Shown here: piece by piece, positions 1-64,000 of the stretch | Position numbering within the stretch: the first letter of the stretch is position 1 | How the letters are laid out: each line of letters begins with the position of its first letter | Origin: an uncultured Acidobacteriota bacterium | Lineage (GTDB): Bacteria; Acidobacteriota; Vicinamibacteria; Vicinamibacterales; 2-12-FULL-66-21 | Assembly (NCBI GenBank): GCA_963748295.1 | Contig: CAVVIH010000008.1 | Location: 244,438 to 308,437, forward strand | Direction of reading: 5' to 3' | Length of the DNA: 64,000 nt | The notes under the pieces: model-generated | Told to the model about the DNA's origin: nothing | The model's database searches: none | The model's input: only the letters and a program-made list of their open reading frames with translations | Program-made: the position numbers and the translations under genes

Positions 1-1246
1 TGCGCACGCCGCCGCTCTGGATCTGCGTCGGCGTCGCGCCGGTGAGGATCGCGAGCGCGATGACGATTGCGGCAAGCGGAATGACCGGGCCGAACGGCAC
101 GGTGAAGGTCGCTGGCCTGACGCGTCCCTCGAATCTCGGGCTGCGGAGGCGCAGCGTCGAGGCGCACGTCGCGACGTAGATCACCAGCCGCGTCATCGCG
201 CTGGCCAGCGCCATCGTCACGAACGTGCCGGATAACGCGAGCACGAGCGAGAAGCTGGAGGTCACGAGAATGGCGGTGACCGGGGTCCGGAACACGGGAT
301 GCACGCGGCCGAACACCGCGGGAAGATCGCCCTGCTCGGCGAGCGCGAACAGGTTCCGCGAGCCCGACAGCGCCTGCCCCATGTTGTTGCCGGTCGTCGA
401 GACAACGGTCCCGGCGGTCATCAGCGCGGCGCCTGCCGCCCCGAGGAAGAGCATCGACGCATCCGCCAGCGGCGTCTTCGACTGCGCCAGGCCGGGCAGC
501 GTTCCGAGCGCGACGACCTGGACGAGAACCAGGATCACCGCGACGCTGACGATGGTCATCACCAGCGCGAATGGAACGGCGGTGCGCGGGTCGCGCGCCT
601 CGCCCGCCGGTACGGGCACGACTTCGTAGCCGCCGAACGCGAACACCAGGAGCAGCGTGCTCGCCGCCAGCTGACCGAATTCCGGGACCGCACCCGGGAC
701 GAGCGCCCGGCCGTCGATGTAGAACAACCCGACCAGCACGAAAATGATGAGCGGCGTGAGCTTGCCGATCGTGAACAGGTTCACCACGACGCTGCTCTGT
801 TTGATCCCGCGTATGTTGATCGCGGCAATCGTGGCGATTACCCCGCTGATCAGCAGCGCGCGTCCCCAACCCACGGCCAATGAGGGCACGTAGCGCCCAA
901 GGTACGTCGCCAGCACGTTGATCACGGACGCCCAGCTTGCGACCCGTGTGAACCACAGCAGCCAGCCGACCTGGAAGGCTGCAAAGCGGCCGAACGCGGC
1001 GCGCGTATACAAATACGGTCCGCCCGTCGCGTCGAACCGGCTGCTCACCTCGGCAAACGAAAGCGCGATCAACAGCGACGCGACGCCGACAGCGCCGACG
1101 AGCCAGGGGCTCCAGGCGCCGACACCGGCGGCGAGGGCCGCGGGCGCGGCGAACACCGCGGCGCCGATGACCTGGTTGATGCCGATCGCCGTGAGGTCCC
1201 AGCGACCGAGCTCACGGCGAAGCGCGGGAGCAGCGGTAGGCACCAC
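1..1246 (-). CDS. APC-family amino acid permease (3' end lies outside the window)
   Basis: This gene is absent from the ORF track because it runs off the left edge. My minus-strand translation from GTG at 1246 (or 1243) gives VPTAAPALRRELGRWDLTAIGINQVIGAAVFAAP...FAFGGYEVVPVPAGEARDPRTAVPFAL..., an uninterrupted frame of more than 410 aa with many hydrophobic segments. An in-frame stop lies just upstream at 1256-1258. The + ORFs 225..629 and 299..883 are Arg/Pro-rich antisense artefacts. Confidence 0.8.
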   Translation of the reverse strand, partial: MVPTAAPALRRELGRWDLTAIGINQVIGAAVFAAPAALAAGVGAWSPWLVGAVGVASLLIALSFAEVSSRFDATGGPYLYTRAAFGRFAAFQVGWLLWFTRVASWASVINVLATYLGRYVPSLAVGWGRALLISGVIATIAAINIRGIKQSSVVVNLFTIGKLTPLIIFVLVGLFYIDGRALVPGAVPEFGQLAASTLLLVFAFGGYEVVPVPAGEARDPRTAVPFALVMTIVSVAVILVLVQVVALGTLPGLAQSKTPLADASMLFLGAAGAALMTAGTVVSTTGNNMGQALSGSRNLFALAEQGDLPAVFGRVHPVFRTPVTAILVTSSFSLVLALSGTFVTMALASAMTRLVIYVATCASTLRLRSPRFEGRVRPATFTVPFGPVIPLAAIVIALAILTGATPTQIQSGGVR

Positions 1247-1268
1247 GAGGTTGTATCATGAACATCGA

Positions 1269-2399
1269 ATGCAGGACACCGATGTCGTCGTCAAACCGCG
1301 CGAGGTGATGCCGACGGGGGCAAGGACGCTGCCGGCGGAGTTCTACGTCAGCCGCGAGTACTTCGATCGGGAAATCGACACGATGTTCCGCCGCATGTGG
1401 ATCTGCGCCGGGCGAGAGGAAGAAATCGCCAATTCCGGCCAGTTCGTCATACGCGAGCTTCCCGGCGACAACATCATCGTGACGCGTGATGCGTCGGGCG
1501 CGGTCAGGGCGTTCCACAATACCTGCCGCCATCGTGGGACGCGGCTTTGTACCGAGGCAACCGGCACCTTCGGCGGCAGCATTCAATGCCCGTATCACGC
1601 ATGGACGTACGGGCTCGACGGGCGGCTGCTCGGCGCACCCCACATGGACGACGTGCCGCATTTCAGGAAAGAGGACTATCCGCTTCGCAAGGTGCATGCG
1701 GACACGTGGGACGGGCACGTCTTCCTCAACCTGAGCGAGTCACCGCGGCGGCTCACCGAGCAGCTCGGCGAGCTGGTTCCGAAGTTCAGATCGTGGCGCA
1801 TGGAAGAACTCCGCCTCGGTCACCGGGTCACCTACGACGTCAAGGCGAACTGGAAGCTCGTGATCCAGAACTACAACGAATGCCTGCACTGTCCTAACCT
1901 TCATCCGGCGCTGAACAAGCTCTCGCATTACCTGAGCGGGGAAAACGAGCCGTTGCGGCCGACCTACATGGGTGGCCGGATGGATCTGCGGCCCGGCGTG
2001 GCGACGTTGTCGATGGACGGGACGTGCCCGCGGGAGTTCCTGCCGGGGCTTCCGGACGACGACCGGCGCCGCGTGTATTACTACGCGATCTTCCCGAACA
2101 TGCTCCTCAGCCTGCACCCGGACTACATGATGGTGCACACGCTGTGGCCGATCGCGCCCGATCGCACGATCAACGTGTGCGAGTGGCACTTCCATCCCGA
2201 GGAGCTGCGGCGTCCGGGGTTCGATGCGTCCGACGCGATCGAGTTCTGGGACATGACGAACCGGCAGGACTGGCACGTCTGCGAGCTCTCGCAGCAAGGG
2301 ATCGCGTCAAAGGGTTACCAGCCCGGGCCGTATTCGAATCGCGAAGATCTTCTGTACGCGTTCGACAGAATGATCGTCGCGCTGCACGCGGGTAGTTAG
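1269..2399 (+). CDS. Rieske [2Fe-2S] oxygenase, alpha-subunit type (GbcA/CntA-like)
   Basis: This is the C-terminal 376 aa of ORF 918..2399, starting at ATG 1269 (MQDTDVVVKPREV...). It carries the Rieske motif CRHRGTRLC-x17-CPYHAW followed by a catalytic domain. The first 117 aa of the tracked ORF are low-complexity and lie antisense to the permease. Confidence 0.85.
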   Translation: MQDTDVVVKPREVMPTGARTLPAEFYVSREYFDREIDTMFRRMWICAGREEEIANSGQFVIRELPGDNIIVTRDASGAVRAFHNTCRHRGTRLCTEATGTFGGSIQCPYHAWTYGLDGRLLGAPHMDDVPHFRKEDYPLRKVHADTWDGHVFLNLSESPRRLTEQLGELVPKFRSWRMEELRLGHRVTYDVKANWKLVIQNYNECLHCPNLHPALNKLSHYLSGENEPLRPTYMGGRMDLRPGVATLSMDGTCPREFLPGLPDDDRRRVYYYAIFPNMLLSLHPDYMMVHTLWPIAPDRTINVCEWHFHPEELRRPGFDASDAIEFWDMTNRQDWHVCELSQQGIASKGYQPGPYSNREDLLYAFDRMIVALHAGS

Positions 2400-3595
2400 A
2401 GAGGCGGGGTTGCCATCTTGCGCGGCGGGTTGAAGAACGGCGTCTTCACCACCGTTGCGGTCACGCGGTGGCGCACCGCTTCGACGGTCACCTCGATCTG
2501 AAGCGTCGTGCCGTCGGCGTAATGCGGCCGGTCGACGGTCGCGAGCGCGATCATCTTCTTCAACACCGGCGACCAGGTCGTGGTGGTCGCCTTGCCCACC
2601 TGGCGCGTGCCGCGGTAGACCGGCACCGCGACCCGTGATGCGGTTGCGCCGACTGCCGGCGGCAACCCGACGCGCTCGTAAATCTGCTCGACTTCAGTCC
2701 AGGCGATTTCGAGGCCGACGATCTGGCGCGCGTGCCCGCGGGCGTGCTCCTGCCGCAGCGCCTGCTGGCCGATGAATCGGGCCTTGTCCAGGCTGACGAG
2801 GCGCCCGAGCCCGAGCTCGTACGGGGTGTACTTCTGCGTTCCGATGAGCGCCTTCTTACTGCTGAAGAAATCCACCTCGATCAGGAGGAGCCCGGCCTCG
2901 ACGCGCGCGACATCGAGCGCCAGCATGCCCGCCGCCTTGATGTCGAACGGCCTGCCCCCGGCCATCAGCGCATCCCAGACGCGAACCGCATCGGCGGCCG
3001 GCATCCAGACCTCGTAGCCGAGATCGCCGGTATAGCCGGTGCGCGAGATGTCCACCGGAACGCCGGCGATCGTCGTGCTGGTGACGCGGAAGTACTTCAG
3101 CTTGTCGATGTCGGCGCCCGACACTGCGCGCAGGACGCGCGCGGAGGTGGGGCCCTGCAGCGCGAGCGCCGCGACTTCCTCGGAGATATCGTCGATGGCG
3201 ACGTCGAGGCCCGCCGCGTTCTGGCGGAACCATCGCAGGCTCGGATCCGCGGCGGTCCAGCGGAAGGTGTGGTCCCCCAGCCGCGAAACCGTCCCGTCAT
3301 CGATCACCTTGCCGCGCTCGTCGCACCACGGCGTGTAGTAGACCTGCCCCGCGGTCATCTTCGCCACGTCCCTGGTGATCAACCTGTCGACGAATCGCGC
3401 CGCGTCGCGCCCGGTGATCAGGTACTTGAACAGCGGCGAGACGTCGATGAGCGCGGCGGCGTTCCTGATCGCGTTGTATTCGTGCTCGTGATGGCCTTCG
3501 TACGCGCTGACGGCGTAATAGCCGGACCATTCCCGGTAATTGAGGCTCTCGCACAGCGCGGCGGTGCGATCGTGAACGGCTGTTCCAATGGGCAT
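2396..3595 (-). CDS. Aminomethyltransferase (GcvT/DmdA) family folate-binding protein
   Basis: The 399-aa ORF has family-typical segments (AALIDVSPLFKYLITGRDA, TGYTGDLGYEVW, C-terminal barrel). It converges on the Rieske gene with a 4-nt overlap. Confidence 0.85.
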   Translation of the reverse strand: MPIGTAVHDRTAALCESLNYREWSGYYAVSAYEGHHEHEYNAIRNAAALIDVSPLFKYLITGRDAARFVDRLITRDVAKMTAGQVYYTPWCDERGKVIDDGTVSRLGDHTFRWTAADPSLRWFRQNAAGLDVAIDDISEEVAALALQGPTSARVLRAVSGADIDKLKYFRVTSTTIAGVPVDISRTGYTGDLGYEVWMPAADAVRVWDALMAGGRPFDIKAAGMLALDVARVEAGLLLIEVDFFSSKKALIGTQKYTPYELGLGRLVSLDKARFIGQQALRQEHARGHARQIVGLEIAWTEVEQIYERVGLPPAVGATASRVAVPVYRGTRQVGKATTTTWSPVLKKMIALATVDRPHYADGTTLQIEVTVEAVRHRVTATVVKTPFFNPPRKMATPPL

Positions 3596-3648
3596 GACCG
3601 TCTCATTTCAACGGGGTGTCGCGACGTTGTCAACCCGAATAGGCGTCA

Positions 3649-3721
3649 GATCCGCGTTAATCCGCGTTCCGTGAGATTCGGCGTTAATCCGCGTCCAATG
3701 AGATTCCGCGTAAATCCGCGT
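3649..3721. repeat. Array of RATCCGCGT direct repeats (4 exact and 2 degenerate copies)
   Basis: Exact copies read directly: gatccgcgt 3649-3657, aatccgcgt 3659-3667, 3686-3694 and 3713-3721. Degenerate copies are gattcggcgt 3775-region equivalent at 3675-3684 and gattccgcgt 3702-3711. One more gatccgcgt lies at about 3900-3910, next to the ATG at 3916. The array sits in the divergent intergenic region between the GcvT-like and FAD oxidoreductase genes. Confidence 0.75.
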
Positions 3722-3915
3722 CTCTTGACATCCTCTCCACCACGCCACAAGAATGGACGATCTCCATGCGCCCGACCGCCCATCTCTTCGTGCATGCGCT
3801 CCTGCTCGGGAACCAGACGCGCTCCGCCGGTCTGAGTCGCGCGGCGTAGTCCGCGCCTTTTGCTCTGCAAGCGTTCGACAGTCAACCTTTCGGCATTCGA
3901 GATCCGCGTCCACTG

Positions 3916-5504
3916 ATGGGCCACTACGACGTCATCGTCATCGGCGGAGGCCATAACGGCCTCGTCAACGCCGCCTATCTCGCGCGCGCGGGCCGCAAGG
4001 TGCTCGTGGTCGAGCGGCGGCACGTGCTCGGCGGCGCCGCCGTCACCGAGGAAATCTTCCCCGGCTTCAAGTTCTCCGTGTGCTCGTACGTGGTGTCGCT
4101 GCTGCGCCCTGAAATCATCAGGGAGCTCGACCTGCCGCGGCACGGCCTCGAGATTCTGCCGCTCGACGGCACTTTCACGCCGATGCCGAACGGCGACTAT
4201 CTGTGGCGCGTCAACGATCACGCGAAAACGCGCCGCGAGATCGCGCGGCACTCCAGAGTCGACGCCGAGGCCTACGACGAGTACGGCAAGGCGATGGTCG
4301 AGATGGGCCGGTTCGTCAAGCCGATTCTGAACATGACGCCGCCGGATCCGACCTCGCTCGACCCGCGGGGCCTGAAGGATCTCCTCGTCGCTCGGGCGCC
4401 GCTTCCAGGCGCTGCCGGACGAGGACAAGTACAACCAGATCCAACTGATGACGATGAGCGCCGTCGACTTCCTCGATCAATGGTTCGAGACCGACGTGCT
4501 CAAGGCGACGATGTCGGCGTCGGGGATCATCGGCACGTTCCTCGGCGTCCGCTCGCCCGGCACGGCCTACGTGCTGCTGCATCACTACATGGGTGAGATC
4601 GACGGCGCGTTCCGATCGTGGGGATTGTCGCGGGGCGGCACCGGCGCGATCTCGAACGCGATCGGCGACGCCGCGCGCGAGGCGGGGGCCGAGATCCGCA
4701 CCAAGACCGCGGTGTCCAGGATCATCGTGAAGGACGGCACGGCGGTCGGCGTCGTGCTCGACAACGGCGACTACATCACCGCGAATGTCGTGTCGTCCAG
4801 CGTGGATCCGAACCTGACCTTCATCAAGATGGTCGGCGAGGATCACCTGTCGGACGAGTTCGCCGCCGAAATCCGCCGCTACAAGTTCCGCGGCTCCTCC
4901 GGCAAGGTGAACCTGGCGCTCGACGCTCTTCCGGATTTCAAGGCCCTGCCGGGCCCCGGCGCCCATCTGCGCGGCGCGATCTCGATTTCGCCGAGCGTCG
5001 AGTACATGGAGCGCGCCTACGACGAAGCGAAGTACGGCCGCTACTCGCGCCGGCCGTACATCGACATGGTGATTCCGACCCTGACCGATCCGTCGGTCGC
5101 GCCGCCCGGCAAGCACGTGATGTCCTGCTTCGTGCAGTACGCGCCCTACCACCTGAAAGAGGGCAACTGGGATGATCAGCGGGACGCGTTTGGCGACACG
5201 GTGATCGACACGATCTCGGAGTACGCGCCGAACATCAAGGACATCATCCTCCACCGGCAGGTGCTGACCCCGCTCGACATCGAGCGCGATTTCGGGCTCA
5301 CCGAAGGGAACATCTTCCAGGGAGAGCTGACGCTCGAGCAGCTGTTCTTCCTCAGGCCGGCGCCGGGCTGGGCGCAATACCGGACGCCGGTGCGCAACCT
5401 TTATATGTGCGGATCGGCGACCCATCCGGGAGGCGGCATCATGGGCGCGCCCGGCACGGAACGCCGCGATGCGCATCCTCAAAGAGACCGGGAGCAGGAG
5501 CTAG
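3916..5504 (+). pseudogene. NAD(P)/FAD-dependent oxidoreductase, phytoene-desaturase (CrtI) family; two frameshifts as sequenced
   Basis: The N-terminus is MGHYDVIVIGGGHNGL (GxGxxG). Homology runs from ORF 3916..4596 into ORF 4448..5806 with a shift near 4385-4400 (...GLKDLL / SLGRRFQALPDEDKYNQIQLMTMSAVDFL). It then moves to a third frame near 5452-5460 (GGGIMGAPG / RNAAMRILKETGSRS*), ending at TAG 5502-5504. The paralog's C-terminus GGGVTAGPGQNAAREIIKQLRST supports this reconstruction. Confidence 0.8.
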
Positions 5505-5507
5505 CCG

Positions 5508-7083
5508 ATGCTTCCAGTCGTCATCATCGGCGGAGGCCACAACGGGCTGACTGCCGCCTACTACCTGGCCAAGGCCGGCCACAAGCCGCTCGTCATCGAA
5601 GGCCGCCCGATCGTGGGCGGCGCGGCCGTCACCGAAGAATTTGCGCCCGGCTTCCGCGGTCCGACGCTCGCGCACGCGACGGGACCGCTTCGCGAGTCGG
5701 TCGTCCGCGACATGGGGCTGCGGCGCAGCGTGGAGTTCGTCACGCCCGACACGCGCCTCGTGACGCTGTCCGCCGATGGCCGCGCGCTCGTGTTCTCGAC
5801 AGATGAAGCGCGGACCACCGAAGCGATCCGCGGCTTCTCGGCCGCCGACGCGGCGAAGTATCCGGAATTCCGCGAGACGTTTGCGCGGCTTGGCGGCTTC
5901 CTGTCACACCTTCTCGAGACCACGCCGCCGTCGCTCGACGGCCCCGCCGCGGGCGAGCTCTGGGAACTGTTGAAGGTCGGCCGCCGTTTTCGCGCACTCG
6001 GCAAGAAGGACGGATTCCGTCTGCTTCGATGGATGCCGATGGCGGTGGCCGATCTGGTGGCCGAGTGACTTCGCGGCCGATCCGCTGCAGGCCGCCATCG
6101 CCGCCCGGGGCATCTTCGGAACCGCCCAGGGTCCATGGTCGGCGGGAACCGGCGCCGTGCTCATGATGAACGCCGCGGCCGATCCGGTTCCCGGCGGCAG
6201 CTCGGTGTTCGTCAAAGGCGGTCCCGGCGCGCTGACGGCGGCAATGGCCGACGCCGCACGGCGCGCGGGAGCGGAGATCCGCACGGGGACCGGCGTGTCG
6301 CACATACTCGCGCGCGACGGCAAGGCCACCGGCGTGGTGCTCAGCGATGGAACGGAGATCACCGCGAGAGCCGTCATCTCGAACGTCGACCCGCGTCAGA
6401 CGTTTCTGCGCCTCGTCGATCCGATGGATCTCGATCCGACGTTCCTCACCCGCATTCGCAACTACCGCACGCCAGGCACGAGCTCGAAGATCAACCTCGC
6501 ACTGGGCGCGCTGCCGGTCTTTCCGGCGATCCCGAACCCGGCCGACCTCAGCGGGCGCGTGCAGATCGGATACAGCGTCGACTACATCGAGAAAGCCTTC
6601 GATGCGTCGAAGTACGGGGAAATCCCCGCGGAACCGTATCTGGACGTCACGTTCCCCACGCTTCACGATCCTTCGCTTGCGCCAGCGGGTCAGCACGTGA
6701 TGTCGATCTACGTTCAGTACACGCCGTACAAGCTCACGCCCGGCTACCGGTGGAGCGATCGCCGCTCCGACCTGCTCGGCACCGTCATGCGCGTGCTCGA
6801 ACGGTATGCGCCGGGAATTGCGAACCTGGTCGCGCATCACCAGGTCGTCACCCCGGCGGATCTCGAGGAGACCTTCGGGCTGACCGGCGGACACATCCTG
6901 CACGGTGAACCGTCGCTCGATCAGTTGTTCACGATGCGCCCTGTTCTCGGCTGGGCCCAGTATCGGACGCCGCTGCGCGATCTCTACCTCTGTGGCGCGG
7001 GCACGCATCCAGGCGGAGGCGTCACGGCAGGTCCGGGCCAGAACGCCGCGCGCGAGATCATCAAGCAGCTCAGGTCAACATAG
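5508..7083 (+). pseudogene. NAD(P)/FAD-dependent oxidoreductase, CrtI family (tandem paralog); one frameshift as sequenced
   Basis: ORF 5508..6068 (MLPVVIIGGGHNGL...) continues in ORF 6157..7083. The second frame, read upstream, gives SDFAADPLQAAIAARGIFGTAQGPWSAGTGAVLMMNAAADP, so the shift lies at about 6055-6068. The gene starts 4 nt after the upstream paralog's reconstructed stop. Confidence 0.8.
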
Positions 7084-7096
7084 AGGGTGCCAGCGC

Positions 7097-9229
7097 ATGC
7101 GCATCGCCTTCGCTCTCGCCTCGCTCGCCGCCGCGCTCTCGGCGCTGGCCTTCCAGGGCGCGGGCCCGCAGCTCTCGGGCTTCTCCGCGCGGGGCGCGGC
7201 GACCTACCTGGAGGTCGAGAAGCGGTTCCTCGCGCTGCCTGACGCGGAGCGGATCCGGCAGGCGCACCTCTATCTGGCCGATCAGCCGCACATGGCCGGC
7301 ACACCGCGCGACCGCGAGCTGGCCGAATGGACGCGCGACCAGTTTCAGCAGTACGGGCTCGAGGACGTGCAGATCACGACGCACGAGGTCCTGCTTCCGT
7401 GGCCCGAAGAGATCAGCGTCGAGATGACCGCGCCCAAGGCGTGGCGCGCCGCGATGCGTGAAGAGCCCGTCGCCGGGGATAAGTACTCGCAGATGCCACC
7501 GGCAGCGCTCGGGCTGCCGTATCACGCATACGCGGCGTCCGGTGAAGTGACGGCGCCGGTCGTGTACGTGGGCAGCGGGAATCCGGCCGACTACGATCGC
7601 CTCGCCGCCGAGGGCATCGACGTCAAAGGCAAGATCGCGCTGGTCCGCTATTCGGTGCCCTACAGCTATCGCGGCTTCAAGGCGTTGACCGCGCAGCAGC
7701 GTGGCGTGGCGGGGCTCCTGATTTATTCGGATCCGGCTGACGACGGGTTCGCCAAGGGCAAGGTCTATCCAGAGGGTCCGTGGGGACCTGCGAGCCACAT
7801 CCAGCGCGGCGGGATCGTCTTCGACTTCATGGTGCCCGGCGATCCGCTGACACCTGGCTGGGCATCGCTCCCCGGCGCCCGGCGTATCGCCCGCGACGAG
7901 GCGATCTCGCTGCCGAAGATCATCAGCGCGCCGCTCTCGTACGCCGACGCCCGCGTCATCCTCGAAGCGATGGGCGGACCCGAAGCGCCGAAGGAATGGA
8001 AAGGGGCGCTGCCGATCACCTATCGCATGGGCGGCCAGGCGACGCTGCGCATGCGCGTCCGATCGGACGACGCGATTCGTCCCGTGTGGACGGTAACCGG
8101 AAAGATCACCGGGCGCGACGAGCCGGATCGCGAGGTCATCGTCGGCAACCATCGCGACGCCTGGATTTTCGGCGGCGTCGATCCGTCCAGTGGGTCCGCT
8201 GCGCTGATGGAGCTCGCGCGTACGCTGGGTTCGCTGAAGGCGGGCGGCTGGCGGCCGCGGCGCACCATCGTGTTTGCCAGCTGGGACGCCGAAGAGTTCA
8301 CGTTGACGACGTCGACGGAGTGGGGCGAACAGCACGCGGATGCGCTGCGCGAGCGCGCGGTCGCCTACCTGAACGTCGACAGCGCGGCGTCCGGACCGAA
8401 CTTCACGGCAAGCGCGGTGCCGGCGTTGAACGACGTGCTCGCGCAGACCGCCCAGGCAGTCCGCGATCCGGTGTCGGGAGCGTCGATTGCCGCCGCCGTT
8501 CGCGATCGCCGCACCCGCGAGCGCGGCTCGCTTCCGACCGGCGCGAGCGGCGAGCTGGTCGAAAACCGTCTCGGCAGCGGCTCGGACTACACGGTGTTCC
8601 TGAATCATCTCGGGATCCCGGTGGCGGATCTGTCGTTCGACGGACCGTACGGCGTCTACCACTCGATGTACGACAACCACAACTGGGTGGCGACGATCGG
8701 CGATCCGGGATTCCGTTACCACGTCACGATGGTGCAGTTCTGGGGCGCGCTGGCGATGAGGCTCGCGGAATCCGAGATCGTGCCGCTGGACTATGCGCCT
8801 TATGCGAAGACCATCCTCACCTTCCTCGACGAAATCGAGCGCCGCTGGACGCCGCGCGACCGTGGGCCGCTGAACGACGCCAGGCAGGCGGCGACCGAAC
8901 TTGGCGCCGCCGCCGCGGCGGCAAACGACGCGCGCCGCTCGGCCCTGGAGAACGGGGACGCGGGCCGGATTGCCGCCATCAATCGCGCGTTCATCCAAAC
9001 GGAGCGGGCGTTCCTTCATCCCGCCGGAATCCCGGGTCGTCCCTGGTACCGACATCTGATCTACGCGCCCAAGCACACTTACGCACCAGAGTTGCTGCCC
9101 GGGGTGGCCGAGGCAATCGACGCGCGCGCCGGGGACGAACAGATAACGGCGCAGCTCCGGGCGCTGGCCGCCGCGATCCGGCGCGCTGCCGCCTCACTCG
9201 CGCCCAGTTCAGCCGTTCATCCCCAGTAA
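7097..9229 (+). CDS. M28-family metallopeptidase with PA domain and transferrin-receptor-like dimerisation domain (glutamate carboxypeptidase II-like)
   Basis: An internal ATG at 7097 in ORF 6905..9229 follows GAGGG and gives the signal peptide MRIAFALASLAAALSALAF. The protein has a PA-domain segment (GKIALVRYSVPYSYRGFKA), M28 metal-site segments (NHRDAWIFGGVDPSSG, ASWDAEEF, GSGSDYTVF) and a helical C-terminal domain. Confidence 0.85.
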   Translation: MRIAFALASLAAALSALAFQGAGPQLSGFSARGAATYLEVEKRFLALPDAERIRQAHLYLADQPHMAGTPRDRELAEWTRDQFQQYGLEDVQITTHEVLLPWPEEISVEMTAPKAWRAAMREEPVAGDKYSQMPPAALGLPYHAYAASGEVTAPVVYVGSGNPADYDRLAAEGIDVKGKIALVRYSVPYSYRGFKALTAQQRGVAGLLIYSDPADDGFAKGKVYPEGPWGPASHIQRGGIVFDFMVPGDPLTPGWASLPGARRIARDEAISLPKIISAPLSYADARVILEAMGGPEAPKEWKGALPITYRMGGQATLRMRVRSDDAIRPVWTVTGKITGRDEPDREVIVGNHRDAWIFGGVDPSSGSAALMELARTLGSLKAGGWRPRRTIVFASWDAEEFTLTTSTEWGEQHADALRERAVAYLNVDSAASGPNFTASAVPALNDVLAQTAQAVRDPVSGASIAAAVRDRRTRERGSLPTGASGELVENRLGSGSDYTVFLNHLGIPVADLSFDGPYGVYHSMYDNHNWVATIGDPGFRYHVTMVQFWGALAMRLAESEIVPLDYAPYAKTILTFLDEIERRWTPRDRGPLNDARQAATELGAAAAAANDARRSALENGDAGRIAAINRAFIQTERAFLHPAGIPGRPWYRHLIYAPKHTYAPELLPGVAEAIDARAGDEQITAQLRALAAAIRRAAASLAPSSAVHPQ

Positions 9230-9323
9230 ATCGGCCTCGGCGCCGGCCCGGCGCCGAAACGCATGCGGCAAAAGCGACATATATCCGCAGTAGAATGGCG
9301 GCTTCCCCGGCCGCTGGTGACGA

Positions 9324-11930
9324 ATGACTCGCGTGAGAACGCTCGTTGCAATCGTCTTGCTCCTGTCGTACGGAGCCGTTGGCGCACGTCAACCTGCGGT
9401 GCGGACGTCCGTACCGCTGCCGGCGCCCGCCGCGCAGCTTGCCGAAGCGCTGGGACTGCCCACCGCCGATCGCAGCCGAATCGTCATCGACATCATCCGG
9501 CTGATCTTCGACAGCCCTGACGGCAACGACGCGAGCGACGGACGCCTGCGCACGCGGCTGAATAGCTTGATGCAGGCGGGCACTCCTGGTGAGACGGCGC
9601 CGCTGCCGCTCGATCCGTCGATCTGGCGCGACACGCTGCTCGTCCGCGACGTGCCCGATCAGGGCCTGTTCGCCGCTATCCTGTCGGACAGAAAGACCGC
9701 ACTCCTCTATCACGGGCTCGCCACGCTCGACGACGAGACGCTGGCGTGGCTCGGACCCGACCGGGCATTGCTCGCCGATCTCGTGCAGCACGCCGGCACG
9801 TTCGCGGCCTTCGCGCGCAGCCTCCATGTGAAGGGCGGACGCGTGCAGGTGCCCGGCGGTCCGGCAGGCGAGGCAGCCTGGACCGAAGTCATCGGCGTCT
9901 CGCCCGCGAACCCGTCCGACTTCACTCGCCGTCTGTTCTCACGCGCGGAAGGCCACCTCGCGTTCTTCTACGACACGGTCGCGCACCTCGACGAGGGATC
10001 GCGACTGTTTGCCATGGCGGGCGGCAAGGATCGCTTTCGCGCGCTCGAGCAGGTCTTCGAGCGAGCCTCGGTTGAGTTGAAGACGGACGAACGGCCGTTC
10101 TCGCGCCAGTTCATGGATCCAGCGCTGACCCTGACGGCGATCGACGTGTCGGCGGACGGCACACCCGCCGAGCCGATCGCCCGCGGGCTCTGGGAAGCTG
10201 TGTTCAAGGCCGACGACAAGCCGGACTACGAGTTCAAAGAAGCCACGCTGTCGAAGAACCCGGACACGGGCCCGATTGACGCCGCGTGGATCGCCTCGCG
10301 GATCCACAAGAACAGTTCGTCGGCGCGCCGGCGGCTGGATGCATTTCTGTTCGCGCAGCGCGTTTTCAGGAAGTTCGCACCCGGCGATACCGCGGCAGTG
10401 GCGACCGCGGTTCGCGGCGTGCTCTCGTTTCCCGCGCTGATGCTGGCCCTCGAACGCTCGGGCGTTCAGGCGCCCGGCGTCTATGCAGCGGCAGCGGCAC
10501 GCGCACACGCACTGAACGGCATCGGCGATCCGGGAGCGCGCCGGATCGCTGTCATGGAATATCAGGGCGCGCTCGCGATCGTCGAACGGATGGCGCAGAC
10601 CGGCGGCCTGTCAGCCGATCGGGCTTCCAGTCTCATCACGCTGCTGAACGCGATCGACTTCGCCGCCAACGACGGCACCGATCGCGTCGCCTCCTGGATC
10701 GTCGATCGGCTCGTGCCGGCGGTCGCCAGCCCGCCGGCCGGCAGCTCCATCGAGGCGTCAGTTCTATACGGGATGAGCGGCGGGCGATCGAGTGAACAGC
10801 CCCGGACCGTCGAGTGGGAGGGCGTCCAGTACCGCGTGAATTCCGCCGACGCGGAGTTCGCGCGCCTCCGTAACGTTCGCAGGCGTCAGGGCGCGCCGAC
10901 GCTCGATCAGGCGCTGGCGCCGTTCGCAGGAGTAGAGGTGAGTTCGGGGCCGGACAGAACGCGCCAGCGTGACGGGGGATTGAAGCTCGGTCAGGTGCTC
11001 ACTTCGATCGTGTATGCGGCCTATATCGGCGAGCCCGAAGGTACGGCGCTCGCCGCCGAAAACGTCGCGCTTCGCCACGACCTCGGTCTGGACAGCGGCG
11101 CCAGGCCGACTCCCCTCGCGGCGTGGCGCATCGCGGTGCCATCGGTCGGCGGGTCGAGCGGCTGGATGCTGCGCGGATCGCTGCTGGTCCTCGAGGCGCC
11201 GCTCGCGCATTTCGCGCTCAGGCGTCTGGACACCACCGTCATGCCGCCGGCGCCGAAACTCACATCGAACGAGCGTCACACAGCGGCGTTGACGGTCGCG
11301 CTCATGCGGCCGCAGGCGATGGACGACGCGGCGCGGGACAGGATCGTCGCGGCGCTCGAACGCGGGCGCGCGCGCCTCGCGGCGCTCAAGAGCAATCCTG
11401 CCGACCTCGAGGACTTCGCGCGCGACGCCGGCCTGAGCGAATGGCGGCGCCAGCAGCTCGCGTGGACGCTGGTGAACGATCCCGGACGGGTCGGCGAGCA
11501 GATCGCGCTGCTCGACCTGTTCTGGCTGGGAACTCCGGCGGGCTCGCCGCTCGCCGCGCTCGATCCGTGGGGCGCCGCTGGCCTGCCGCTCGAGGGCTGC
11601 CTGTGCCTGGCGATGCCGCGGCGCGCGCACTGGGAATCGCTGAGCGGCCGGCCCGCGGCCGGAATCCTGGCGACCCGCGGCGCCGACGTCGGCCTGCTGA
11701 TCGCGGAGGCGCTCGCGCATCTGCGCCTGCCCGCCTCGCTTGCTCCGGGCGTCGCCGCGTTCGCCATGCAGGACGTGCTCGATGCGACGCAACCGGCCTA
11801 CTTCGACGACTGGTCGCAGTTCGGCCGCGCCGCCACCACAATCCCCGCCGATCGCATCGTCGACTACGTCGCCGCGCTGACCGCCGGCGGTCCTCTCCTG
11901 CCGGTGACGGAGAACGGAAAGCACCCATGA
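9324..11930 (+). CDS. Hypothetical secreted protein, 868 aa, no family recognised
   Basis: This long ORF has the signal peptide MTRVRTLVAIVLLLSYGAVGA and non-repetitive, coding-like composition. Its stop overlaps the next gene's start (ATGA, 11927-11930). Confidence 0.7.
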   Translation: MTRVRTLVAIVLLLSYGAVGARQPAVRTSVPLPAPAAQLAEALGLPTADRSRIVIDIIRLIFDSPDGNDASDGRLRTRLNSLMQAGTPGETAPLPLDPSIWRDTLLVRDVPDQGLFAAILSDRKTALLYHGLATLDDETLAWLGPDRALLADLVQHAGTFAAFARSLHVKGGRVQVPGGPAGEAAWTEVIGVSPANPSDFTRRLFSRAEGHLAFFYDTVAHLDEGSRLFAMAGGKDRFRALEQVFERASVELKTDERPFSRQFMDPALTLTAIDVSADGTPAEPIARGLWEAVFKADDKPDYEFKEATLSKNPDTGPIDAAWIASRIHKNSSSARRRLDAFLFAQRVFRKFAPGDTAAVATAVRGVLSFPALMLALERSGVQAPGVYAAAAARAHALNGIGDPGARRIAVMEYQGALAIVERMAQTGGLSADRASSLITLLNAIDFAANDGTDRVASWIVDRLVPAVASPPAGSSIEASVLYGMSGGRSSEQPRTVEWEGVQYRVNSADAEFARLRNVRRRQGAPTLDQALAPFAGVEVSSGPDRTRQRDGGLKLGQVLTSIVYAAYIGEPEGTALAAENVALRHDLGLDSGARPTPLAAWRIAVPSVGGSSGWMLRGSLLVLEAPLAHFALRRLDTTVMPPAPKLTSNERHTAALTVALMRPQAMDDAARDRIVAALERGRARLAALKSNPADLEDFARDAGLSEWRRQQLAWTLVNDPGRVGEQIALLDLFWLGTPAGSPLAALDPWGAAGLPLEGCLCLAMPRRAHWESLSGRPAAGILATRGADVGLLIAEALAHLRLPASLAPGVAAFAMQDVLDATQPAYFDDWSQFGRAATTIPADRIVDYVAALTAGGPLLPVTENGKHP

Positions 11931-13096
11931 GCCGGGCCGGTTCGCGCACCTGGACACGCGCCGTCTTCCTGGCGCCCGTCGTGTGTGCCGCCGTGCTCAC
12001 CGCGCAGCAGCCGGGGACAACGGTGAAGATCGTCGCGCCGACGGAAGAAACGTATCTCAGCGGCCCGACCAGGCTGGTGGCACGGTTCGACCCGGCAACC
12101 GCCGCCCGCCAGGTCGAGCAGGTGACCTTCTTCGCCAACGGCAAGCAGGTCTGCCGGGTGGTGCGCGCGCCTTACGAGTGCGACTGGGACGCCGGCGATC
12201 GCATCAACGAAAACACCATCCGGGTCGTCGCGATCATGCGCGGCGCGACGTCGCTGGTTCACACGGTGCGGACCAAGGGCGTCGACTACGCGGAGTCGGT
12301 CGACGTCGACGTGATCCAGGTGACCGCGGTCGTCACCGACGGCGACGGCCGCTTCGTCAAGGGGCTGACGCAGGACGATTTCGTCCTCCTCGACGACGAC
12401 AAGCCGCAGCCGATCACGCATTTCGCCGCCGAGAACATCCCGCTCGAGATGGTGGCCGCGCTCGACGTCAGCTCCAGCATGGAGGCGGCGCTGCCGCTGG
12501 TGAAGAGCTCCGCGAAGAAGTTCCTGAGCGGCCTCGAGGAGAAGGATCAGGTCACGCTTCTGGCGTTCAACGACAACATCTTCGTGCTGGCGCGCCGCGC
12601 GACCAACCAGGCGGAGCGCGAACGCGTGATCGACACGATGGGATCGTGGGGCGGCACGTCGCTGCACGACGTGCTGATCAGGGCGACCGACATCCTCGGC
12701 CGGCAGTCGGGACGACGATCGATCGTGCTGTTCAGCGACGGCGACGATCAGAACAGCCACGCCAGCCTGGACGCGGCGATCGCACGGACCGAAGGCAGCG
12801 ACGCCACCATCTACGCGGTCGGCCTCGGACGCGCGGTGCAGAGCCGCGATCTGCAAAAGCTGATGTCGCGGATTGCGACGGTCAGCGGAGGCCGGGCGTT
12901 CTCCACCGACAATCCGGGCGAGCTGGACGAGATCTTTCAGCAGATTCTGGAGGACCTGCGCAACCAGTATCTGATCGCCTACCCGACGCCGAGCAGCGTG
13001 CGTGACGGCGTCTGGCACAACATCAAGGTGAAGACGAAGAACAACAAGTACAAAGTGCGCGCGCGCGAGGGCTACCGGCTGAGACCGCAGCAGTGA
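11927..13096 (+). CDS. VWA domain protein of the VWFA-related Acidobacterial-domain type
   Basis: An internal ATG at 11927 in ORF 11123..13096 gives MSRAGSRTWTRAVFLAPVVCAAVLTAQQ. The MIDAS-like motif is ALDVSSSM. The architecture matches TIGR03436-type proteins (VDVDVIQVTAVVTDGDGRFVKGLTQDDF...SDGDDQNS...GGRAF). Confidence 0.85.
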   Translation: MSRAGSRTWTRAVFLAPVVCAAVLTAQQPGTTVKIVAPTEETYLSGPTRLVARFDPATAARQVEQVTFFANGKQVCRVVRAPYECDWDAGDRINENTIRVVAIMRGATSLVHTVRTKGVDYAESVDVDVIQVTAVVTDGDGRFVKGLTQDDFVLLDDDKPQPITHFAAENIPLEMVAALDVSSSMEAALPLVKSSAKKFLSGLEEKDQVTLLAFNDNIFVLARRATNQAERERVIDTMGSWGGTSLHDVLIRATDILGRQSGRRSIVLFSDGDDQNSHASLDAAIARTEGSDATIYAVGLGRAVQSRDLQKLMSRIATVSGGRAFSTDNPGELDEIFQQILEDLRNQYLIAYPTPSSVRDGVWHNIKVKTKNNKYKVRAREGYRLRPQQ

Positions 13097-13110
13097 CCAA
13101 CGGGATTCCC

Positions 13111-15878
13111 ATGCAGAAGACCATCGTCCTCGCAGCCGGCTTTTCGCTCCTCATCGGCGCCGCGATTGCCGCGCAGGATCAGCAGCCGCCGACGTTCCGT
13201 ACGACCGTCGATCTCGTTCCGGTCGACGTCAGCATCCTCGATCGCACGGGCCGTCCGCTTCAGGGCCTCGAGGCGAAGGATTTCGTGCTCACCGTCGACG
13301 GCACGCCGCGCCGCGTCGTATCGGCCCAATACATCTCCTCGGTCCGCGACGCCGGACCGGCGCCCGCCACGCCCAGTCACTACAGCACCAATACGAGCGC
13401 GGTAGGCGGACGCATGATCATGATTGCCGTCGACCAGGCGAACATCGGCGCCGGACGCGGCCGCCTGGCGATGGAATCCGCGCGCAAGTTCGTCCAGCGC
13501 CTGTCCCGGCCGACCGCGTCGGCCTCGTGACGCTGCCGGGCGCCGGGCCGCAGATCGACTTCACCGCGAATCACGCCCTCGTGCACGCGATGCTCGGCCG
13601 CATCGTCGGGCAGGAGACCGGCTTCCAGGGCGCGTACCGCATCGGCATGCAGGAAGCGACCGACATCAATCGCGGCAACGCGCTGGTGCTCGGCGAGGTC
13701 GTCAACCGCGAGTGCGCGGGCCTGCGGGGCGTGGAGCTGGAGCTGTGCCGGCGCCAGATCACGACCGACGCGATGACGATGGTGACGCTCGGACGCGAAC
13801 GCGCGCGCAACTCGATGGCCGCGCTGAAGCAGCTGATCGACCGGATGGCGCTCACGCCGTCCCTGAAGACGATCATCTACGTCTCGGAAGGGCTCCTCAT
13901 CGATCGCGAGTTCTCGGACGTGACGTGGCTCGGCCCCGCCGCATCGCGCGCGCAGGTCGTCCTCTACGTCCTCCAGCTCGAAGCGCCGATGTTCGACGCG
14001 TCAATCGCGCGGCCGTCGCCGACCGCCAGCCAGGACAGGGCGCTCGCCGAGGAAGGCCTGGGCATGCTCGCCGGCATGACCCGCGGCACCGTGCTGCGCG
14101 TCGTCAGCAGCGCGGACACGGTATTCGAGCGGCTCGGGCTCGAGCTGTCGGGCTACTACCTTCTCAGCTTCGAACCCGAAGGCACCGACCGCGACGGCAA
14201 GGCGCACAAAATCGTCGTCAGCGTGCCGGCGCAGAAGGACGTCCTGATCCGAGCCCGCCGCGAGTTCGTGGTCAGCGCCGCGACGATGCGGACGGCGGAG
14301 GATCAACTGGCGGAGACGCTGCGCGCACCCTTGTTGTCGAGCGACATCGGATTGAAGTTGTCGACCTACACGCTGCGTGATGGTGGCAGCCAGAAGCTGC
14401 GCATTCTTCTCGCCGCCGAAATCGACCGGTCGAGAAACCCAACCGAGAAGATCTCGCTCGCCTACGTGTTGATGGATGCCAAGGGCGCGGTCATCGGCAG
14501 CCTGCTGGAGAGGGATGTGTCAACGCCGATTCGCGCGGCGTCACGGACGCAGGCGTTCGTCAGCACGGTCGGCGCCGACGCGCCGGGGATGTACACGCTG
14601 AAGGTCGCGGTGGTGGACGGCCGCGGCACCCGCGGCAGCGTGGAACACGTCTTCCGCGCACAACTGGCCAGCGCGGGGCAGGTGCGCGTGACCGATCTGC
14701 TGATCGGCGAGCAATCCGCGTCAGCCGGCCGTGTGCTGCCAACCGTTGTGGGCGAATTCTCGACCGACGTGCTGCACACATACGTGGAGCTCTATTCGGA
14801 CGCGGAAGAGGCGCTGAAGAATACGACCGTCGAGATGGAGGTTTCCTCGAGCGAAGAGGGGCGCACGATCGATCACGCGGCCGCGAGACTGGTGGCGCTG
14901 CCGGGCGACGGACCTGGCAAGCGCAGCGCCGAAGCGGTCGTGCCGATCGCGCTGCTGCCCCCAGGCGACTACGTGGCTCGCGCCGTCGTCAGCATCGGCG
15001 GCAAGCGTGCCGGCACAGTCGTGCGGCCTTTCACCATTTCAACAAACCGGACAGCGACGGAGCCCGCTCCGCTGACCGCGGCTACGTCGTCACGTCCGCT
15101 GATCGTCTTGAATTCGCGCATCGACTCGTTCGATCGCAAGGCCGTGCTGGCGCCCGACGTAGTCGGCTTCTTCATGGAGCGCATGAACTTCGGTCCGGGT
15201 GGGGCGCCGAACGCGCCTGTCGCGATCGAGCACGCCCGCGCCGGACGTTTCGAGGAAGCGATCGCCGCGCTCGAGGGAATCCAGAACAAGGGGGTGGCTA
15301 CGGCGTTCCTGACCGGCTTGTCGCTCTACGCCAAAGGGCAGCTCGACCCCGCCGCGAACAAGTTCCGCGAGGCGCTGAAGCTCGATGGGGAGTTCTTCCC
15401 GGCGGCGTTCTATCTTGGCTCGTGCTACGCCGCCGGGGGCCGGGACAAGCAGGCGGTCGGCGCGTGGCAAACGTCGCTCGTAACAGAAAGCGACGCCCCA
15501 TTCATCTACACGCTGCTGGCCGATGGGTTTTTCCGCCTCGGAGAACTGGTATCCGCCCTCAACATCCTGAAGGAAGCGAACACGCTCTGGCCGCAGAACG
15601 AGCAGGTGCTGCTGCGGCTCGGCACCGCATATGCGGCGGCGGGCAATCCCGCTGACGCACTCGGGATTCTCGAGCCGTATCTCGAACGGAATCCGACCGA
15701 CCATGAGCGGCTGTATGTCGCCCTGCAGGCACTCTATCGGGCCAAAGCCGCGGGCAAGTCGATCAAGTCTCCCGACGAGGACAAGGCGCTGTTCAACCGC
15801 TATGCGGCCGCATACAAGGCCGCAAAGGGCCCTCACGCCGAGATGGTCGAGGTCTGGCGCAAGGCGGTGTCGAAGTAA
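13111..15878 (+). pseudogene. VWFA-related Acidobacterial-domain protein with C-terminal TPR repeats; one frameshift as sequenced
   Basis: ORF 13093..13530 has a signal peptide MQKTIVLAAGFSLLIGAAIAAQ starting at ATG 13111. It joins ORF 13527..15878 across the C-run at 13505-13507. Adding one C restores ...FVQRLSPADRVGLVTLPGAGPQIDF... The C-terminal roughly 200 aa look TPR-like. Confidence 0.8.
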
Positions 15879-15942
15879 CGGACGCCGGGCGGTTTTACCC
15901 CCGGCCCGGCACACCTGTCTAACCCTTCGACAAAGGGGTTTT

Positions 15943-17583
15943 ATGCTTCGAGCCGTGTGCGCGTGCGCCGTCATCAGCGCCGTAGTCGTCACAGCCGCCG
16001 AAAAGCCGAGGTCCGCCGTTCCGGCGGACGCGGACGACCGCGCAATTGCGCACGTCCTGAACCGGCTTGGCTTCGGCCCGGCCCCCGGGGATCTGGAGCG
16101 CGTGCGCGGCATCGGGCTCGCCGCATACATCGAGCAGCAGCTGCACCCCGAACGCATCGCCGACGAGGGAATGGCGGCACGGCTCGAAGGCCTGCAGACG
16201 ATCGACAAGAGCGCGCGCCAGCTCGCGCAGGAGTACTACGTGCCCGCGCAGATGGAGCGTATCGCGCGGCAGAAGCAGGCGGCGCAGGACCCAGCGATGA
16301 CCACGCCGCCTCCGGCCGCTGCGCCGCCGACCGACGCCCAGCGAGGCGAACGGCAGATGATGGTGGACCTGTCCCACCAGAAGATCCTTCGCGCCGCTTA
16401 CAGCGAGCGCCAGCTCGAGGAAGTGCTCGTCGACTTCTGGTTCAACCACTTCAACGTGTTCGCCGGGAAGGGTGTCACGCGAATCTATCTTTCCGAGTAC
16501 GAGCGGGAGGCGATCAGGCCGCGCGTGCTCGGAAAGTTCGGGGATCTTCTGCAGGCCGTCGCCGAGAGCCCGGCGATGCTGTTCTACCTCGATAACTGGC
16601 AGAGCGCCGCGCCTGCGGAAGCGGCGATGACCGGCTCGCAGGCGCCCGGTCGCGGCCGCCCCGGCGCTCGACGCCGCGGCGGGATCAACCAGCCGCGCAC
16701 GCTCGCCGACATGCCGCAGGCAGCGCAGAACCGCCGCCCGCGGGGGCTCAACGAGAACTACGCGCGAGAGCTGATGGAGCTCCACACGCTGGGCGTCGAC
16801 GGCGGTTACACCCAGAAGGACGTGCAGGAGGTCGCGCGCGCGTTCACGGGGTGGACGATCGCCAACCCGCGCCAGGGCGGCAGCTTCACGTTCGAGCCGC
16901 GGATGCACGACAACGGCGAGAAGCTCGTGCTCGGCCGGAAGATCAAGGCCGGCGGCAAGAAGGACGGCGAGCAGGTGCTCGACATCCTTGCCTCCCATCC
17001 GTCCACCGCACGGCACATCGCGCTGAAGCTCGCACGGCGCTTCGTTTCGGACAATCCGCCCGCCGAACTCGTCGAGCGCGCGGCACAGCGCTTCCGCGAC
17101 ACGGACGGCGACATCCGCGAGGTGGTGCGCACGATCGTCACGTCGCCCGAATTCTTCGCGGCGGCGTCGTATCGCGCGAAGATCAAGACCCCCTTCGAAT
17201 TCGTCGTCAGCGCAGTCCGCGCGGCAAGAGTCGAGACCGTCAGCGTGCTGCCGTTCGTTCAGTCGCTGCGCGACCTCGGCATGCCGCTCTACATGTGCCA
17301 GCCGCCGACCGGCTACTCGGACAAGGCCGAAGCCTGGGTGAACACGGGCGCGCTCCTCAATCGCATGAACTTCGCGGTGGCCCTCACGAGCGGCCGGATG
17401 CGCGGTGGCCGCGGCCAGGCATCGCGCGCGGCGGATCGCGCGCAGGTTTCGTCCGACACGATCGCGAGCGCGGTCATGGCCGGCGACGTGTCTGAATCGA
17501 CGTCGGCAACCGTCGCAAAGGCGACGACCGCGCCACAGGCCGTCGCGTTGCTGCTCGGCTCACCGGAATTCCAGAAAAGGTAG
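15943..17583 (+). CDS. DUF1800 domain protein
   Basis: An internal ATG at 15943 in ORF 15631..17583 gives MLRAVCACAVISAVVV. Family-typical segments are HVLNRLGFGPAPGD, FWFNHFNV and NENYARELMELHTLGV. Confidence 0.85.
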   Translation: MLRAVCACAVISAVVVTAAEKPRSAVPADADDRAIAHVLNRLGFGPAPGDLERVRGIGLAAYIEQQLHPERIADEGMAARLEGLQTIDKSARQLAQEYYVPAQMERIARQKQAAQDPAMTTPPPAAAPPTDAQRGERQMMVDLSHQKILRAAYSERQLEEVLVDFWFNHFNVFAGKGVTRIYLSEYEREAIRPRVLGKFGDLLQAVAESPAMLFYLDNWQSAAPAEAAMTGSQAPGRGRPGARRRGGINQPRTLADMPQAAQNRRPRGLNENYARELMELHTLGVDGGYTQKDVQEVARAFTGWTIANPRQGGSFTFEPRMHDNGEKLVLGRKIKAGGKKDGEQVLDILASHPSTARHIALKLARRFVSDNPPAELVERAAQRFRDTDGDIREVVRTIVTSPEFFAAASYRAKIKTPFEFVVSAVRAARVETVSVLPFVQSLRDLGMPLYMCQPPTGYSDKAEAWVNTGALLNRMNFAVALTSGRMRGGRGQASRAADRAQVSSDTIASAVMAGDVSESTSATVAKATTAPQAVALLLGSPEFQKR

Positions 17584-17589
17584 GCGGCC

Positions 17590-18825
17590 ATGATCTCCCG
17601 ACGAGTGTTCCTGAAGAACGGCGGACTGGCGCTCGTCAGCCTCGGCTTCGCGCCGGAGTTCCTCGCGCGCACGGTGGCCGCGTCTCCGTCGAGACGCCGC
17701 GTCCTCGTCACGGTGTTTCAGCGGGGCGCCGTCGACGGACTCAACATGATCGTCCCGTTCGGCGACAGAGCGTATTACGCCGCGCGGCCGAGCATCGCCA
17801 TCGCGCGGCCGGGATCCGGTCCTGACGCCGCGCTCGATCTCGACGGCTTCTTCGGGATGCATCCGCGCCTCGCGCCGCTGAAGGCTTTCTTCGAGGCAAA
17901 GCAGCTGGCCATCGTCCATGCGAGCGGCTCGCATGACGAAACGCGCTCGCACTTCGACGCGCAGGACTACATGGAAAGCGCGACGCCGGGCGTCAAGAGC
18001 ACACCGGACGGATGGCTGAACCGCTATCTGCACGCGAAGGAGCACGAAAAGGCGACGCCGTTCAGAGCCGTGGCGCTCGCGCCGCAGCTGCCCCGCGCGC
18101 TGCAGGGACTGGCGCCGGCGCTCGCAATCGGGCAGATCAGCCAGTTCGGCATCCGCGCCGCGGGATCGTCCGACATGGTCCAGTCGTCGTTCGAAGCCGA
18201 GTACGCCGCGGCGGCGCAGGGCGTGCTGCACCAGACGGGCCGGGATGCGTTCGACGCGATTCGGATGCTCAAATCCGCGGATCCAGCGCGCTACGCGCCC
18301 GAAAACGGTGCGGAGTATCCTCGCTCCGCTTACGGAGACGCGTTGAAGCAGATCGCGCAGCTGATCAAGGCGGACGTCGGGCTCGAGGTCGCCTTCGCCG
18401 AATCCGGCAACTGGGACCACCACGTCAACGAGGGCGCGGCCGTCGGCCTGCTCGCCAACCGCCTCGACGACTTCGCCCGCGGCATCGCCGCGCTCGTCCG
18501 CGATCTCGGCGATCGCATGGCGGATGTCGTCATCATGACGATGTCGGAGTTCGGCCGTGCGGTGGCGGAGAACGGCAATCGCGGAACCGACCACGGCCAC
18601 GGCAACGCGATGATGGTGCTCGGCGGAAACGTGCGCGGCGGCAAGGTCTATGGCAGATGGCCCGGGCTTGCGCCCGAACAGCGATACGAAGGGCGCGACC
18701 TCGCGGTGACGACCGATTTCCGTGCAGTGTTCGCCGAGGTGGTCAAGGCGCACATGGGACTGCAAAACACGCAGCCCGTGTTCCCGGGCTTCAAGATGCC
18801 GGACGGGCTCGGCCTGATCGGCTGA
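17590..18825 (+). CDS. DUF1501 domain protein (sulfatase/alkaline-phosphatase-like fold) with a Tat-type signal
   Basis: The N-terminus is MISRRVFLKNGGLALVSLGF. Typical segments are GNWDHH and MSEFGRAVAENGNRGTDHGHG. The gene starts 7 nt after the DUF1800 gene, the usual pairing for these two families. Confidence 0.85.
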   Translation: MISRRVFLKNGGLALVSLGFAPEFLARTVAASPSRRRVLVTVFQRGAVDGLNMIVPFGDRAYYAARPSIAIARPGSGPDAALDLDGFFGMHPRLAPLKAFFEAKQLAIVHASGSHDETRSHFDAQDYMESATPGVKSTPDGWLNRYLHAKEHEKATPFRAVALAPQLPRALQGLAPALAIGQISQFGIRAAGSSDMVQSSFEAEYAAAAQGVLHQTGRDAFDAIRMLKSADPARYAPENGAEYPRSAYGDALKQIAQLIKADVGLEVAFAESGNWDHHVNEGAAVGLLANRLDDFARGIAALVRDLGDRMADVVIMTMSEFGRAVAENGNRGTDHGHGNAMMVLGGNVRGGKVYGRWPGLAPEQRYEGRDLAVTTDFRAVFAEVVKAHMGLQNTQPVFPGFKMPDGLGLIG

Positions 18826-18875
18826 ACTCCTGGTCCCCGGTCCCCGGCCCCCGGGCCCTGCGGTACACTCACCGA

Positions 18876-19997
18876 GTGCAAATCACCGACCTTCGCACGC
18901 CGTGCGTGCTCGTCGATCATCAGAGAGTCGAACGCAACATCGAACGGATGCAGGCCGCGGCGGATGCGCGCGGCATTCTGCTGCGGCCTCATGCGAAAAC
19001 CCACAAGTGCCCGGATCTCGCGCGCGTTCAGATTGGCCGCGGTGCGGTCGGCATCTGCTGCGCCAAACTCGGCGAGGCGGAGGTCTTCGCCGACGCGGGG
19101 ATCTCCGACATCCGTCTTCCCTATCCGCTGAACCCCGTCAACGCGGACCGTGTGCTGCGTCTCCTGGATCGCACGCACATTTCCTTCATCGTCGATCACA
19201 TGGACGTCGCGCGCGGCTGGTCCGAGGCGATGACGGCAGCCGGCCGCGAGGTCGACGTGCTCGTGAAGGTCGACGTCGGCTTCCACCGCTGCGGCATCGA
19301 TCCGCACGCGCCGGACGCCGCGGACTTCGTCGCCGGTGTTGCCGCGCTGCCGGGCCTGAACTTTCGCGGGCTGCTCAGCCACGCCGGCCATGCGTATGGC
19401 GCCAGCTCCGAGAGCGAAGCCGCCGCGTTCGCCGCCACCGAGGCGCAGATGCTGACCACGCTCGCAGAGGAAGTCAGGCGCAAGGGGGTCGAGGTTGCAG
19501 AATTGAGCGTTGGCGCGACGCCGACGGTGAGGTTCAGCCTCGAGCTGTCCGGCCTCACCGAGGTCAGGCCCGGGAACTATATCTACTTCGATCGCACGCA
19601 GGTCGGATTGGGTTCGGCCTCCTGGGACGACCTCGCGCTGACCGTGCTGGCCAGGGTGGTCGGACGGCCCGCCGCCGACCGAGTGATTCTCGACTGCGGC
19701 AGCAAGACGCTGACGACGGACCTCGCGCGCGGGTTCGGCAGCCATGCCGGCTACGGCGTGGTGTTCAAGAGCCTGGACGAAACGGCGCCCGACGACACGC
19801 TGGCGATCGAGCGGCTCTCAGAAGAGCATGCGAACGTGCGGGTGACGGGACAGTCGCCGCTGAAGCCCGGCGACCTCGTGCGCGTCGCGCCCAATCACTC
19901 GTGCGTCGTCTCGAACCTGGTGGACAGCATCTGGCTCGTCAACGAGCGCGATGTCGTCGACCGGCTCGAGATCGCGGCGCGCGGTCGCATCGCGTAG
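18876..19997 (+). CDS. D-TA family PLP-dependent enzyme (D-threonine aldolase / D-serine dehydratase-like, alanine-racemase fold)
   Basis: A GTG at 18876 within ORF 18012..19997 starts the homologous part (VQITDLRTPCVLVDHQRVERNIERM...). It has the PLP-lysine motif LRPHAKTHK. The upstream 288 aa of the tracked ORF are Arg-rich and overlap the DUF1501 gene out of frame. Confidence 0.8.
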   Translation: MQITDLRTPCVLVDHQRVERNIERMQAAADARGILLRPHAKTHKCPDLARVQIGRGAVGICCAKLGEAEVFADAGISDIRLPYPLNPVNADRVLRLLDRTHISFIVDHMDVARGWSEAMTAAGREVDVLVKVDVGFHRCGIDPHAPDAADFVAGVAALPGLNFRGLLSHAGHAYGASSESEAAAFAATEAQMLTTLAEEVRRKGVEVAELSVGATPTVRFSLELSGLTEVRPGNYIYFDRTQVGLGSASWDDLALTVLARVVGRPAADRVILDCGSKTLTTDLARGFGSHAGYGVVFKSLDETAPDDTLAIERLSEEHANVRVTGQSPLKPGDLVRVAPNHSCVVSNLVDSIWLVNERDVVDRLEIAARGRIA

Positions 19998-20012
19998 TAG
20001 AATGGGCGCCTC

Positions 20013-20306
20013 ATGGCACCGACGAAGGAACTCCCCGGCGAAGCGCTCGGACTGGTTGAAACGCGCGGCCTCGTCGGCATGATCGAAGCCGCCGATGCGA
20101 TGGTCAAGGCGGCAAACGTCGTGTTCGTCGGGTGGCAGAAGGTCGACGCCGGGCTGGTGACCGCCATCGTGCGCGGCGATGTCGCCTCGGTGAAAGCGGC
20201 GACCGACGCCGGCGCCGCCGCGGCGCGGCGCGTCGGAGAGCTCGTCGGAGTACACGTGATCCCGCGTCCCGCCGACGGTCTCGACAAAATCTTCCCGATC
20301 GGCTGA
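20013..20306 (+). CDS. Bacterial microcompartment shell protein, BMC-H (Pfam00936, PduA/EutM/CcmK type)
   Basis: The 97-aa ORF reads [76 protein letters not shown], collinear with canonical BMC-H hexamer proteins. It lies 15 nt downstream of the D-TA gene on the same strand. Confidence 0.9.
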
Positions 20307-20786
20307 TCAACCCTTTCGCTTCTTGCTCTTCCGCCGCTTGCGTCCAACGTGGGTCCGGGCCGTGAGCGTCCGCATCGACGGTTCCGTCCCCACCACGAGA
20401 AGCGGCTGCGACGGGGCGCGCAGCAGGTTGTAGAACTCTCCCTGCGCGGTCCTCGCGTAGATCTCCGAGCCGTCCGTCAGCAGCGTCAGCGTGCCGGCGC
20501 CGCCAATCGCGTCGAACAGCCTGATGCCGAACCGCGTTTTCAACGTCTCGAGGAGTTGTCGGATGCGCCCGACGCTCAACCCTTGACGGCGCAGATCGGC
20601 CAGCACCATCAGCTCCAGCAGATCGACCGGCGTGTAGCGCCGCTCGGTGAATCCGCCGGCCGCCGTGCGTTTGGATGACACCGCCGACTGAAACAGGCGG
20701 CGGGCATCCCACCACTGCAGCTGGCGCGCCGTGAGGCCGGTGAGCGCGGCGACCTCGCGGGCGCTGTAGGTGTTCTTCAGTTCCAC
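20307..20786 (-). CDS. MerR-family HTH transcriptional regulator with polybasic C-terminal tail
   Basis: The N-terminal HTH is YSAREVAALTGLTARQLQWWDARRL. The C-terminus is GRKRRKSKKRKG. The gene starts 2 nt after the PCD stop. Confidence 0.8.
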   Translation of the reverse strand: MELKNTYSAREVAALTGLTARQLQWWDARRLFQSAVSSKRTAAGGFTERRYTPVDLLELMVLADLRRQGLSVGRIRQLLETLKTRFGIRLFDAIGGAGTLTLLTDGSEIYARTAQGEFYNLLRAPSQPLLVVGTEPSMRTLTARTHVGRKRRKSKKRKG

Positions 20787-20787
20787 G

Positions 20788-21084
20788 TCAGGCGGCCCCA
20801 GCCGCCTTCGCGAGCTCGGTTGCCTTCCCCGCGCCGTCGAAATCCTTGTCGGTGAGCCCGCCTGCGCTGTGGGTGCTGTAGGTCAGCGTCACGCGCTTGT
20901 AGTTCACCAGGATATCGGGATGATGGTCGGCCGCCTCCGCCTCGAATCCGAGCCGGACAATAAAGCTGACCGCGTCCGGAAACCCCTTGAACGTGAACTT
21001 CCGGCGGATTGCCGCCCCGTCGAGCTCCCAGCCGGGCAGGGCTGCCAGCCGCGCCTTCGCCTCGGTCTCGGCAATCGTTTTCAT
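20788..21084 (-). CDS. 4a-hydroxytetrahydrobiopterin dehydratase (pterin-4a-carbinolamine dehydratase, PCD)
   Basis: This 98-aa ORF matches the complete canonical motif [DE]-x3-H-H-P-x5-[YW]-x9-H-x8-D, read as E-AAD-HHP-DILVN-Y-KRVTLTYST-H-SAGGLTDK-D. Confidence 0.9.
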   Translation of the reverse strand: MKTIAETEAKARLAALPGWELDGAAIRRKFTFKGFPDAVSFIVRLGFEAEAADHHPDILVNYKRVTLTYSTHSAGGLTDKDFDGAGKATELAKAAGAA

Positions 21085-21126
21085 ATCGCAAGAATATGTC
21101 AGGCGCCCACCTTCTGCGCCTGTCTC

Positions 21127-21242
21127 GCCGAAGCCTCTGGCGGAGGCGGACCGAAAGCCACTGGCGAAGGCGGAGCCTGCCGCGCCGAAGCCACTGGCGA
21201 AGGCGGAGCCTGCCGCGCCGAAGCCACTGGCGAAGGCGGGCC
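21127..21242. repeat. 33-bp tandem repeat, about 3.5 copies
   Basis: The unit gaagccactggcgaaggcggagcctgccgcgcc is exact at 21187-21219. A near-exact copy precedes it (starting about 21153), a truncated copy follows at 21220-21242, and a degenerate leading copy lies at 21127-21152. The repeat is intergenic between PCD (-) and TetR (+). Confidence 0.8.
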
Positions 21243-21271
21243 GAACAGTGTTAGACTACTGAACACTGTTC
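21243..21271. promoter_or_regulatory. Perfect 10-bp inverted repeat, candidate TetR operator
   Basis: GAACAGTGTT (21243-21252), a 9-nt spacer, then AACACTGTTC (21262-21271). It ends 26 nt upstream of the TetR GTG start at 21297. Confidence 0.5.
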
Positions 21272-21296
21272 AATTCTGCTGTTTGCGGAGGGTTTA

Positions 21297-21950
21297 GTGG
21301 GGGTCAAGGAACGTCAGGAACGCGAGCGGGAAGCGGTCGCGCGGAGCATTCTGGATGCGGCCACGGACCTGTTCGTCGCGGAGGGGTATCACCACGTCTC
21401 GATCCGCAAGATCGCGGAGCGCATCGAATACAGTCCCGGGTCGATCTACAGCTATTTCCCGAGCAAGGACGACATCTTCTTCGCGCTCGCCGAAGAGGGC
21501 TTCCGCATCCTCTGCACTCCCGACCCGGCCTGCGCCGGGCAGGCCGATCCGCTCCAGGCGATCCGGGGCGCCTTCTGGCGGGTCTATGAGTTCAGCAAGT
21601 CGCACCCGCAGTACTACGCGCTGATGTTCGTGGACCGCAACGTCCCGAAAATCAGCCGCGACTGGCAGCGGTTCGGCTTCGTCAAGGAGATGCGCGCCCA
21701 GATCGGGATGGTGATCCAGCGCGCGGTCGAGGAAGGGATCTTCCCGCGCGACACGCACCCCGACGCGGTGTTCCGCATTCTGATCACCGCAATCCACGGC
21801 GCCGCCGTCGGCCGCCTCAGCGATCGATCGCAGCCGGGCGAGGACTCGGACGCCCTCGCGCGCGACACGCTCGAGGCCGCCCTGACCGGGCTGCGCACAG
21901 GTTTTTCGAGGACGTTTCATCCCGTGCCCTGCACACAGGTCGAGGACTAG
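21297..21950 (+). CDS. TetR/AcrR-family transcriptional regulator
   Basis: A 217-aa ORF with a GTG start. The N-terminal HTH is ILDAATDLFVAEGYHHVSIRKIAERIEYSPGSIYSYFPSKDDIF. Confidence 0.85.
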   Translation: MGVKERQEREREAVARSILDAATDLFVAEGYHHVSIRKIAERIEYSPGSIYSYFPSKDDIFFALAEEGFRILCTPDPACAGQADPLQAIRGAFWRVYEFSKSHPQYYALMFVDRNVPKISRDWQRFGFVKEMRAQIGMVIQRAVEEGIFPRDTHPDAVFRILITAIHGAAVGRLSDRSQPGEDSDALARDTLEAALTGLRTGFSRTFHPVPCTQVED

Positions 21951-21974
21951 TTGGCATCAGTGAGGTCGTTTCAT

Positions 21975-23195
21975 ATGAATCGCGTTCGGACTCATCTTCT
22001 GGCCGCGGCCGCGATCGGCATCGCGGCGATTGGCACCGCGGCGTGTTCCACTCAGGCGAAGGGCTCCGCGGATCCCGCGGCGTCGGCGCCGGAACCGCTC
22101 GCCATCACGACGGCCGTCGTCGAATCGCGGCCGCTCGATCGCTTTCTGCAGGTGACCGGCTCGCTGACCGCCGACGAACAGGCGGAAGTCAGCGCCGAAA
22201 CCGCCGGCCGCGTCGTCGCGACGCCGGTCGAGCGCGGCACCAGGGTCACCGAAGGAACGCTGCTCGTTCGCATCTCGGCATCGGAAACCTCGGCGCAGCT
22301 CGAGGAGGCCGAGGCGAATGCGGCGCAGATCGAAGCGCGGCTCGGGCTCGCGCCGGGAGCGCCATTCAACCCCGACGCGGTTCCCGATGTGATGAACGCC
22401 AAGGCGAACCTTCAGCTCGCCGAGGCGGAGTTCAACCGCATCAAGTCGCTGCTCGACCAGAAGGTCGTCTCGCAAAGCGAGTACGACCAGCGGCTCACGC
22501 AGGTCGAAGCGGCGCGCCAGCAGCACCAGGCGGCGCGGAACGCGGCCGAACAGTCGTACCGCTCGCTGCAGGCGGCGCGCGCGCGGATCACGCTGGCCAA
22601 GAAATCCGTCGCCGACACGCTCGTGCGGGCGCCGTTCGCGGGCGTCGTCGCGGAGCGGCTGGTGAGCGCCGGCGACTACGTCTCGCGCGGCACGAAAGTC
22701 GCCACCGTCGTCCGGGTGGATCCGCTTCGCGTCGAGCTGACGATTCCCGAGCAGTCCGTTTCCCTCGTCAAGATGGGACAGCTCGTTCGACTGAGCGTCG
22801 ACGCGTATCCCGGCAAGGAGTTCACGGCGACGATCCGATTCGTTTCGCCGTCGCTGCGATCCGATCAGCGTGCGCTGACCGTCGAAGCGGTCACCGCGAA
22901 CCCGGATGGGCTGCTGAAGCCGGGACTTTTCGCAACCGCGCTCATCAAGCAGACGATCTCGGCGCCCGGCCTGCTGGTGCCTGCCACGGCGGTTGAAACC
23001 GTCGCCGGGACCTCGCGGGTGTTCGTCGTCAAGAACGACCGCATCGAGGAACGCATCGTGACGCTTGGCGAGAAGGTCGATTCACTCGTCGAGCTGACCA
23101 GCGGCGTCGCCGTCGACGAGGTCGTCGCCGCCGATCCGAGAGGCCGCCTGGTCGACGGGCGCGTGGTCAAGTCAGAAGTACGAAGTCAGAAGTAA
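21975..23195 (+). CDS. Efflux RND transporter periplasmic adaptor subunit (MFP)
   Basis: ATG at 21975 within ORF 21951..23195 gives [24 protein letters not shown], which is lipoprotein-like. The protein has coiled-coil, lipoyl and beta-barrel segments typical of HlyD/AcrA-like adaptors. Confidence 0.85.
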
Positions 23196-23215
23196 GAAGT
23201 AACGGAAAAAACGTC

Positions 23216-26200
23216 ATGCAATGGCTCGCTTCCATATCCGTCCGTCGTCCGGTTTTCGCGACGGTCATCACGCTGTCCCTCACGGTCATCGGCGCGTTCG
23301 CGTTCTCGCGGCTCGGCCTCGACCGCTTTCCGAAGGTGGACTTCCCCACCGTCGTCGTTACCACGGTCCTTCCGGGCGCGGCGCCTGAAGAGATCGAAAC
23401 CGAGGTCACCGACAAGATCGAGGAAGCCGTCAACACCATCAGCGGGATCGACGAGCTGCGATCGAATTCGTCGGAAGGTGTCTCCCAGGTCATCATCTCG
23501 TTCCTGCTCGAGAAGGACGGCGACATCGCGGCGCAGGAAGTTCGCGATCGTGTGAATCGCGTGCTGCCGCTGCTGCCGCGGACGATCGAACAGCCCCAAG
23601 TGGAGAGGTTCGACCCGGATTCCGCTCCGGTGCTGACGCTGGCGGTCTCGGCCGACAAGCCGGTACGCGACATCACCGAGTACGCGGACAAGACGCTTCG
23701 GCGTCAGCTCGAGAGCGTCAGCGGCGTCGGCCAGGTGGTGGTCGTCGGCGGCCGCTCCCGCCAGATCAACATCGACCTCGATGCGGCGCGCCTTCGTGCG
23801 TACAACCTCACGGTGACCGACGTCACGCGCGCGCTGCAGACGCAGAACTCGGAGATTCCGGGCGGACGCGTCGAGCAGGGCGGCACGTCGATGACGCTGC
23901 GCACGCGCGGACGCGTCGAGTCGGTCGCCGCGTTCGGCGACATCGTCGTCGAGGCGCGCCAAGGGCATCCGATTCTCCTCAAGGACGTCGCGCGCATCGA
24001 AGACGGCATGGCCCGGCCGGAGCGAAGCGCCAACCTGAATGGCGAGCCGACGGTGCTGCTCACCGTCCGCCGGCAGTCGGGTACGAACACCGTGCAGGTG
24101 GTGGACTCAGTCAAGGAGCGGCTCGCCGACGTCGCGCCGCTGGCGCCGCCAGGCTACGAGATTCGCGTCGTCCGCGATCTCTCCGAGTTCATCAAGGCGT
24201 CGATCGAGAGCGTCGAAGAGCATCTCATCGTCGGCTCGATCCTCGCGTCGGTCGTGGTTTTCGTGTTCCTCTGGAACTTCCGCTCGACCATCATCGCGGC
24301 GATCGCAATCCCGACGTCGATCATCGCGACGTTCGGCCTCATCTGGTACCAGGGCTTCACGCTCAACTCGATGACCATGCTCGCGCTGACGCTGGCGGTC
24401 GGCATCGTCATCGACGACGCCATCGTCGTGCTGGAGAACATCTACCGGTTCGTCGAGGAAAAAGGACAGACGCCGGCGCAGGCGGCGATCGAGGCGACGC
24501 GCGAAATCGGCCTCGCGGTCATGGCGACGACGCTGTCGCTCGTGGCGATCTTCGTGCCGGTCGGCTTCATGGGAGGGATCGTCGGACGGTTCATGACGAG
24601 CTTCGGCTTCACGATGTCGTTTGCGATTCTGGTGTCGCTCCTCGTCAGCTTCACGCTGACGCCGATGCTGTGCTCGAAGTGGATCAAACCGAGGTCCGCT
24701 GAGGGCAACAACAAGCATTCGTCGAGGGAATCCCGGCTCTTCAGCGCAATGGATTCCGGCTACACGGCAATCCTGCGGTGGGCGCTCGGGCACCGGCTGA
24801 TCATGGCCGGCGTTGCCGCGCTCGTGCTGCTCAGCAGCGTTCCGCTGTTCATGCTGGCGAACAAGAACTTCCTGCCGAACGACGACCAGTCGGAGTTCGA
24901 GATCGGGCTGCGGGCGCCTGAAGGCACGAGCCTCGAGGCGACCGAGATCATTTCGAACCGCATCGCGAGCCGTGTCCAGCAGCTCGACGGGGTGGAATAC
25001 ACACTCGTCAGCGTCGCCGACGATCCCGCGAAGACCCAGAACATCGGGACGATTTACGTTCGCCTGAAGCCGGTGGAGAGCCGCAGCAAGGATCAATTCG
25101 AGCTGATGAACGAAGTTCGGACCGAAATCCTGTCGAAGACTGAGCTCGAGAACCTGCGGACCGGCGTGCGGGCGGTCGCCACGATCGGCGGCGGCGGCAA
25201 CCAGAACTCCGAGATTCAGTTCACGATCAGCGGTCCGGACCTCCGGCTGCTGGAGCAGTATGCGAACAACGTGATCGCCGAGGCGCGCAAGGAGCCTGGC
25301 GTCGTGGACCTCGACACGTCGCTCAACGTCGGCAAGCCGGAGCTGTCGGTGCACATCGATCGTCTCAAGGCGGCCGATCTGGGGGTGAAGGTTTCGGATG
25401 CCGCGGATGCGCTGCGCCTGCTCGTCGGCGGCGATCAGGTGACGACCTACAACGAGGCTGGCGAGCAGTACGAAGTGCACGTCCGCGCGCTCGAGGGAGA
25501 CCGGCGGACTGCGGAAGCGATCCGCCAGCTCACCGTGCCGTCGACCAGGCTTGGGAGCGTACCGCTCGAGAACCTCGCCAGCATGACGCGCGGGACCGCG
25601 CCATCGGAGATCAACCGGCTGAACCGCCAGCGGCAGGTCACCGTGTTCGCCGGTCTGCTGCAGGGCTTCTCGCAGGTGCCGGCGATGGACGCCATGCAGC
25701 GGGCGGCCGACAATCTCGGGATGGGTCCGGGATACTCGACCCGGTTCGCCGGACGGTCACGCGAGCTCGGCCGTGCCGCGGCGAACTTCCTGATCGCCTT
25801 CGGCTTGTCGCTCGTATTCATGTACTTGATCCTGGCTGCGCAGTTCGAATCGTGGATACATCCGATCACGATCCTGCTGTCGCTGCCGCTGACATTGCCG
25901 TTCGCGCTGCTGTCCATCATCATCACCGGACAGTCGCTGAACATCTTTTCCGCACTGGGGTTGCTCGTGTTGTTTGGAGTTGTGAAGAAGAACTCGATTC
26001 TGCAGATCGATCATGCGAATCAGCTTCGGGAGCAAGGGATGGAACGAGATGCCGCAATTCTACAGGCCAGCCGCGATCGGCTCCGGCCAATCCTCATGAC
26101 CACGCTCGCGTTCGTCGCCGGGATGGTGCCGCTCGTGCTGTCGAGCGGCGTCGGATCGGCAACCAACCGCGCGATCGGGTTCGTCATCATCGGCGGCCAG

Positions 26201-27916
26201 TCGCTGGTGCTGCTGCTGACGCTGGTCGCCACGCCGGTCGCCTACTCGCTGCTGGATCAAGCGTCGAAGGTCCGCTTCTGGAGATGGACCCGTTCCCGCC
26301 GGACCGCGGCGGCAACCGCCGCGCTTCTGGCGCTGGTGATCCCGGTCGCGACGGCGAACGCGCAGACGGCAACGGCGCCGGCGGCGCCGCAGCGGCCAGT
26401 TCCGGTCGCTCAGGCGCCTGGCGATCAGGTGGTCCGCATCACGCGTGACGATGCGATCCGGCTGGCAATGGAGAACAATCCGGATCTCGCGGTGAGCCGC
26501 TACGATCCGGCCATCAGTCAGGCGCAGCTCGCCGCCGCACGCGGCGTCTACATGCCGGTCGTGGAGACCTCCGTGCAGCGCAACAGTCAGCTGCAGCCGC
26601 CGACGAATCTCTTCGCCGGAACCGAGGGGCTACAGACCGACATCTGGTCGTCGACTGTCGCGCTCAATCAGCTGATGCCGTGGGGCGGCGGACAATACTC
26701 GGTCGGCTGGGACTCGTCTCGGACCACGACCGACAGCCTGATCTCGAGCTTCGATCCATCCTTGAACTCGCGGCTGTCGCTGGCGTTTTCTCAGCCGCTG
26801 CTGCGCAGTTTCAAAATCGACCCGGCGCGGGCACAGGTCGAGCTCTCGACGCGCAACGTCGAAATCGCCGATACGCGTCTGCGCGAGTCGCAGGTGACGA
26901 CCGGCGCGAGCGCGGAGCAGGGCTACTGGGCCTACGTCGCGGCGCTCGCGCTGCTCGACGTGCAGCAGCGGTCGCTCGATCTGGCGCTCGAGCTCGAGCG
27001 CACGAACCGCGCGCGGGTGGACGTCGGTCAGGCGCCGCCGCTCGACCTGGTCGCGGCGCGCGCCGAAGTGGCGCAGCGCCGCGAGAACCTGATCATCGCG
27101 CGCACCGCCGCCCGTCAGGCCGAGGACAATCTGCGAACGGTCATCTTCGACCCGTCACGCGCCGATTACTGGAACCTCCGGCTCGAACCGGCGGATCGTG
27201 TGCCGGCGGTCAGCCAGGCGCCCGACGTCGATGCTGCCGTGCGGCGCGCGCTCGCCGAGCGGACCGATCTGATTCGCGCGCGCAAGGAGATCCAGAACAC
27301 CGAAACGAACATCACGCTGTCGAAGAACGAGACGCTTCCTGACCTGCGGCTGCAGGCCAATTACCTGACCGACGCCGCCGGCGGCACGCGGCTGCTTCGC
27401 GAGGGCGGCTTCCCTGGAACGATCGTGGGCCAGCAGGTCACCGGCTTCGGCAGCACGCTCGGTCAGCTGCTGAGCGCCGACTTTCCGACCTGGACGCTGG
27501 GGGTGACGTTCAGCTATCCGCTCGGCAACAGCACCGCGGAAGCGAATCTCGCCCGCGCGCGGCTCGAACGCGATCAGGCGAACGCGCGGCTGAAGACGCT
27601 GGAGGTGGGCACCGTGCGTGAAGTGCGCCAGGCCGCGTGGCGCCTCGAGCAGAACCAGCAGCGCATCGAAACGACGCAGCTCGCCCGCGAGCTCGCCGAG
27701 CAGCGGCTCGACGCGGAGCAGAAGCGGTTCGAGGTCGGCATGTCGACGAGCTTCCTCGTGATCCAGGCGCAGCGCGATCTCGCCGTCGCCCGCAACCAGG
27801 AGCTGCTGGCGCTGCTCGACACGCAGTTGTCGGTCGTCAATTTCGAGACCGTGCAGCAGGTGTCCGGGGTCGGCCCGATCCTCGGCGGCGCGCCGGTCGG
27901 CGTCGTGCTGCGGTAA
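23216..27916 (+). CDS. RND efflux permease (AcrB-like, about aa 1-1022) read through into a TolC-like outer membrane factor (about aa 1024-1566), one ORF as sequenced
   Basis: The 1566-aa ORF begins as a typical 12-TM RND permease ([20 protein letters not shown]...). After ...[14 protein letters not shown] it continues as an OMF with its own signal-like segment [23 protein letters not shown] and paired TolC repeats. The junction at 26279-26290 looks like an ATGA stop/start overlap with one extra G (see findings). Confidence 0.85.
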
Positions 27917-29065
27917 GGGTGACGGGCAGGCCTTAAGGCCTGCCTCGTTGTCCGTCCATTCGAATCGCGTGGGGTGGAACGGCTTCGACGCCGCGCCCCA
28001 CGCTCCGTCCAGCACTCCCTCGGCGACCATAGCGGCCGTGATTGGCGCCAGCAGAATGCCATTGCGGTAATGCCCGGTCGCGAACACGACACCCGGCAGC
28101 CGCTCCGAGGGCCCGATGATCGGCAGGCCGTCCGATGACGCCGGGCGAAGCCCGACCCGCGCTTCGCGAAACGTCGACCGCCAGGCGCCGGGAAGCAAGC
28201 CACAGAGCGCATCCAGCAGATCCCGCACACCGGCCGCTGTCGTACGCTCGTCGAATCCGACGTCCTCGACGGTGGCGCCCACGAGGACACTGCCGTTCTC
28301 CCAGGGAACGACGTAGCAGTCGGCACCCCAGATGATCCGCTGCGGCGGCACACCATCCCACTCGATCCGCAGCAGCTGTCCTCGTATCGGCCGGACGGCC
28401 TGCGCCGCGGGCTCGTCGAGTCCCAGCTGCGACAACCAGCTGCCGGCGGCAACGACGACGCGGTCGGCGGTCCACGTCATCCCGTCCTCTGAAACCACCT
28501 CGAGCCTGGATGCGCGTTCGCGGATTCCAACGATGCGGCGCCCGGTCTCGATGTCCGCGCCGTGACGCAGGGCACTCCACGTGAGCGCTTCCGCAAGCTG
28601 CGAAGCCCCAACGTAGCCGTGCGAGCGGATCAGCAGCGCGCCCTGTGTGTCGGTTGGCAACGTCGGCTCGACATCGGGAACGTCCGAGGGTTCGATCCAC
28701 GCGAGCGATGCCTCGTCGGGCAGAAGTCCGGCAGCCGCCTGGAGTCGCGCGGCTTCGTCGCCATCGAGGGCAACTTCAAGAGTGCCGCAGCGCCGGTATT
28801 CGACGCCGACGCCCGCATCCTGCCGCACGCCGGCGATGAATTCATCGAACAAGGCGAGACTGCGGACGGCGAGATCGAGCAATGGGCCGGGCCGCGGCGC
28901 TTCGATGTAGGGCGCCAGGACGCCCGCGGACGCCTGCGTCGCGCCCGCGCCAACACTACGGGCATCGAAGATGCGCACGCGCGCACCGCGCCGCGCGAGC
29001 TGGTGTGCGATTGAGCAGCCGATGATGCCGGCACCCACGATGATGACGTCGGCCGCGTCGCTCAT
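27155..29065 (-). CDS. thiO: Glycine-oxidase (ThiO)-like FAD-dependent oxidoreductase; homology ends near 27940, and the remaining roughly 260 codons are an improbable extension
   Basis: The N-terminus is [27 protein letters not shown] and a ThiO-like [11 protein letters not shown] lies near aa 330. Recognisable sequence ends about aa 370-375 (...[10 protein letters not shown]). The open frame then crosses the hairpin at 27924-27945 and runs 760 nt antisense through the OMF coding region. Confidence 0.7.
27924..27945. terminator. GC-rich hairpin between convergent genes (candidate bidirectional terminator)
   Basis: GGGCAGGCC-TTAA-GGCCTGCCT gives an 8-9 bp stem. It lies 8 nt after the OMF TAA (27914-27916), at the expected 3' end of the ThiO-like gene. 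No clear U-tract follows. Confidence 0.45.
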
Positions 29066-29108
29066 CCCGGGATCATATCAACGCGCGTCGATCAGGCCCC
29101 GCTTACGC

Positions 29109-29129
29109 GGGATTTGGGATTTGGGATTT
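29109..29129. repeat. GGGATTT heptamer x3
   Basis: Read directly as gggattt gggattt gggattt. It is intergenic, between the ThiO-like start (29065) and the M14 stop (29171). Confidence 0.8.
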
Positions 29130-29134
29130 GAGTT

Positions 29135-29166
29135 GGGCGCGGCCGCAAAGATCAACGGCCGCGCCC
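29135..29166. terminator. Perfect 11-bp GC hairpin downstream of the M14 peptidase gene
   Basis: GGGCGCGGCCG (29135-29145), a 10-nt loop, then CGGCCGCGCCC (29156-29166). It lies 5 nt beyond the minus-strand stop at 29171-29173. Confidence 0.5.
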
Positions 29167-29170
29167 GCCC

Positions 29171-32170
29171 CTATTGCTGCGACGTCGACGTGCGGCGCGC
29201 GCCGGCGCGGCCGGCGTCGAGATCGTTCCAGTGCAGAATCGCGTTGAATCCGAGGAAGTAGGTCCCCTGCGTCTGCCAGCGCCAGAACGGGCGGATGGCG
29301 AACATCACGACATGCCCCTCGCCGACCGGCGCATCGACGACCTGCGCGCGATTCGCGAGCGACTGGCCGCCGACGAGCACGCCCGACAGCAGCATGTCGT
29401 CGGGATTGGATGGGAACTGCAGCACGACGCGCGCGCGGCTCTCGGCGTCGCCGCCGCCGAAGCCACCGCGTCCGCCGCCGCCACCACGCCCGCCGCGGCC
29501 GCTTTCATCCGCCGCGGGAGCCGCCCCGCGCTGCGCGCCACGGCCCTGACCGGTCGATGTCGATGCCGGGTTGTCCGGATCCCACGTCGACAGGCGCTGC
29601 TGCGACGCGGTCGCCATCGGCGTCGTGTTCATGCCGACGCCTCCCGGACCGCCCTCGCCGCCGCCGCGGCCGCCGCCGAATCCGCCGCCGCCGCCGGCGC
29701 TCAGCACCGGCGCCTGGCTGAAGTAGACCGGCACCTGCGCATCGTAGCCATACGCGATCGGACTCCGCCGATCCGCGAACACGCCGCGCATGACCGATCC
29801 GCGGACGAACAGACCGTCGGGATTCTCGACCGAAATGCCGCTCGTCACGTTGTACTCGGGGAAGATGGTCGACGTCGACCCTTCGACGATCAGCGTGCCG
29901 CCCTGCTGGACGAACTTGACCAGCTCCATCAGCCCTTCCCAGCCCATGCCGCCGCGGATGTCGTCAGTCTCGTCGATTCCGCCGAGGTTCGGCGTGTCCG
30001 CCGACTTCTTGTACGGCAGCGGCAGCTTGCCGGTGCGCGCGATGCCGGCGACCTGCGACTGCGCGTTGCCGCCGACGTGCGGGTAGACGATCACGTCGTA
30101 CTTCTGACGGAGGTTGCCCTCGCGCAGCTTGAGATCCGCGAAGTAGGTGTAAGGGATGCCGAACGTGTCGAACGCCGCGCGGACCCAGCCCTCGTTCTGC
30201 GTGTTCGCCCACGAGTGGACGTAGCCGATGCGCGGGATGTCGACGTCGTGCATGGCGACGCCCGGCGCCGACGCGACGGCAAACCCGGAGAGCCCCAGGT
30301 CGCGGAGCGTGGGCTCGATCTTCGCGCGATCGGCGCCGGCAATCACGAACGCGCCGGCGCGGAACTTGCGCCCGCCCGCCTCGAAGTCCTCTTCCGCCGC
30401 CTGCATTTTGACGTCCGCGTGCTTGAACCGGAACGTCACGAGGTTGTTGTCCGTCGTGTGATCGACCACGATCACCGACCCGCTTCCTTCGATGCCGCCC
30501 GACGCTTTCGCGTCCGCGGTGAGCAGCGTCGACGGCTGATCGAGGATCGCCTTGTCCGTCACCGGCTTCACGACGACGTTGCGCATCAACTGGAAGGTCC
30601 ACCCGGTGTCGTCGTACGGCCGCGGATTGGACGGCGCGTAGTTCTGAATCGACATGTACATGTCGGCCAGCGTGCGATACGGCTGATCCCCGCGGATGAC
30701 GTAGTCGCCCGCCTGGACCTCCACGCTGCCCGCCTTGTAGGCCGACGAGGCGCGACTCACCTCGAGACCCTGACGCCGCAGCTCGTTGATCGCGTCGGCG
30801 GCATCCGCCTTGCGCCGCTGGTTGGCCGGGACGACCCAGCCATAGGTCGGACCGGTCTTGCCGCGCTCGACCGCGCGCTTGTTCTTGATCCAGTAGTTCT
30901 CGAGGTAGGTGTCCTTGTTCTTCGCGACGTGATTGAGCGCGATCAGGATCGCCGACTGCTGGATGTTCGTGTTGTTGCGCGGCCCCCAGTTGATCGTCGG
31001 GAGCGGCGGGTTGGGGCGGAACCATTCACGGCTGGTCACGTTGCCGCCGGCGGTGACCACCCGGTTCTCCGGCCCGTAGCCCATGACCTCGTAGAACCTG
31101 CCGACCGCGTTGTGGGTGTGGGCGATGAAGAACATGTAGTTCGGCACCCAGCCGTCGTAGAAACCGTAGGTCCACACGCCGGGCACGCCGCGCTTGGTCA
31201 TCTCCATCACTTCGGTCTTGGCGAGCAGCCACCACTCGTCGATCGTGATCGGATCGATCTGCTCGTTGTAGGGGCCGGTGCCGGTTGACGCGTACAGATA
31301 AGTCTGCGCCTCGTGCAGGTCGTGCATGATCGTCGGCTTCCAGTCGATGAAGGTCTTCGTCACGTTCCGCGTCAGCGCCAGAAACTGCCCCATGCCGTCG
31401 CGATTGTTGTCGTGCGCGACGTATTTGCCCCAATACATCAGCGGCAGACGCTGTTCGCCCTGCGGCCGCTTCTTGTTGAAGTAGTAGGTGTCGACCTGCT
31501 TCTCGCGGCCGTCGACCTCGATGACCGGCGTGATCAGCGTGATGACGTTGTTGCGAATCTGCTGGATGAACGGCGACTCGCCGACCGCGAGGCGGTACGG
31601 CAGCTCGATCAGCATTTCCGGGCCGCCGGTCTCGGTCGAGTGCATGCCGCTCGTGATCCAGTAGATCGGCTTCGCCGTCTTCAGCAGCTGCTGCGCCTGC
31701 TCCTCGGTCGTCTTGCGCGGGTCGGTGAGCGCGGCGATCATCCCCTTGTACTTGTCGATCTGCTTGATCGTGGCCTCGTCGGCAACGGCGAGGAGCACCA
31801 TGTCGCGCCCTTCTTCCGTCTTGCCGATGTTCCACATCGCGATCCGGTCGGAGGCCTTGTCGATCGCCTGGTAATACCGGTAGATGTCCTTCGCGTACGT
31901 CAGCTCGCCGGGCGTGCCCGGCATGCGCCCGAAGAACTTCAGCGGCGTCGGCACGGTGTCCGAGGCGGGCAGATGGTCGACGAGCTCGGTGATGATCCGC
32001 GGATCCTGCGTGTATTCCTTGATCTTCGCGGTGTATTCCTCGTCGATCTTCTGCTTCGGCGCCTGTGGACGCGACTGCGCGGCGGGGCGCAGCCCAGGCG
32101 CGGCGATCGACAACAGGCAAACGATCAACGCGAAGCGCCAGAACGTGCTTCGCAGCGGCACACGGCTCAT
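29171..32170 (-). CDS. M14-family zinc carboxypeptidase-like protein, 999 aa, secreted
   Basis: The signal peptide is MSRVPLRSTFWRFALIVCLLSIAAPG. The zinc motif HxxE occurs in WITSGMHSTETGGPEMLIELPYRL. A Gly/Arg-rich low-complexity insertion lies near the C-terminus (nt about 29440-29710). Confidence 0.8.
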   Translation of the reverse strand: MSRVPLRSTFWRFALIVCLLSIAAPGLRPAAQSRPQAPKQKIDEEYTAKIKEYTQDPRIITELVDHLPASDTVPTPLKFFGRMPGTPGELTYAKDIYRYYQAIDKASDRIAMWNIGKTEEGRDMVLLAVADEATIKQIDKYKGMIAALTDPRKTTEEQAQQLLKTAKPIYWITSGMHSTETGGPEMLIELPYRLAVGESPFIQQIRNNVITLITPVIEVDGREKQVDTYYFNKKRPQGEQRLPLMYWGKYVAHDNNRDGMGQFLALTRNVTKTFIDWKPTIMHDLHEAQTYLYASTGTGPYNEQIDPITIDEWWLLAKTEVMEMTKRGVPGVWTYGFYDGWVPNYMFFIAHTHNAVGRFYEVMGYGPENRVVTAGGNVTSREWFRPNPPLPTINWGPRNNTNIQQSAILIALNHVAKNKDTYLENYWIKNKRAVERGKTGPTYGWVVPANQRRKADAADAINELRRQGLEVSRASSAYKAGSVEVQAGDYVIRGDQPYRTLADMYMSIQNYAPSNPRPYDDTGWTFQLMRNVVVKPVTDKAILDQPSTLLTADAKASGGIEGSGSVIVVDHTTDNNLVTFRFKHADVKMQAAEEDFEAGGRKFRAGAFVIAGADRAKIEPTLRDLGLSGFAVASAPGVAMHDVDIPRIGYVHSWANTQNEGWVRAAFDTFGIPYTYFADLKLREGNLRQKYDVIVYPHVGGNAQSQVAGIARTGKLPLPYKKSADTPNLGGIDETDDIRGGMGWEGLMELVKFVQQGGTLIVEGSTSTIFPEYNVTSGISVENPDGLFVRGSVMRGVFADRRSPIAYGYDAQVPVYFSQAPVLSAGGGGGFGGGRGGGEGGPGGVGMNTTPMATASQQRLSTWDPDNPASTSTGQGRGAQRGAAPAADESGRGGRGGGGGRGGFGGGDAESRARVVLQFPSNPDDMLLSGVLVGGQSLANRAQVVDAPVGEGHVVMFAIRPFWRWQTQGTYFLGFNAILHWNDLDAGRAGARRTSTSQQ

Positions 32171-32269
32171 ACAACCCTCCTCAAAAGTCCGGCGGGGAAC
32201 GTCGCGTTATAACACAGGGAGACTCGGCCGCCCAAGCGTCGTGGCAGTCGCTTTGCTTCGATCCGGCGC

Positions 32270-33407
32270 ATGTTGGCCCGATTCCACCTGCCGCTGAGTT
32301 GGGGCGAGGTCGTCAAAAGAACGTTCAAAGAAGCCGTCGCAGATGATGTCCCCAGCCTGGCAGCTCAGCAGGCCTACTACTTCTTCTTCGCCCTGTTCCC
32401 GGCAATCCTGGCGCTGCTGTCGATTGCAAGCTTCTTCCCGATCGCGAACCTGACGGACGAAATCGTCGCACGGCTCAATCAGGTAGCGCCTCCGGAGGTC
32501 GTTCGGATCATCGCTGACGAGATCGCCAAGCTGTCGGGAAGCAAGACCGGCGGCATCCTGACCATCGCATTCCTGTTCACCTTGTGGAGCAGTTCGAGCG
32601 CGATGCTGTCGATGAGCACCACGCTCAACGTGGCGTACGACGTCACCGAGAGCCGGCCATGGTGGAAGACGCGTCTCATCGCCATTGCGCTTACCCTCGG
32701 GCTCGCGCTCTTCGTTCTCGTGTCGATGACGCTCATCATCGCCGGGCCGACGCTCGCAGAACGGATCGCATCGGTACTTCCAGCTGGGGCCCGTATTCGA
32801 GTGGACCTGGAAGATCCTCCAGTGGCCCGTCGTCTTCATCCTCGTATCGAGCGCGATTGCGCTCGTCTATTACTTCGCGCCCGACGTCGAGCAGGACTGG
32901 GTCTGGATTACGCCGGGCTCGGTGATGGCGACGGCGGTGTGGGTGCTCGTTTCGCTGGGATTCAAGTTCTATCTGTCGTCGCTCGGCGGCGGCGAGACGT
33001 ACAAGGCGTACGGCGTGATCGGCGGCGTGATGGTGCTGCTGCTGTGGTTCTATCTCTCAGGTCTCGCGATTCTCCTCGGTGCGGAGCTCAACGCGGAGAT
33101 CGAACATGCGTCGCCGTACGGGAAGGACGTCGGCGAGCGCAGGCCGGGAGAAAAGAAGAAAGTGGGGCCCGCTGCCGAGCGCGCCGCGGAGGAACTGCGC
33201 GCGCGCGGCGTGATGGATGCGCCGCCGTTTCCTGAAGACGTGAATTGCGACCTGGATCGGCCCGCGACGCGCAAGCCGAAACCGGCCGGGACCCGTCCGA
33301 GCGCGCTCCTCATCGGCGCCGCCGCACTGCTGCCGGCGACGCTCAGGATCGCGCGCGATCTCAAAAAGAAGATCAGCGAGGACCGCGCCCGGGATCGGGC
33401 GGCGTAG
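32270..33407 (+). pseudogene. YihY/BrkB-family membrane protein; one frameshift as sequenced
   Basis: ORF 32270..33235 (AAQQAYYFFFALFPAILALL...) loses homology near 32770. The mod-0 frame then reads ...YFQLGPVFEWTWKILQWPVVFILVSSAIALVYYFAPDVEQDWVWITPGSVMATAVWVLVS and continues as ORF 32922..33407. Confidence 0.8.
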
Positions 33408-34002
33408 CAGGCTGCCACGCGTCGGGCCGCAGCTTGCCGCCCCATCCCCAGTAGACCGGGGGCGCCGGCGGCCGCGGCGCCAGCTGCGCCGGCGCGAAGG
33501 TGGACACCGGCATTCCAAACCAGCGCAGTTGCTCTGACGGCGGTTGCACGAGCTGTCCGAACGGCTGCTGCACGAGCCGCCCCTTTGGCTGATTCACCAG
33601 GTGACCGCGTGCGCGGATGCTTGACGCCACCGGTACATAAACGGGGACCGGCACGACGACCTGCTGGACGACAGGAGGGTCATGCTCCACCACGATCACC
33701 TGCGGCGCCGGCGGCGGGGCCGCTTCGATCGGTGGCTGAGATTCGGGACGCGGCGCGGGCCTTGACCGGCCGCTCCGCACCATCGCCTCGATCACCTTCT
33801 CGGTAACACCGGCTGCCTTCAGCTCCCTGAGTGTCGCGTTGTCGATCGTGAACACTCCGCCATCGACCTCGACGAGGGCGAGCAGAACGGCCTCGCCAAG
33901 TCCGGCACGGCTGAGGTCGATGATATCTTTGGCGGAAACCGCGTCCGCCCGTCCGGCAGCGAACAGGAACGCGATCAGAAAGAGGGAGCCGAGGCGCGTC
34001 AT
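33373..34002 (-). CDS. Hypothetical secreted protein
   Basis: An internal ATG at 34002 in ORF 33373..34137 is preceded by GGAGG and gives the signal peptide MTRLGSLFLIAFLFAAGRADA. Two short motifs of the type AG(L/V)xExV(L/I)xA(L/M)V are followed by a Pro/Val/Gln-rich tail. I recognise no family. Confidence 0.55.
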   Translation of the reverse strand: MTRLGSLFLIAFLFAAGRADAVSAKDIIDLSRAGLGEAVLLALVEVDGGVFTIDNATLRELKAAGVTEKVIEAMVRSGRSRPAPRPESQPPIEAAPPPAPQVIVVEHDPPVVQQVVVPVPVYVPVASSIRARGHLVNQPKGRLVQQPFGQLVQPPSEQLRWFGMPVSTFAPAQLAPRPPAPPVYWGWGGKLRPDAWQPATPPDPGRGPR

Positions 34003-34165
34003 GGGACCTCCCAAAAGCCAGTCTACTCCTGAGGACAATCTGTCATCCAGCGGTTTCGGCTGGGACACCCAAGTGATGGGTTTCCGCTGAATTTCAGGGC
34101 CTTTTGGACCGATACTCGAGGCATAGCTCTTGCTCATTCACGAGACGTTCCAGGGAGCAGCCATC

Positions 34166-35176
34166 ATGATTTCGAAGCCCCTCGTCGCAGCCTTTCTAGC
34201 GGCCGGTTGTGTAGGCGCCGCCGCGGCAGGGGCTTATGTGGCCGTCCGCCAGGACGCACCAGAAACCGCCGCAACGCCGGTGGTCCAGGCGGCGGACTCG
34301 ACGCCCGCGGCCACGCCAGTTGCGGAAACTGAAGCGATCGTTACGCCCGCTCCGTCGGCGGCGCCGGCTCCGGCTGCCCCGGCGCCCGATACGAACGTGG
34401 AAAGGCCATCGACTCCGGCGGCGCGGCCGGCCGCCAGACCGGCCCCGGAAACCCGCAAGCCGCGCGCCGCCGATCGGACCGAAGTTCGTGAACGCCCCGC
34501 TCCGTCGGCGCCTTCGTCCGAACGAGCGTCCGCTCCGATCGAATCGCCCGCTCCGGTTTCCACAGCACGGCCCGAGGCAACGATCCCGCCGGCGCCTCCG
34601 ATTCCTGAGCCGCCGCCGGCGCCGCTGGAACCCCAGTTCGTGCAGGTCGTCGTTCCGGCCTCGTCCGTCATCGGCTTGCACGTGGAGTCTTCGCTGTCGA
34701 GCGAACGCGCGCGTGTCGAGGATCGCGTGGATGCGCGTGTCACCCGCGACGTCAGCGTCGCCGGCCGCGTCGCGATTCCCGCGGGTTCGCGCGTCGTCGG
34801 CTCCGTCGTGTCGGTGGAACGCGGCGGCAAGATCAAGGAGCGCGCCCGGCTCGGCGTGCGCTTCCACACGCTCGTCTTCGCCGATGGCACCGAGGTGCCG
34901 ATCCGCACCGACGCGATCTACCGCGAAGGAGACTCGCCGGGCAGCGAGAGCGCGAAGAAGATCGGCGTCGGAGCCGCGGGGGGCGCCATTCTCGGCGCCA
35001 TTCTCGGCGGCGGCAAGGGCGCGGCGATCGGCGGTGCGGCCGGAGCTGCCGGCGGGACCGCTGTGGTCATGGCCGGCGATCGCAATGCCGCTACGCTTCC
35101 TGCCGGGACGATCGTCACGGTTCGGCTCACCGACCCGGTGACGGTCGACGTCGAAAAACGCGACCAAGATCGCTGA
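34166..35176 (+). CDS. Hypothetical membrane-anchored protein with Pro/Ala-rich linker and C-terminal glycine-zipper segment
   Basis: ATG at 34166 gives MISKPLVAAFLAAGCVGAAAAGAYVAV, a TM anchor. About 150 aa of P/A/S-rich sequence follow, then a folded-looking domain and GVGAAGGAILGAILGGGKGAAIGGAAGAAGG. Confidence 0.6.
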   Translation: MISKPLVAAFLAAGCVGAAAAGAYVAVRQDAPETAATPVVQAADSTPAATPVAETEAIVTPAPSAAPAPAAPAPDTNVERPSTPAARPAARPAPETRKPRAADRTEVRERPAPSAPSSERASAPIESPAPVSTARPEATIPPAPPIPEPPPAPLEPQFVQVVVPASSVIGLHVESSLSSERARVEDRVDARVTRDVSVAGRVAIPAGSRVVGSVVSVERGGKIKERARLGVRFHTLVFADGTEVPIRTDAIYREGDSPGSESAKKIGVGAAGGAILGAILGGGKGAAIGGAAGAAGGTAVVMAGDRNAATLPAGTIVTVRLTDPVTVDVEKRDQDR

Positions 35177-35246
35177 GGACGTTCGCCGCGCAGGTTGACG
35201 GGAGCGTTTCCGCAGTCGAAAATGCGGGAATGTTCAGCGGGCCAGA

Positions 35247-36686
35247 ATGACCGAGGATCGTCGCCGCCTCGGCGACATGGATCCTCAGGAGTTCCGACGC
35301 GAAGCCCACCGCCTGGTGGACTGGGTCGCCGACTATTTTTCCAGCGTCGAGCTCTATCCGGTGCTCGCCAGGGTTCAGCCGGGCGACATTCAGAGCGCGC
35401 TTCCTGCCGAAGCGCCCGAACGCGGCGAGAGCTTCGATCAAATCCTCTCCGACTTTGAGCGCGTGCTGATGCCCGGCATCACGCACTGGAACCACCCTGG
35501 CTTCTTCGCCTACTTCGCCATCACCGGCAGCGGTCCCGGCGTACTTGCCGACCTTGTCTCCTCGGCGCTGAACGTTCAGGCGATGTTGTGGCGGACCTCT
35601 CCGGCGGCAACCGAGCTCGAGGAAGTCACGCTCGCCTGGCTCCGGCAGTTGATGCGCCTGCCCGACAGCTTCGAGGGCGTGATCTACGACACGGCGTCGA
35701 TCTCAACGCTCCATGCGCTTGCCGCCGCGCGTGAGGCCGCCGTGCCGGACATCAGGACCGCAGGCATGGCGGGGCGTGCCGACCTTCCGCGCCTGCGCGT
35801 GTACTGCTCCGAGCACGCGCATTCGTCGGTCGACAAGTCGGTCATCCTGCTCGGACTCGGCCACGAATCGCTGCGGCACATTCCGGCCGACGACGAGTTC
35901 AGGATGCAGGCGGAAGCGTTGACCGCCGCCGTGACCGAGGACAGGAAGAACGGATGGCTGCCGATTGCGGCGGTCGCCACGGTCGGCACGACGTCGACGA
36001 CGAGCGTGGACCCGGTGCCGGAGATCGCCAGGATCTGCAAGCGGGAGAAAATCTGGCTGCACGTCGATGCCGCCTATGCGGGGGTCGCGGCGATGCTGCC
36101 CGACTTCGAATGGGTGCTGGCGGGCGCCGAGAAAGCCGACTCGCTCGTCGTCAATCCCCACAAGTGGCTGTTCACGCCGTTCGATCTGAGCGCGTTCTAC
36201 TCGCCGCGCATGGACGTCGTGCGCAAGGCGTTTTCTCTTACTCCCGACTACCTGAAGACAGTGGAGTCCGCGCCGGTTCGAAATCTGATGGATACGGGCA
36301 TTCAGCTTGGGCGGCGCTTCCGCGCGCTCAAACTCTGGATGGTTCTCCGGCATTTTGGAGCGGACGGCCTGCGGCAGCGCCTGGCGGAACACATGCGGCT
36401 CGCCCAGCTCTTTGCCGAATGGGTCGATGCGAGCACTGATTTCATTCGCGTGGCGCCCGTGCCCTTCAGCGTCGTCTGCTTCCGCGCCGATGCCGACGAT
36501 GCGTTCAACGAACGGCTGCTCGAGGCGGTGAATTCGGGTGGCGAAGTGTTCCTGTCGCATACGCGCCTGCACGATCGCTTCGTGCTGCGGCTCGCGATCG
36601 GCAATCTGCGGACCACCGAAGCGCACGTTGCGCGCGCATGGGCGCTGCTGCAGGAAGCGGCGCTCCAGCTTCGCACTTCAGTTTGA
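35247..36686 (+). CDS. Pyridoxal-dependent group II decarboxylase (aromatic-L-amino-acid decarboxylase-like)
   Basis: A 479-aa ORF. Typical segments are HWNHPGFFAYF and the PLP-lysine motif NPHKWLFTPFD. The alternative start at 35277 (MDPQEF) cannot be excluded. Confidence 0.85.
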   Translation: MTEDRRRLGDMDPQEFRREAHRLVDWVADYFSSVELYPVLARVQPGDIQSALPAEAPERGESFDQILSDFERVLMPGITHWNHPGFFAYFAITGSGPGVLADLVSSALNVQAMLWRTSPAATELEEVTLAWLRQLMRLPDSFEGVIYDTASISTLHALAAAREAAVPDIRTAGMAGRADLPRLRVYCSEHAHSSVDKSVILLGLGHESLRHIPADDEFRMQAEALTAAVTEDRKNGWLPIAAVATVGTTSTTSVDPVPEIARICKREKIWLHVDAAYAGVAAMLPDFEWVLAGAEKADSLVVNPHKWLFTPFDLSAFYSPRMDVVRKAFSLTPDYLKTVESAPVRNLMDTGIQLGRRFRALKLWMVLRHFGADGLRQRLAEHMRLAQLFAEWVDASTDFIRVAPVPFSVVCFRADADDAFNERLLEAVNSGGEVFLSHTRLHDRFVLRLAIGNLRTTEAHVARAWALLQEAALQLRTSV

Positions 36687-36804
36687 TCCCCCCGAAGGCA
36701 TACCGCTTGCACCCTCGAATGGCGCCGCCGACTCGACTGGATGAGTCGGAGGTTGGAACGCGGCCCGCGCCTGCAGAGCGGTCGCGACAGATGCGAGGAG
36801 CGAT

Positions 36805-37439
36805 ATGTCAGCACGGAAGCACGTAATTTCGGCACTCCTGGGAATCCTGAGTTTGATTGCAGTTCCGCGAGCCGCCTCGGCCGACTGGCTGTTCACGCCG
36901 TTCATCGGCACGGCATTCAGCGTCGGTGCGGACTTCGGAGACACGTTCGAAGGAGCGCTCGAATTCGAGCGCCGCTTCACCTACGGCGCATCGCTCGGCT
37001 ACATGGGTGCCGGCGTCATCGGCTTCGAGTTCGACTTCGGCTACGCGCCGAATTTTTTCGAAACGACGACAATCGATGACGACGATTTCGACTTCGCGAA
37101 CGACAGCAACGTCACGACGCTGATGGCGAACGTGCTGCTGGGGATCCCGGTCGGTGGAACGACGGGACCGGGCTTCAGACCCTATGCCGTCGGGGGCATC
37201 GGACTGATGCGCACGCACGTCGAGGGCGCGGGTCTGTTCTTCGAGGATCTGGACAGCAACGACTGGGGATTCAACGTCGGGGCGGGCTTTCACGGATTCT
37301 TCACCGACAATTTCGGGATTCGCGGCGACATCCGGTATTTCAGGGCGTTCGCGAGCAGCGACGAAGGAGAGGATTTCATTTCGATATCAGCGACTTCGAC
37401 TTCTGGCGAGTGACCGCTGGCGTTACGTTCCGCTGGTAA
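36805..37439 (+). pseudogene. Small outer-membrane beta-barrel protein; one frameshift near the 3' end as sequenced
   Basis: The signal peptide is MSARKHVISALLGILSLIAVPRAASA and alternating beta-strand patterns follow. The tracked ORF ends ...ISISATSTSGE* at 37413. After a shift at about 37372-37378, the adjacent frame reads FHFDISDFDFWRVTAGVTFRW* (TAA 37437-37439), a typical aromatic barrel terminus. Confidence 0.7.
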
Positions 37440-37446
37440 GAGCTGC

Positions 37447-37510
37447 CAACTCCCAACGCCTCAACTCCCAATTCCCAACTTGGGAGTTGGAAGTTGGGAG
37501 TTGGGAGTTG
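37447..37510. terminator. Long imperfect hairpin built from CAACTCCCAA / TTGGGAGTTG iterations between convergent genes
   Basis: The left arm is caactcccaacgcctcaactcccaattcccaa and the right arm is cttgggagttggaagttgggagttgggagttg. The outer 10 bp and inner 6 bp pair perfectly. It lies between the OMP stop (37439) and the sixA stop (37515). Confidence 0.55.
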
Positions 37511-37514
37511 AACG

Positions 37515-37949
37515 TTATTCAAGCCGCCACACCTCGCGCCATTCCCGTTCATCAAACTCCAGCGCGACGAGCCCGTGCAGCGGAAACGGCACGCGATCGT
37601 CGCGCTGCAGCAGCAGGGCGTGGACACGTTCGAGGTTGGGCATGTGTCCGACGAGCATCACGTCGCGGGTTTCGCCGGCGACCTGATCCCGTACGAATTC
37701 CGGCGCATCATTGGGCTGCAGGCCGCGCGTGGCGCTGAACTCCGCGAGCGCGTTGCAGGCGCGCCACATCGCCTCGGCGGTCTGGCGCGCGCGCAGCTTC
37801 CCGCTGTGCCAGACCACCTCGGGCTTGACGCCGCGCGCGGCAGCCTCGCCGGCGAGGCGTTCGGCGTGCATACGCCCGCGTTCGCTCAGCGGACGCTGCG
37901 CGTCCACGTCAGGGGAAACGGCGTCGGCGTGATGGACGAGATAAACCAT
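37515..37949 (-). CDS. sixA: SixA-like phosphohistidine phosphatase (histidine phosphatase family)
   Basis: This 144-aa ORF is collinear with SixA (MVYLVHHADAVS...RPLSERG...VMLVGHMPNL). The N-terminal catalytic motif reads HH rather than the canonical RH. Confidence 0.7.
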   Translation of the reverse strand: MVYLVHHADAVSPDVDAQRPLSERGRMHAERLAGEAAARGVKPEVVWHSGKLRARQTAEAMWRACNALAEFSATRGLQPNDAPEFVRDQVAGETRDVMLVGHMPNLERVHALLLQRDDRVPFPLHGLVALEFDEREWREVWRLE

Positions 37950-37966
37950 CGCCCTCGAGCCTCTGG

Positions 37967-39355
37967 TCAGATGGCTGAACGCAGCCAGGTCTTCAGTTCA
38001 GCGAGCGCCGCGGCGACCGAGTCGGGATGCGTCGACTGCGGCGTGCGCTTGCGCGCGACCGATGCGGACGCCGAGACGGCCTGCCGCACATCCGCCTCGA
38101 ACAGCGGCGAATGCCGCCGCCATTCGTCGACGCTCAGATCGTCGAACGCGCGTCCTTCCGCGAGCAGCCGGCGCACCAGCGCGCCCACGATCTCGTGGGC
38201 ATCACGGAACGGCACTCCTTTGCCGACCAGATAGTCCGCCACATCGGTGGCGAGCAGCAAGCCGGAGGCGGCGCGCCCGGCGGCGGCGCGGTTCAGCGAG
38301 ATGCCGCCGAGCACCGACGCGGTGGCGTCGAGCGAGGCCCGGAGCGTGTCTTCCGCTTCGAACAGCGCTTCCTTGTCTTCCTGAAGATCCTTGCTGTATC
38401 CGATCGGCAGGCCCTTCATCGTCGTCAGCCACCCCGCGGTTCGGCCGATGACCCGCCCCGCTTTGCCGCGCACCAGCTCCAGCGGATCGGGGTTCTTCTT
38501 CTGCGGCATCAGGCTGCTGCCGGTGGCCGCGGTGTCGGCCAGCTCCATGAAGCCGAACTCCTCCGACGTGAACAGGATCAGATCTTCGGCAAGCCGGCTG
38601 ACGTGAATCATCGCCAGCGCGCTCGTATGGAGGAACGACGCCACGAAATCACGGTCGCCGGTCGCGTCGATGCTGTTCGCCACGATTCGCGTAAAGCCCA
38701 GGCGCTCGGCCAGCCACGTCACGTCGATCGGATAACTCGTGCCGGCGATCGCGCCGGACCCGAGCGGAAGCTCGTCGATTTCCTGGAGCACGAACGCCAT
38801 GCGCCGGTGGTCGCGGCGGAACGCTGAGGCGTGCGCAAGAAAGAAATGCGCAACGAGAATCGGCTGCGCGCGGCGCAGGTGCGTGTAGGACGGCATGAGC
38901 GCGTCGCCGGCACGTTCGGCCTGACCGGCGAGCACCGAAATCACCGATGCCAGCGCCCGCTGCATCTCGGGGACACGCCGCTTCAGATACAAACGTAAAT
39001 CGACGGCGACCTGCTCGTTGCGCGACCGTCCGGTGTGGAGACGCCGGCCGGCTTCGCCGACGCGGTGTACCAGCTCGCGCTCGACGAATGCGTGCACGTC
39101 CTCGTCACCCTTGGCCGGCTCGGACTGGAAGAAGGCGGGGTCCGAGCCCGCGGCAAGGATCTGCTGCAGCCCGCTTGCGATGTCGGACGCATCCTTGTCG
39201 CTCAACACACCGGCGCGATGCAGCGCCTCCGCCCACGCCTGACTCCCCCGCACGTCGTCCGCGAACAGACGACGGTCGAACCTGAACGACGCGCCGAACT
39301 CGAACAGCGCGGCGTCCGGATCGCCCTCGAAACGTCCTGACCAGAGATGCGACAT
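37967..39355 (-). CDS. argH: Argininosuccinate lyase
   Basis: A 462-aa ORF with the fumarate-lyase signature GSSLMPQKKNPD and the ArgH-typical N-terminus LWSGRFEG. Confidence 0.95.
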   Translation of the reverse strand: MSHLWSGRFEGDPDAALFEFGASFRFDRRLFADDVRGSQAWAEALHRAGVLSDKDASDIASGLQQILAAGSDPAFFQSEPAKGDEDVHAFVERELVHRVGEAGRRLHTGRSRNEQVAVDLRLYLKRRVPEMQRALASVISVLAGQAERAGDALMPSYTHLRRAQPILVAHFFLAHASAFRRDHRRMAFVLQEIDELPLGSGAIAGTSYPIDVTWLAERLGFTRIVANSIDATGDRDFVASFLHTSALAMIHVSRLAEDLILFTSEEFGFMELADTAATGSSLMPQKKNPDPLELVRGKAGRVIGRTAGWLTTMKGLPIGYSKDLQEDKEALFEAEDTLRASLDATASVLGGISLNRAAAGRAASGLLLATDVADYLVGKGVPFRDAHEIVGALVRRLLAEGRAFDDLSVDEWRRHSPLFEADVRQAVSASASVARKRTPQSTHPDSVAAALAELKTWLRSAI

Positions 39356-39358
39356 CGA

Positions 39359-40561
39359 TCAGCGACCCACCGGCGCCTGGGGAGCGCCGCTCTTGCGCGC
39401 CGCCGTTTCCGTCGGCAGCCCCCATATCCTGATGAAGCCCTCGGCCGAGGAGATCGCCGCTTCCGGATCGGCCGCCAGATCCCAGTCCTGCAGCGCAAAC
39501 ACCGACTTGCGGCCGACCACCGCGCAGGTGCCCTTGAAGAGTTTCAGACGCACCGTGCCGGTGACGCGCTTCTGCACCGTCGCCACGAAGGAATCGATCG
39601 CTTCGCGCGTCTGCGAGAACCAGAGGCCGTTGTAGACGAGGTCTGCGTATCGGCGCGCCAGATCGTGCTTCAACCGTTCGAGCTCGCGCGCCACGACCAG
39701 CTTCTCGATTTCCTTGTGCGCGGTGTGCAGGACGACCGCGGCGGGCGCTTCGTAGATCTCGCGGGACTGCGTGCCCACCAGCCGGTTCTCGATCATGTCG
39801 ATCCGGCCGACGCCGTGCGCGCCGGCAATCGTCTCGAGGCTCTCGATGATCTCGAGCAGCGACATCTCGATGCCGTTGACGCGGACCGGCAGGCCGCCGT
39901 CGAATTCGATCTCGACGTAGGCCGGCTCGTCCGAGCAGTCCTGGGCCGCCCGCGTCAAGGTGTAGATGTCTTCCGGCGGCTCGCGCCACGGATCCTCGAG
40001 CACGCCGGCGGCAATCGAGCGTCCCCAGAGGTTGGCGTCGGTGCTGTAAGGCGTCTGCGTCGCGACCGGCACGGGGATGCCGCGCGTGCGCGCGTAGTCG
40101 ATCGCTTCCGCGCGCGACATGCTCCAGAGACGCGCCGGGGCGAGAACGTTCAAGGATGGCTCGAGCGCACGGACCGAGACCTCGAGCCGGACCTGGTCGT
40201 TTCCGCTGCCGGTGCACCCGTGCGCGATCGTCGAGGCGCCTTCCATCCGCGCGATCTCGACCAGGCGCCGTGCGACGAGCGGACCGCCCAGCGCGGTCGC
40301 CAGCGGGTACTGCTGCTCATAGAGCGCGCCGGCCTGGAGCGTCGGCAGGATGTATTCGCGGACGAACTCCTCGCGGGCATCGATCACGTGCGCGCGGACC
40401 GCGCCCAGCGCCAGCGCGCGCTCGCGAATGTCGGCCAGCTCCCGCCCCTGGCCGATGTCCAGCGTGACGGTGACGACTTCCGCGTCGTGATTCTCGATCA
40501 GCCACGGGATGGCAATCGACGTATGCAGCCCGCCCGAATACGCGAGGACTATTCGTTTCAT
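39359..40561 (-). CDS. argG: Argininosuccinate synthase
   Basis: ATG at 40561 gives MKRIVLAYSGGLHTSIAIPWL, the P-loop-like AYSGGLDTS motif, with GGAG 11 nt upstream. The tracked ORF extends to GTG 40585. Confidence 0.95.
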   Translation of the reverse strand: MKRIVLAYSGGLHTSIAIPWLIENHDAEVVTVTLDIGQGRELADIRERALALGAVRAHVIDAREEFVREYILPTLQAGALYEQQYPLATALGGPLVARRLVEIARMEGASTIAHGCTGSGNDQVRLEVSVRALEPSLNVLAPARLWSMSRAEAIDYARTRGIPVPVATQTPYSTDANLWGRSIAAGVLEDPWREPPEDIYTLTRAAQDCSDEPAYVEIEFDGGLPVRVNGIEMSLLEIIESLETIAGAHGVGRIDMIENRLVGTQSREIYEAPAAVVLHTAHKEIEKLVVARELERLKHDLARRYADLVYNGLWFSQTREAIDSFVATVQKRVTGTVRLKLFKGTCAVVGRKSVFALQDWDLAADPEAAISSAEGFIRIWGLPTETAARKSGAPQAPVGR

Positions 40562-40591
40562 CTTCTGCGGCTTCTCCACACGCACGCGCCA

Positions 40592-41044
40592 CTAGGCGGC
40601 CGAAATGTTCTGAAGACGGCGCATCAACGCGGATGCGAGATCGGCGGATCGACAGATCACCAGGATGGTGTCGTCGCCGGCGATCGTTCCCACGATTTCC
40701 GGCAGGCCCGAGCGGTCGATCGCGATGGCGAGCGGCTGCGCCTGGCCCGGATCGGTCTTGAGGACGACGAGCTGCTCCACGGCGTCCTGGCGGCGGAGGT
40801 AGTCGCGCACGGCGCGCTCGAGCGTGGCGCGGCTCTCGGCCGCGCCGGCCCCCGCCGACCCGGCGGATCGGTACGCCCCATCCGATGCCCGCTTGACCAG
40901 ACCCAGAGCCTGGATGTCGCGCGACAGCGTCGCCTGGGTGGCCTCGATTCCCTGGGTGCGCAGACGTTCCCGCAACAGCTCCTGGCTGGTAATTGGCTCT
41001 GTTTCAACGAGATCCAGGATTGCAGCCTGTCTGGACGATTTCAT
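40592..41044 (-). CDS. argR: Arginine repressor
   Basis: ATG at 41044 gives MKSSRQAAILDLVETEPITSQELLRERLRTQGIEATQATLSRDIQALGLVK, a winged-helix N-domain. The C-terminal oligomerisation domain contains GTIAGDDTILVI. Confidence 0.9.
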   Translation of the reverse strand: MKSSRQAAILDLVETEPITSQELLRERLRTQGIEATQATLSRDIQALGLVKRASDGAYRSAGSAGAGAAESRATLERAVRDYLRRQDAVEQLVVLKTDPGQAQPLAIAIDRSGLPEIVGTIAGDDTILVICRSADLASALMRRLQNISAA

Positions 41045-41064
41045 AATTATGCAGTCAGCATCCC

Positions 41065-41092
41065 AGTATACATCCAGATGAATGCATGTCAA
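41065..41092 (-). promoter_or_regulatory. Candidate sigma70-type promoter for argR-argG-argH
   Basis: On the minus strand, TTGACA (41092-41087), a 16-nt spacer, then TATACT (41070-41065). This is about 20 nt upstream of the argR ATG at 41044. Confidence 0.45.
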
Positions 41093-41112
41093 ACGCGTTA
41101 CAGCTCAACGTG

Positions 41113-41141
41113 TTGACATGCCTTTACGTTCCGTGTATAAC
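41113..41141 (+). promoter_or_regulatory. Candidate sigma70-type promoter for argC-argB-argD-GNAT-argJ-argF
   Basis: TTGACA (41113-41118), a 17-nt spacer, then TATAAC (41136-41141). The argC ATG is at 41153, which implies a very short or absent leader. Confidence 0.45.
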
Positions 41142-41152
41142 TACTCGTTCTG

Positions 41153-41166
41153 ATGAATAACTATTC
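41153..41166. promoter_or_regulatory. ARG-box-like half-palindrome overlapping the argC start codon
   Basis: aTGAATaactATTCt resembles the TGAAT-N4-ATTCA core of ArgR operators. A weaker copy, TGAATgcatgTCA, lies at about 41079-41091 inside the argR promoter. Confidence 0.35.
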
Positions 41167-42151
41167 TCCCGTCCGTGTCGGTATCGCAGGCGCGACGGGA
41201 TATGCCGGCGTAGAACTGCTGAGGCGGCTGGCTCGCCACCCAGGCGCCGACGTCCGGCTGGCGATGGGATCGAGTACATCCGAAGCTCGCCGGGTCCCCG
41301 CCCTCTCGCGCATCTGGGACGCGCCGGTGCTGCCGTTCGACCTCGATCGGCTCGCGAGCGAGAGCGACGCCGTCTTCCTTGCGGTTCCAGAAACACTCGC
41401 CGCGGACGTCGCGCCGGAGCTCGCGAAGCGGGGCGCGCGGGTCCTCGATCTTTCGGGTGCATTCCGGCTCAAGGACGAAGCCGAGCGGCGCCGATGGTAT
41501 CCGCATTCGCCGGCGGTCGAAGTGGCGATCGCCTACGGACTGACCGAGCAGAACCGCGGCGCGCTCGCGAAGGCGCCGCTGATCGCGTGCGCCGGGTGCT
41601 ATCCGACGGCGGCGCTGCTCGCGCTGCAGCCGCTCGCCGCCGCCGGCGCGATTCAGCCGGGCGGCATCGTCATCGACGCGAAGTCGGGCATCTCCGGCGC
41701 CGGCAAGACGCCGAGCGAGCGCACCCACTTCTCCGAGTGCCACGGCAGCATTTCCGCGTACGGAGTATTCGCGCACCGCCATGCCGCCGAAATAGAACAG
41801 GGACTCGGGATGGCGGTCACGTTCGTGCCGCACCTCGTTCCGCTCGACCGCGGCATCTTCGAGACGATTTACGCGAGGCTGTCGCCGGGGGTCGGTGAAG
41901 AGGAGGTCGGCGCGCTGCTGCGCGCGGCGTACGAGCAGTCGCCGTTCGTGCGGCTCACCGGCAGCGACCTTCCACAGATCAAGCACGTGGTGCACACGAA
42001 CTTCTGCGACATCGGCTGGCGCGCCGATCGGCCGGGCGGCCAGCTCGTGCTGGTCGCGTGCATCGACAACCTGGTGAAGGGCGCGGCCGGCCAGGCGATT
42101 CAGAATTTCAACGTCGCGTTCGGGTTCGACGAGACGCTGGGGCTGCAGTGA
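41153..42151 (+). CDS. argC: N-acetyl-gamma-glutamyl-phosphate reductase
   Basis: A 332-aa ORF with N-terminus VGIAGATGYAGVELLRRL and the catalytic-Cys motif AGCYPTA. Confidence 0.95.
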   Translation: MNNYSPVRVGIAGATGYAGVELLRRLARHPGADVRLAMGSSTSEARRVPALSRIWDAPVLPFDLDRLASESDAVFLAVPETLAADVAPELAKRGARVLDLSGAFRLKDEAERRRWYPHSPAVEVAIAYGLTEQNRGALAKAPLIACAGCYPTAALLALQPLAAAGAIQPGGIVIDAKSGISGAGKTPSERTHFSECHGSISAYGVFAHRHAAEIEQGLGMAVTFVPHLVPLDRGIFETIYARLSPGVGEEEVGALLRAAYEQSPFVRLTGSDLPQIKHVVHTNFCDIGWRADRPGGQLVLVACIDNLVKGAAGQAIQNFNVAFGFDETLGLQ

Positions 42152-42996
42152 GCGCTGACATAACGGTCGTCAAGCTTGGCGGTGAGCTGCTCGAGGATGC
42201 GGCAGCGATCCGGCGTGCCGCCGGCGCCCTCGTCAAGCTCGCGGCTCGCCGCTCGCTCGTCGTCGTTCACGGCGGCGGCCGGGCGGTCGATGCCGAGCTG
42301 CGCGCGCGAGGGCAGGCGGCGCGGTTCGTCGATGGCCTCCGCGTCACCGACGAAGCGGCGCTCGAGGCGGCGGTCTCCGTCCTCGCCGGCCGGAACAACA
42401 CGGCGCTGGTGGCGGCCATCCACGCCGACGGCGGCCGCGCGGTCGGCCTGACCGGCGCCGACGCGGGAATCGGCCTGTGCGAACGCGCGCGGGACTTCAC
42501 GTCGGTTGCCGGCGACAAGGTCGACCTCGGGCTGGTCGGACATCCGGTCGGACAGAACACCGTCCTGCTCGAGGATCTGCTCGCGCACGGCTACGTGCCG
42601 GTCATCGCAAGCATCGGCGTCGACGCCGGCGGCGCCCTGCTCAACGTCAACGCCGATACGCTCGCCGGCCATCTGGCTGCGGCGCTTCACGCCGGCGAGC
42701 TGATCGTCGCCGGAACTACACCGGGCGTGCTGAATGGTGAGGGCGAGCCGATCGCCGAGCTCGACGTCGACAGCGTGGACGAGATGACGGCGTCTGGCGC
42801 CGCGCATTCGGGCATGGTGGCGAAGCTCGCCGCCTGCCGGCATGCCGTCCTTGCCGGGGTCGACCGGGTCGCGATCGTGGATGGACGTGCCGCGGGCGGA
42901 TTCGCCGGTGCACTCGGCACACGCGTCGTGTCGCGGCCGAACGACGTCGTTCGACGACTCGACGCGGGACTCGAATCGGGAGAGCTGAGGGTATGA
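42148..42996 (+). CDS. argB: Acetylglutamate kinase
   Basis: A GTG at 42148 overlaps the argC stop (GTGA). The protein has VVKLGGELL, VVVHGGG and FVDGLRVTD. Confidence 0.9.
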   Translation: MSADITVVKLGGELLEDAAAIRRAAGALVKLAARRSLVVVHGGGRAVDAELRARGQAARFVDGLRVTDEAALEAAVSVLAGRNNTALVAAIHADGGRAVGLTGADAGIGLCERARDFTSVAGDKVDLGLVGHPVGQNTVLLEDLLAHGYVPVIASIGVDAGGALLNVNADTLAGHLAAALHAGELIVAGTTPGVLNGEGEPIAELDVDSVDEMTASGAAHSGMVAKLAACRHAVLAGVDRVAIVDGRAAGGFAGALGTRVVSRPNDVVRRLDAGLESGELRV

Positions 42997-44198
42997 CGAT
43001 CGCAAACAGCGTGATGGCGCTCGAGACCGATCACCTGCTGCAGGTGTACCGGCGCGGGCAGGTCGTGTTCGAGCGCGGCAAGGGATGCCGCCTGTTCGAC
43101 GCGGACGGCCGCGGCTATCTCGATCTGATCTCGGGAGTCGGCGTCGCGTCGCTCGGGCACGCACATCCGCGTCTCGCCGCCGCCATTGCCGAACAGGCGT
43201 CGACGCTGCTGCACACGTCCAACCTGTTCTTCCACCCGCTTCAGGGTGAGGTGGCGGCCCGGCTCGCGGCGCTGAGCGGCCTGCCACGCGCGTTCTTCAC
43301 GAACAGCGGAACGGAAGCGGTCGAAGCGTGCCTGAAATTCGCGCGCCGGGTACTGGCACACGCAGAAGGCGCCGCGCAGCGGCTTCGTCGCCTTCGAGCA
43401 CGCCTTTCACGGCCGAACGATGGGATCGCTCTCGGTGACGTGGGACGAGCACTACCGCGCGCCGTTCGCGCCGCTGCTGGGGATGTCCAGTGGGTGTCCA
43501 CCGACAACCCCGACGCGCTTCGCGCGGCAGTTACCGATCGGACAGCCGCGATCGTCGTCGAGCCGCTGCAGGGCGAGGGCGGGGTTCGTCCGCTGAGCGC
43601 GGCGATGGCCGCGGCGATCCGCGAGTCATGCGCACGGACCGGCGCGCTGCTGATCACCGACGAGGTGCAGAGCGGGCTCGGACGCACCGGGCGGCCGTTC
43701 TATGCCGAGGCGCTCGGCCTGACGCCCGATCTGATGGCGCTCGGCAAGGCGCTCGGCGCCGGCGTGCCAATCGGCGCCGCGATGTTCAGCGAGCGCGTCG
43801 CCTCGTCTGCCTCGTTTGGCGATCACGGCAGCACGTATGGCGGCAACCTGCTGGCGTGCCGTGCGGCGCTCGTGTTCCTGGAGGAGCTGGTGGATCGGGA
43901 TCTGATCTCGAACGTCGCGAAGTCCGGACAGCAGTTCGAATCGGCGCTGCAGCGGATCGCCGCCAAATACCCGCACGTTCTTGCGGTCCGGGGCGCGGGC
44001 CTGATCTGGGGCATCGAGCTGGATCGCCCGGCAGCGCCCGTGGTGGAGGCGGCGCTCAAGCTTGGATTGCTGGTGAATCGCACGGCCGATACGGTGGTGC
44101 GCCTGCTGCCGCCGTTCATCATCAGCTCGTCGGAAATCAGCGAGGGTGTAGCCCTGCTGGAACAGGCCATCGGGTCGGTGGCGGGAGGTGCGGCTTGA
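42993..44198 (+). CDS. argD: Acetylornithine aminotransferase; the ORF is intact but codons covering about 43351-43482 are out of the true frame
   Basis: Class-III aminotransferase segments flank the corrupted stretch, including the PLP-lysine [11 protein letters not shown]. Between the G-runs at 43348-43350 and 43479-43482, only the +1 frame gives the conserved [44 protein letters not shown]. Confidence 0.9.
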
Positions 44199-44803
44199 AC
44201 AACTCTGTGATTCTCCGGACCGCGTCCACGGCGGACGCTCCGGCATTGCATCGGTTGATTGCCGAGAACCTCGAGGCCGGGCATCTCCTGCCGCGCACGA
44301 TCGAGGATCTCGAGGAGCACGCGCATCGCTTCACCGTGGCCGACGCGGACGGCCTCGTCGTCGGCTGCGCGGAACTGGCGCCGCTTGGCGAGAGCGTCGC
44401 CGAGGTCCGTTCGCTCGTCGTGCACGACGATTACCGCGGACGACGCATCGGGTCGGATCTGATTCATCATTTGTCGTCGGCCGCCAACGAGCGCGGGTTC
44501 TCGACCCTGTGCGCCTTCACCCACGAGCCCTCGCATTTCGTCCGCCTCGGCTTCTCGATCGTCCCGCACATGTGGGTCCCCGAGAAGATCGCGCACGACT
44601 GCACGTCGTGCCCGCTGTTCCGCCGCTGCGGTCAGTATGCCGTTGCGCTGACGCTGCGCGCCGGCGTCAGCGTCCGTCCGCTGCAGCCCGCCGCCGTGAT
44701 CTACGCCGGCCGCGTCGCCGGACCGCGCAAGCCCAACGTCGAACGGCTGCAGATTCGCGCCGTCGACGCGACGCGCAAGCGCAAGGAGCCCGTCCCGGCG
44801 TGA
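44195..44803 (+). CDS. GNAT-family N-acetyltransferase (short ArgA-like amino-acid acetyltransferase)
   Basis: A TTG at 44195 overlaps the argD stop (TTGA) and lies 6 nt after GGGAGG. The GNAT core is VGCAELAPLGESVAEVRSLVVHDDYRGRRIGSDLI, followed by CTSCPLFRRC and a basic tail. GTG 44207 is an alternative start. Confidence 0.75.
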   Translation: MNNSVILRTASTADAPALHRLIAENLEAGHLLPRTIEDLEEHAHRFTVADADGLVVGCAELAPLGESVAEVRSLVVHDDYRGRRIGSDLIHHLSSAANERGFSTLCAFTHEPSHFVRLGFSIVPHMWVPEKIAHDCTSCPLFRRCGQYAVALTLRAGVSVRPLQPAAVIYAGRVAGPRKPNVERLQIRAVDATRKRKEPVPA

Positions 44804-46016
44804 CCGATTTCCAGATCAGGGAGGTCGCCGGGGGCATCACCGCCCCCGCGGGCTTTCGTGCCGCCGGTGTCGCCTGCGGGATCAAGGCCTCCGGCGCGAC
44901 GGACCTGGCGCTGATCGCGTGCGAAGAGCCCGGCACCGCCGCCGGCGTGTTCACGACGAACCTCGCGCAGGCCGCTCCGGTCGTCACCTCCCGCGATCAT
45001 CTGAAGCGCTCGGGCGGGCGGGCGGCAGCGATCGTCGTCAACAGCGGATGCGCGAACGCGTGCACCGGCGCCGACGGCGTCGCTCACGCGCGGGCGATGG
45101 TCGACCTGACGGCGTCCGCGGTCGGCTGCCAGTCGCTGAACGTGCTGGTGGCGTCAACCGGCGTGATCGGCGTCAAGCTCGATATGTCGAAGGTGGGGCG
45201 CGGCATCGCCGATGCGAGGCGCCAGCTGTCCGCATCCGGCGGCAGCGCCGCCGCGCGGGCGATCATGACCACCGATCCGTTTCCCAAGGAATCGTCGGTG
45301 GAGATCTCCTCCCGCCACGGCACGTTTCGCGTCGGCGGAATCGCCAAGGGGTCCGGCATGATCGAGCCGCTGATGGCGACGATGCTGGGATTCGTCACGA
45401 CGGATGTCGCGGTGGAACCGTCGGTGCTGCAGCGCGCGCTCAACACCGTGGTCAACGACACGTTCAACGCCATCACCGTCGACGGCGAGTGCTCGACCAA
45501 CGACTGCGTGTTCACGATCGCCAGCGGCGCGAGCGGTGTACGGCTCGAAGAAGAGGATTTTCCGCTGCTCGTCTCCGCCCTTCGCGCGGCGTGCGAGCCG
45601 CTCGCGATCGGCATCGTGCGCGGCGGCGAAGGGGCGACCAAGCTGATCACCGTCCGCGTGACCGGCGCACAGTCCGACGCCGACGCCAAGCGCGCCGCCA
45701 GGGCCATCGCCAACTCGCTGCTGGTGAAGACCGCCGTGCACGGCGGCGATCCGAACTGGGGTCGCCTGATCGCCGTGGCCGGCCGGGCCGGCGTCGCGTT
45801 CTCGCTGGGCGGCGCCATCGTCAGGATCGGATCGGTCGAGCTGTTCCGCGATGGGACCCGTACGACGAACGGGCGGCGGAGGCGGCCGAGTATCTGAAGA
45901 ACCGCGACATCGAGATCGAAGTGAATCTCGGCACCGGCGGCCGCGGCCGCTCGCACATGTGGACCTGCGATCTGAGCGCCGAGTACGTCCGCATCAATGC
46001 GGACTACCGGACGTAG
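44800..46016 (+). pseudogene. argJ: Bifunctional glutamate N-acetyltransferase/amino-acid acetyltransferase ArgJ; one frameshift as sequenced
   Basis: A GTG at 44800 overlaps the GNAT stop (GTGA). The autoprocessing region is GSGMIEPLMATMLGFVTTD. At the C-run 45857-45859 the frame must change to read ...ELFRDGTPYDERAAEAAEYLKNRDIEIEVNLGTGGRGRSHMWTCDLSAEYVRINADYRT* (stop at 46016). Confidence 0.9.
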
Positions 46017-46041
46017 AGAGCTGGACGCTTTGAGGAACAAC

Positions 46042-46982
46042 ATGATTCACGTTACCGACCCAACGCGATTCCTGTCGGTTCTGGACTTTGGTCCGGCGGA
46101 ACTGTCGGCGTGTCTGTCGCTTGCGGCCGAGCTGAAGGCGGCGCGCGCGGTGCGCCGCGCGCACGAGCGTCCGCTCACCGGACAGCACGTCGCGCTGCTC
46201 TTCGAGAAGCCCTCGCTGCGGACGCGGTCCACCTTCCAGATCGCGGTTCGCGAGCTCGGCGGCGACGTCATCGAGCCGCCGCAGGACGTCGCGCTCGGCG
46301 GACGCGAGTCAATCGCCGACGTCGCCAGGAACCTGGAGCGGTGGGTCTCGATCGCCGTCGTCAGGACCTTCGCCCAGGCGCGGCTCGAGGAGTTCGCCAA
46401 TGCGGCGCCGCGGCTGCGCGTGGTGAACGCGCTGACCGACGAGGAGCATCCGTGCCAGGCGCTGGCGGATGCGCTCACGCTCGTCGAGCGGTTCGGCGAG
46501 CTGAACGATCGCACCATCGCCTTCGTCGGCGACGGCAACAACGTCGCCAGGTCGCTGGCGCAGGCCGTCGTCATGCTCGGCGGCCACGTGCGTATTGCGT
46601 CTCCTGCGGGATACGAGCTGCCGCACGCGTCGGTGACGGAGATCCGCAGCTGCGCCGTCAACGGCGGAACGATCGAGGTCACGGATGACGCGGCGGAGGC
46701 CGCCGGCGGGGCCGATGCCGTCTACACGGACGTCTGGACCTCGATGGGCCAGGAGTCGGAAACCGCGACGCGCCACCAGCTCTTCGCGCCCTATCAGGTG
46801 AACTCGACGCTGATGTCGCTCGCGGCTCCGGGCGCGCTGTTCATGCACTGCCTGCCCGCGCATCGCGGCGACGAGGTCACCGACGAGGTGATCGATTCGC
46901 CGGCGTCGGTGGTCTTCGATCAGGCCGAGAACCGCCTGCACGCTCAGAAGGCGCTTCTGGCGATGCTCGCCGGCGGGTGTGA
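46042..46982 (+). CDS. argF: Ornithine carbamoyltransferase; the stop is reconstructed at 46980-46982, and as sequenced the frame reads on to 47085
   Basis: ATG at 46042 follows GAGGA. The motifs are SLRTRSTF, HPCQALAD and HCLPAHRGDEV. Homology ends at ...ALLAMLAGG. Adding one G to the G-run 46975-46977 gives GGV-TGA. Confidence 0.85.
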
Positions 46983-46998
46983 TACCCTTCGCAGCTTC

Positions 46999-48016
46999 AT
47001 GCGCCAGGCCGTCATTCCCCGGTACGGCCCCCCCGACGTGTTTGCGATCCGCGAAGCGTCCGATCCCGTTCCGGGCGCCGGGTGACCTGCGCGTGCGCGT
47101 CAGGGCAGCCGGCGTCAACTACGCCGACATCCTCTCCAGACTAGGGTTGTATCCCGACGCGCCGAAGCCTCCGGTCGTCGTCGGCTACGAGATCGCGGGC
47201 TACGTCGACGCGGCGGGCGCCGGGGTTGCTGGCTTCGCTCCCGGCGATCGTATTGTCGCGCTCACCAAATTCGGCGGCTACTCCGACGTCGTCGTCGTTC
47301 CGGCGGCGCATGCGTTCCGCGTGCCGGTGGATCTGAGCGACGCCGAAGCGGCGGCGATCCCGGTCAATTACCTGACCGCAGCACTGGCGCTCTATCGGAT
47401 GGCCGCGCTGAGCTCGGGCGAAACGGTGCTCATTCACAACGCCGGCGGCGGCGTCGGCATCGCCGCCGCGCAGCTCGCCCGGCTGCGGCGCGCCACGGTG
47501 ATCGGCACGGCGTCGGCGTTCAAGCATGCGGCGCTGCGCAGCTTCGGCATCGAGCACGTGATCGATTATCACCACGCCGACGTTCCCGAGGAGGTGCGGC
47601 GAATCACGAAAGGACGCGGCGTCGACGTCATCCTCGATCCGATCGGCGGGCGCAGCTTCATGTCGAGCTATCGCCTGCTCGCGCCGCTCGGCCGACTGAT
47701 CGTCTTCGGACTGTCGTCAGCGGTCAGCGGAGAACAGCGCAACCTGTGGAGCGCGTTTCGGGCGTGGATGTCGACACCGCGATTCGACCCGATGTCGCTC
47801 ATCAACCGCAATCGCGGGGTATTCGGCCTGCATCTCGGCCACCTGTGGGAAGAGCAGCGTCAGCTGGCGCCGCTCATGACGATGATTCTCAGCGAGATCG
47901 CCGCCGAGAGACTCAAACCGGTTGTCGCAAAGACGTTCCCGCTCGAACGTGTCGCCGACGCCCACCGCTTCATTCAGAAACGCCTGAACATCGGCAAAGT
48001 GGTGCTCACGACATAA
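46999..48016 (+). pseudogene. Zinc-binding alcohol dehydrogenase-family quinone oxidoreductase; one frameshift as sequenced
   Basis: ATG at 46999 (MRQAVIPRYGPPDVFAIREASDPVPGAG) lies in the argF frame. After the G-run 47080-47082 the sequence continues in ORF 46979..48016 (DLRVRVRAAGVNYADILSRLGLYP...NAGGGVGIAAAQLA...KVVLTT*). Confidence 0.8.
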
Positions 48017-48085
48017 CTCCCAAAAAAGCCCAACTCCCAACTCCCAACGACACGGAGCTTTTGGGAGTCGGTTTTTTGGGAGTTG
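48017..48085. terminator. Long hairpin built from CTCCCAA / TTGGGAG iterations between convergent genes
   Basis: ctcccaaaaaa (48017-48027) pairs with ttttttgggag (48073-48083), and actcccaa (48040-48047) pairs with ttgggagt (48061-48068). It lies between the QOR stop (48016) and the S9 peptidase stop (48104). Confidence 0.5.
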
Positions 48086-48103
48086 GTTTTTTTGAGTTGT
48101 GAG

Positions 48104-50354
48104 TTATCTACCTCCGCCGTCGGTGGTGATCTTCGCTCCCCCGCCGATGAAGCGCTGCAGGAACGCGTCCATCCGATCGAAGGTGTAGATCCACCGGCTG
48201 TAGAGCAGCGAGTCGTGCACGTCGTCGGGGAACACGATCAGCTCGTGGTAGACGTCGTGCGCGCGGAGGAGCTGCACGAGGCCGGTCGTCTGCGAGAACG
48301 CGACGTTGCGGTCGTCGTCTCCGTGCACGAGCAGCACCGGCGACTTCCACTTCTCGATCGCGCCGATCGCGGAGGACTGGAACGAGACATTTTCTGGATC
48401 GATCGAGTTCCCCCACAGGTGTACGCCCGCCAGGTCGACGCCGACTTTGAAGATGTCGGAATTGCGTGCGAGCGCCTGCGCGGTCAGGACGCCGCCATAC
48501 GACAGGCCCCAGATTCCGATGCGTGCGGGATCGACATCCGGCCGGGTCTGCAGATACTTGCCTGCCGCGAGCACGTCGCGATACTCGGCGTTGCCTCGTC
48601 CGCCCGTATTCGGCGCGGTGCGGAACGAACGGCCGTAGCCGATGCCGCTGCGGTAGTTGACCGACATCACCACATAGCCCTTGCTCGCCAGCCACTGATT
48701 CACGCCATACGCGAGGTGGTAGAAGTGGCGGTAGTGATAGCCGAGCAGCATCTGCCGCACGGGGCCGCCGTGCACGAAGATCACCGCCGGCCGCTTGTCG
48801 CCCGGACGAAGGTTCGCGGGCACGAACACCTGGTTGTTGAACTTGACGCCATCCTCGGCGGTGAGCGTGACGTTCTCGGGGATCACGTGTTCGGCTGCGG
48901 GGAACGAAGCGGTCAACTTTGGAAAGAGCACTTTCACCGGGCCGCCGGCGGCGGCTACCACGCCGACCGATTGCGGGCGACGGGCGGCGGCAGTGAGGAG
49001 CGCGACGTGCTTTCCTGACGCGAGCGCCGCCGGATACGTCTCGATCTCCTGGCCCGTCGTGATCTGCACGGCGTCGCCGCCGCTGGTCGGCACGCGCCAG
49101 ACATGGCGGCGATCGATGTCGCCGGCGTTGGTGCAGTAATAAAGTGTCTTGCCGTCGCTCGAGAGCGCGACGTTCTCGACCATGCCGTCGCCGGGGGTCA
49201 GCGTCAGCGGATCGGTGGTGCCGCCGCTCGCGCTGACCGAGTAGTACCGGATCCACTCTTCCGGCTCGGCCGAGAACATCAGGTGCGTCCCGGCCCACTC
49301 GATCCCGTTCACGCGAGAGAACGTCTGGTCGTCCGGCTTGTTGTGCCACACTTCGCGGGCTTCGCCGGTTGCGACGTCGGCGACCCAGAACGACAGCGTG
49401 TAACCGCCTTTGAACGTCGCGCGCGTCAGGCCTGGAATCCTCGACTGCGGCTCGTCCGCTTCCCCGCCGCGGCCACCGCGTCCCTGTCCGCCGCGGCCCT
49501 GTCCACCGCGCCCCTGCCCTCTGCCCGCCGCAGGTCCGGCCGGGTTACCGACACCGGCCGCGCCCGTCTGCGTCTGCTGGCCGAATGGCGTTCCTGGACG
49601 ACGGATGAACGCGATCTGCTTGCCGTCGGACGACCACGTGGGGCTGGTGTCGAAGTCGACGCTTGGAGAAATGTAGGAGATCGAACGCTTCACCGTGTCG
49701 TAGACCGCGATGAAACCGTGATCGTTGCGGTTGCTCACGAACGCGAACTTCCTGCCGTCCGGCGACCACGTTGGATCGCTGTTGCTGCCCCACGCCTGGA
49801 CGTAAGGCTTCTCCCCCTTGTCGACGTCGGACGTTGCGGGTGCGGCGCTGACCCGGTAGCGGATAAATCTGGCCGTCACGGGCAAAGAGGACGGCGCTGC
49901 CATCAGGCGAGAGAACCGGACTGCCGCCGACCCCGAGCTTGAACGGCGCGCCGCCGGCGGTGCGGGCGGCCCAGATAGTGCGCTCCGCGCCCCGCGGATC
50001 GCTGGTCGGATTGGCGACCCAGCCGTCGCGGTTCGGCGCGTGCCCGCGGACGAATACGACAACCGCTCCGTCGCGGGAGATCCTGAGGTCCGTCAAATCC
50101 ACGCCGTCGTCCTGCAGGTTTCGCGTGACTTTGACGGGCGTGAACGCCGGCGCGACGGCGGTGTAGACATTGCGCCGTCCGCTCTGGTACGCGACCCAGG
50201 CGATGCGATCCGCGGCGTGCGCCGACACCAGTTCGAACGGATACGCGGGCGCGAGGAAATCGTCCACCGTCGGCCGTCGCTGTGCGACAACCGCGGATGA
50301 AATCACGAGCGCTGCGGCGAAGGCGGCGGTTACGGTTCTGGCATGTCGGAGCAT
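48104..50354 (-). pseudogene. S9-family serine peptidase (beta-propeller plus alpha/beta hydrolase); one frameshift as sequenced
   Basis: The true N-terminus is MLRHARTVTAAFAAALVISSAVVAQ from ATG 50354, which is the tail of the otherwise spurious 858-aa ORF 49545..52121. It joins ORF 48104..50062 at about 49860-49862; removing one base gives DGQIYRYRVSAAPATSDVDKGEKPY. The catalytic motif is GIWGLSYGG. Confidence 0.85.
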
Positions 50355-50447
50355 TGCGTTCGACCTCCGTCTGGCGACGCCGGGGAGTCTACAACGTTTC
50401 TTTGCGTTTTCGGGCGGCGGTTGGTAAGGTTCCGCGCGGAGAGGCCT

Positions 50448-52451
50448 ATGCGCATTGCTTTTCTTGTCCCCGCGGCGGTCGTTGCCATGGCCGGACTGCA
50501 TGCGGCCGAGACGCAGGTTCCCACCATCGACCAGCTCATCGAGCTGAAGCGGCCGGGCTCGGTGGCCATGTCGCCGGACGGGGCGCGCATCGCGTTCACC
50601 GTCACCGAAACGAACTGGGACGACAACGCGTACGAGACGGAAGTCTTCATGATGGATGCGCGCGGAACCGAGCCGGTTCAGCTCACCCGCGCGCGCAAAT
50701 CCAGCAGCTCGCCCGCCTGGTCTCCGGATGGCCGCTGGCTCGCCTTCATCTCGGACCGCTCCGACAAGCGGCAGCTCTACGTGATCAGCCCGCACGGCGG
50801 CGAAGCGGGAGCGCTCACCAACGTCGAAGATGGCGTCGGCAGCTTCGAGTGGGCGCCCGACGGCAAATCGATCGCGTTCACGATGACGGATCCCAAGACC
50901 GACAAGCTGAAGGATCGCGACAAACGATACGGCGAGTTCGAGGTGGTCGACGCCGATCACCGGATGACCCACCTGCATCTCCTCTATCTCGACGCGAACG
51001 CCGGAGCGACCGGCAAGATTCGCCGGCTGACGAGCGGCGACTTCACGATCGGCAACTTCAGATGGGCTCCGGACGGCCAGCAGATCGCCTTCGAGCACCG
51101 GAAGAATTCTGACGCGGCGAGCCTCGGATCCGCGGACATCTCGATCCTGACGCTGAGCGACGGCAGCGTCCGCCCGCTCGTCACGCAGGAAGGACCGGAC
51201 ACGAACCCGCAGTGGTCGCCCGATGGAAAGCAGGTCGCGTTTCAAAGCGCGATGGCGAATCCCTGGTATTTCTATTCGAACACGCGCATCGCGGTCGTGC
51301 CGGCCGCGGGTGGAACGCCTCGCTCGATCAGCGAACGATTCGACGAGCAGCCGGGTCTGGTCGGCTGGGCGCCCGCCGGGATCCTCTTTTCGGGCCTCCA
51401 GCGCACGACGTCCCGGCTCTACCGCCTCAATCCAGCAACGGGCGAGTTCGCGACACTGACGCCGGACAACACGGTCGTGCAGGCGGGCTTCAGCTTCACC
51501 CAGGATTACTCTTCGGCCGCGTTCATCGGCAGCGACGCCAAACACTTCCCCGAGGTATGGGTCGCGCCGGTGTCGACGATGCAGGGCCGCGAGCTGACGG
51601 CGTTCGGCAAGCAGATCAAGGACTGGAAGGTCGGAAACCGGGAAGTGATCTCGTGGAAGAGCAGCGACGGCGAGACGATCGAGGGCGTGCTGCACAAGCC
51701 GGCCGATTTCAAGCGCGGCACCCAGTATCCGCTGCTCGTCATCATTCACGGCGGCCCCACCGGGATCTCGCGGCCGACACGCGTGCAGCTCGGCGGCGTC
51801 TATCCAATCGAGCTCTGGCTCGCGAAAGGCGCGCTGATCCTCGAACCCAACTATCGCGGCAGCGCGGGATATGGCGGCAGGTTCCGGGCGCTGAACGTTC
51901 GCAACCTCGGCGTCGGCGACGCGTGGGACGTGCTCTCGGGCGTCGACCATCTGATCGACGAGGGCATCGTCGATCGAAACCGCATCGGCGTGATGGGGTG
52001 GAGCCAGGGCGGCTACATCTCCGCGTTTCTCGCCACGCACGAACGGCAGATCTTCAAGGCCATCTCGGTTGGCGCTGGTATCTCCGACTGGATGACGTAT
52101 TACGTGAACACCGACATCCACCCGTTCACCAGGCAGTACCTCAAGGCGACGCCGTGGGACGATCCCGAGATCTACGCGCGCACGTCACCGATCACGAACA
52201 TCAAGCGCGCCCGCACACCGACTTTGATTCAACACGGCGAGCTGGATCAGCGGGTGCCGATTCCGAACGCGTACGAGCTCTATCAGGGCCTGCAGGATCA
52301 GAACGTGCCCGTGAAGCTGATCGTCTACAAGGGTTTCGGTCACGGACTCAACAAGCCGAAGGCCGCGCGCGCCGCGATGGAACACAATCTCGAGTGGTTC
52401 GGCCAGTACGTTTTCGGCGAGCGCCCGCCCTCGACAAGCGCCAGCCGATGA
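50448..52451 (+). CDS. S9-family serine peptidase (prolyl oligopeptidase / dipeptidyl aminopeptidase type)
   Basis: ATG at 50448 follows GGAGAGG and gives the signal peptide MRIAFLVPAAVVAMAGLHA. The protein has TolB-like propeller repeats (SPDGxxIAF), the catalytic GVMGWSQGG, and a C-terminal HGELDQRVP...GFGH. Confidence 0.9.
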   Translation: MRIAFLVPAAVVAMAGLHAAETQVPTIDQLIELKRPGSVAMSPDGARIAFTVTETNWDDNAYETEVFMMDARGTEPVQLTRARKSSSSPAWSPDGRWLAFISDRSDKRQLYVISPHGGEAGALTNVEDGVGSFEWAPDGKSIAFTMTDPKTDKLKDRDKRYGEFEVVDADHRMTHLHLLYLDANAGATGKIRRLTSGDFTIGNFRWAPDGQQIAFEHRKNSDAASLGSADISILTLSDGSVRPLVTQEGPDTNPQWSPDGKQVAFQSAMANPWYFYSNTRIAVVPAAGGTPRSISERFDEQPGLVGWAPAGILFSGLQRTTSRLYRLNPATGEFATLTPDNTVVQAGFSFTQDYSSAAFIGSDAKHFPEVWVAPVSTMQGRELTAFGKQIKDWKVGNREVISWKSSDGETIEGVLHKPADFKRGTQYPLLVIIHGGPTGISRPTRVQLGGVYPIELWLAKGALILEPNYRGSAGYGGRFRALNVRNLGVGDAWDVLSGVDHLIDEGIVDRNRIGVMGWSQGGYISAFLATHERQIFKAISVGAGISDWMTYYVNTDIHPFTRQYLKATPWDDPEIYARTSPITNIKRARTPTLIQHGELDQRVPIPNAYELYQGLQDQNVPVKLIVYKGFGHGLNKPKAARAAMEHNLEWFGQYVFGERPPSTSASR

Positions 52452-52493
52452 AATAAATTTCTCTCCGCTATTCGAACAAACCTGGAGGTTTTC

Positions 52494-55241
52494 GTGATTC
52501 GCCGACATCTCTCGTCCCGCCTGCCCTATGTTGCGGCGCTCGGCGCAGTGCTGTTTCTCGCGCCCACGGGCGGAACCCGTGTCGCCGGCCAGGCCGGCGC
52601 GGCACAATCCAGGGTTGTCGCACTGAGGGGCGCCACGATCCTGACGGTCACGAAGGGGACGATCCCGAAAGGCACGATCGTGCTGCGCGACGGCAAGATC
52701 GCCGCGGTCGGCGCCAACGTGGACATCCCGGCCGGCGCCGAGGTGATCGACGCGTCGGGCAAGTTCATCTCGCCCGGCATCATCGACGCGCACTCCCACA
52801 TCGCGAACGACGCGATCAACGAGGGCGGCACGACGGTCAGCTCGATGACGGGGATGGAGGATGTTCTCGATCCGACCGACGTCAACATCTATCGCGACCT
52901 CGCCGGCGGCCTGACGACCGCGAACGTGCTGCATGGGAGCGCGAACCCGATCGGCGGGAAGAACGCGGTGATCAAGCTGCGCTGGGGCAAGACGCACGCG
53001 GAAGAGCTGCTCTTCCAGGGTGCGATGCCCGGTATCAAGTTCGCGCTCGGCGAGAACCCGAAGGACATGACCCAGCCCGGCGGCGGCCAGACCGGCCCGC
53101 GGCGTTATCCCGCGACGCGCATGGGCGTCGAGTTCGTCATCCGCGACGCGTTCACGCGCGCGAAGGGCTACCAGAAGGCGTGGCGCGATTATGAGAAGAA
53201 GAAAGCGGCTGGTCAGGACGTCGTGCCGCCGCGCCGCGACCTGCAGCTCGAGCCGCTGGTGGAGATTCTCGAGGGCAAGCGGCTGGTTCATGCCCACTGC
53301 TACCGCGCCGACGAAATCCTGATGCTGATCCGCCTGGCGGAAGAGATGGGATTCAAGATCGCGACCTTCCAGCACGTGCTCGAGGGCTACAAGGTGGCAA
53401 AGGAAATCGCGGCGCACGGCGCCGGCGCCTCGACGTTCTCGGACTGGTGGGCATACAAGGTCGAAGCGCAGGACGCGATCCCGCACAACGCCGCGATCAT
53501 GGTCCGCAAGGGCGTGCTGGTGTCGGTGAACTCGGACAGCGCCGAGCATGCGCGCCGCCTGAACACGGAAGCCGCGAAGAGCGTCAAGTGGGGCGGGCTC
53601 AGCGATGACGAGGCGCTCGCGCTCGTCACGATCAATCCGGCGAAGCAGCTGCGAATCGACGGCAAGGTCGGATCGATCGAAGTCGGCAAGGATGCCGACC
53701 TCGCGGTCTGGACGCATCACCCGCTCAGCAGCTACGCGATCGTCGACAAGACCATCATCGACGGCATCGTTTACTACGACAGGCTGACCGAGGAGCGCAA
53801 GCTCACCGAGCTGCGCAAGGAGAAGTCCGATCTCGCGGCGGCGGAGCGGGCGGCGGCGAGACCGCCGACGGCCGCGCCCGAGCAGCCGAAGGCCGAGGAA
53901 TCCAGGCCGAACGGCAACGGATCGACACAGACGACCAACGGCTCAAACGGCGCGACGCAATCCGCCAGCGCCACACAATCCACCGGCACCTCGGGGTCGA
54001 CTCAGGCGCGCGGCGGAGCGCCGGTGCCCGTGATTGCCATCACCAACGCCACGATTCATCCGGTCACCAGCGCATCGATCGAGCGCGGCACGATCGTCCT
54101 GCGCGGCGGCAAGATCGAGGCGATCGGCGCAAACGTCCAGGTGCCGTCCGGCGCGAAGGTGATCGACGCGAAGGGGTCGCACGTCTACCCCGGCTTCATC
54201 AATGCGCGGACGACGATCGGGTTGTCCGAACCGGGACCGCGCGGATTCGAGGACGTCGCCGAGATGCTGGACCTCAACCCGCAGCTGCGGACGCACGTCG
54301 CGTATCAGGCCGCGAGCGACGCGATTCCGGTCGCGCGCGTCAACGGCATCACGACCGTGGGGGTCGCGCCGAGTGGCGGCCTGTTCGGCGGGCAGATGGC
54401 GGTCGTCAACCTCGATGGCTGGACCTGGGAAGACGCGACGCTCAAGCCGAACATCGGCATCACGTTCAACTTCCCGGCGCTTGGCGGCGGCGGTGGGCGC
54501 GGCGGCGGCGGTGGCGGCGGACGCGGCGGCGGCCAGGGCGCCGACCGCAGCTACGAGGACGTGAAACGCGAACGCGACCGCCGGCTCGACGGCATCATCA
54601 GGTTGTTCGATCGCGCGCGGGCCTACTCCAAGGCGGGCGCCGACAAGACCGTGGACTGGACGCTCGAAGCGCTCGTGCCGGTCGTCGAACGCAAGATCCC
54701 GCTCGTCACCAGCGTCGCCCGCGCGCAGGACGTCCGCGACGCGATCGCGTTCGCCGAGCGCGCCAACGTCCGGCTCATCCTCAGCGGAGTGACGGACCCG
54801 GCCGTCGCGCCGCTGATCAAAGAGAAGAACGTACCGGTCATCCTGGGCAGCGTGCTCGGCCTTCCCGCGAGCGAGGATCTCTTCCATGCCGACATGTACC
54901 AGCTGGCCGGCCGCCTGGCGCAGGCTGGGGTGAAGCTGGCCTTCTCGACGGGCGATTACTCCAACGTCCGGCTGCTGCCGTATCACGCGGCGATGTCGGT
55001 CGCCTGGGGCATGGATCGCAACGCGGCGATCAAGGCGCTGACGATCGACGCGGCCGAGATTCTCGGCGTCGCCGATCGGCTCGGCAGCCTCGAACCGGGC
55101 AAGGACGCCAACCTTTTCATCGCCAAAGGCGATCCGCTCGAGATTCGAACCGAGGTCACCCACGTGATCATCGCGGGCCGTGACGTCGGCCTGGAGAACA
55201 AGCACCAGGCTCTTTACGAGAAGTACATCGCACGGCCATAG
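52494..55241 (+). CDS. Two-module amidohydrolase-fold protein, 915 aa (N-terminal catalytic module plus a C-terminal module lacking the HxH metal motif)
   Basis: A GTG at 52494 follows GGAGG. Module 1 has ISPGIIDAHSHIA (HxH), VNSDS and GKDADL. A Ser/Thr/Gln-rich linker follows. Module 2 has VYPGFINARTTIG in place of HxH and a Gly/Arg run at nt about 54475-54545. Confidence 0.85.
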   Translation: MIRRHLSSRLPYVAALGAVLFLAPTGGTRVAGQAGAAQSRVVALRGATILTVTKGTIPKGTIVLRDGKIAAVGANVDIPAGAEVIDASGKFISPGIIDAHSHIANDAINEGGTTVSSMTGMEDVLDPTDVNIYRDLAGGLTTANVLHGSANPIGGKNAVIKLRWGKTHAEELLFQGAMPGIKFALGENPKDMTQPGGGQTGPRRYPATRMGVEFVIRDAFTRAKGYQKAWRDYEKKKAAGQDVVPPRRDLQLEPLVEILEGKRLVHAHCYRADEILMLIRLAEEMGFKIATFQHVLEGYKVAKEIAAHGAGASTFSDWWAYKVEAQDAIPHNAAIMVRKGVLVSVNSDSAEHARRLNTEAAKSVKWGGLSDDEALALVTINPAKQLRIDGKVGSIEVGKDADLAVWTHHPLSSYAIVDKTIIDGIVYYDRLTEERKLTELRKEKSDLAAAERAAARPPTAAPEQPKAEESRPNGNGSTQTTNGSNGATQSASATQSTGTSGSTQARGGAPVPVIAITNATIHPVTSASIERGTIVLRGGKIEAIGANVQVPSGAKVIDAKGSHVYPGFINARTTIGLSEPGPRGFEDVAEMLDLNPQLRTHVAYQAASDAIPVARVNGITTVGVAPSGGLFGGQMAVVNLDGWTWEDATLKPNIGITFNFPALGGGGGRGGGGGGGRGGGQGADRSYEDVKRERDRRLDGIIRLFDRARAYSKAGADKTVDWTLEALVPVVERKIPLVTSVARAQDVRDAIAFAERANVRLILSGVTDPAVAPLIKEKNVPVILGSVLGLPASEDLFHADMYQLAGRLAQAGVKLAFSTGDYSNVRLLPYHAAMSVAWGMDRNAAIKALTIDAAEILGVADRLGSLEPGKDANLFIAKGDPLEIRTEVTHVIIAGRDVGLENKHQALYEKYIARP

Positions 55242-55259
55242 GCTGTTTTGGAGACACTG

Positions 55260-56627
55260 ATGAAGTCACTGATTCGTTTCTCTCTCTGTGTCACTGCGGC
55301 AGCCGTCGCCTACGCGGGCGGAGCCTTTGCAGAAGCGCCGAACATCTATGCGATCCGCGGCGCGCGGATCGTCACGGCAGCCGGAGCGCCGATCGCGAGC
55401 GGCACCCTCGTCATCCGCAACGGCATCATCGAAGCGGTCGGCGCCGACGTTCAGCCGCCGGCGGATGCGATGGTGATCGACGGCGCCGGCATGACGGTCT
55501 ACCCCGGGCTCATCGACATGGGCACGGCGGTCGGCGTCGACGTGCTGACGGCGGCGCAGCCGGCGAACTTCCGGACCACCGAGGACCAGGAGCGCTACAA
55601 GAGCAGCACCATCTTCCGCCCGGACCTCGTCGTCGCCAACCACCTGCAGCAGGATTCGACGGATCTCGCGCGGTTTGCCGGATCGGGCATCACGACAGTG
55701 CTGTCCACTCCGCCGGGATCGCTCGTGCGCGGACAGAGCGCGCTCGTCAACGTCGCCATCGCTCCGGACGAGCCGCAGATTGGCTCGGTCGCGGATTCGC
55801 GCCGCGGCCTGAATGTGGTGAAGACGCCGGTCGCGCTCCACGTCTCGCTCGGCTCGCCGGGCGGACGCGGCGGCTACCCGGTGTCGCTGCTTGGCTCGAT
55901 CGCGTTCGTCCGTCAGCACTTCCTCGACGCGCAGCACCAGCTGCTCGAGCAGCAGCATTACGAGAAGTCGAAGACCGCCTCCGAGCGGCCGACCTACGAC
56001 CCGGCGCTCGACGCGCTGCAGCCGGCGCTCGCGCGCCGGCTGCCGGTCGCCTTCGAGGCGGATCTGTCGCGCGAAATACTTCGCTCGCTGAACATGGCGA
56101 AGCAATTCAACCTCGATCCGGTGATCACCGGCGCCCGCGAGGCCGACCAGGTCGCCGACGCGCTGAAGGCCAGCAACGCGCGGGTGATCTACAACCTGAA
56201 CTACCCGACGCGTCCGAGGACGCTCGCACCGGATGCCGACGAGCCGATCCGGTCGCTGCGTGAGCGCGCACAGGCGTCGAAGACGCCCGCGGCGCTCGAG
56301 AAGGCGGGCGTGCTGTTCGCGTTCTCGTCGGATGGCCTGCGTGAGCCGCGGGACTTCGTCCGCAACGCCGCGCGCGCGGTCAAGGACGGCCTGCCCGCCG
56401 ACGCGGCGATCCGCGCACTGACGATCAACGCCGCGAAAATCGCCGGCGCCGACGCGCGCCTGGGTTCACTCGAGCGCGGCAAGATCGCCAACATCGTCGT
56501 CACCGACGGCGATCTGTTCGAGGAACGTACGCGCGTCCGCCACGTGTTCGTGGACGGACGGCTGGTTGAGGTCGAGGAAGCGCCGCCGCAGACCGGCCGC
56601 GGCGGCCGCGGACGAGGCGGCGACTGA
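55260..56627 (+). CDS. Amidohydrolase-fold protein lacking the HxH metal motif (paralog of module 2 of the upstream gene)
   Basis: ATG at 55260 lies 6 nt after GGAG and gives the signal peptide MKSLIRFSLCVTAAAVAYAGGAFA. VYPGLIDMGTAVG stands where HxH is expected. The C-terminus is GRGGRGRGGD. Confidence 0.85.
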   Translation: MKSLIRFSLCVTAAAVAYAGGAFAEAPNIYAIRGARIVTAAGAPIASGTLVIRNGIIEAVGADVQPPADAMVIDGAGMTVYPGLIDMGTAVGVDVLTAAQPANFRTTEDQERYKSSTIFRPDLVVANHLQQDSTDLARFAGSGITTVLSTPPGSLVRGQSALVNVAIAPDEPQIGSVADSRRGLNVVKTPVALHVSLGSPGGRGGYPVSLLGSIAFVRQHFLDAQHQLLEQQHYEKSKTASERPTYDPALDALQPALARRLPVAFEADLSREILRSLNMAKQFNLDPVITGAREADQVADALKASNARVIYNLNYPTRPRTLAPDADEPIRSLRERAQASKTPAALEKAGVLFAFSSDGLREPRDFVRNAARAVKDGLPADAAIRALTINAAKIAGADARLGSLERGKIANIVVTDGDLFEERTRVRHVFVDGRLVEVEEAPPQTGRGGRGRGGD

Positions 56628-56634
56628 GTACAAA

Positions 56635-56693
56635 CAGGAGATCAGGAGTTCAAGAGACTTTGGGTCTTTTCGTAATGATCTCCTGATCTCCTG
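56635..56693. terminator. Perfect 14-bp hairpin built from AGGAGATC iterations between convergent genes
   Basis: caggagatcaggag (56635-56648) pairs with ctcctgatctcctg (56680-56693) across a 31-nt loop. It lies between the amidohydrolase stop (56627) and the S9 peptidase stop (56709). Confidence 0.55.
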
Positions 56694-56708
56694 ATCTCTT
56701 GTGGGTCT

Positions 56709-59700
56709 TTACTTCCGCGCGTCCGACGTCGTCGTGATCTTCGTCGGCGGCTTCGGCTTGGCGCGCTCCTTCAGGTGCTCCTCCATCTTGAGGCGCGGCA
56801 CGCCCTTCTTCATCCAGTCCGGCGCCGGCGCCCCCTTCAGGTGGTGGTCGAAGAACTCCAGCATGCGGACGGTGTAGTCCCGCTGGTTCGACGGCTTGCG
56901 CAGGCCGTGGTTCTCCCCGACGTACTCGAGCATGATCACCGGCTTCTGCAGGCGGCGGAGCGTGTTGTAGTACTCGACGCCTTGCGTGAAGTCGACGGCG
57001 CCGTCGCGATCGTTGTGCAGGATCATCAGCGGCGTCTTGACGTTCTTCGCGAAGAACACCGGCGAGTTGCGGTAGTACGCGTCCCAGTTGTCCCAGTAGC
57101 CGCCGCGGAAGCGGCCCTGGCTGCTCTCGAAGATCGCCCCGTTGCCGCCGCCGGTGTTCTTGTAGATCAGGCTGTACATGCTGATCATGTTCGTCAGCGG
57201 CGCGCCGGCGACGGCCGCGGCGAACATGTCGGTCTGCGTCACGAGGAACGACGTCTGATAGCCGCCCCACGAGTGGCCGGTCAGGCCGACCCGCTTCGCG
57301 TCGACGATGCCGGTGGCGATCGCCGCCTTCAGCGCCGGCACCACGCACCACACCGCTGACATGCCGGGATCGTTCACCTTGTAGGTGATGTCGGGAAGCA
57401 GCACGGCGTAGCCGTTGCTCGTGTACACCGATCGATGGAACCCGTTCGCGCCGGGATTCGCGAACTGGTTCGCGCCCTGCGACATCTTCTCGTAGATGTT
57501 GACGATCGTCGGGTAGCTCTTCCCCTTCTCGTATCCGGCGGGCAGGAACAGCGCCGCCTGGAGCTTGTCACCCTTGTCGCTGGTGTAGTTGATCAGCATC
57601 GACCCTTCGGTCCATGCATAGCGGGTCACCTGCGGACGCTGATCGGTCAGCCTTACCGGGTTCTTCAACGAGCTGTCGGCAAGGTAGAAGTCGTTCGGCT
57701 CGGTTGCCGTCGATTTGGTGAACACGAGCTGGTCGGCGCCCTTCGGCTTCATCAGCGTGCCGAAGCTCGCGTCGGACCAGGTCAGCGTCTCGACGCCCGC
57801 CTTGCCGGGACCCACCCGGGCGATGCCCGCCTTCTTGGTCCACTCGCCGTATGCCTGGAAATAGAGCGGCTTCGACAGATCGATGCCCTTGCCGCGATCC
57901 TGCGGCGGCTCGAGCGCGAAGCGGCGCGTGTAGCGGATCTGATCCTTGCGGCCGTTGCCCGTCAGATTGACGGCCTGCCCGCCAGACACCGGCACCTGCC
58001 AGATGTCCCAGTTGTCGTGCAGCAGGACCGCCTTGCTGTCGCTCGCCCATCCGATCACGCCGGTCGGCGGCTTGGCGACGTTGTGATCGTCTTCGGTGTC
58101 GACGAAGGATGCCGGGACGTTCAGCGTGATGTTGCGCGGCTCGCCGCCGGCCATCGGATGCACGAAGTAATGGCCGTCCTCGTACACCAGGAACGATTCA
58201 CCATCGGGGGAGATGCCGTTGAACCATCGCACCCGCTTCAGCGCGAGCCGGCGTGTGCCGGTCGCCATGTCGATGACATGGATGTCCTGGAAGCGGCGTC
58301 CGTCGAGGTTGCCGAACAGCTCGTACTCGCGCGCGTCCTGGCCAATCGCCCACCGCTCGGTCCGTCCGACCTGAACCGATCGGACGTCCTCGTCCGCGAG
58401 CCGGATGAACTTCTTTGGCTGCACGCGGTATTCAGCGAGGTAGCTGAAGGAGCGATCGGCGCCTTCCTGGACTTCCTGCTGCGACTGCAGACGCGAATCG
58501 AGCCAGTGCCACAGCACCAGGTCCACGCGCTCATCCGCATTCGGCGCATCGTTGTTGTTGTTGGTCGGAGCGGGACGGTCGTCGCCTTCGCGCTGGTCGC
58601 CGCTCTCGGTGTCGCGAGCGCCGGCGGCGGCATCGCGTGGACGCGGGATGTGGATGCCGAACAGGATCGCATCGAGTTTGTCGGTCCACTGCGGCGCGCG
58701 GTTGCCGCTGATCGTCATGCCCTCGGGGAAGCTCTTGTCGGTCGCTGGGTCGTACACCGTCTTTTGCGGCGCATTGCCCGCGACCGCCGTGAAGCCGACG
58801 ACGGCGTAGCGGCGATCGCGGAGGCTGCGGTCGTCGCGTTCCCTTCAGGACCGCGAGCGCGTCGCCCTTCTCGGTCCAGGTTGGCCTCTCATAAACAGCA
58901 GTGCCGCTGTCGAGCACCGAGACCGTTCCGCGATCCATGTCGCGCAGCTGGATGCCGTTGCCCGCTTTGTCCTGAGCGTCGATCGTCCACGCGAGCAGCT
59001 TGCCGTCACGCGAGAACGCGAAATCGCCGACGTTGCCGACGCTCAACTCGTGGCCGGTGGCCAGCTCGCGCAGAATCAGATCGGTCCCGCGCGGCCGATC
59101 GCTCGGTCCGCCCGCCGCCGGAGCAGCGCCGCCGCCACCGCGTCCTCCGCCGCCCGCCGCGGGGGCCGCGCCTTCGCCGCCGCCGGGTGTCGTCTGCGCC
59201 GGATACCGGCTCAGCGCGATCCACGTGGACGAGTCGCCGGAGAACGCAAACCGCCGGATCTTCGCGGTACTCATGCTTCTCCCCCGTCGCCAGGTTCACG
59301 ATCGTCACGCCGTTCTGAACCGGGCGGCGCTGACGACGCAGCCGCTGCGCCTCGGCGCGCTTCGGGTAGGTCGTGAACGCCACCCACTTCGAGTCCTCGG
59401 AGAAGTCGAGCGAGGCTCCTCCGACGCCCGCCGCCGCGGCCGGCCCGCCACCCGCTGCACCACCGCCACCGCCACCCGGCTCGCCGATCTCGAACGTCGT
59501 CTCTTTGCCCGTGCGCGTCGAGCGGACGACGACCTGCGCGTCCCCCTCGCCGGGACCGAGGCGATACGCGAACCACTGCCCGTCGTTCGAGACGGTCGTC
59601 GCGGCAATCGCCTTCCAGTCGATGATGTCCTGCAGCTCGATCGGTCGCCTGGACGCGGATTGCTGCATGCTCGCCGGGGGACCGGCGAGCGGCATCAACG

Positions 59701-59746
59701 CCGCCAGGGCAATTGTCAGAACCAGACGACGTGATTTCGCCAGCAT
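56709..59746 (-). pseudogene. S9-family serine peptidase, about 1010 aa; two frameshifts as sequenced
   Basis: Three ORFs (59006..59746, 58531..59274 and 56709..58757) form one collinear protein. The signal peptide is MLAKSRRLVLTIALAALMPLAG. The shifts lie at about 59262-59275 and at the C-run 58841-58843, where removing one base gives AVLKERDDRSLRDRRYAVVGFTAVAGNAPQKTVYDPATDK. The catalytic motif is GLTGHSWGG. Confidence 0.85.
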
Positions 59747-59851
59747 CGGGAGTGCCTCCTGAATCTAGAGGGTGGGCCGGAGGGCAGATATCCTGAACTG
59801 TACGTGGCTGAAAAGCGGTGATGAACAGCGCGAAATGCATGTTCTAACGGA

Positions 59852-60053
59852 ACGCGGATTAGCGCGGATCTTTTGCCGATCGCGCCGCCGGCCTCCGGCC
59901 GGGCGCTGGAGCCGCGCGAAGCGCGGGCGCGATCGGCCCTTGTCCGCTGATCTGATCCGTGTAGACGCGGAAATCCGCGTTTCGTTAATGATTGTAGTGA
60001 TCCGCGTAAATCCGCGTCTCGTTAAGACCGTGGCAATCCGCGTAGATCCGCGT
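59852..60053. repeat. Second array of RATCCGCGT motifs (both orientations, two 10-bp-phased doublets)
   Basis: Inverted copies: acgcggatt 59852-59860 and gcgcggatc 59862-59870. A palindrome acgcggaaatccgcgt lies at 59965-59980. Doublet 1 is gatccgcgtaaatccgcgtctc at 59999-60020. Doublet 2 is aatccgcgtagatccgcgtctc at 60035-60056. Confidence 0.75.
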
Positions 60054-60060
60054 CTCCGTC

Positions 60061-62175
<2,115 letters not shown>

Positions 62176-62272
62176 GCATGCTCCGACTGGAAAGCGTACG
62201 CGGACGGCGTCCTACCTCGAGACTTTGGGCCACCACTACAATTCCTGTGCCGCGAGGAGGTAAGCTGACGGC

Positions 62273-64000
62273 ATGCATCGAAGAATCCTCGCGATTGTCC
62301 TCGCCGTCTCCATTCTGCCGCAGACCTTCGCCGCGCAGCAGGATGCAGGCGTCCCGGCGAAGGACGGCGCAGTCGTCTGCGTCTCGGCGCCGGCCTGCGA
62401 CGCGGGGGCGGCGATCCTCGCCAAAGGCGGCAATGCCGTCGACGCGGCCGTCGCAACCGCATTCGCGCTTGCCGTCACGCATCCCGCGGCGGGGAACATC
62501 GGCGGAGGCGGTTTCATGATCGTGAGGACGCCGTCCGGCGCCGTGACGACATTCGACTATCGCGAGAAGGCGCCGCTGAAATCCACTCGGACGATGTATC
62601 TGGGAGAGGATGGAAAGATCAATCGCAGCCTGACTGCCGCGGGCTACCTCGCGCCTGGCGTGCCCGGGACCGTCCGTGGACTGGAGCTCGCCCACAAGAA
62701 GTTCGGCAAGCTGCCCTGGAAGGACGTGGTGACGCCGTCACTGATGCTCGCGGAAGGCGGCTTCGTGATCTCGGCGGCGCTCGCGCGTGAACTCAATCGC
62801 GAGCTGCAGAGGATGACCGCGTTCCCGGCATCCATCGCCGCTTATGGCAAGGCCGGCGGCGGAGAGTGGAAGGAGGGCGACACGCTCGTGCTCGCCGATC
62901 TGGGCAAGACACTCCGCGCGATCGCGGACGGCGGCGCCGATGCCTTCTACAAGGGGCCGATCGCCGATCTGATCGCGGCGGACATGAAGGCGAATGGCGG
63001 ACTGATCTCGAAAGAGGATCTCGCGGCGTATCGGGCGAAGGAACGCGCGCCGGTCAAGGGCACCTATCGCGGCTACGAGATCGTGTCGATGCCGCCGCCC
63101 AGCTCCGGCGGCATTGCGCTCGTGCAGATGCTCAATATCCTCGAGCAGTTCGATCTGAAGTCGAAGGGGCAGTCGTCCGCCGAAGCGATCCACCTCCAGG
63201 TCGAGGCGATGCGGCGCGCCTACCTCGATCGCGCCCGCCACCTCGGCGATCCTGATTTCGTCGACGTGCCGGTTGCGCGCCTGACGTCGAAGGTTTACGC
63301 GAAGACGCTCGCCGCCGGCATCGATCAGCAGAAGGCGTCCCGCAGCGCCGATCTCGGCCGCGATATCGTCGCCACGACGCAGCCTGCCGAACCGGACGAA
63401 ACCACGCACTTCTCGGTGATCGATCGAAACGGAATGGCGGTGACGAGCACCTACACGCTCGAAGGCGGATATGGCTCGCACGTCGTCGTCAAGGGCGCCG
63501 GGTTCATCCTGAACAACGAGATGGGGGACTTCAACAAGAAGCCTGGCGAAACGAACGTCACCGGCGACATCGGCACGGCCGCCAACCTGATCGATCCCGG
63601 CAAGCGCATGCTCAGCTCGATGACGCCGACGATGGTGCTGAAGGATGGAAAACTCGTTCTGCTCACTGGCTCTCCTGGAGGCCGCACGATCATCAACACC
63701 GTACTGTGCGTGGTGCTCGGCGTCACCGACTTCGGACTGAACGGGAGGCAGGCGGTCGACGCCGCCCGACTGCATCATCAATGGCTGCCCGACACCGTTC
63801 GTCTCGAACAGAACGGCGCGTCGGCTGAAGTGCTGGCGGCGCTGAAGAGCATGGGCCACGACGCCTCGGCTCAGGGCCGGCAGGGAGACGCGCACAGCAT
63901 CTGGATAGCGCCCGACGGCACGCCTTACGGCGTCAACGACAAGCGCACGCCCGACTCGAAGGCCTCCGTGCCTGGCGGTTTGACACCAACCGGTTCCGGA
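62273..64000 (+). CDS. ggt: Gamma-glutamyltransferase (3' end lies outside the window)
   Basis: This gene is absent from the ORF track because it runs off the right edge. My translation from ATG 62273, which follows GAGGAGG, gives MHRRILAIVLAVSILPQTFA...AGNIGGGGFM...PDETTHFSVIDRNGMAVTSTYTLEGGYGS...LTGSPGGRTIIN. The nucleophile-Thr autoprocessing site is present. The frame is open for all 576 codons to the window end. Confidence 0.9.
   Translation, partial: MHRRILAIVLAVSILPQTFAAQQDAGVPAKDGAVVCVSAPACDAGAAILAKGGNAVDAAVATAFALAVTHPAAGNIGGGGFMIVRTPSGAVTTFDYREKAPLKSTRTMYLGEDGKINRSLTAAGYLAPGVPGTVRGLELAHKKFGKLPWKDVVTPSLMLAEGGFVISAALARELNRELQRMTAFPASIAAYGKAGGGEWKEGDTLVLADLGKTLRAIADGGADAFYKGPIADLIAADMKANGGLISKEDLAAYRAKERAPVKGTYRGYEIVSMPPPSSGGIALVQMLNILEQFDLKSKGQSSAEAIHLQVEAMRRAYLDRARHLGDPDFVDVPVARLTSKVYAKTLAAGIDQQKASRSADLGRDIVATTQPAEPDETTHFSVIDRNGMAVTSTYTLEGGYGSHVVVKGAGFILNNEMGDFNKKPGETNVTGDIGTAANLIDPGKRMLSSMTPTMVLKDGKLVLLTGSPGGRTIINTVLCVVLGVTDFGLNGRQAVDAARLHHQWLPDTVRLEQNGASAEVLAALKSMGHDASAQGRQGDAHSIWIAPDGTPYGVNDKRTPDSKASVPGGLTPTGSG

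Follow-up and report, generated by a model that had tools for sequence, protein, structure and literature searches.

The 64,000-nucleotide (nt) window, the whole stretch of DNA analysed here, contains 14 single-base indels (10 extra bases and 4 missing ones) that break the reading frames of 11 conserved genes. We consider it very probable that the broken genes are a consensus artefact of long-read assembly, not gene decay, and that the organism's own genes are intact. Eleven of the indels were placed exactly by nucleotide alignment with contigs of the same species, and the three left-most, at 4387, 5457 and 6067, were placed with a related species and frameshift-aware protein-to-DNA alignment; in an independent codon-usage Viterbi scan, the frame switches fell at the same places as the aligned indels. 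The lesions at the 14 in-gene sites are indels throughout, with no nonsense codon among them, and our alignment checks found no further frameshift in the remaining genes of the window. The first-pass annotation had listed at least 15 such indels and had leaned towards assembly or sequencing error over decay. Fourteen of its 16 positions are single-base breaks, at the site named or a few bases away, whereas 26286 and 46975 are not; its leaning is borne out by the same-species contigs, the platform control, the dN/dS values and the restored ortholog lengths.

How might so many frame breaks have arisen? The source would be a long-read metagenome-assembled genome (MAG) of a soil Vicinamibacterales (Acidobacteriota) species, probably one assembled from Nanopore reads only and left unpolished. 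At modest coverage, a consensus that was not polished with accurate reads would gain or lose a single base about once per 4 kb, and such an error within a gene would shift its reading frame. Deletions would come from the contraction of short C or G runs, and insertions would arise largely independently of runs. This error process is an inference of ours, and so are the sequencing platform and the coverage of the source. A 744-kb NCBI/ENA contig, of a size typical of long-read assemblies, carries a protein that is 100% identical to a window protein.

The comparison within the species was based on 20 contigs from more than 12 samples (JGI metagenomes, ENA k141 contigs, a 138-kb ENA contig and a Logan contig), which span positions 10,009-64,000. 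These contigs are 98.3-98.6% identical to the window at the nucleotide level and 98.5-99.4% identical among themselves; they represent other strains, at 1.4-1.7% divergence from the window, and not the same clone. All 11 in-gene indels that lie within 10,009-64,000 are absent from every contig covering them (1-10 per site). The only one-base difference common to other contigs is at 34058, apparently upstream of where the gene begins, and there six of nine match the window. Strain-to-strain indels within genes are multiples of three.

The three left-most indels lie on the plus strand in two FAD oxidoreductase genes, and their support comes from one different species (84% nucleotide identity) and from intact homologs, more than 100 in number and including proteins of 528 aa. 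In the first gene, an extra G at 4387 (CTC[G]TCG; frame +0 to +1) was seen in the cross-species comparison only (L088); all five reference proteins put a one-base insertion at 4387-4393, and removal of the G brings back DLLSLGRRF, as in the homologs. An extra C at 5457 (GGCA[C]GGAAC; frame +1 to +2) was placed with the related species and homologs; with the base removed, the gene reads GAPGRNAA and encodes 528 aa, the length of P0241. The second gene has an extra G at 6067 (GAGT[G]ACTTC; frame +2 to +0), again from cross-species comparison only. Further along the plus strand, the VWA-TPR gene lacks a C at 13505, where four of four same-species contigs have C4 and the window C3, and the repaired protein has 928 aa, as in L170. 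The YihY/BrkB gene has an extra G at 32773 (CATC[G]GTAC), absent in seven of seven contigs, and after repair matches its orthologs at 378 aa. In the OMP beta-barrel gene, a G present in 10 of 10 contigs is missing at 37378, so that ATTTCGATTTCG reads ATTTCATTTCG; repair gives 211 aa, as in L084. On the minus strand, S9 peptidase 1 has an extra A at 49863 (GCGG[A]TAAA), judged against one same-species contig and eight of eight reference proteins, and returns to the ortholog length of 748 aa. S9 peptidase 3 has an extra G at 58836 (GTC[G]CGTT) and another at 59267 (GCG[G]TAC), each absent in three of three contigs, those at 58836 including a k141 contig with a MEGAHIT-style name; its repaired length is 1011 aa, as in P0001-P0004. 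Window-unique extra bases also occur between genes: an A at 40591 in the 11-nt argR-argG spacer, absent in seven of seven contigs, and bases at 50381 and 55255, each judged against a single contig (L081).

Three arginine genes on the plus strand are affected. In argD, an extra G at 43348 (GCC[G]GGTAC), absent in five of five same-species contigs, opens a 131-nt wrong-frame stretch with the FHGRT motif inside it, and the frame returns at 43479-43482, where GGGGG or GGGTG in relatives has become GGGG (four of four contigs). On TIGR00707, ArgD scores 448.6 bits repaired and 370.8 bits as written, the NCBIfam cut-off being 410. A missing C at 45857 in argJ (CCCC to CCC; three of three contigs, eight of eight reference proteins) puts the last 52 residues out of frame; the repaired ArgJ covers TIGR00120 positions 1-405 of 405, and as written the match ends at about 330-352. 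The position 46975-46977, which had been read as a one-base indel in argF, proved to be something else. The window lacks 61 nt at 46971-46972, after the codons ...AMLA, that one same-species contig (L081) has, flanked by the imperfect direct repeats CTCGCC and CTCGGC; with the gap, argF loses its TGA and the spacer is largely gone, so that the argF frame continues into the start of QOR at 46999. QOR itself has an extra C at 47079 on the plus strand (GCGC[C]GGG; one same-species contig and five of five reference proteins) and after repair has the 338 aa of its ortholog. For 47079, 49863 and the 61-nt gap, the sole same-species contig is L081, apparently a 9x long-read contig.

A frameshift had also been proposed at 26286-26287, which we rejected. 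RND-OMF is a single plus-strand open reading frame (ORF) of 1566 aa (23216-27916), in which the RND C-terminus runs in frame through a signal-peptide-like stretch into the OMF domain (Pfam ACR_tran at residues 5-1013; OEP extending to residue 1544). The same in-frame continuity is found in every relative compared, in L016 and L019 and in all same-species contigs that span the locus, and it represents a natural, conserved gene fusion. The ThiO-like gene had been noted for a lost stop near 27940. The stop is indeed lost, and we found two causes. First, near the C-terminus, an extra A at 27958 on the minus strand (GTCC[A]TTCG) is absent in three of three same-species contigs. Second, alignment with L084, L085 and L173 shows that about 55 nt are missing at 27917-27944, in the stretch that separates the stop codons of OMF and the ThiO-like gene; a pair of palindromic hairpins has collapsed into one, with the loop TTAA instead of TTCA, and the ThiO-like TGA is gone. 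One extra G lies beside this gap at 27917. ThiO-like orthologs have 376 aa and end in ...HPTRFEGRIPRQA*. The region 27917-27944 varies structurally among strains, and L176 has a duplication there. Neither gap (about 55 nt here, 61 nt at argF) is typical of consensus errors, and both may be real, in which case ArgF and QOR would be fused in frame in this strain and read-through would give its ThiO-like protein a long tail.

With a single base changed at each site, all 11 broken genes encode stop-free proteins, whose lengths in window order are 528, 524, 928, 376, 378, 211, 401, 405, 338, 748 and 1011 aa. Ten of these have exactly the ortholog length, and the remaining one, FAD oxidoreductase 2, has 524 aa against 522 aa in its sole reference, from a different species. 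Secondary lesions were sought after repair, and no stop codon was found in the 11 genes. Against a same-species contig, dN/dS is 0.143 downstream of the shifts (3,095 codons), 0.152 upstream of them and about 0.1 in intact genes; the rise towards 1 that relaxed selection would bring is not seen past the breaks. Purifying selection still acts on the sequence 3′ of the shifts.

The sequencing platform provided a further control. By one uniform method, the loci of Nanopore-only Microflora Danica MAGs have 61 frame breaks in 337 kb (1.81 per 10 kb) and those of short-read MAGs 2 in 593 kb (0.03 per 10 kb; binomial p = 1e-24), an approximately 60-fold difference within the same clade. The density is 0.06 per 10 kb in other long-contig MAG loci and 1.28 per 10 kb in the window. 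Of the 20 Nanopore-only loci, 16 contained breaks, whose positions all differed. The Microflora Danica MAGs were assembled with Flye and given one Medaka round, without short reads (PMC12313526), and polishing has been reported to be needed for Nanopore bins below about 40x coverage (PMC9262707).

If the breaks are an assembly artefact, a more specific origin can be considered, namely GTAC methylation that disturbs Nanopore base-calling, or a consensus of mixed strains. Four of 19 one-base differences (the 18 window-unique indels and the common 34058 polymorphism) lie within 7 nt of GTAC, against 0.39 expected, a number that none of 2000 shuffles reached, and a fifth lies just beyond that limit. 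However, the motif was chosen post hoc, p is about 0.1 after correction for 136 motif classes, and the Nanopore-only relatives did not reproduce the association (5 observed, 2.5 expected, p = 0.10). At 43479, the very position at which a base is lost from the window, some strains have G and others T, in keeping with a mixed consensus, but at most sites the available strains are not polymorphic. We regard this specific origin as possible, though unlikely.

Unlikely in our view is an origin in classical homopolymer-length miscalls of the kind known from 454, Ion Torrent and older Nanopore chemistries. The first-pass annotation had favoured this mechanism and placed the indels mostly at short G/C runs, which holds for the deletions but not for the insertions. 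Three of the four deletions fall within runs of at least 4, which make up 2.1% of bases (p = 3.6e-5): 13505 and 45857 are C4 to C3 changes, and 43479 is in or adjoins a G run. At 43348 and 27917, moreover, GG has become GGG. In contrast, only 6 of 14 insertions (10 in genes, 4 intergenic) repeat a neighbouring base, against 53% by chance, and the other eight (4387, 5457, 6067, 27958, 40591, 49863, 55255 and 58836) match neither neighbour. A G/C run of at least 2 occurs in 78% of random 10-nt intervals of the window, and the runs to which 47080-47082, 49860-49862 and 58841-58843 had been pinned are simply the nearest ones, the altered base lying elsewhere. Nor do the breaks of the Nanopore-only relatives favour G/C runs of at least 4 (5 observed, 5.8 expected), and long homopolymers are almost absent from the window, runs of at least 6 making up less than 0.1% of bases. 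The excess of in-gene insertions over deletions (10 and 4), mostly off homopolymers, is not the textbook Nanopore pattern.

Alternatively, the frameshifts could be real, in a strain undergoing mass pseudogenisation through early genome decay or in an indel-prone mutator lineage. Because the compared contigs are from other strains, strain-specific and very recent real frameshifts are possible in principle, and the two larger gaps at gene ends are structural differences as well. Against this stand the sharing of none of the 11 checkable indels with any of the 20 contigs, the lack of nonsense codons or of secondary damage after one-base repair, a dN/dS past the shifts that is far from 1, and the striking together of argD, argJ and argF, all of one pathway, in a free-living soil lineage. 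The Nanopore-only relatives have breaks at equal density and at other sites, short-read relatives have almost none, and both facts argue in the same direction; we consider real frameshifts very improbable. That mass gene inactivation has only just begun, for instance in a mismatch-repair-deficient, indel-prone mutator, and too recently for secondary decay, seems to us hardly credible either. Programmed ribosomal frameshifting or transcriptional slippage, favoured by nothing more than frame changes in otherwise intact genes, has a negligible probability and is refuted by the intact genes in the same species: even conspecifics do not share its sites, the frame changes go in both directions (+1 and -1), 11 unrelated genes are affected, and slippery heptamers and A/T runs were looked for in the site contexts and none were visible.

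On the preferred reading, a consensus artefact of long-read assembly, the frame breaks in the window are ordinary and reveal no new biology. The contig would yield wrong gene calls, a wrong picture of pathway completeness and wrong pseudogene counts: arginine synthesis would look broken, and several peptidases and oxidoreductases would look split. The same warning extends to many of the contig's closest public relatives, which are Nanopore-only MAGs. Two results remain useful: the RND-OMF fusion gene, which is conserved, and a simple platform control against which frameshift calls can be judged.

Pseudogenes accumulate in decaying genomes, such as those of recently host-restricted bacteria. 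The window resembles these genomes in that frameshifts affect many conserved genes within a short distance, but differs from them in showing neither nonsense mutations nor relaxed selection, in having lesions found in no conspecific, and in belonging to a free-living soil lineage with one biosynthetic pathway struck several times. The run-length errors of flow-based and older pore sequencing are matched by the deletions at 13505, 45857 and 43479, which contract C or G runs, but not by the insertions (e.g., 58836, 49863 and 5457), which show no preference for runs. With the published emphasis on homopolymer indels in Nanopore data, too, the window, whose platform we infer, agrees incompletely, its insertions being mostly outside homopolymers. 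It does resemble the frameshift errors of Nanopore-only genomes and MAGs, in which single-base indels occur about once per few kb (PMC9262707; bioRxiv 10.1101/2021.08.23.457338), and in the window, likewise, genes are split into adjacent ORFs in different frames and a one-base repair restores the full length. The density of such errors follows platform and coverage, not biology, and their fragmentation of genes is addressed by IDEEL scoring, proovframe and short-read polishing.

How might so many one-base frame breaks have arisen in a stretch whose gene content is ordinary? Besides an arginine cluster (argR, argC, argB, argD, a GNAT gene, argJ and argF, plus argG and argH), the window, with a G+C content of 67%, encodes several S9 peptidases and amidohydrolases, two CrtI-like FAD oxidoreductases, VWA and TPR proteins and an RND efflux system. 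Its ArgC is at most 80% identical to that of uncultured Vicinamibacterales (Acidobacteriota) MAGs, the nearest of which are Microflora Danica long-read MAGs. We conclude that the frameshifts, although real in the sequence, are almost certainly not real in the organism and represent an ordinary assembly artefact.

The first-pass annotation had listed 16 positions, and three-frame translations showed that conserved protein sequence does jump frame at those places; the breaks are present in the sequence, except that two items (26286 and 46975) proved to be something else. When trained on the long intact genes of the window, a Viterbi path based on codon usage switched frame at 4389, 5505, 6063, 13503, 32754, 43341, 43482, 45849, 47058, 49827, 58836 and 59265. 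A custom frameshift-aware protein-to-DNA aligner, queried with proteins from 80 related loci, found consistent one-base events in YihY, OMP, argD (two), argJ, QOR and S9 peptidase 1, and no frame event in the remaining genes of the 29-56 kb region. Within 1-13 kb, the same aligner, run with a syntenic relative of another species (L088) and database homologs, located three events and no more, at 4387, 5456-59 and 6066-69, and the genes flanking them were intact. The final screen combined a codon-usage gene filter with this aligner; a further candidate at 40608 was false, a preliminary tblastn frame-change screen having let in antisense ORFs and gene boundaries.

Same-species material was reached via three proteins. 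The repaired S9 peptidase 3 (1011 aa) retrieved intact 1011-aa proteins at 97-98% identity, the PLP decarboxylase retrieved many proteins at 97-99% identity, and identical copies of the BMC shell protein occurred in at least 22 contigs. (The gene for the latter, 97 aa, at 20013-20306 on the forward strand, stands alone beside a D-serine-dehydratase-like gene, with no further microcompartment shell genes nearby.) The resulting comparison set comprised 20 same-species contigs from more than a dozen samples, including a 138-kb ENA contig syntenic from 10,009 to the window end, several JGI contigs and three contigs with ‘k141’ names, which we take to be typical of a short-read assembler. Because the nucleotide identity of the window to these contigs (98.3-98.6%) is close to that among the contigs themselves (98.5-99.4%), the window is simply another strain of the species. 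Exact matches to the GNAT gene were confined to contigs of 1.1-1.6 kb, none of which reached the indel sites.

Four independent lines of evidence bear on whether the breaks are errors or genuine decay, and all favour the first-pass annotation's preference for error. First, the indels are unique to the window sequence. Nucleotide alignments to the same-species contigs placed each event at base resolution, with extra bases within genes at 27958 (A), 32773 (G), 43348 (G), 47079 (C), 49863 (A), 58836 (G) and 59267 (G), and missing bases at 13505 (C4 to C3), 37378 (G), 43479 (adjoining a G run) and 45857 (C4 to C3). None of these 11 in-gene indels was found in any covering contig (1-10 contigs per site, all from other strains; one contig each for 47079 and 49863), and the in-gene indels seen among strains were multiples of three. 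A further four single bases unique to the window are intergenic (27917, 40591, 50381 and 55255). In contrast, a one-base difference in G-run length (GG or GGG) at 34058, apparently upstream of the start of a TrbI-like gene, is a real, shared polymorphism, the window allele being present in six of nine same-species contigs. Support for the events at 4387, 5457 and 6067 comes from other species only, because the relatives recovered by a protein-based scan with the repaired FAD oxidoreductase 2 did not exceed 72% identity and included no contig of the same species; a DNA pattern across 5457 had no match in the metagenome contigs scanned, and the proteins clustered with the top FAD oxidoreductase 1 match, about 90% identical, were not conspecific. 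Copy number also varies among strains in two intergenic repeats, one of about 33 nt ahead of a TetR gene (21100-21215) and the other a GAAGTAA-type heptamer that precedes the RND gene (23178-23190).

Second, changing one base per site yielded 11 stop-free proteins, 10 of which matched the ortholog length exactly; the other, FAD oxidoreductase 2, came to 524 aa, compared with 522 aa in its only reference, from a different species. The repaired ArgD scored 448.6 bits against its NCBIfam model, whereas the ORF as written scored 370.8, so that only the former passes the cut-off of 410, and the repaired ArgJ again covered its whole profile. Third, dN/dS against a same-species contig was 0.143 downstream of the shifts (in the original frame), 0.152 upstream and about 0.1 in intact genes, the GGT row, which was in the wrong frame, being left out. 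Selection downstream of the shifts has not been relaxed. Fourth, one uniform screen across all locus classes separated the sequencing platforms (p = 1e-24): Nanopore-only MAG loci carried 61 frame breaks in 337 kb, affecting 16 of 20 loci at positions that were all different, whereas short-read MAG loci carried 2 in 593 kb and other long-contig MAG loci 1 in 166 kb. The window has 1.28 frame breaks per 10 kb.

Three of the listed irregularities have a different nature. The supposed frameshift at 26286 lies within a single ORF of 1566 aa (23216-27916, forward strand), in which an AcrB-type RND permease (Pfam ACR_tran, residues 5-1013) continues in frame, via a stretch of 33 residues, into a TolC-type outer-membrane factor (OEP, to residue 1544). 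All same-species contigs that span the gene, in which it is called as 1566 aa with both domains together, share this continuity, as do two other Vicinamibacterales species. The joining segment resembles a signal peptide, or a 13th transmembrane helix, with an AXA cleavage motif (24 residues, followed by Q); the protein may be naturally fused, with cleavage following export. A search of the literature for RND-OMF fusions of natural origin yielded general reviews only. At 46975, where a one-base indel in argF had been proposed, we found instead a 61-nt gap relative to L081, the sole covering same-species contig. The gap, at 46971-46999, removes the argF TGA and most of the spacer, is flanked by the imperfect direct repeats CTCGCC and CTCGGC, and leaves argF in frame with the start of QOR across the nine-residue linker GGCDTLRSF. 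The stop of the ThiO-like gene is indeed lost, but through two causes, the extra A at 27958 and a gap of about 55 nt. In same-species contigs, two near-identical palindromic hairpins (GCAGGCC-loop-GGCCTGC) occupy the space between the RND-OMF and ThiO-like genes, which are convergent, and the second hairpin carries the ThiO-like TGA in its loop; in the window, the gap merges them into one hairpin with an altered loop (27917-27944). Because this REP-like spot carries a duplication in one contig (L176) and has a degenerate first copy in another (L084), it is structurally variable among strains. The two larger gaps are atypical of consensus errors and may be real.

The proposed homopolymer mechanism is no more than half correct. 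It holds for the deletions, which behave as run contractions: three of the four fall in runs of at least four, a class that makes up 2.1% of bases (p = 3.6e-5). The insertions show no such pattern; the inserted base differs from both neighbours in 8 of 14 and repeats a neighbour in 6, against a chance expectation of 53%. Little can be drawn from the sites being G/C runs of 2-4, because such a run is present in 78% of 10-nt intervals picked at random. Homopolymer enrichment at the frame breaks of Nanopore-only relatives was not significant. Of the 19 one-base differences tested, 4 (6067, 32773, 43348 and 59267; also noted at 45857) have GTAC no more than 7 nt away, compared with 0.39 expected; this motif, of which the window has 116 copies, was picked post hoc. 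The proximity hints at methylation-linked base-calling error, and the excess was not significant in related Nanopore MAG loci, where it did not replicate.

A 744-kb NCBI/ENA contig carries a protein identical to one from the window, which suggests a long-read origin. In the public Nanopore-only MAGs of the clade (among L001-L080, e.g., L013, L030 and L074), individual 21-kb loci held as many as 8-9 frame breaks. Seemingly fused ORFs such as argJ-argF (L002) and argD-GNAT (L021) may have the same origin, and gene calls from these MAGs need care. The error reading is in line with published work. Flye and a single Medaka round produced the Nanopore MAGs, with no short-read data involved, and the authors point out that Nanopore errors may occur where coverage is low (PMC12313526). 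Nanopore bins below about 40x coverage have been reported to require polishing (PMC9262707).

Follow-up and report, generated by a model that had tools for sequence, protein, structure and literature searches.

Does a lone gene for a BMC-H shell hexamer, set directly after a gene for a PLP enzyme, mark a new bacterial organelle or a dispersed part of a known one? The pair lies in the window, the 64-kb stretch of DNA analyzed here, whose host is described as a soil Acidobacterium of the order Vicinamibacterales. The first-pass annotation had favored a co-transcribed pair in which a D-threonine aldolase (D-TA) family enzyme generates an aldehyde of the kind that metabolosomes encapsulate. The known system to be weighed against this is the ACI metabolosome, a microcompartment type prominent among soil Acidobacteria that still lacks an assigned substrate and function (PMC8217296). 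ACI is hosted by Acidobacteria, mainly of subdivisions 4 and 6, and its main locus combines a PF00596 aldolase, BMC-H, a BMC-P triplet, and a 2-hydroxyacid dehydrogenase (PMC8217296). In addition, some satellite loci of ACI are obligate, and a further BMC-H gene is on occasion located away from all of these, “by itself” (PMC8217296).

A solitary hexamer shell gene

The shell ORF is a canonical Pfam00936 gene, as had been annotated. The PF00936 match takes in the full profile (E 6.8e-28; 96.9 bits, cut-off 24.5), with residues 11–86 of 97 covering profile positions 1–75 of 75 in a single copy and in non-permuted order. The protein matches EutM/PduA structures at ~1e-33 and is 69% identical to PduA. 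With PduA and EutM it shares the single non-permuted PF00936 domain and an alignable edge Lys, PRPx Arg, and pore-loop position. It differs from them in reading K-V-D-A-G rather than K-I-G-S-G in the pore loop and PRPA rather than PRPH at the edge, and in carrying a short, conserved N-terminal peptide (7–9 residues, MAKELPG-like). The gene junctions described at first pass are also confirmed: the enzyme stop TAG (19995–19997) and the BMC-H ATG (20013) are separated by a 15-nt spacer on the same strand, and the stop codons of BMC-H (TGA, 20304–20306) and the convergent MerR gene (TCA, 20307–20309) are contiguous.

Table 1. Positions of the enzyme/BMC-H pair, its motifs and its neighbors in the window
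Feature	Position	Strand	Basis or remark
DUF1800 gene	15631–17583	+	Pfam; conserved upstream neighbor
DUF1501 gene	17590–18825	+	Pfam; conserved upstream neighbor
-10-like box TACACT, putative promoter of a leaderless enzyme transcript	18864–18869	+	6 nt before GTG
Fold-type III PLP enzyme, D-TA/DSD family, 373 aa, GTG start	18876–19997	+	PF01168 + PF14031
-10-like box TAGAAT, putative shell-gene promoter	19998–20003	+	Right after enzyme stop, 9 nt before ATG
BMC-H hexamer shell protein, Asp-pore/PRPA satellite clade, 97 aa	20013–20306	+	PF00936
Pore loop K43-V44-D45-A46-G47	20139–20153	+	Equivalent to PduA K37-I38-G39-S40-G41
Edge motif P84-R85-P86-A87, PRPA variant of canonical PRPH	20262–20273	+	Alignment
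MerR-family regulator, convergent, second gene of PCD-MerR unit	20307–20786	-	PF13411
Pterin-4a-carbinolamine dehydratase (PCD), conserved downstream neighbor	20788–21084	-	PF01329; NF002017, 98 bits

Within the window the shell gene stands alone, which upholds the earlier description of it as solitary. Searches of the window by tblastn with its own BMC-H and with PduA, EutN, and CcmL sequences turned up neither a further BMC domain nor a EutN/CcmL domain, the next-best match having an E value of 0.6. Among the 30 window proteins scanned (a set covering part of the small ORFs), none matched PF00171, PF06130, PF03319, or PF00596. The BMC-P, AldDh, and phosphotransacylase neighborhood of a complete metabolosome locus was likewise not found in the window. 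An AldDh satellite (PF00171), absent from those 30 proteins, may sit elsewhere in the genome.

A probable satellite clade beside the ACI main type

Outside its own clade, the nearest relatives of the window BMC-H are 72–80% identical and have three EutN/CcmL genes directly after them (genome scan, L002–L081). Their hosts are mostly Vicinamibacterales and other Acidobacteriota, and the Pfam context of these triplet loci (Aldolase_II, BMC, three EutN_CcmL, and 2-Hacid_dh) is that of the ACI main locus. The closest genomic loci (80–98% identity) come from Vicinamibacterales and Acidobacteriota MAGs, within the host range of ACI. In a neighbor-joining tree of 89 columns, calculated without support values, the window-type proteins form a monophyletic satellite clade beside the ACI main type.

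Two substitutions define this clade: a Gly-to-Asp change in the pore loop and a change from PRPH to PRPA at the edge. Asp45 is present in 80 of 81 clade sequences, and 72 of 77 other BMC-H from the fetched loci carry Gly at the same place. Ala87 is found in 75/81 clade members versus His in 75/76 other BMC-H, so the edge motif is only partly canonical. Residues involved in tiling are retained, namely the edge Lys32 (80/81) and Arg85 of PRPx (77/81). Of the acidic pore suggested at first pass, the KVDAG loop and its conserved Asp stand; a ring of Asp45 residues lining the central pore of the hexamer would follow from homology to PduA. Counter to an ACI satellite, replacing the PRPH His by Ala might impair co-assembly instead of tuning it.

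In favor of a tie to ACI, Asp-pore BMC-H proteins also occur in the ACI AldDh/BMC-P satellite locus of two subdivision-4 genomes (L053, L079). In the same 89-column tree, again without support values, these group apart from the satellite clade and may thus be convergent. The catalogue's lone BMC-H type H_marine (PMC8217296) is a candidate counterpart of the clade.

Also counter to an ACI satellite, no BMC-P, AldDh, or aldolase II gene lies within ±10 kb of any satellite-bearing locus (~90 loci) or in the window. Comparison of accessions, samples, and records, a test of low power, found no contig or genome with both satellite-type and main-type BMC-H. The nearest accessions of the two types, MGH9218286 and MGH9143891, are ~74,000 apart and hence do not represent one genome. 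With a shell protein 72–80% identical to the ACI main-locus BMC-H, and with lone BMC-H satellites already catalogued in ACI genomes (PMC8217296), a new stand-alone microcompartment is not supported. Most likely, the gene supplies an accessory component of the known ACI microcompartment and does not mark a new organelle.

A dehydratase-type active site in the adjoining enzyme

The enzyme comprises Ala_racemase_N (PF01168) and D-ser_dehydrat (PF14031) domains that together span residues 13–354 of 373. Its best PDB match is 4v15 (1.4e-49), followed by 3anu (3e-42) and 3wqc (6e-41). With the family profile, D-threonine aldolase (221 bits) and D-threo-3-hydroxyaspartate dehydratase (214 bits) have similar scores.

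The active site separates the two chemistries. In D-threonine aldolases the metal ligands His347 and Asp349 and the base His193 are reported to be conserved throughout, and a His/Cys metal site is of the dehydratase, not the aldolase, type (PMC4401734). In the window enzyme the PLP Lys41, Tyr174, and the metal ligands His341 and Cys343 are invariant across 93 orthologue rows and a second alignment. The metal-site motif reads PNHSC, against PyHaC in 3ANU and PNHAC in 3WQC. At the position of the aldolase His193 the window enzyme has Gly, and its orthologues vary (G in 67, H in 14, A in 7, and others). The enzyme therefore lacks the aldolase signature of His/Asp metal ligands plus His193, and it carries the features shared by the D-serine-dehydratase-type enzymes 3ANU, 3WQC, and 3LLX: the fold, PF14031, the PLP Lys, His plus Cys, and the Tyr174 equivalent.

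Chicken D-serine dehydratase (3ANU, zinc-dependent) and Delftia D-threo-3-hydroxyaspartate dehydratase (3WQC) resemble the window enzyme in the fold, the PLP Lys, the Tyr174 equivalent, and the pair of His/Cys metal ligands; they differ in matching only at 3e-42 and 6e-41, and no characterized member is tied to a shell gene. Alcaligenes xylosoxidans D-threonine aldolase (4V15) is the best overall match and shares the fold and the use of PLP, with the help of a metal, to act on a beta-hydroxy group, but its aldolase-specific His193 and Asp metal ligand are missing here. From these residues, the enzyme is probably a D-serine or beta-hydroxy-D-amino-acid dehydratase-like protein. Because the active site is dehydratase-type, “D-threonine aldolase” labels on this subfamily are probably wrong. 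The family assignment made at first pass holds at the level of D-TA/DSD and fails at the aldolase-type active site, given Cys343 and the Gly at the His193 position. Aldehyde production, on which its metabolosome rationale depended, is unsupported because His193 and the His/Asp signature are missing; His341, Cys343, and Tyr174 are invariant instead.

The termini, which the first pass had proposed to inspect for an encapsulation helix, carry no extension. Judged by the Pfam span and by alignment to solved homologues, the enzyme has no encapsulation peptide or amphipathic terminal extension. The 4V15 alignment covers residues 6–370, orthologues are of the same length, and such end-to-end alignment leaves no room for an encapsulation peptide.

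A conserved gene pair with separate promoter-like boxes

The conservation of the pair in relatives, raised at first pass as a check, is nearly complete. BMC-H lies directly 3' of the enzyme gene in 74/74 informative metagenome loci, whose enzymes are 64–98% identical to that of the window. The top-scoring homologues P0001–P0004 and P0121 are assembly chimeras and were discarded. When loci are anchored on BMC-H instead, the enzyme lies upstream in 10 of 12 and is missing from the loci of two clade members (L010, L021). The spacer between the genes has a median of ~18 nt. Across 67 loci, median identity is 97% for BMC-H versus 70% for the adjoining enzyme. No other gene of the block is as conserved as BMC-H, which fits a protein constrained by multiple assembly partners. 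The nearest enzyme clusters outside the subfamily (at most 46% identity) have no BMC-H nearby, so the BMC-H association defines the enzyme subfamily. The perfect adjacency is a further point counter to the ACI-satellite view, in that a pure shell-paralogue model does not explain it.

The pair sits in a longer syntenic block ordered DUF1800, DUF1501, enzyme, BMC-H, (MerR), PCD, (TetR/RND), ThiO. DUF1800 and DUF1501 are syntenic in L001–L009 and most of L086–L165, with no evident tie to the shell gene; MerR is directly downstream in many relatives and absent in some, and PCD is syntenic in most loci. A D-amino-acid catabolic island was considered for this region and rejected: the “DAO” gene close by encodes the glycine oxidase ThiO, and its score of 285 bits, above the equivalog cut-off of 250.8, marks it as housekeeping.

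Each gene of the pair is preceded by its own -10-like box. A TAnnnT ending 5–8 nt before the enzyme start occurs in 60 of 75 unique orthologue upstream sequences, with other offsets at 0–2 of 75. TAGAAT or TAGACT lies 6–10 nt before the first in-frame BMC-H start in 52/72 unique sequences, and this box keeps with the BMC-H start even where the spacer is long. Main-locus BMC-H genes, by comparison, have GGAG-type ribosome-binding sites, and -10-like boxes were found in none of 30. By position and conservation, both boxes would act as promoters of leaderless transcripts. Scans for a sigma-70 consensus and for terminators between the enzyme and BMC-H yielded nothing useful, and Rfam found no riboswitch or other RNA element in 15000–24000. 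Simple co-transcription, which the short spacer had made seem likely, is not supported, as a conserved -10-like box precedes BMC-H itself.

These data bear on the strongest competitor of the ACI reading, in which the shell protein is an ACI satellite and its position by the PLP enzyme is inherited gene order only, with no common function or regulation. Synteny extends over the entire DUF1800-to-ThiO block in the same loci, so the lineage generally keeps its local gene order; moreover, a promoter-like box precedes each of the two genes, the enzyme lacks an encapsulation peptide, the genes on either side have housekeeping or unrelated roles (ThiO, PCD), and L010 and L021 do without the enzyme. 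However, no link of the block is as stable as the enzyme/BMC-H junction, which holds in every one of the 74 loci at a short median spacer, while elsewhere in the block MerR is lost, TetR/RND is inserted, and the spacer from DUF1501 to the enzyme is hypervariable. Nor does inherited order sit well with an association that defines the enzyme subfamily. We therefore regard inherited order as a real but minority prospect, at perhaps one chance in five.

Discussion

We consider it probable that the shell protein is an accessory (satellite) ACI hexamer, a Vicinamibacterales paralogue of the main-locus BMC-H with its own promoter, and that the enzyme beside it is non-encapsulated. The gene would have arisen within Vicinamibacterales from the ACI main-locus BMC-H, with facet tiling preserved through the edge Lys32 and Arg85 of PRPx. 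D45 would place six carboxylates around the central pore, favoring neutral or cationic solutes over anions, and A87 (His-to-Ala), together with Asn35, would alter the hexamer edge. Expressed from its own leaderless-type promoter, possibly with read-through from the enzyme gene, the satellite BMC-H may join ACI shells beside the main BMC-H and change their permeability. The PLP enzyme would be a cytosolic, non-encapsulated protein of the dehydratase type, its gene stably paired with the shell gene under separate promoters. A functional link between the two, such as shell remodeling during the use of beta-hydroxy-D-amino acids, is possible but unproven.

A closer partnership is conceivable, though we hold it unlikely: the Asp-pore BMC-H and the dehydratase-type enzyme could form a working two-gene unit, either as a scaffold or sheet outside any closed compartment, in genomes without pentamer and main locus, or as a substrate-extension module of ACI. 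In the extension version, the acidic pore would admit a cationic or neutral metabolite derived from a D-amino acid into the ACI organelle. If true, this would be the first clue to the substrate of ACI, among the most abundant soil microcompartments.

Slightly less probable still is that BMC-H acts alone, in genomes without BMC-P or a main locus, as cytoplasmic sheets, tubes, or a scaffold that possibly organizes the PLP enzyme. The absence of any other BMC gene from the 64 kb and from the ±10-kb flanks of ~90 loci is consistent with this, as is the failure of the low-power tests to find co-occurrence with a main locus; the PRPA edge and conserved N-terminal peptide could reflect different contacts, and expression would be independent and leaderless-type. 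On the other hand, ACI is widespread in Vicinamibacterales with its parts dispersed, lone BMC-H included, Lys32 and Arg85 are kept for tiling, and the co-occurrence tests are low in power. A native BMC-H that functions on its own is not known to us.

The earlier idea of a new metabolosome, with an encapsulated D-threonine aldolase making acetaldehyde behind BMC-H, is very improbable: the best PDB match (4v15) with its 221-bit family score and the tight gene linkage favor it, but the metal ligand is Cys343 and not Asp, Gly occupies the His193 position, which varies among orthologues, the dehydratase scores nearly as high with the family profile (214 bits), the enzyme has no encapsulation peptide, no BMC-P, AldDh, or PTAC lies nearby, and a link between D-threonine aldolase and a microcompartment was not found in the literature searched.

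To return to the accessory ACI hexamer, comparison with known systems shows what is shared and what differs. With ACI the locus shares the host lineage (subdivision 6, Vicinamibacterales), a BMC-H within 72–80% identity, and components split over loci; it differs in that the catalogue text contains no PF01168/PF14031 partner, pore-loop Asp, or PRPA edge (PMC8217296). A PF14031/PF01168 partner was also not found in the accessible part of the catalogue supplement (PMC8217296), and the literature searched held nothing relevant on a Vicinamibacter–microcompartment link. Satellite EUT modules, which consist of EutABC and a EutL-type shell protein and add a second substrate to the range of HO and SPU microcompartments (PMC8217296), are similar in that a distal locus combines one shell protein with an enzyme for an amino compound, and they offer a plausible model of substrate extension. 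They differ in that the window enzyme has no encapsulation peptide and, by its predicted chemistry, would yield no aldehyde, and in that the shell protein is a BMC-H here and a BMC-T there. CcmK3/CcmK4 of the beta-carboxysome are also distal BMC-H paralogues under separate regulation and are thought to tune permeability (PMC8217296); they belong to another organelle, have other pore chemistry, and lack a conserved enzyme neighbor.

The satellite clade adds a second ACI-related shell protein, one that combines a conserved, putatively acidic pore with a modified edge motif and is represented by thousands of metagenome sequences in the listed clusters alone. Its constant placement by a dehydratase-type D-amino-acid enzyme provides a handle on the permeability of the ACI shell and on the timing of its remodeling. 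Finally, the paired leaderless-type boxes may mark a promoter style of this poorly studied phylum.

The shell gene and its surroundings

The window carries a 97-aa shell protein, BMC-H, encoded directly downstream of a PLP enzyme of the D-TA/DSD family. As the first-pass annotation had proposed, BMC-H is a canonical PF00936 protein, and it matches the solved EutM and PduA hexamers at ~1e-33. The enzyme ORF begins at a GTG, the earliest start codon past the DUF1501 stop, and ends 15 nt before BMC-H, whose stop abuts that of a convergent MerR gene; both junctions read in the sequence as first described. DUF1800 and DUF1501 genes lie upstream, and MerR, pterin-4a-carbinolamine dehydratase, TetR and RND pump genes follow downstream. 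The shell gene is solitary, as claimed: across 64 kb, tblastn with BMC-H, PduA, EutN and CcmL returned no second shell gene, and Pfam scans of 30 window proteins returned no aldehyde dehydrogenase, PduL-type phosphotransacylase, class II aldolase or EutN/CcmL.

Elsewhere, the RND/outer-membrane-factor fusion (best PF02321 stretch, residues 1339–1544) is uninterrupted in four relatives (loci L002, L004, L082 and L084), and the three FAD amine-oxidase/DAO ORFs may represent a single gene broken by a frameshift or fragments that were duplicated. The window is also rich in predicted peptidases and encodes two amidohydrolases.

Coordinates of features in the window
Feature	Position	Strand	Remarks
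Rieske oxygenase	918-2399		adjoins FAD amine-oxidase/DAO ORFs
GCV_T-type aminomethyltransferase	2396-3595		adjoins FAD amine-oxidase/DAO ORFs
Three overlapping/adjacent ORFs	3916-4596, 4448-5806, 6157-7083	+	each matches parts of FAD amine-oxidase/DAO profiles
DUF1501-enzyme spacer	18826-18875		(GGTCCCC) x3.9 at 18832-18858
PLP enzyme, 373 aa	18876-19997	+	Ala_racemase_N and D-ser_dehydrat domains
BMC-H, 97 aa	20013-20306	+	PF00936 whole-profile match, E 6.8e-28
Pterin dehydratase	20788-21084	-	TATTCT 6 nt 5′ of predicted start
33-bp tandem repeat	21155-21239		2.6 copies, 100% matches; pterin dehydratase/TetR divergent intergenic region
1566-aa ORF, AcrB-type RND pump/outer-membrane factor fusion	23216-27916	+	PF00873 residues 5-1013; PF02321
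ThiO	27935-29065	-	TATGAT 6 nt 5′ of predicted start
Peptidases: M14, M28, three S9 family	29171-32170, 6905-9229, 48104-52451, 56709-58757		predicted
Arginine-biosynthesis cluster	~37967-47085		annotated by eye from translations

Conservation and expression of the enzyme/BMC-H pair

The pairing suggested from this one contig extends to relatives. With the enzyme as query, 80 metagenome loci were fetched (64–98% identity), 74 with enough downstream DNA; BMC-H lay within 270 nt of the enzyme gene in all 74 (median gap ~18 nt) and on the same strand in 73. Among 12 BMC-H-anchored loci, the enzyme was adjacent in eight, separated by inserted gene(s) in two and absent from two (L010 and L021). The enzyme's own cluster stands apart among 50%-identity representatives; the next full-length clusters are at most 46% identical, and the two of these inspected had no shell gene nearby. 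The wider block, which includes genes for ThiO glycine oxidase and, like it, lying further along, an M14 peptidase, is syntenic too, so general gene-order conservation explains part of the pairing. Nevertheless, the enzyme/BMC-H junction is the most stable link of the block, and we regard adjacency without function as unlikely. Two loci vary the arrangement: L152 carries a tandem BMC-H pair past the PLP enzyme gene (4887-5445; sharing 80% and 62% identity with the window BMC-H), and in L165 BMC-H lies on the strand opposite to the enzyme gene.

Scans between the two genes showed neither a terminator-like site nor a consensus sigma-70 promoter, and no Rfam element was found. A TAnnnT box, mainly TACACT/TAGACT, ends 5–8 nt 5′ of the enzyme GTG in 60 of 75 unique upstream sequences (0–2/75 at control offsets). 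Likewise, a TAGAAT/TAGACT box lies 6–10 nt 5′ of the BMC-H start in 52 of 72 sequences and remains beside that start where the spacer is long. Box-to-start spacing of this kind is expected for leaderless transcripts. BMC-H genes of the main locus of the Acidobacteria metabolosome type (ACI) are instead preceded by GGAG-type ribosome-binding sites, and the box was seen in 0 of 30. These upstream sequences suggest that BMC-H probably has its own promoter; hence co-transcription with the enzyme, which the first-pass annotation had thought likely from the short same-strand spacer, would be only one route of expression, and perhaps a minor one beside this promoter.

Since TAnnnT boxes also precede the pterin dehydratase and ThiO genes, leaderless-type promoters may serve several genes of the organism. 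In strains with 98–99% identical genes the DUF1501-to-enzyme spacer is hypervariable: a GC-rich unit of ~35 nt occurs in about one to seven copies at L082:8817-8863, L085:8693-8863 and L083:8606-8863, and only the last ~25 nt of the spacer, with the TACACT box, are constant.

A probable satellite clade of shell proteins

Soil metagenomes hold thousands of close BMC-H relatives (the best 120 clusters are 64–99% identical), and the identical protein is recorded on dozens of contigs with gene order unchanged. Loci from species-representative genomes scanned with BMC-H fell into two groups. The first comprises 11 loci, of which nine show 80–98% identity and the other two are L010 (84%) and L021 (78%); almost all carry a Vicinamibacterales or Acidobacteriota label, and none has a pentamer gene nearby. 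Most other loci (72–80%) carry two or three EutN/CcmL genes directly 3′ of BMC-H. In a neighbour-joining tree of 89 columns, which carries no support values, the first group is monophyletic and adjoins the ACI main type. That BMC-H is a stand-alone protein seems to us quite improbable.

Two substitutions define this clade. The acidic pore residue first noticed in the window protein is common to the clade, the first Gly of the loop being Asp in 80 of 81 sequences (K-V-D-A-G versus K-I-G-A-G-Y), and the PRPH His is Ala in 75 of 81; Lys32 and Arg85, which serve in tiling, are retained. Across 67 loci, median identity to the window proteins was 97% for BMC-H versus only 70% for the neighbouring enzyme.

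The top-scoring database entries (P0001–P0004 and P0121; 128–162 aa) were set aside as homologues: they have internally duplicated BMC segments on 0.5–2.9-kb contigs, P0004 fuses satellite-type to main-type sequence, and all look like short-read assembly chimeras. L010 (CAYNUO010000015.1), a 52.9-kb contig deposited within a MAG labelled Bifidobacteriaceae, is probably mis-binned, given its 71% G+C and Vicinamibacterales-type order of BMC-H, MerR, PCD and ThiO.

The enzyme resembles a dehydratase

The enzyme's top PDB match is D-threonine aldolase 4V15 (1.4e-49), with chicken D-serine dehydratase and D-threo-3-hydroxyaspartate dehydratase close behind, and family profile scores nearly tie (aldolase 221 bits, dehydratase 214 bits). 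D-threonine aldolases conserve His193 and a His347/Asp349 metal site, whereas the dehydratase and 3LLX have His and Cys ligands and lack His193 (PMC4401734). By alignment, the window enzyme has His341 and Cys343 in a PNHSC motif (PyHaC in 3ANU, PNHAC in 3WQC), with Cys343 in place of the Asp349 ligand of 4V15 and Gly in place of its His193. Across 93 orthologue rows, Lys41, Tyr174, His341 and Cys343 are invariant and the His193-equivalent position is variable. Judged by these residues, the enzyme is atypical for a D-threonine aldolase, and beta-elimination to an oxo-acid and ammonia is predicted over aldol cleavage. Its alignment to 4V15 covers residues 6–370 and its Pfam domains span 13–354, leaving no room for an encapsulation peptide at either terminus. 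The metabolosome built around an aldehyde-generating aldolase, as envisaged in the first-pass annotation, gains from the 4V15 match but is made very improbable by the metal ligands, the Gly and the missing peptide.

Relation to the ACI metabolosome

In Pfam terms, the 72–80% loci read Aldolase_II, BMC, three EutN_CcmL and 2-Hacid_dh, which is the ACI main locus of Sutter et al. 2021 (PMC8217296). ACI is confined to Acidobacteria, chiefly subdivisions 4 and 6, and a Vicinamibacterales genome with a BMC-H gene on its own is what the catalogue's description leads one to expect of this system (PMC8217296). Accession and record matching placed satellite-type and main-type BMC-H entries in no shared genome, a low-power comparison that says little either way.

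Two subdivision-4 Acidobacteria (L053:4796-10261 and L079:10001-16066) carry an ACI aldehyde-dehydrogenase satellite locus ordered BMC-H, AldDh (~600 aa), BMC-P, ACT (scanned in L053 only), DUF711 and a second BMC-H. The latter has the D-A-G pore of the window protein but a normal PRPH motif, so in these two genomes an acidic-pore hexamer is physically linked to ACI parts. Because these two proteins fall outside the window clade in the same neighbour-joining tree, the pore Asp may have arisen twice, and they may be convergent acidic-pore shell proteins.

Neither the ACI catalogue's text nor the part of its supplement that was searched (PMC8217296) mentions the enzyme/BMC-H pairing, the Asp pore or the PRPA motif, and a wider literature search found no description of them. 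On balance, we favour reading BMC-H as an accessory paralogue of the ACI shell proteins, one whose pore is acidic, whose edge is altered and whose gene keeps a fixed position 3′ of that for a cytosolic dehydratase-type PLP enzyme.
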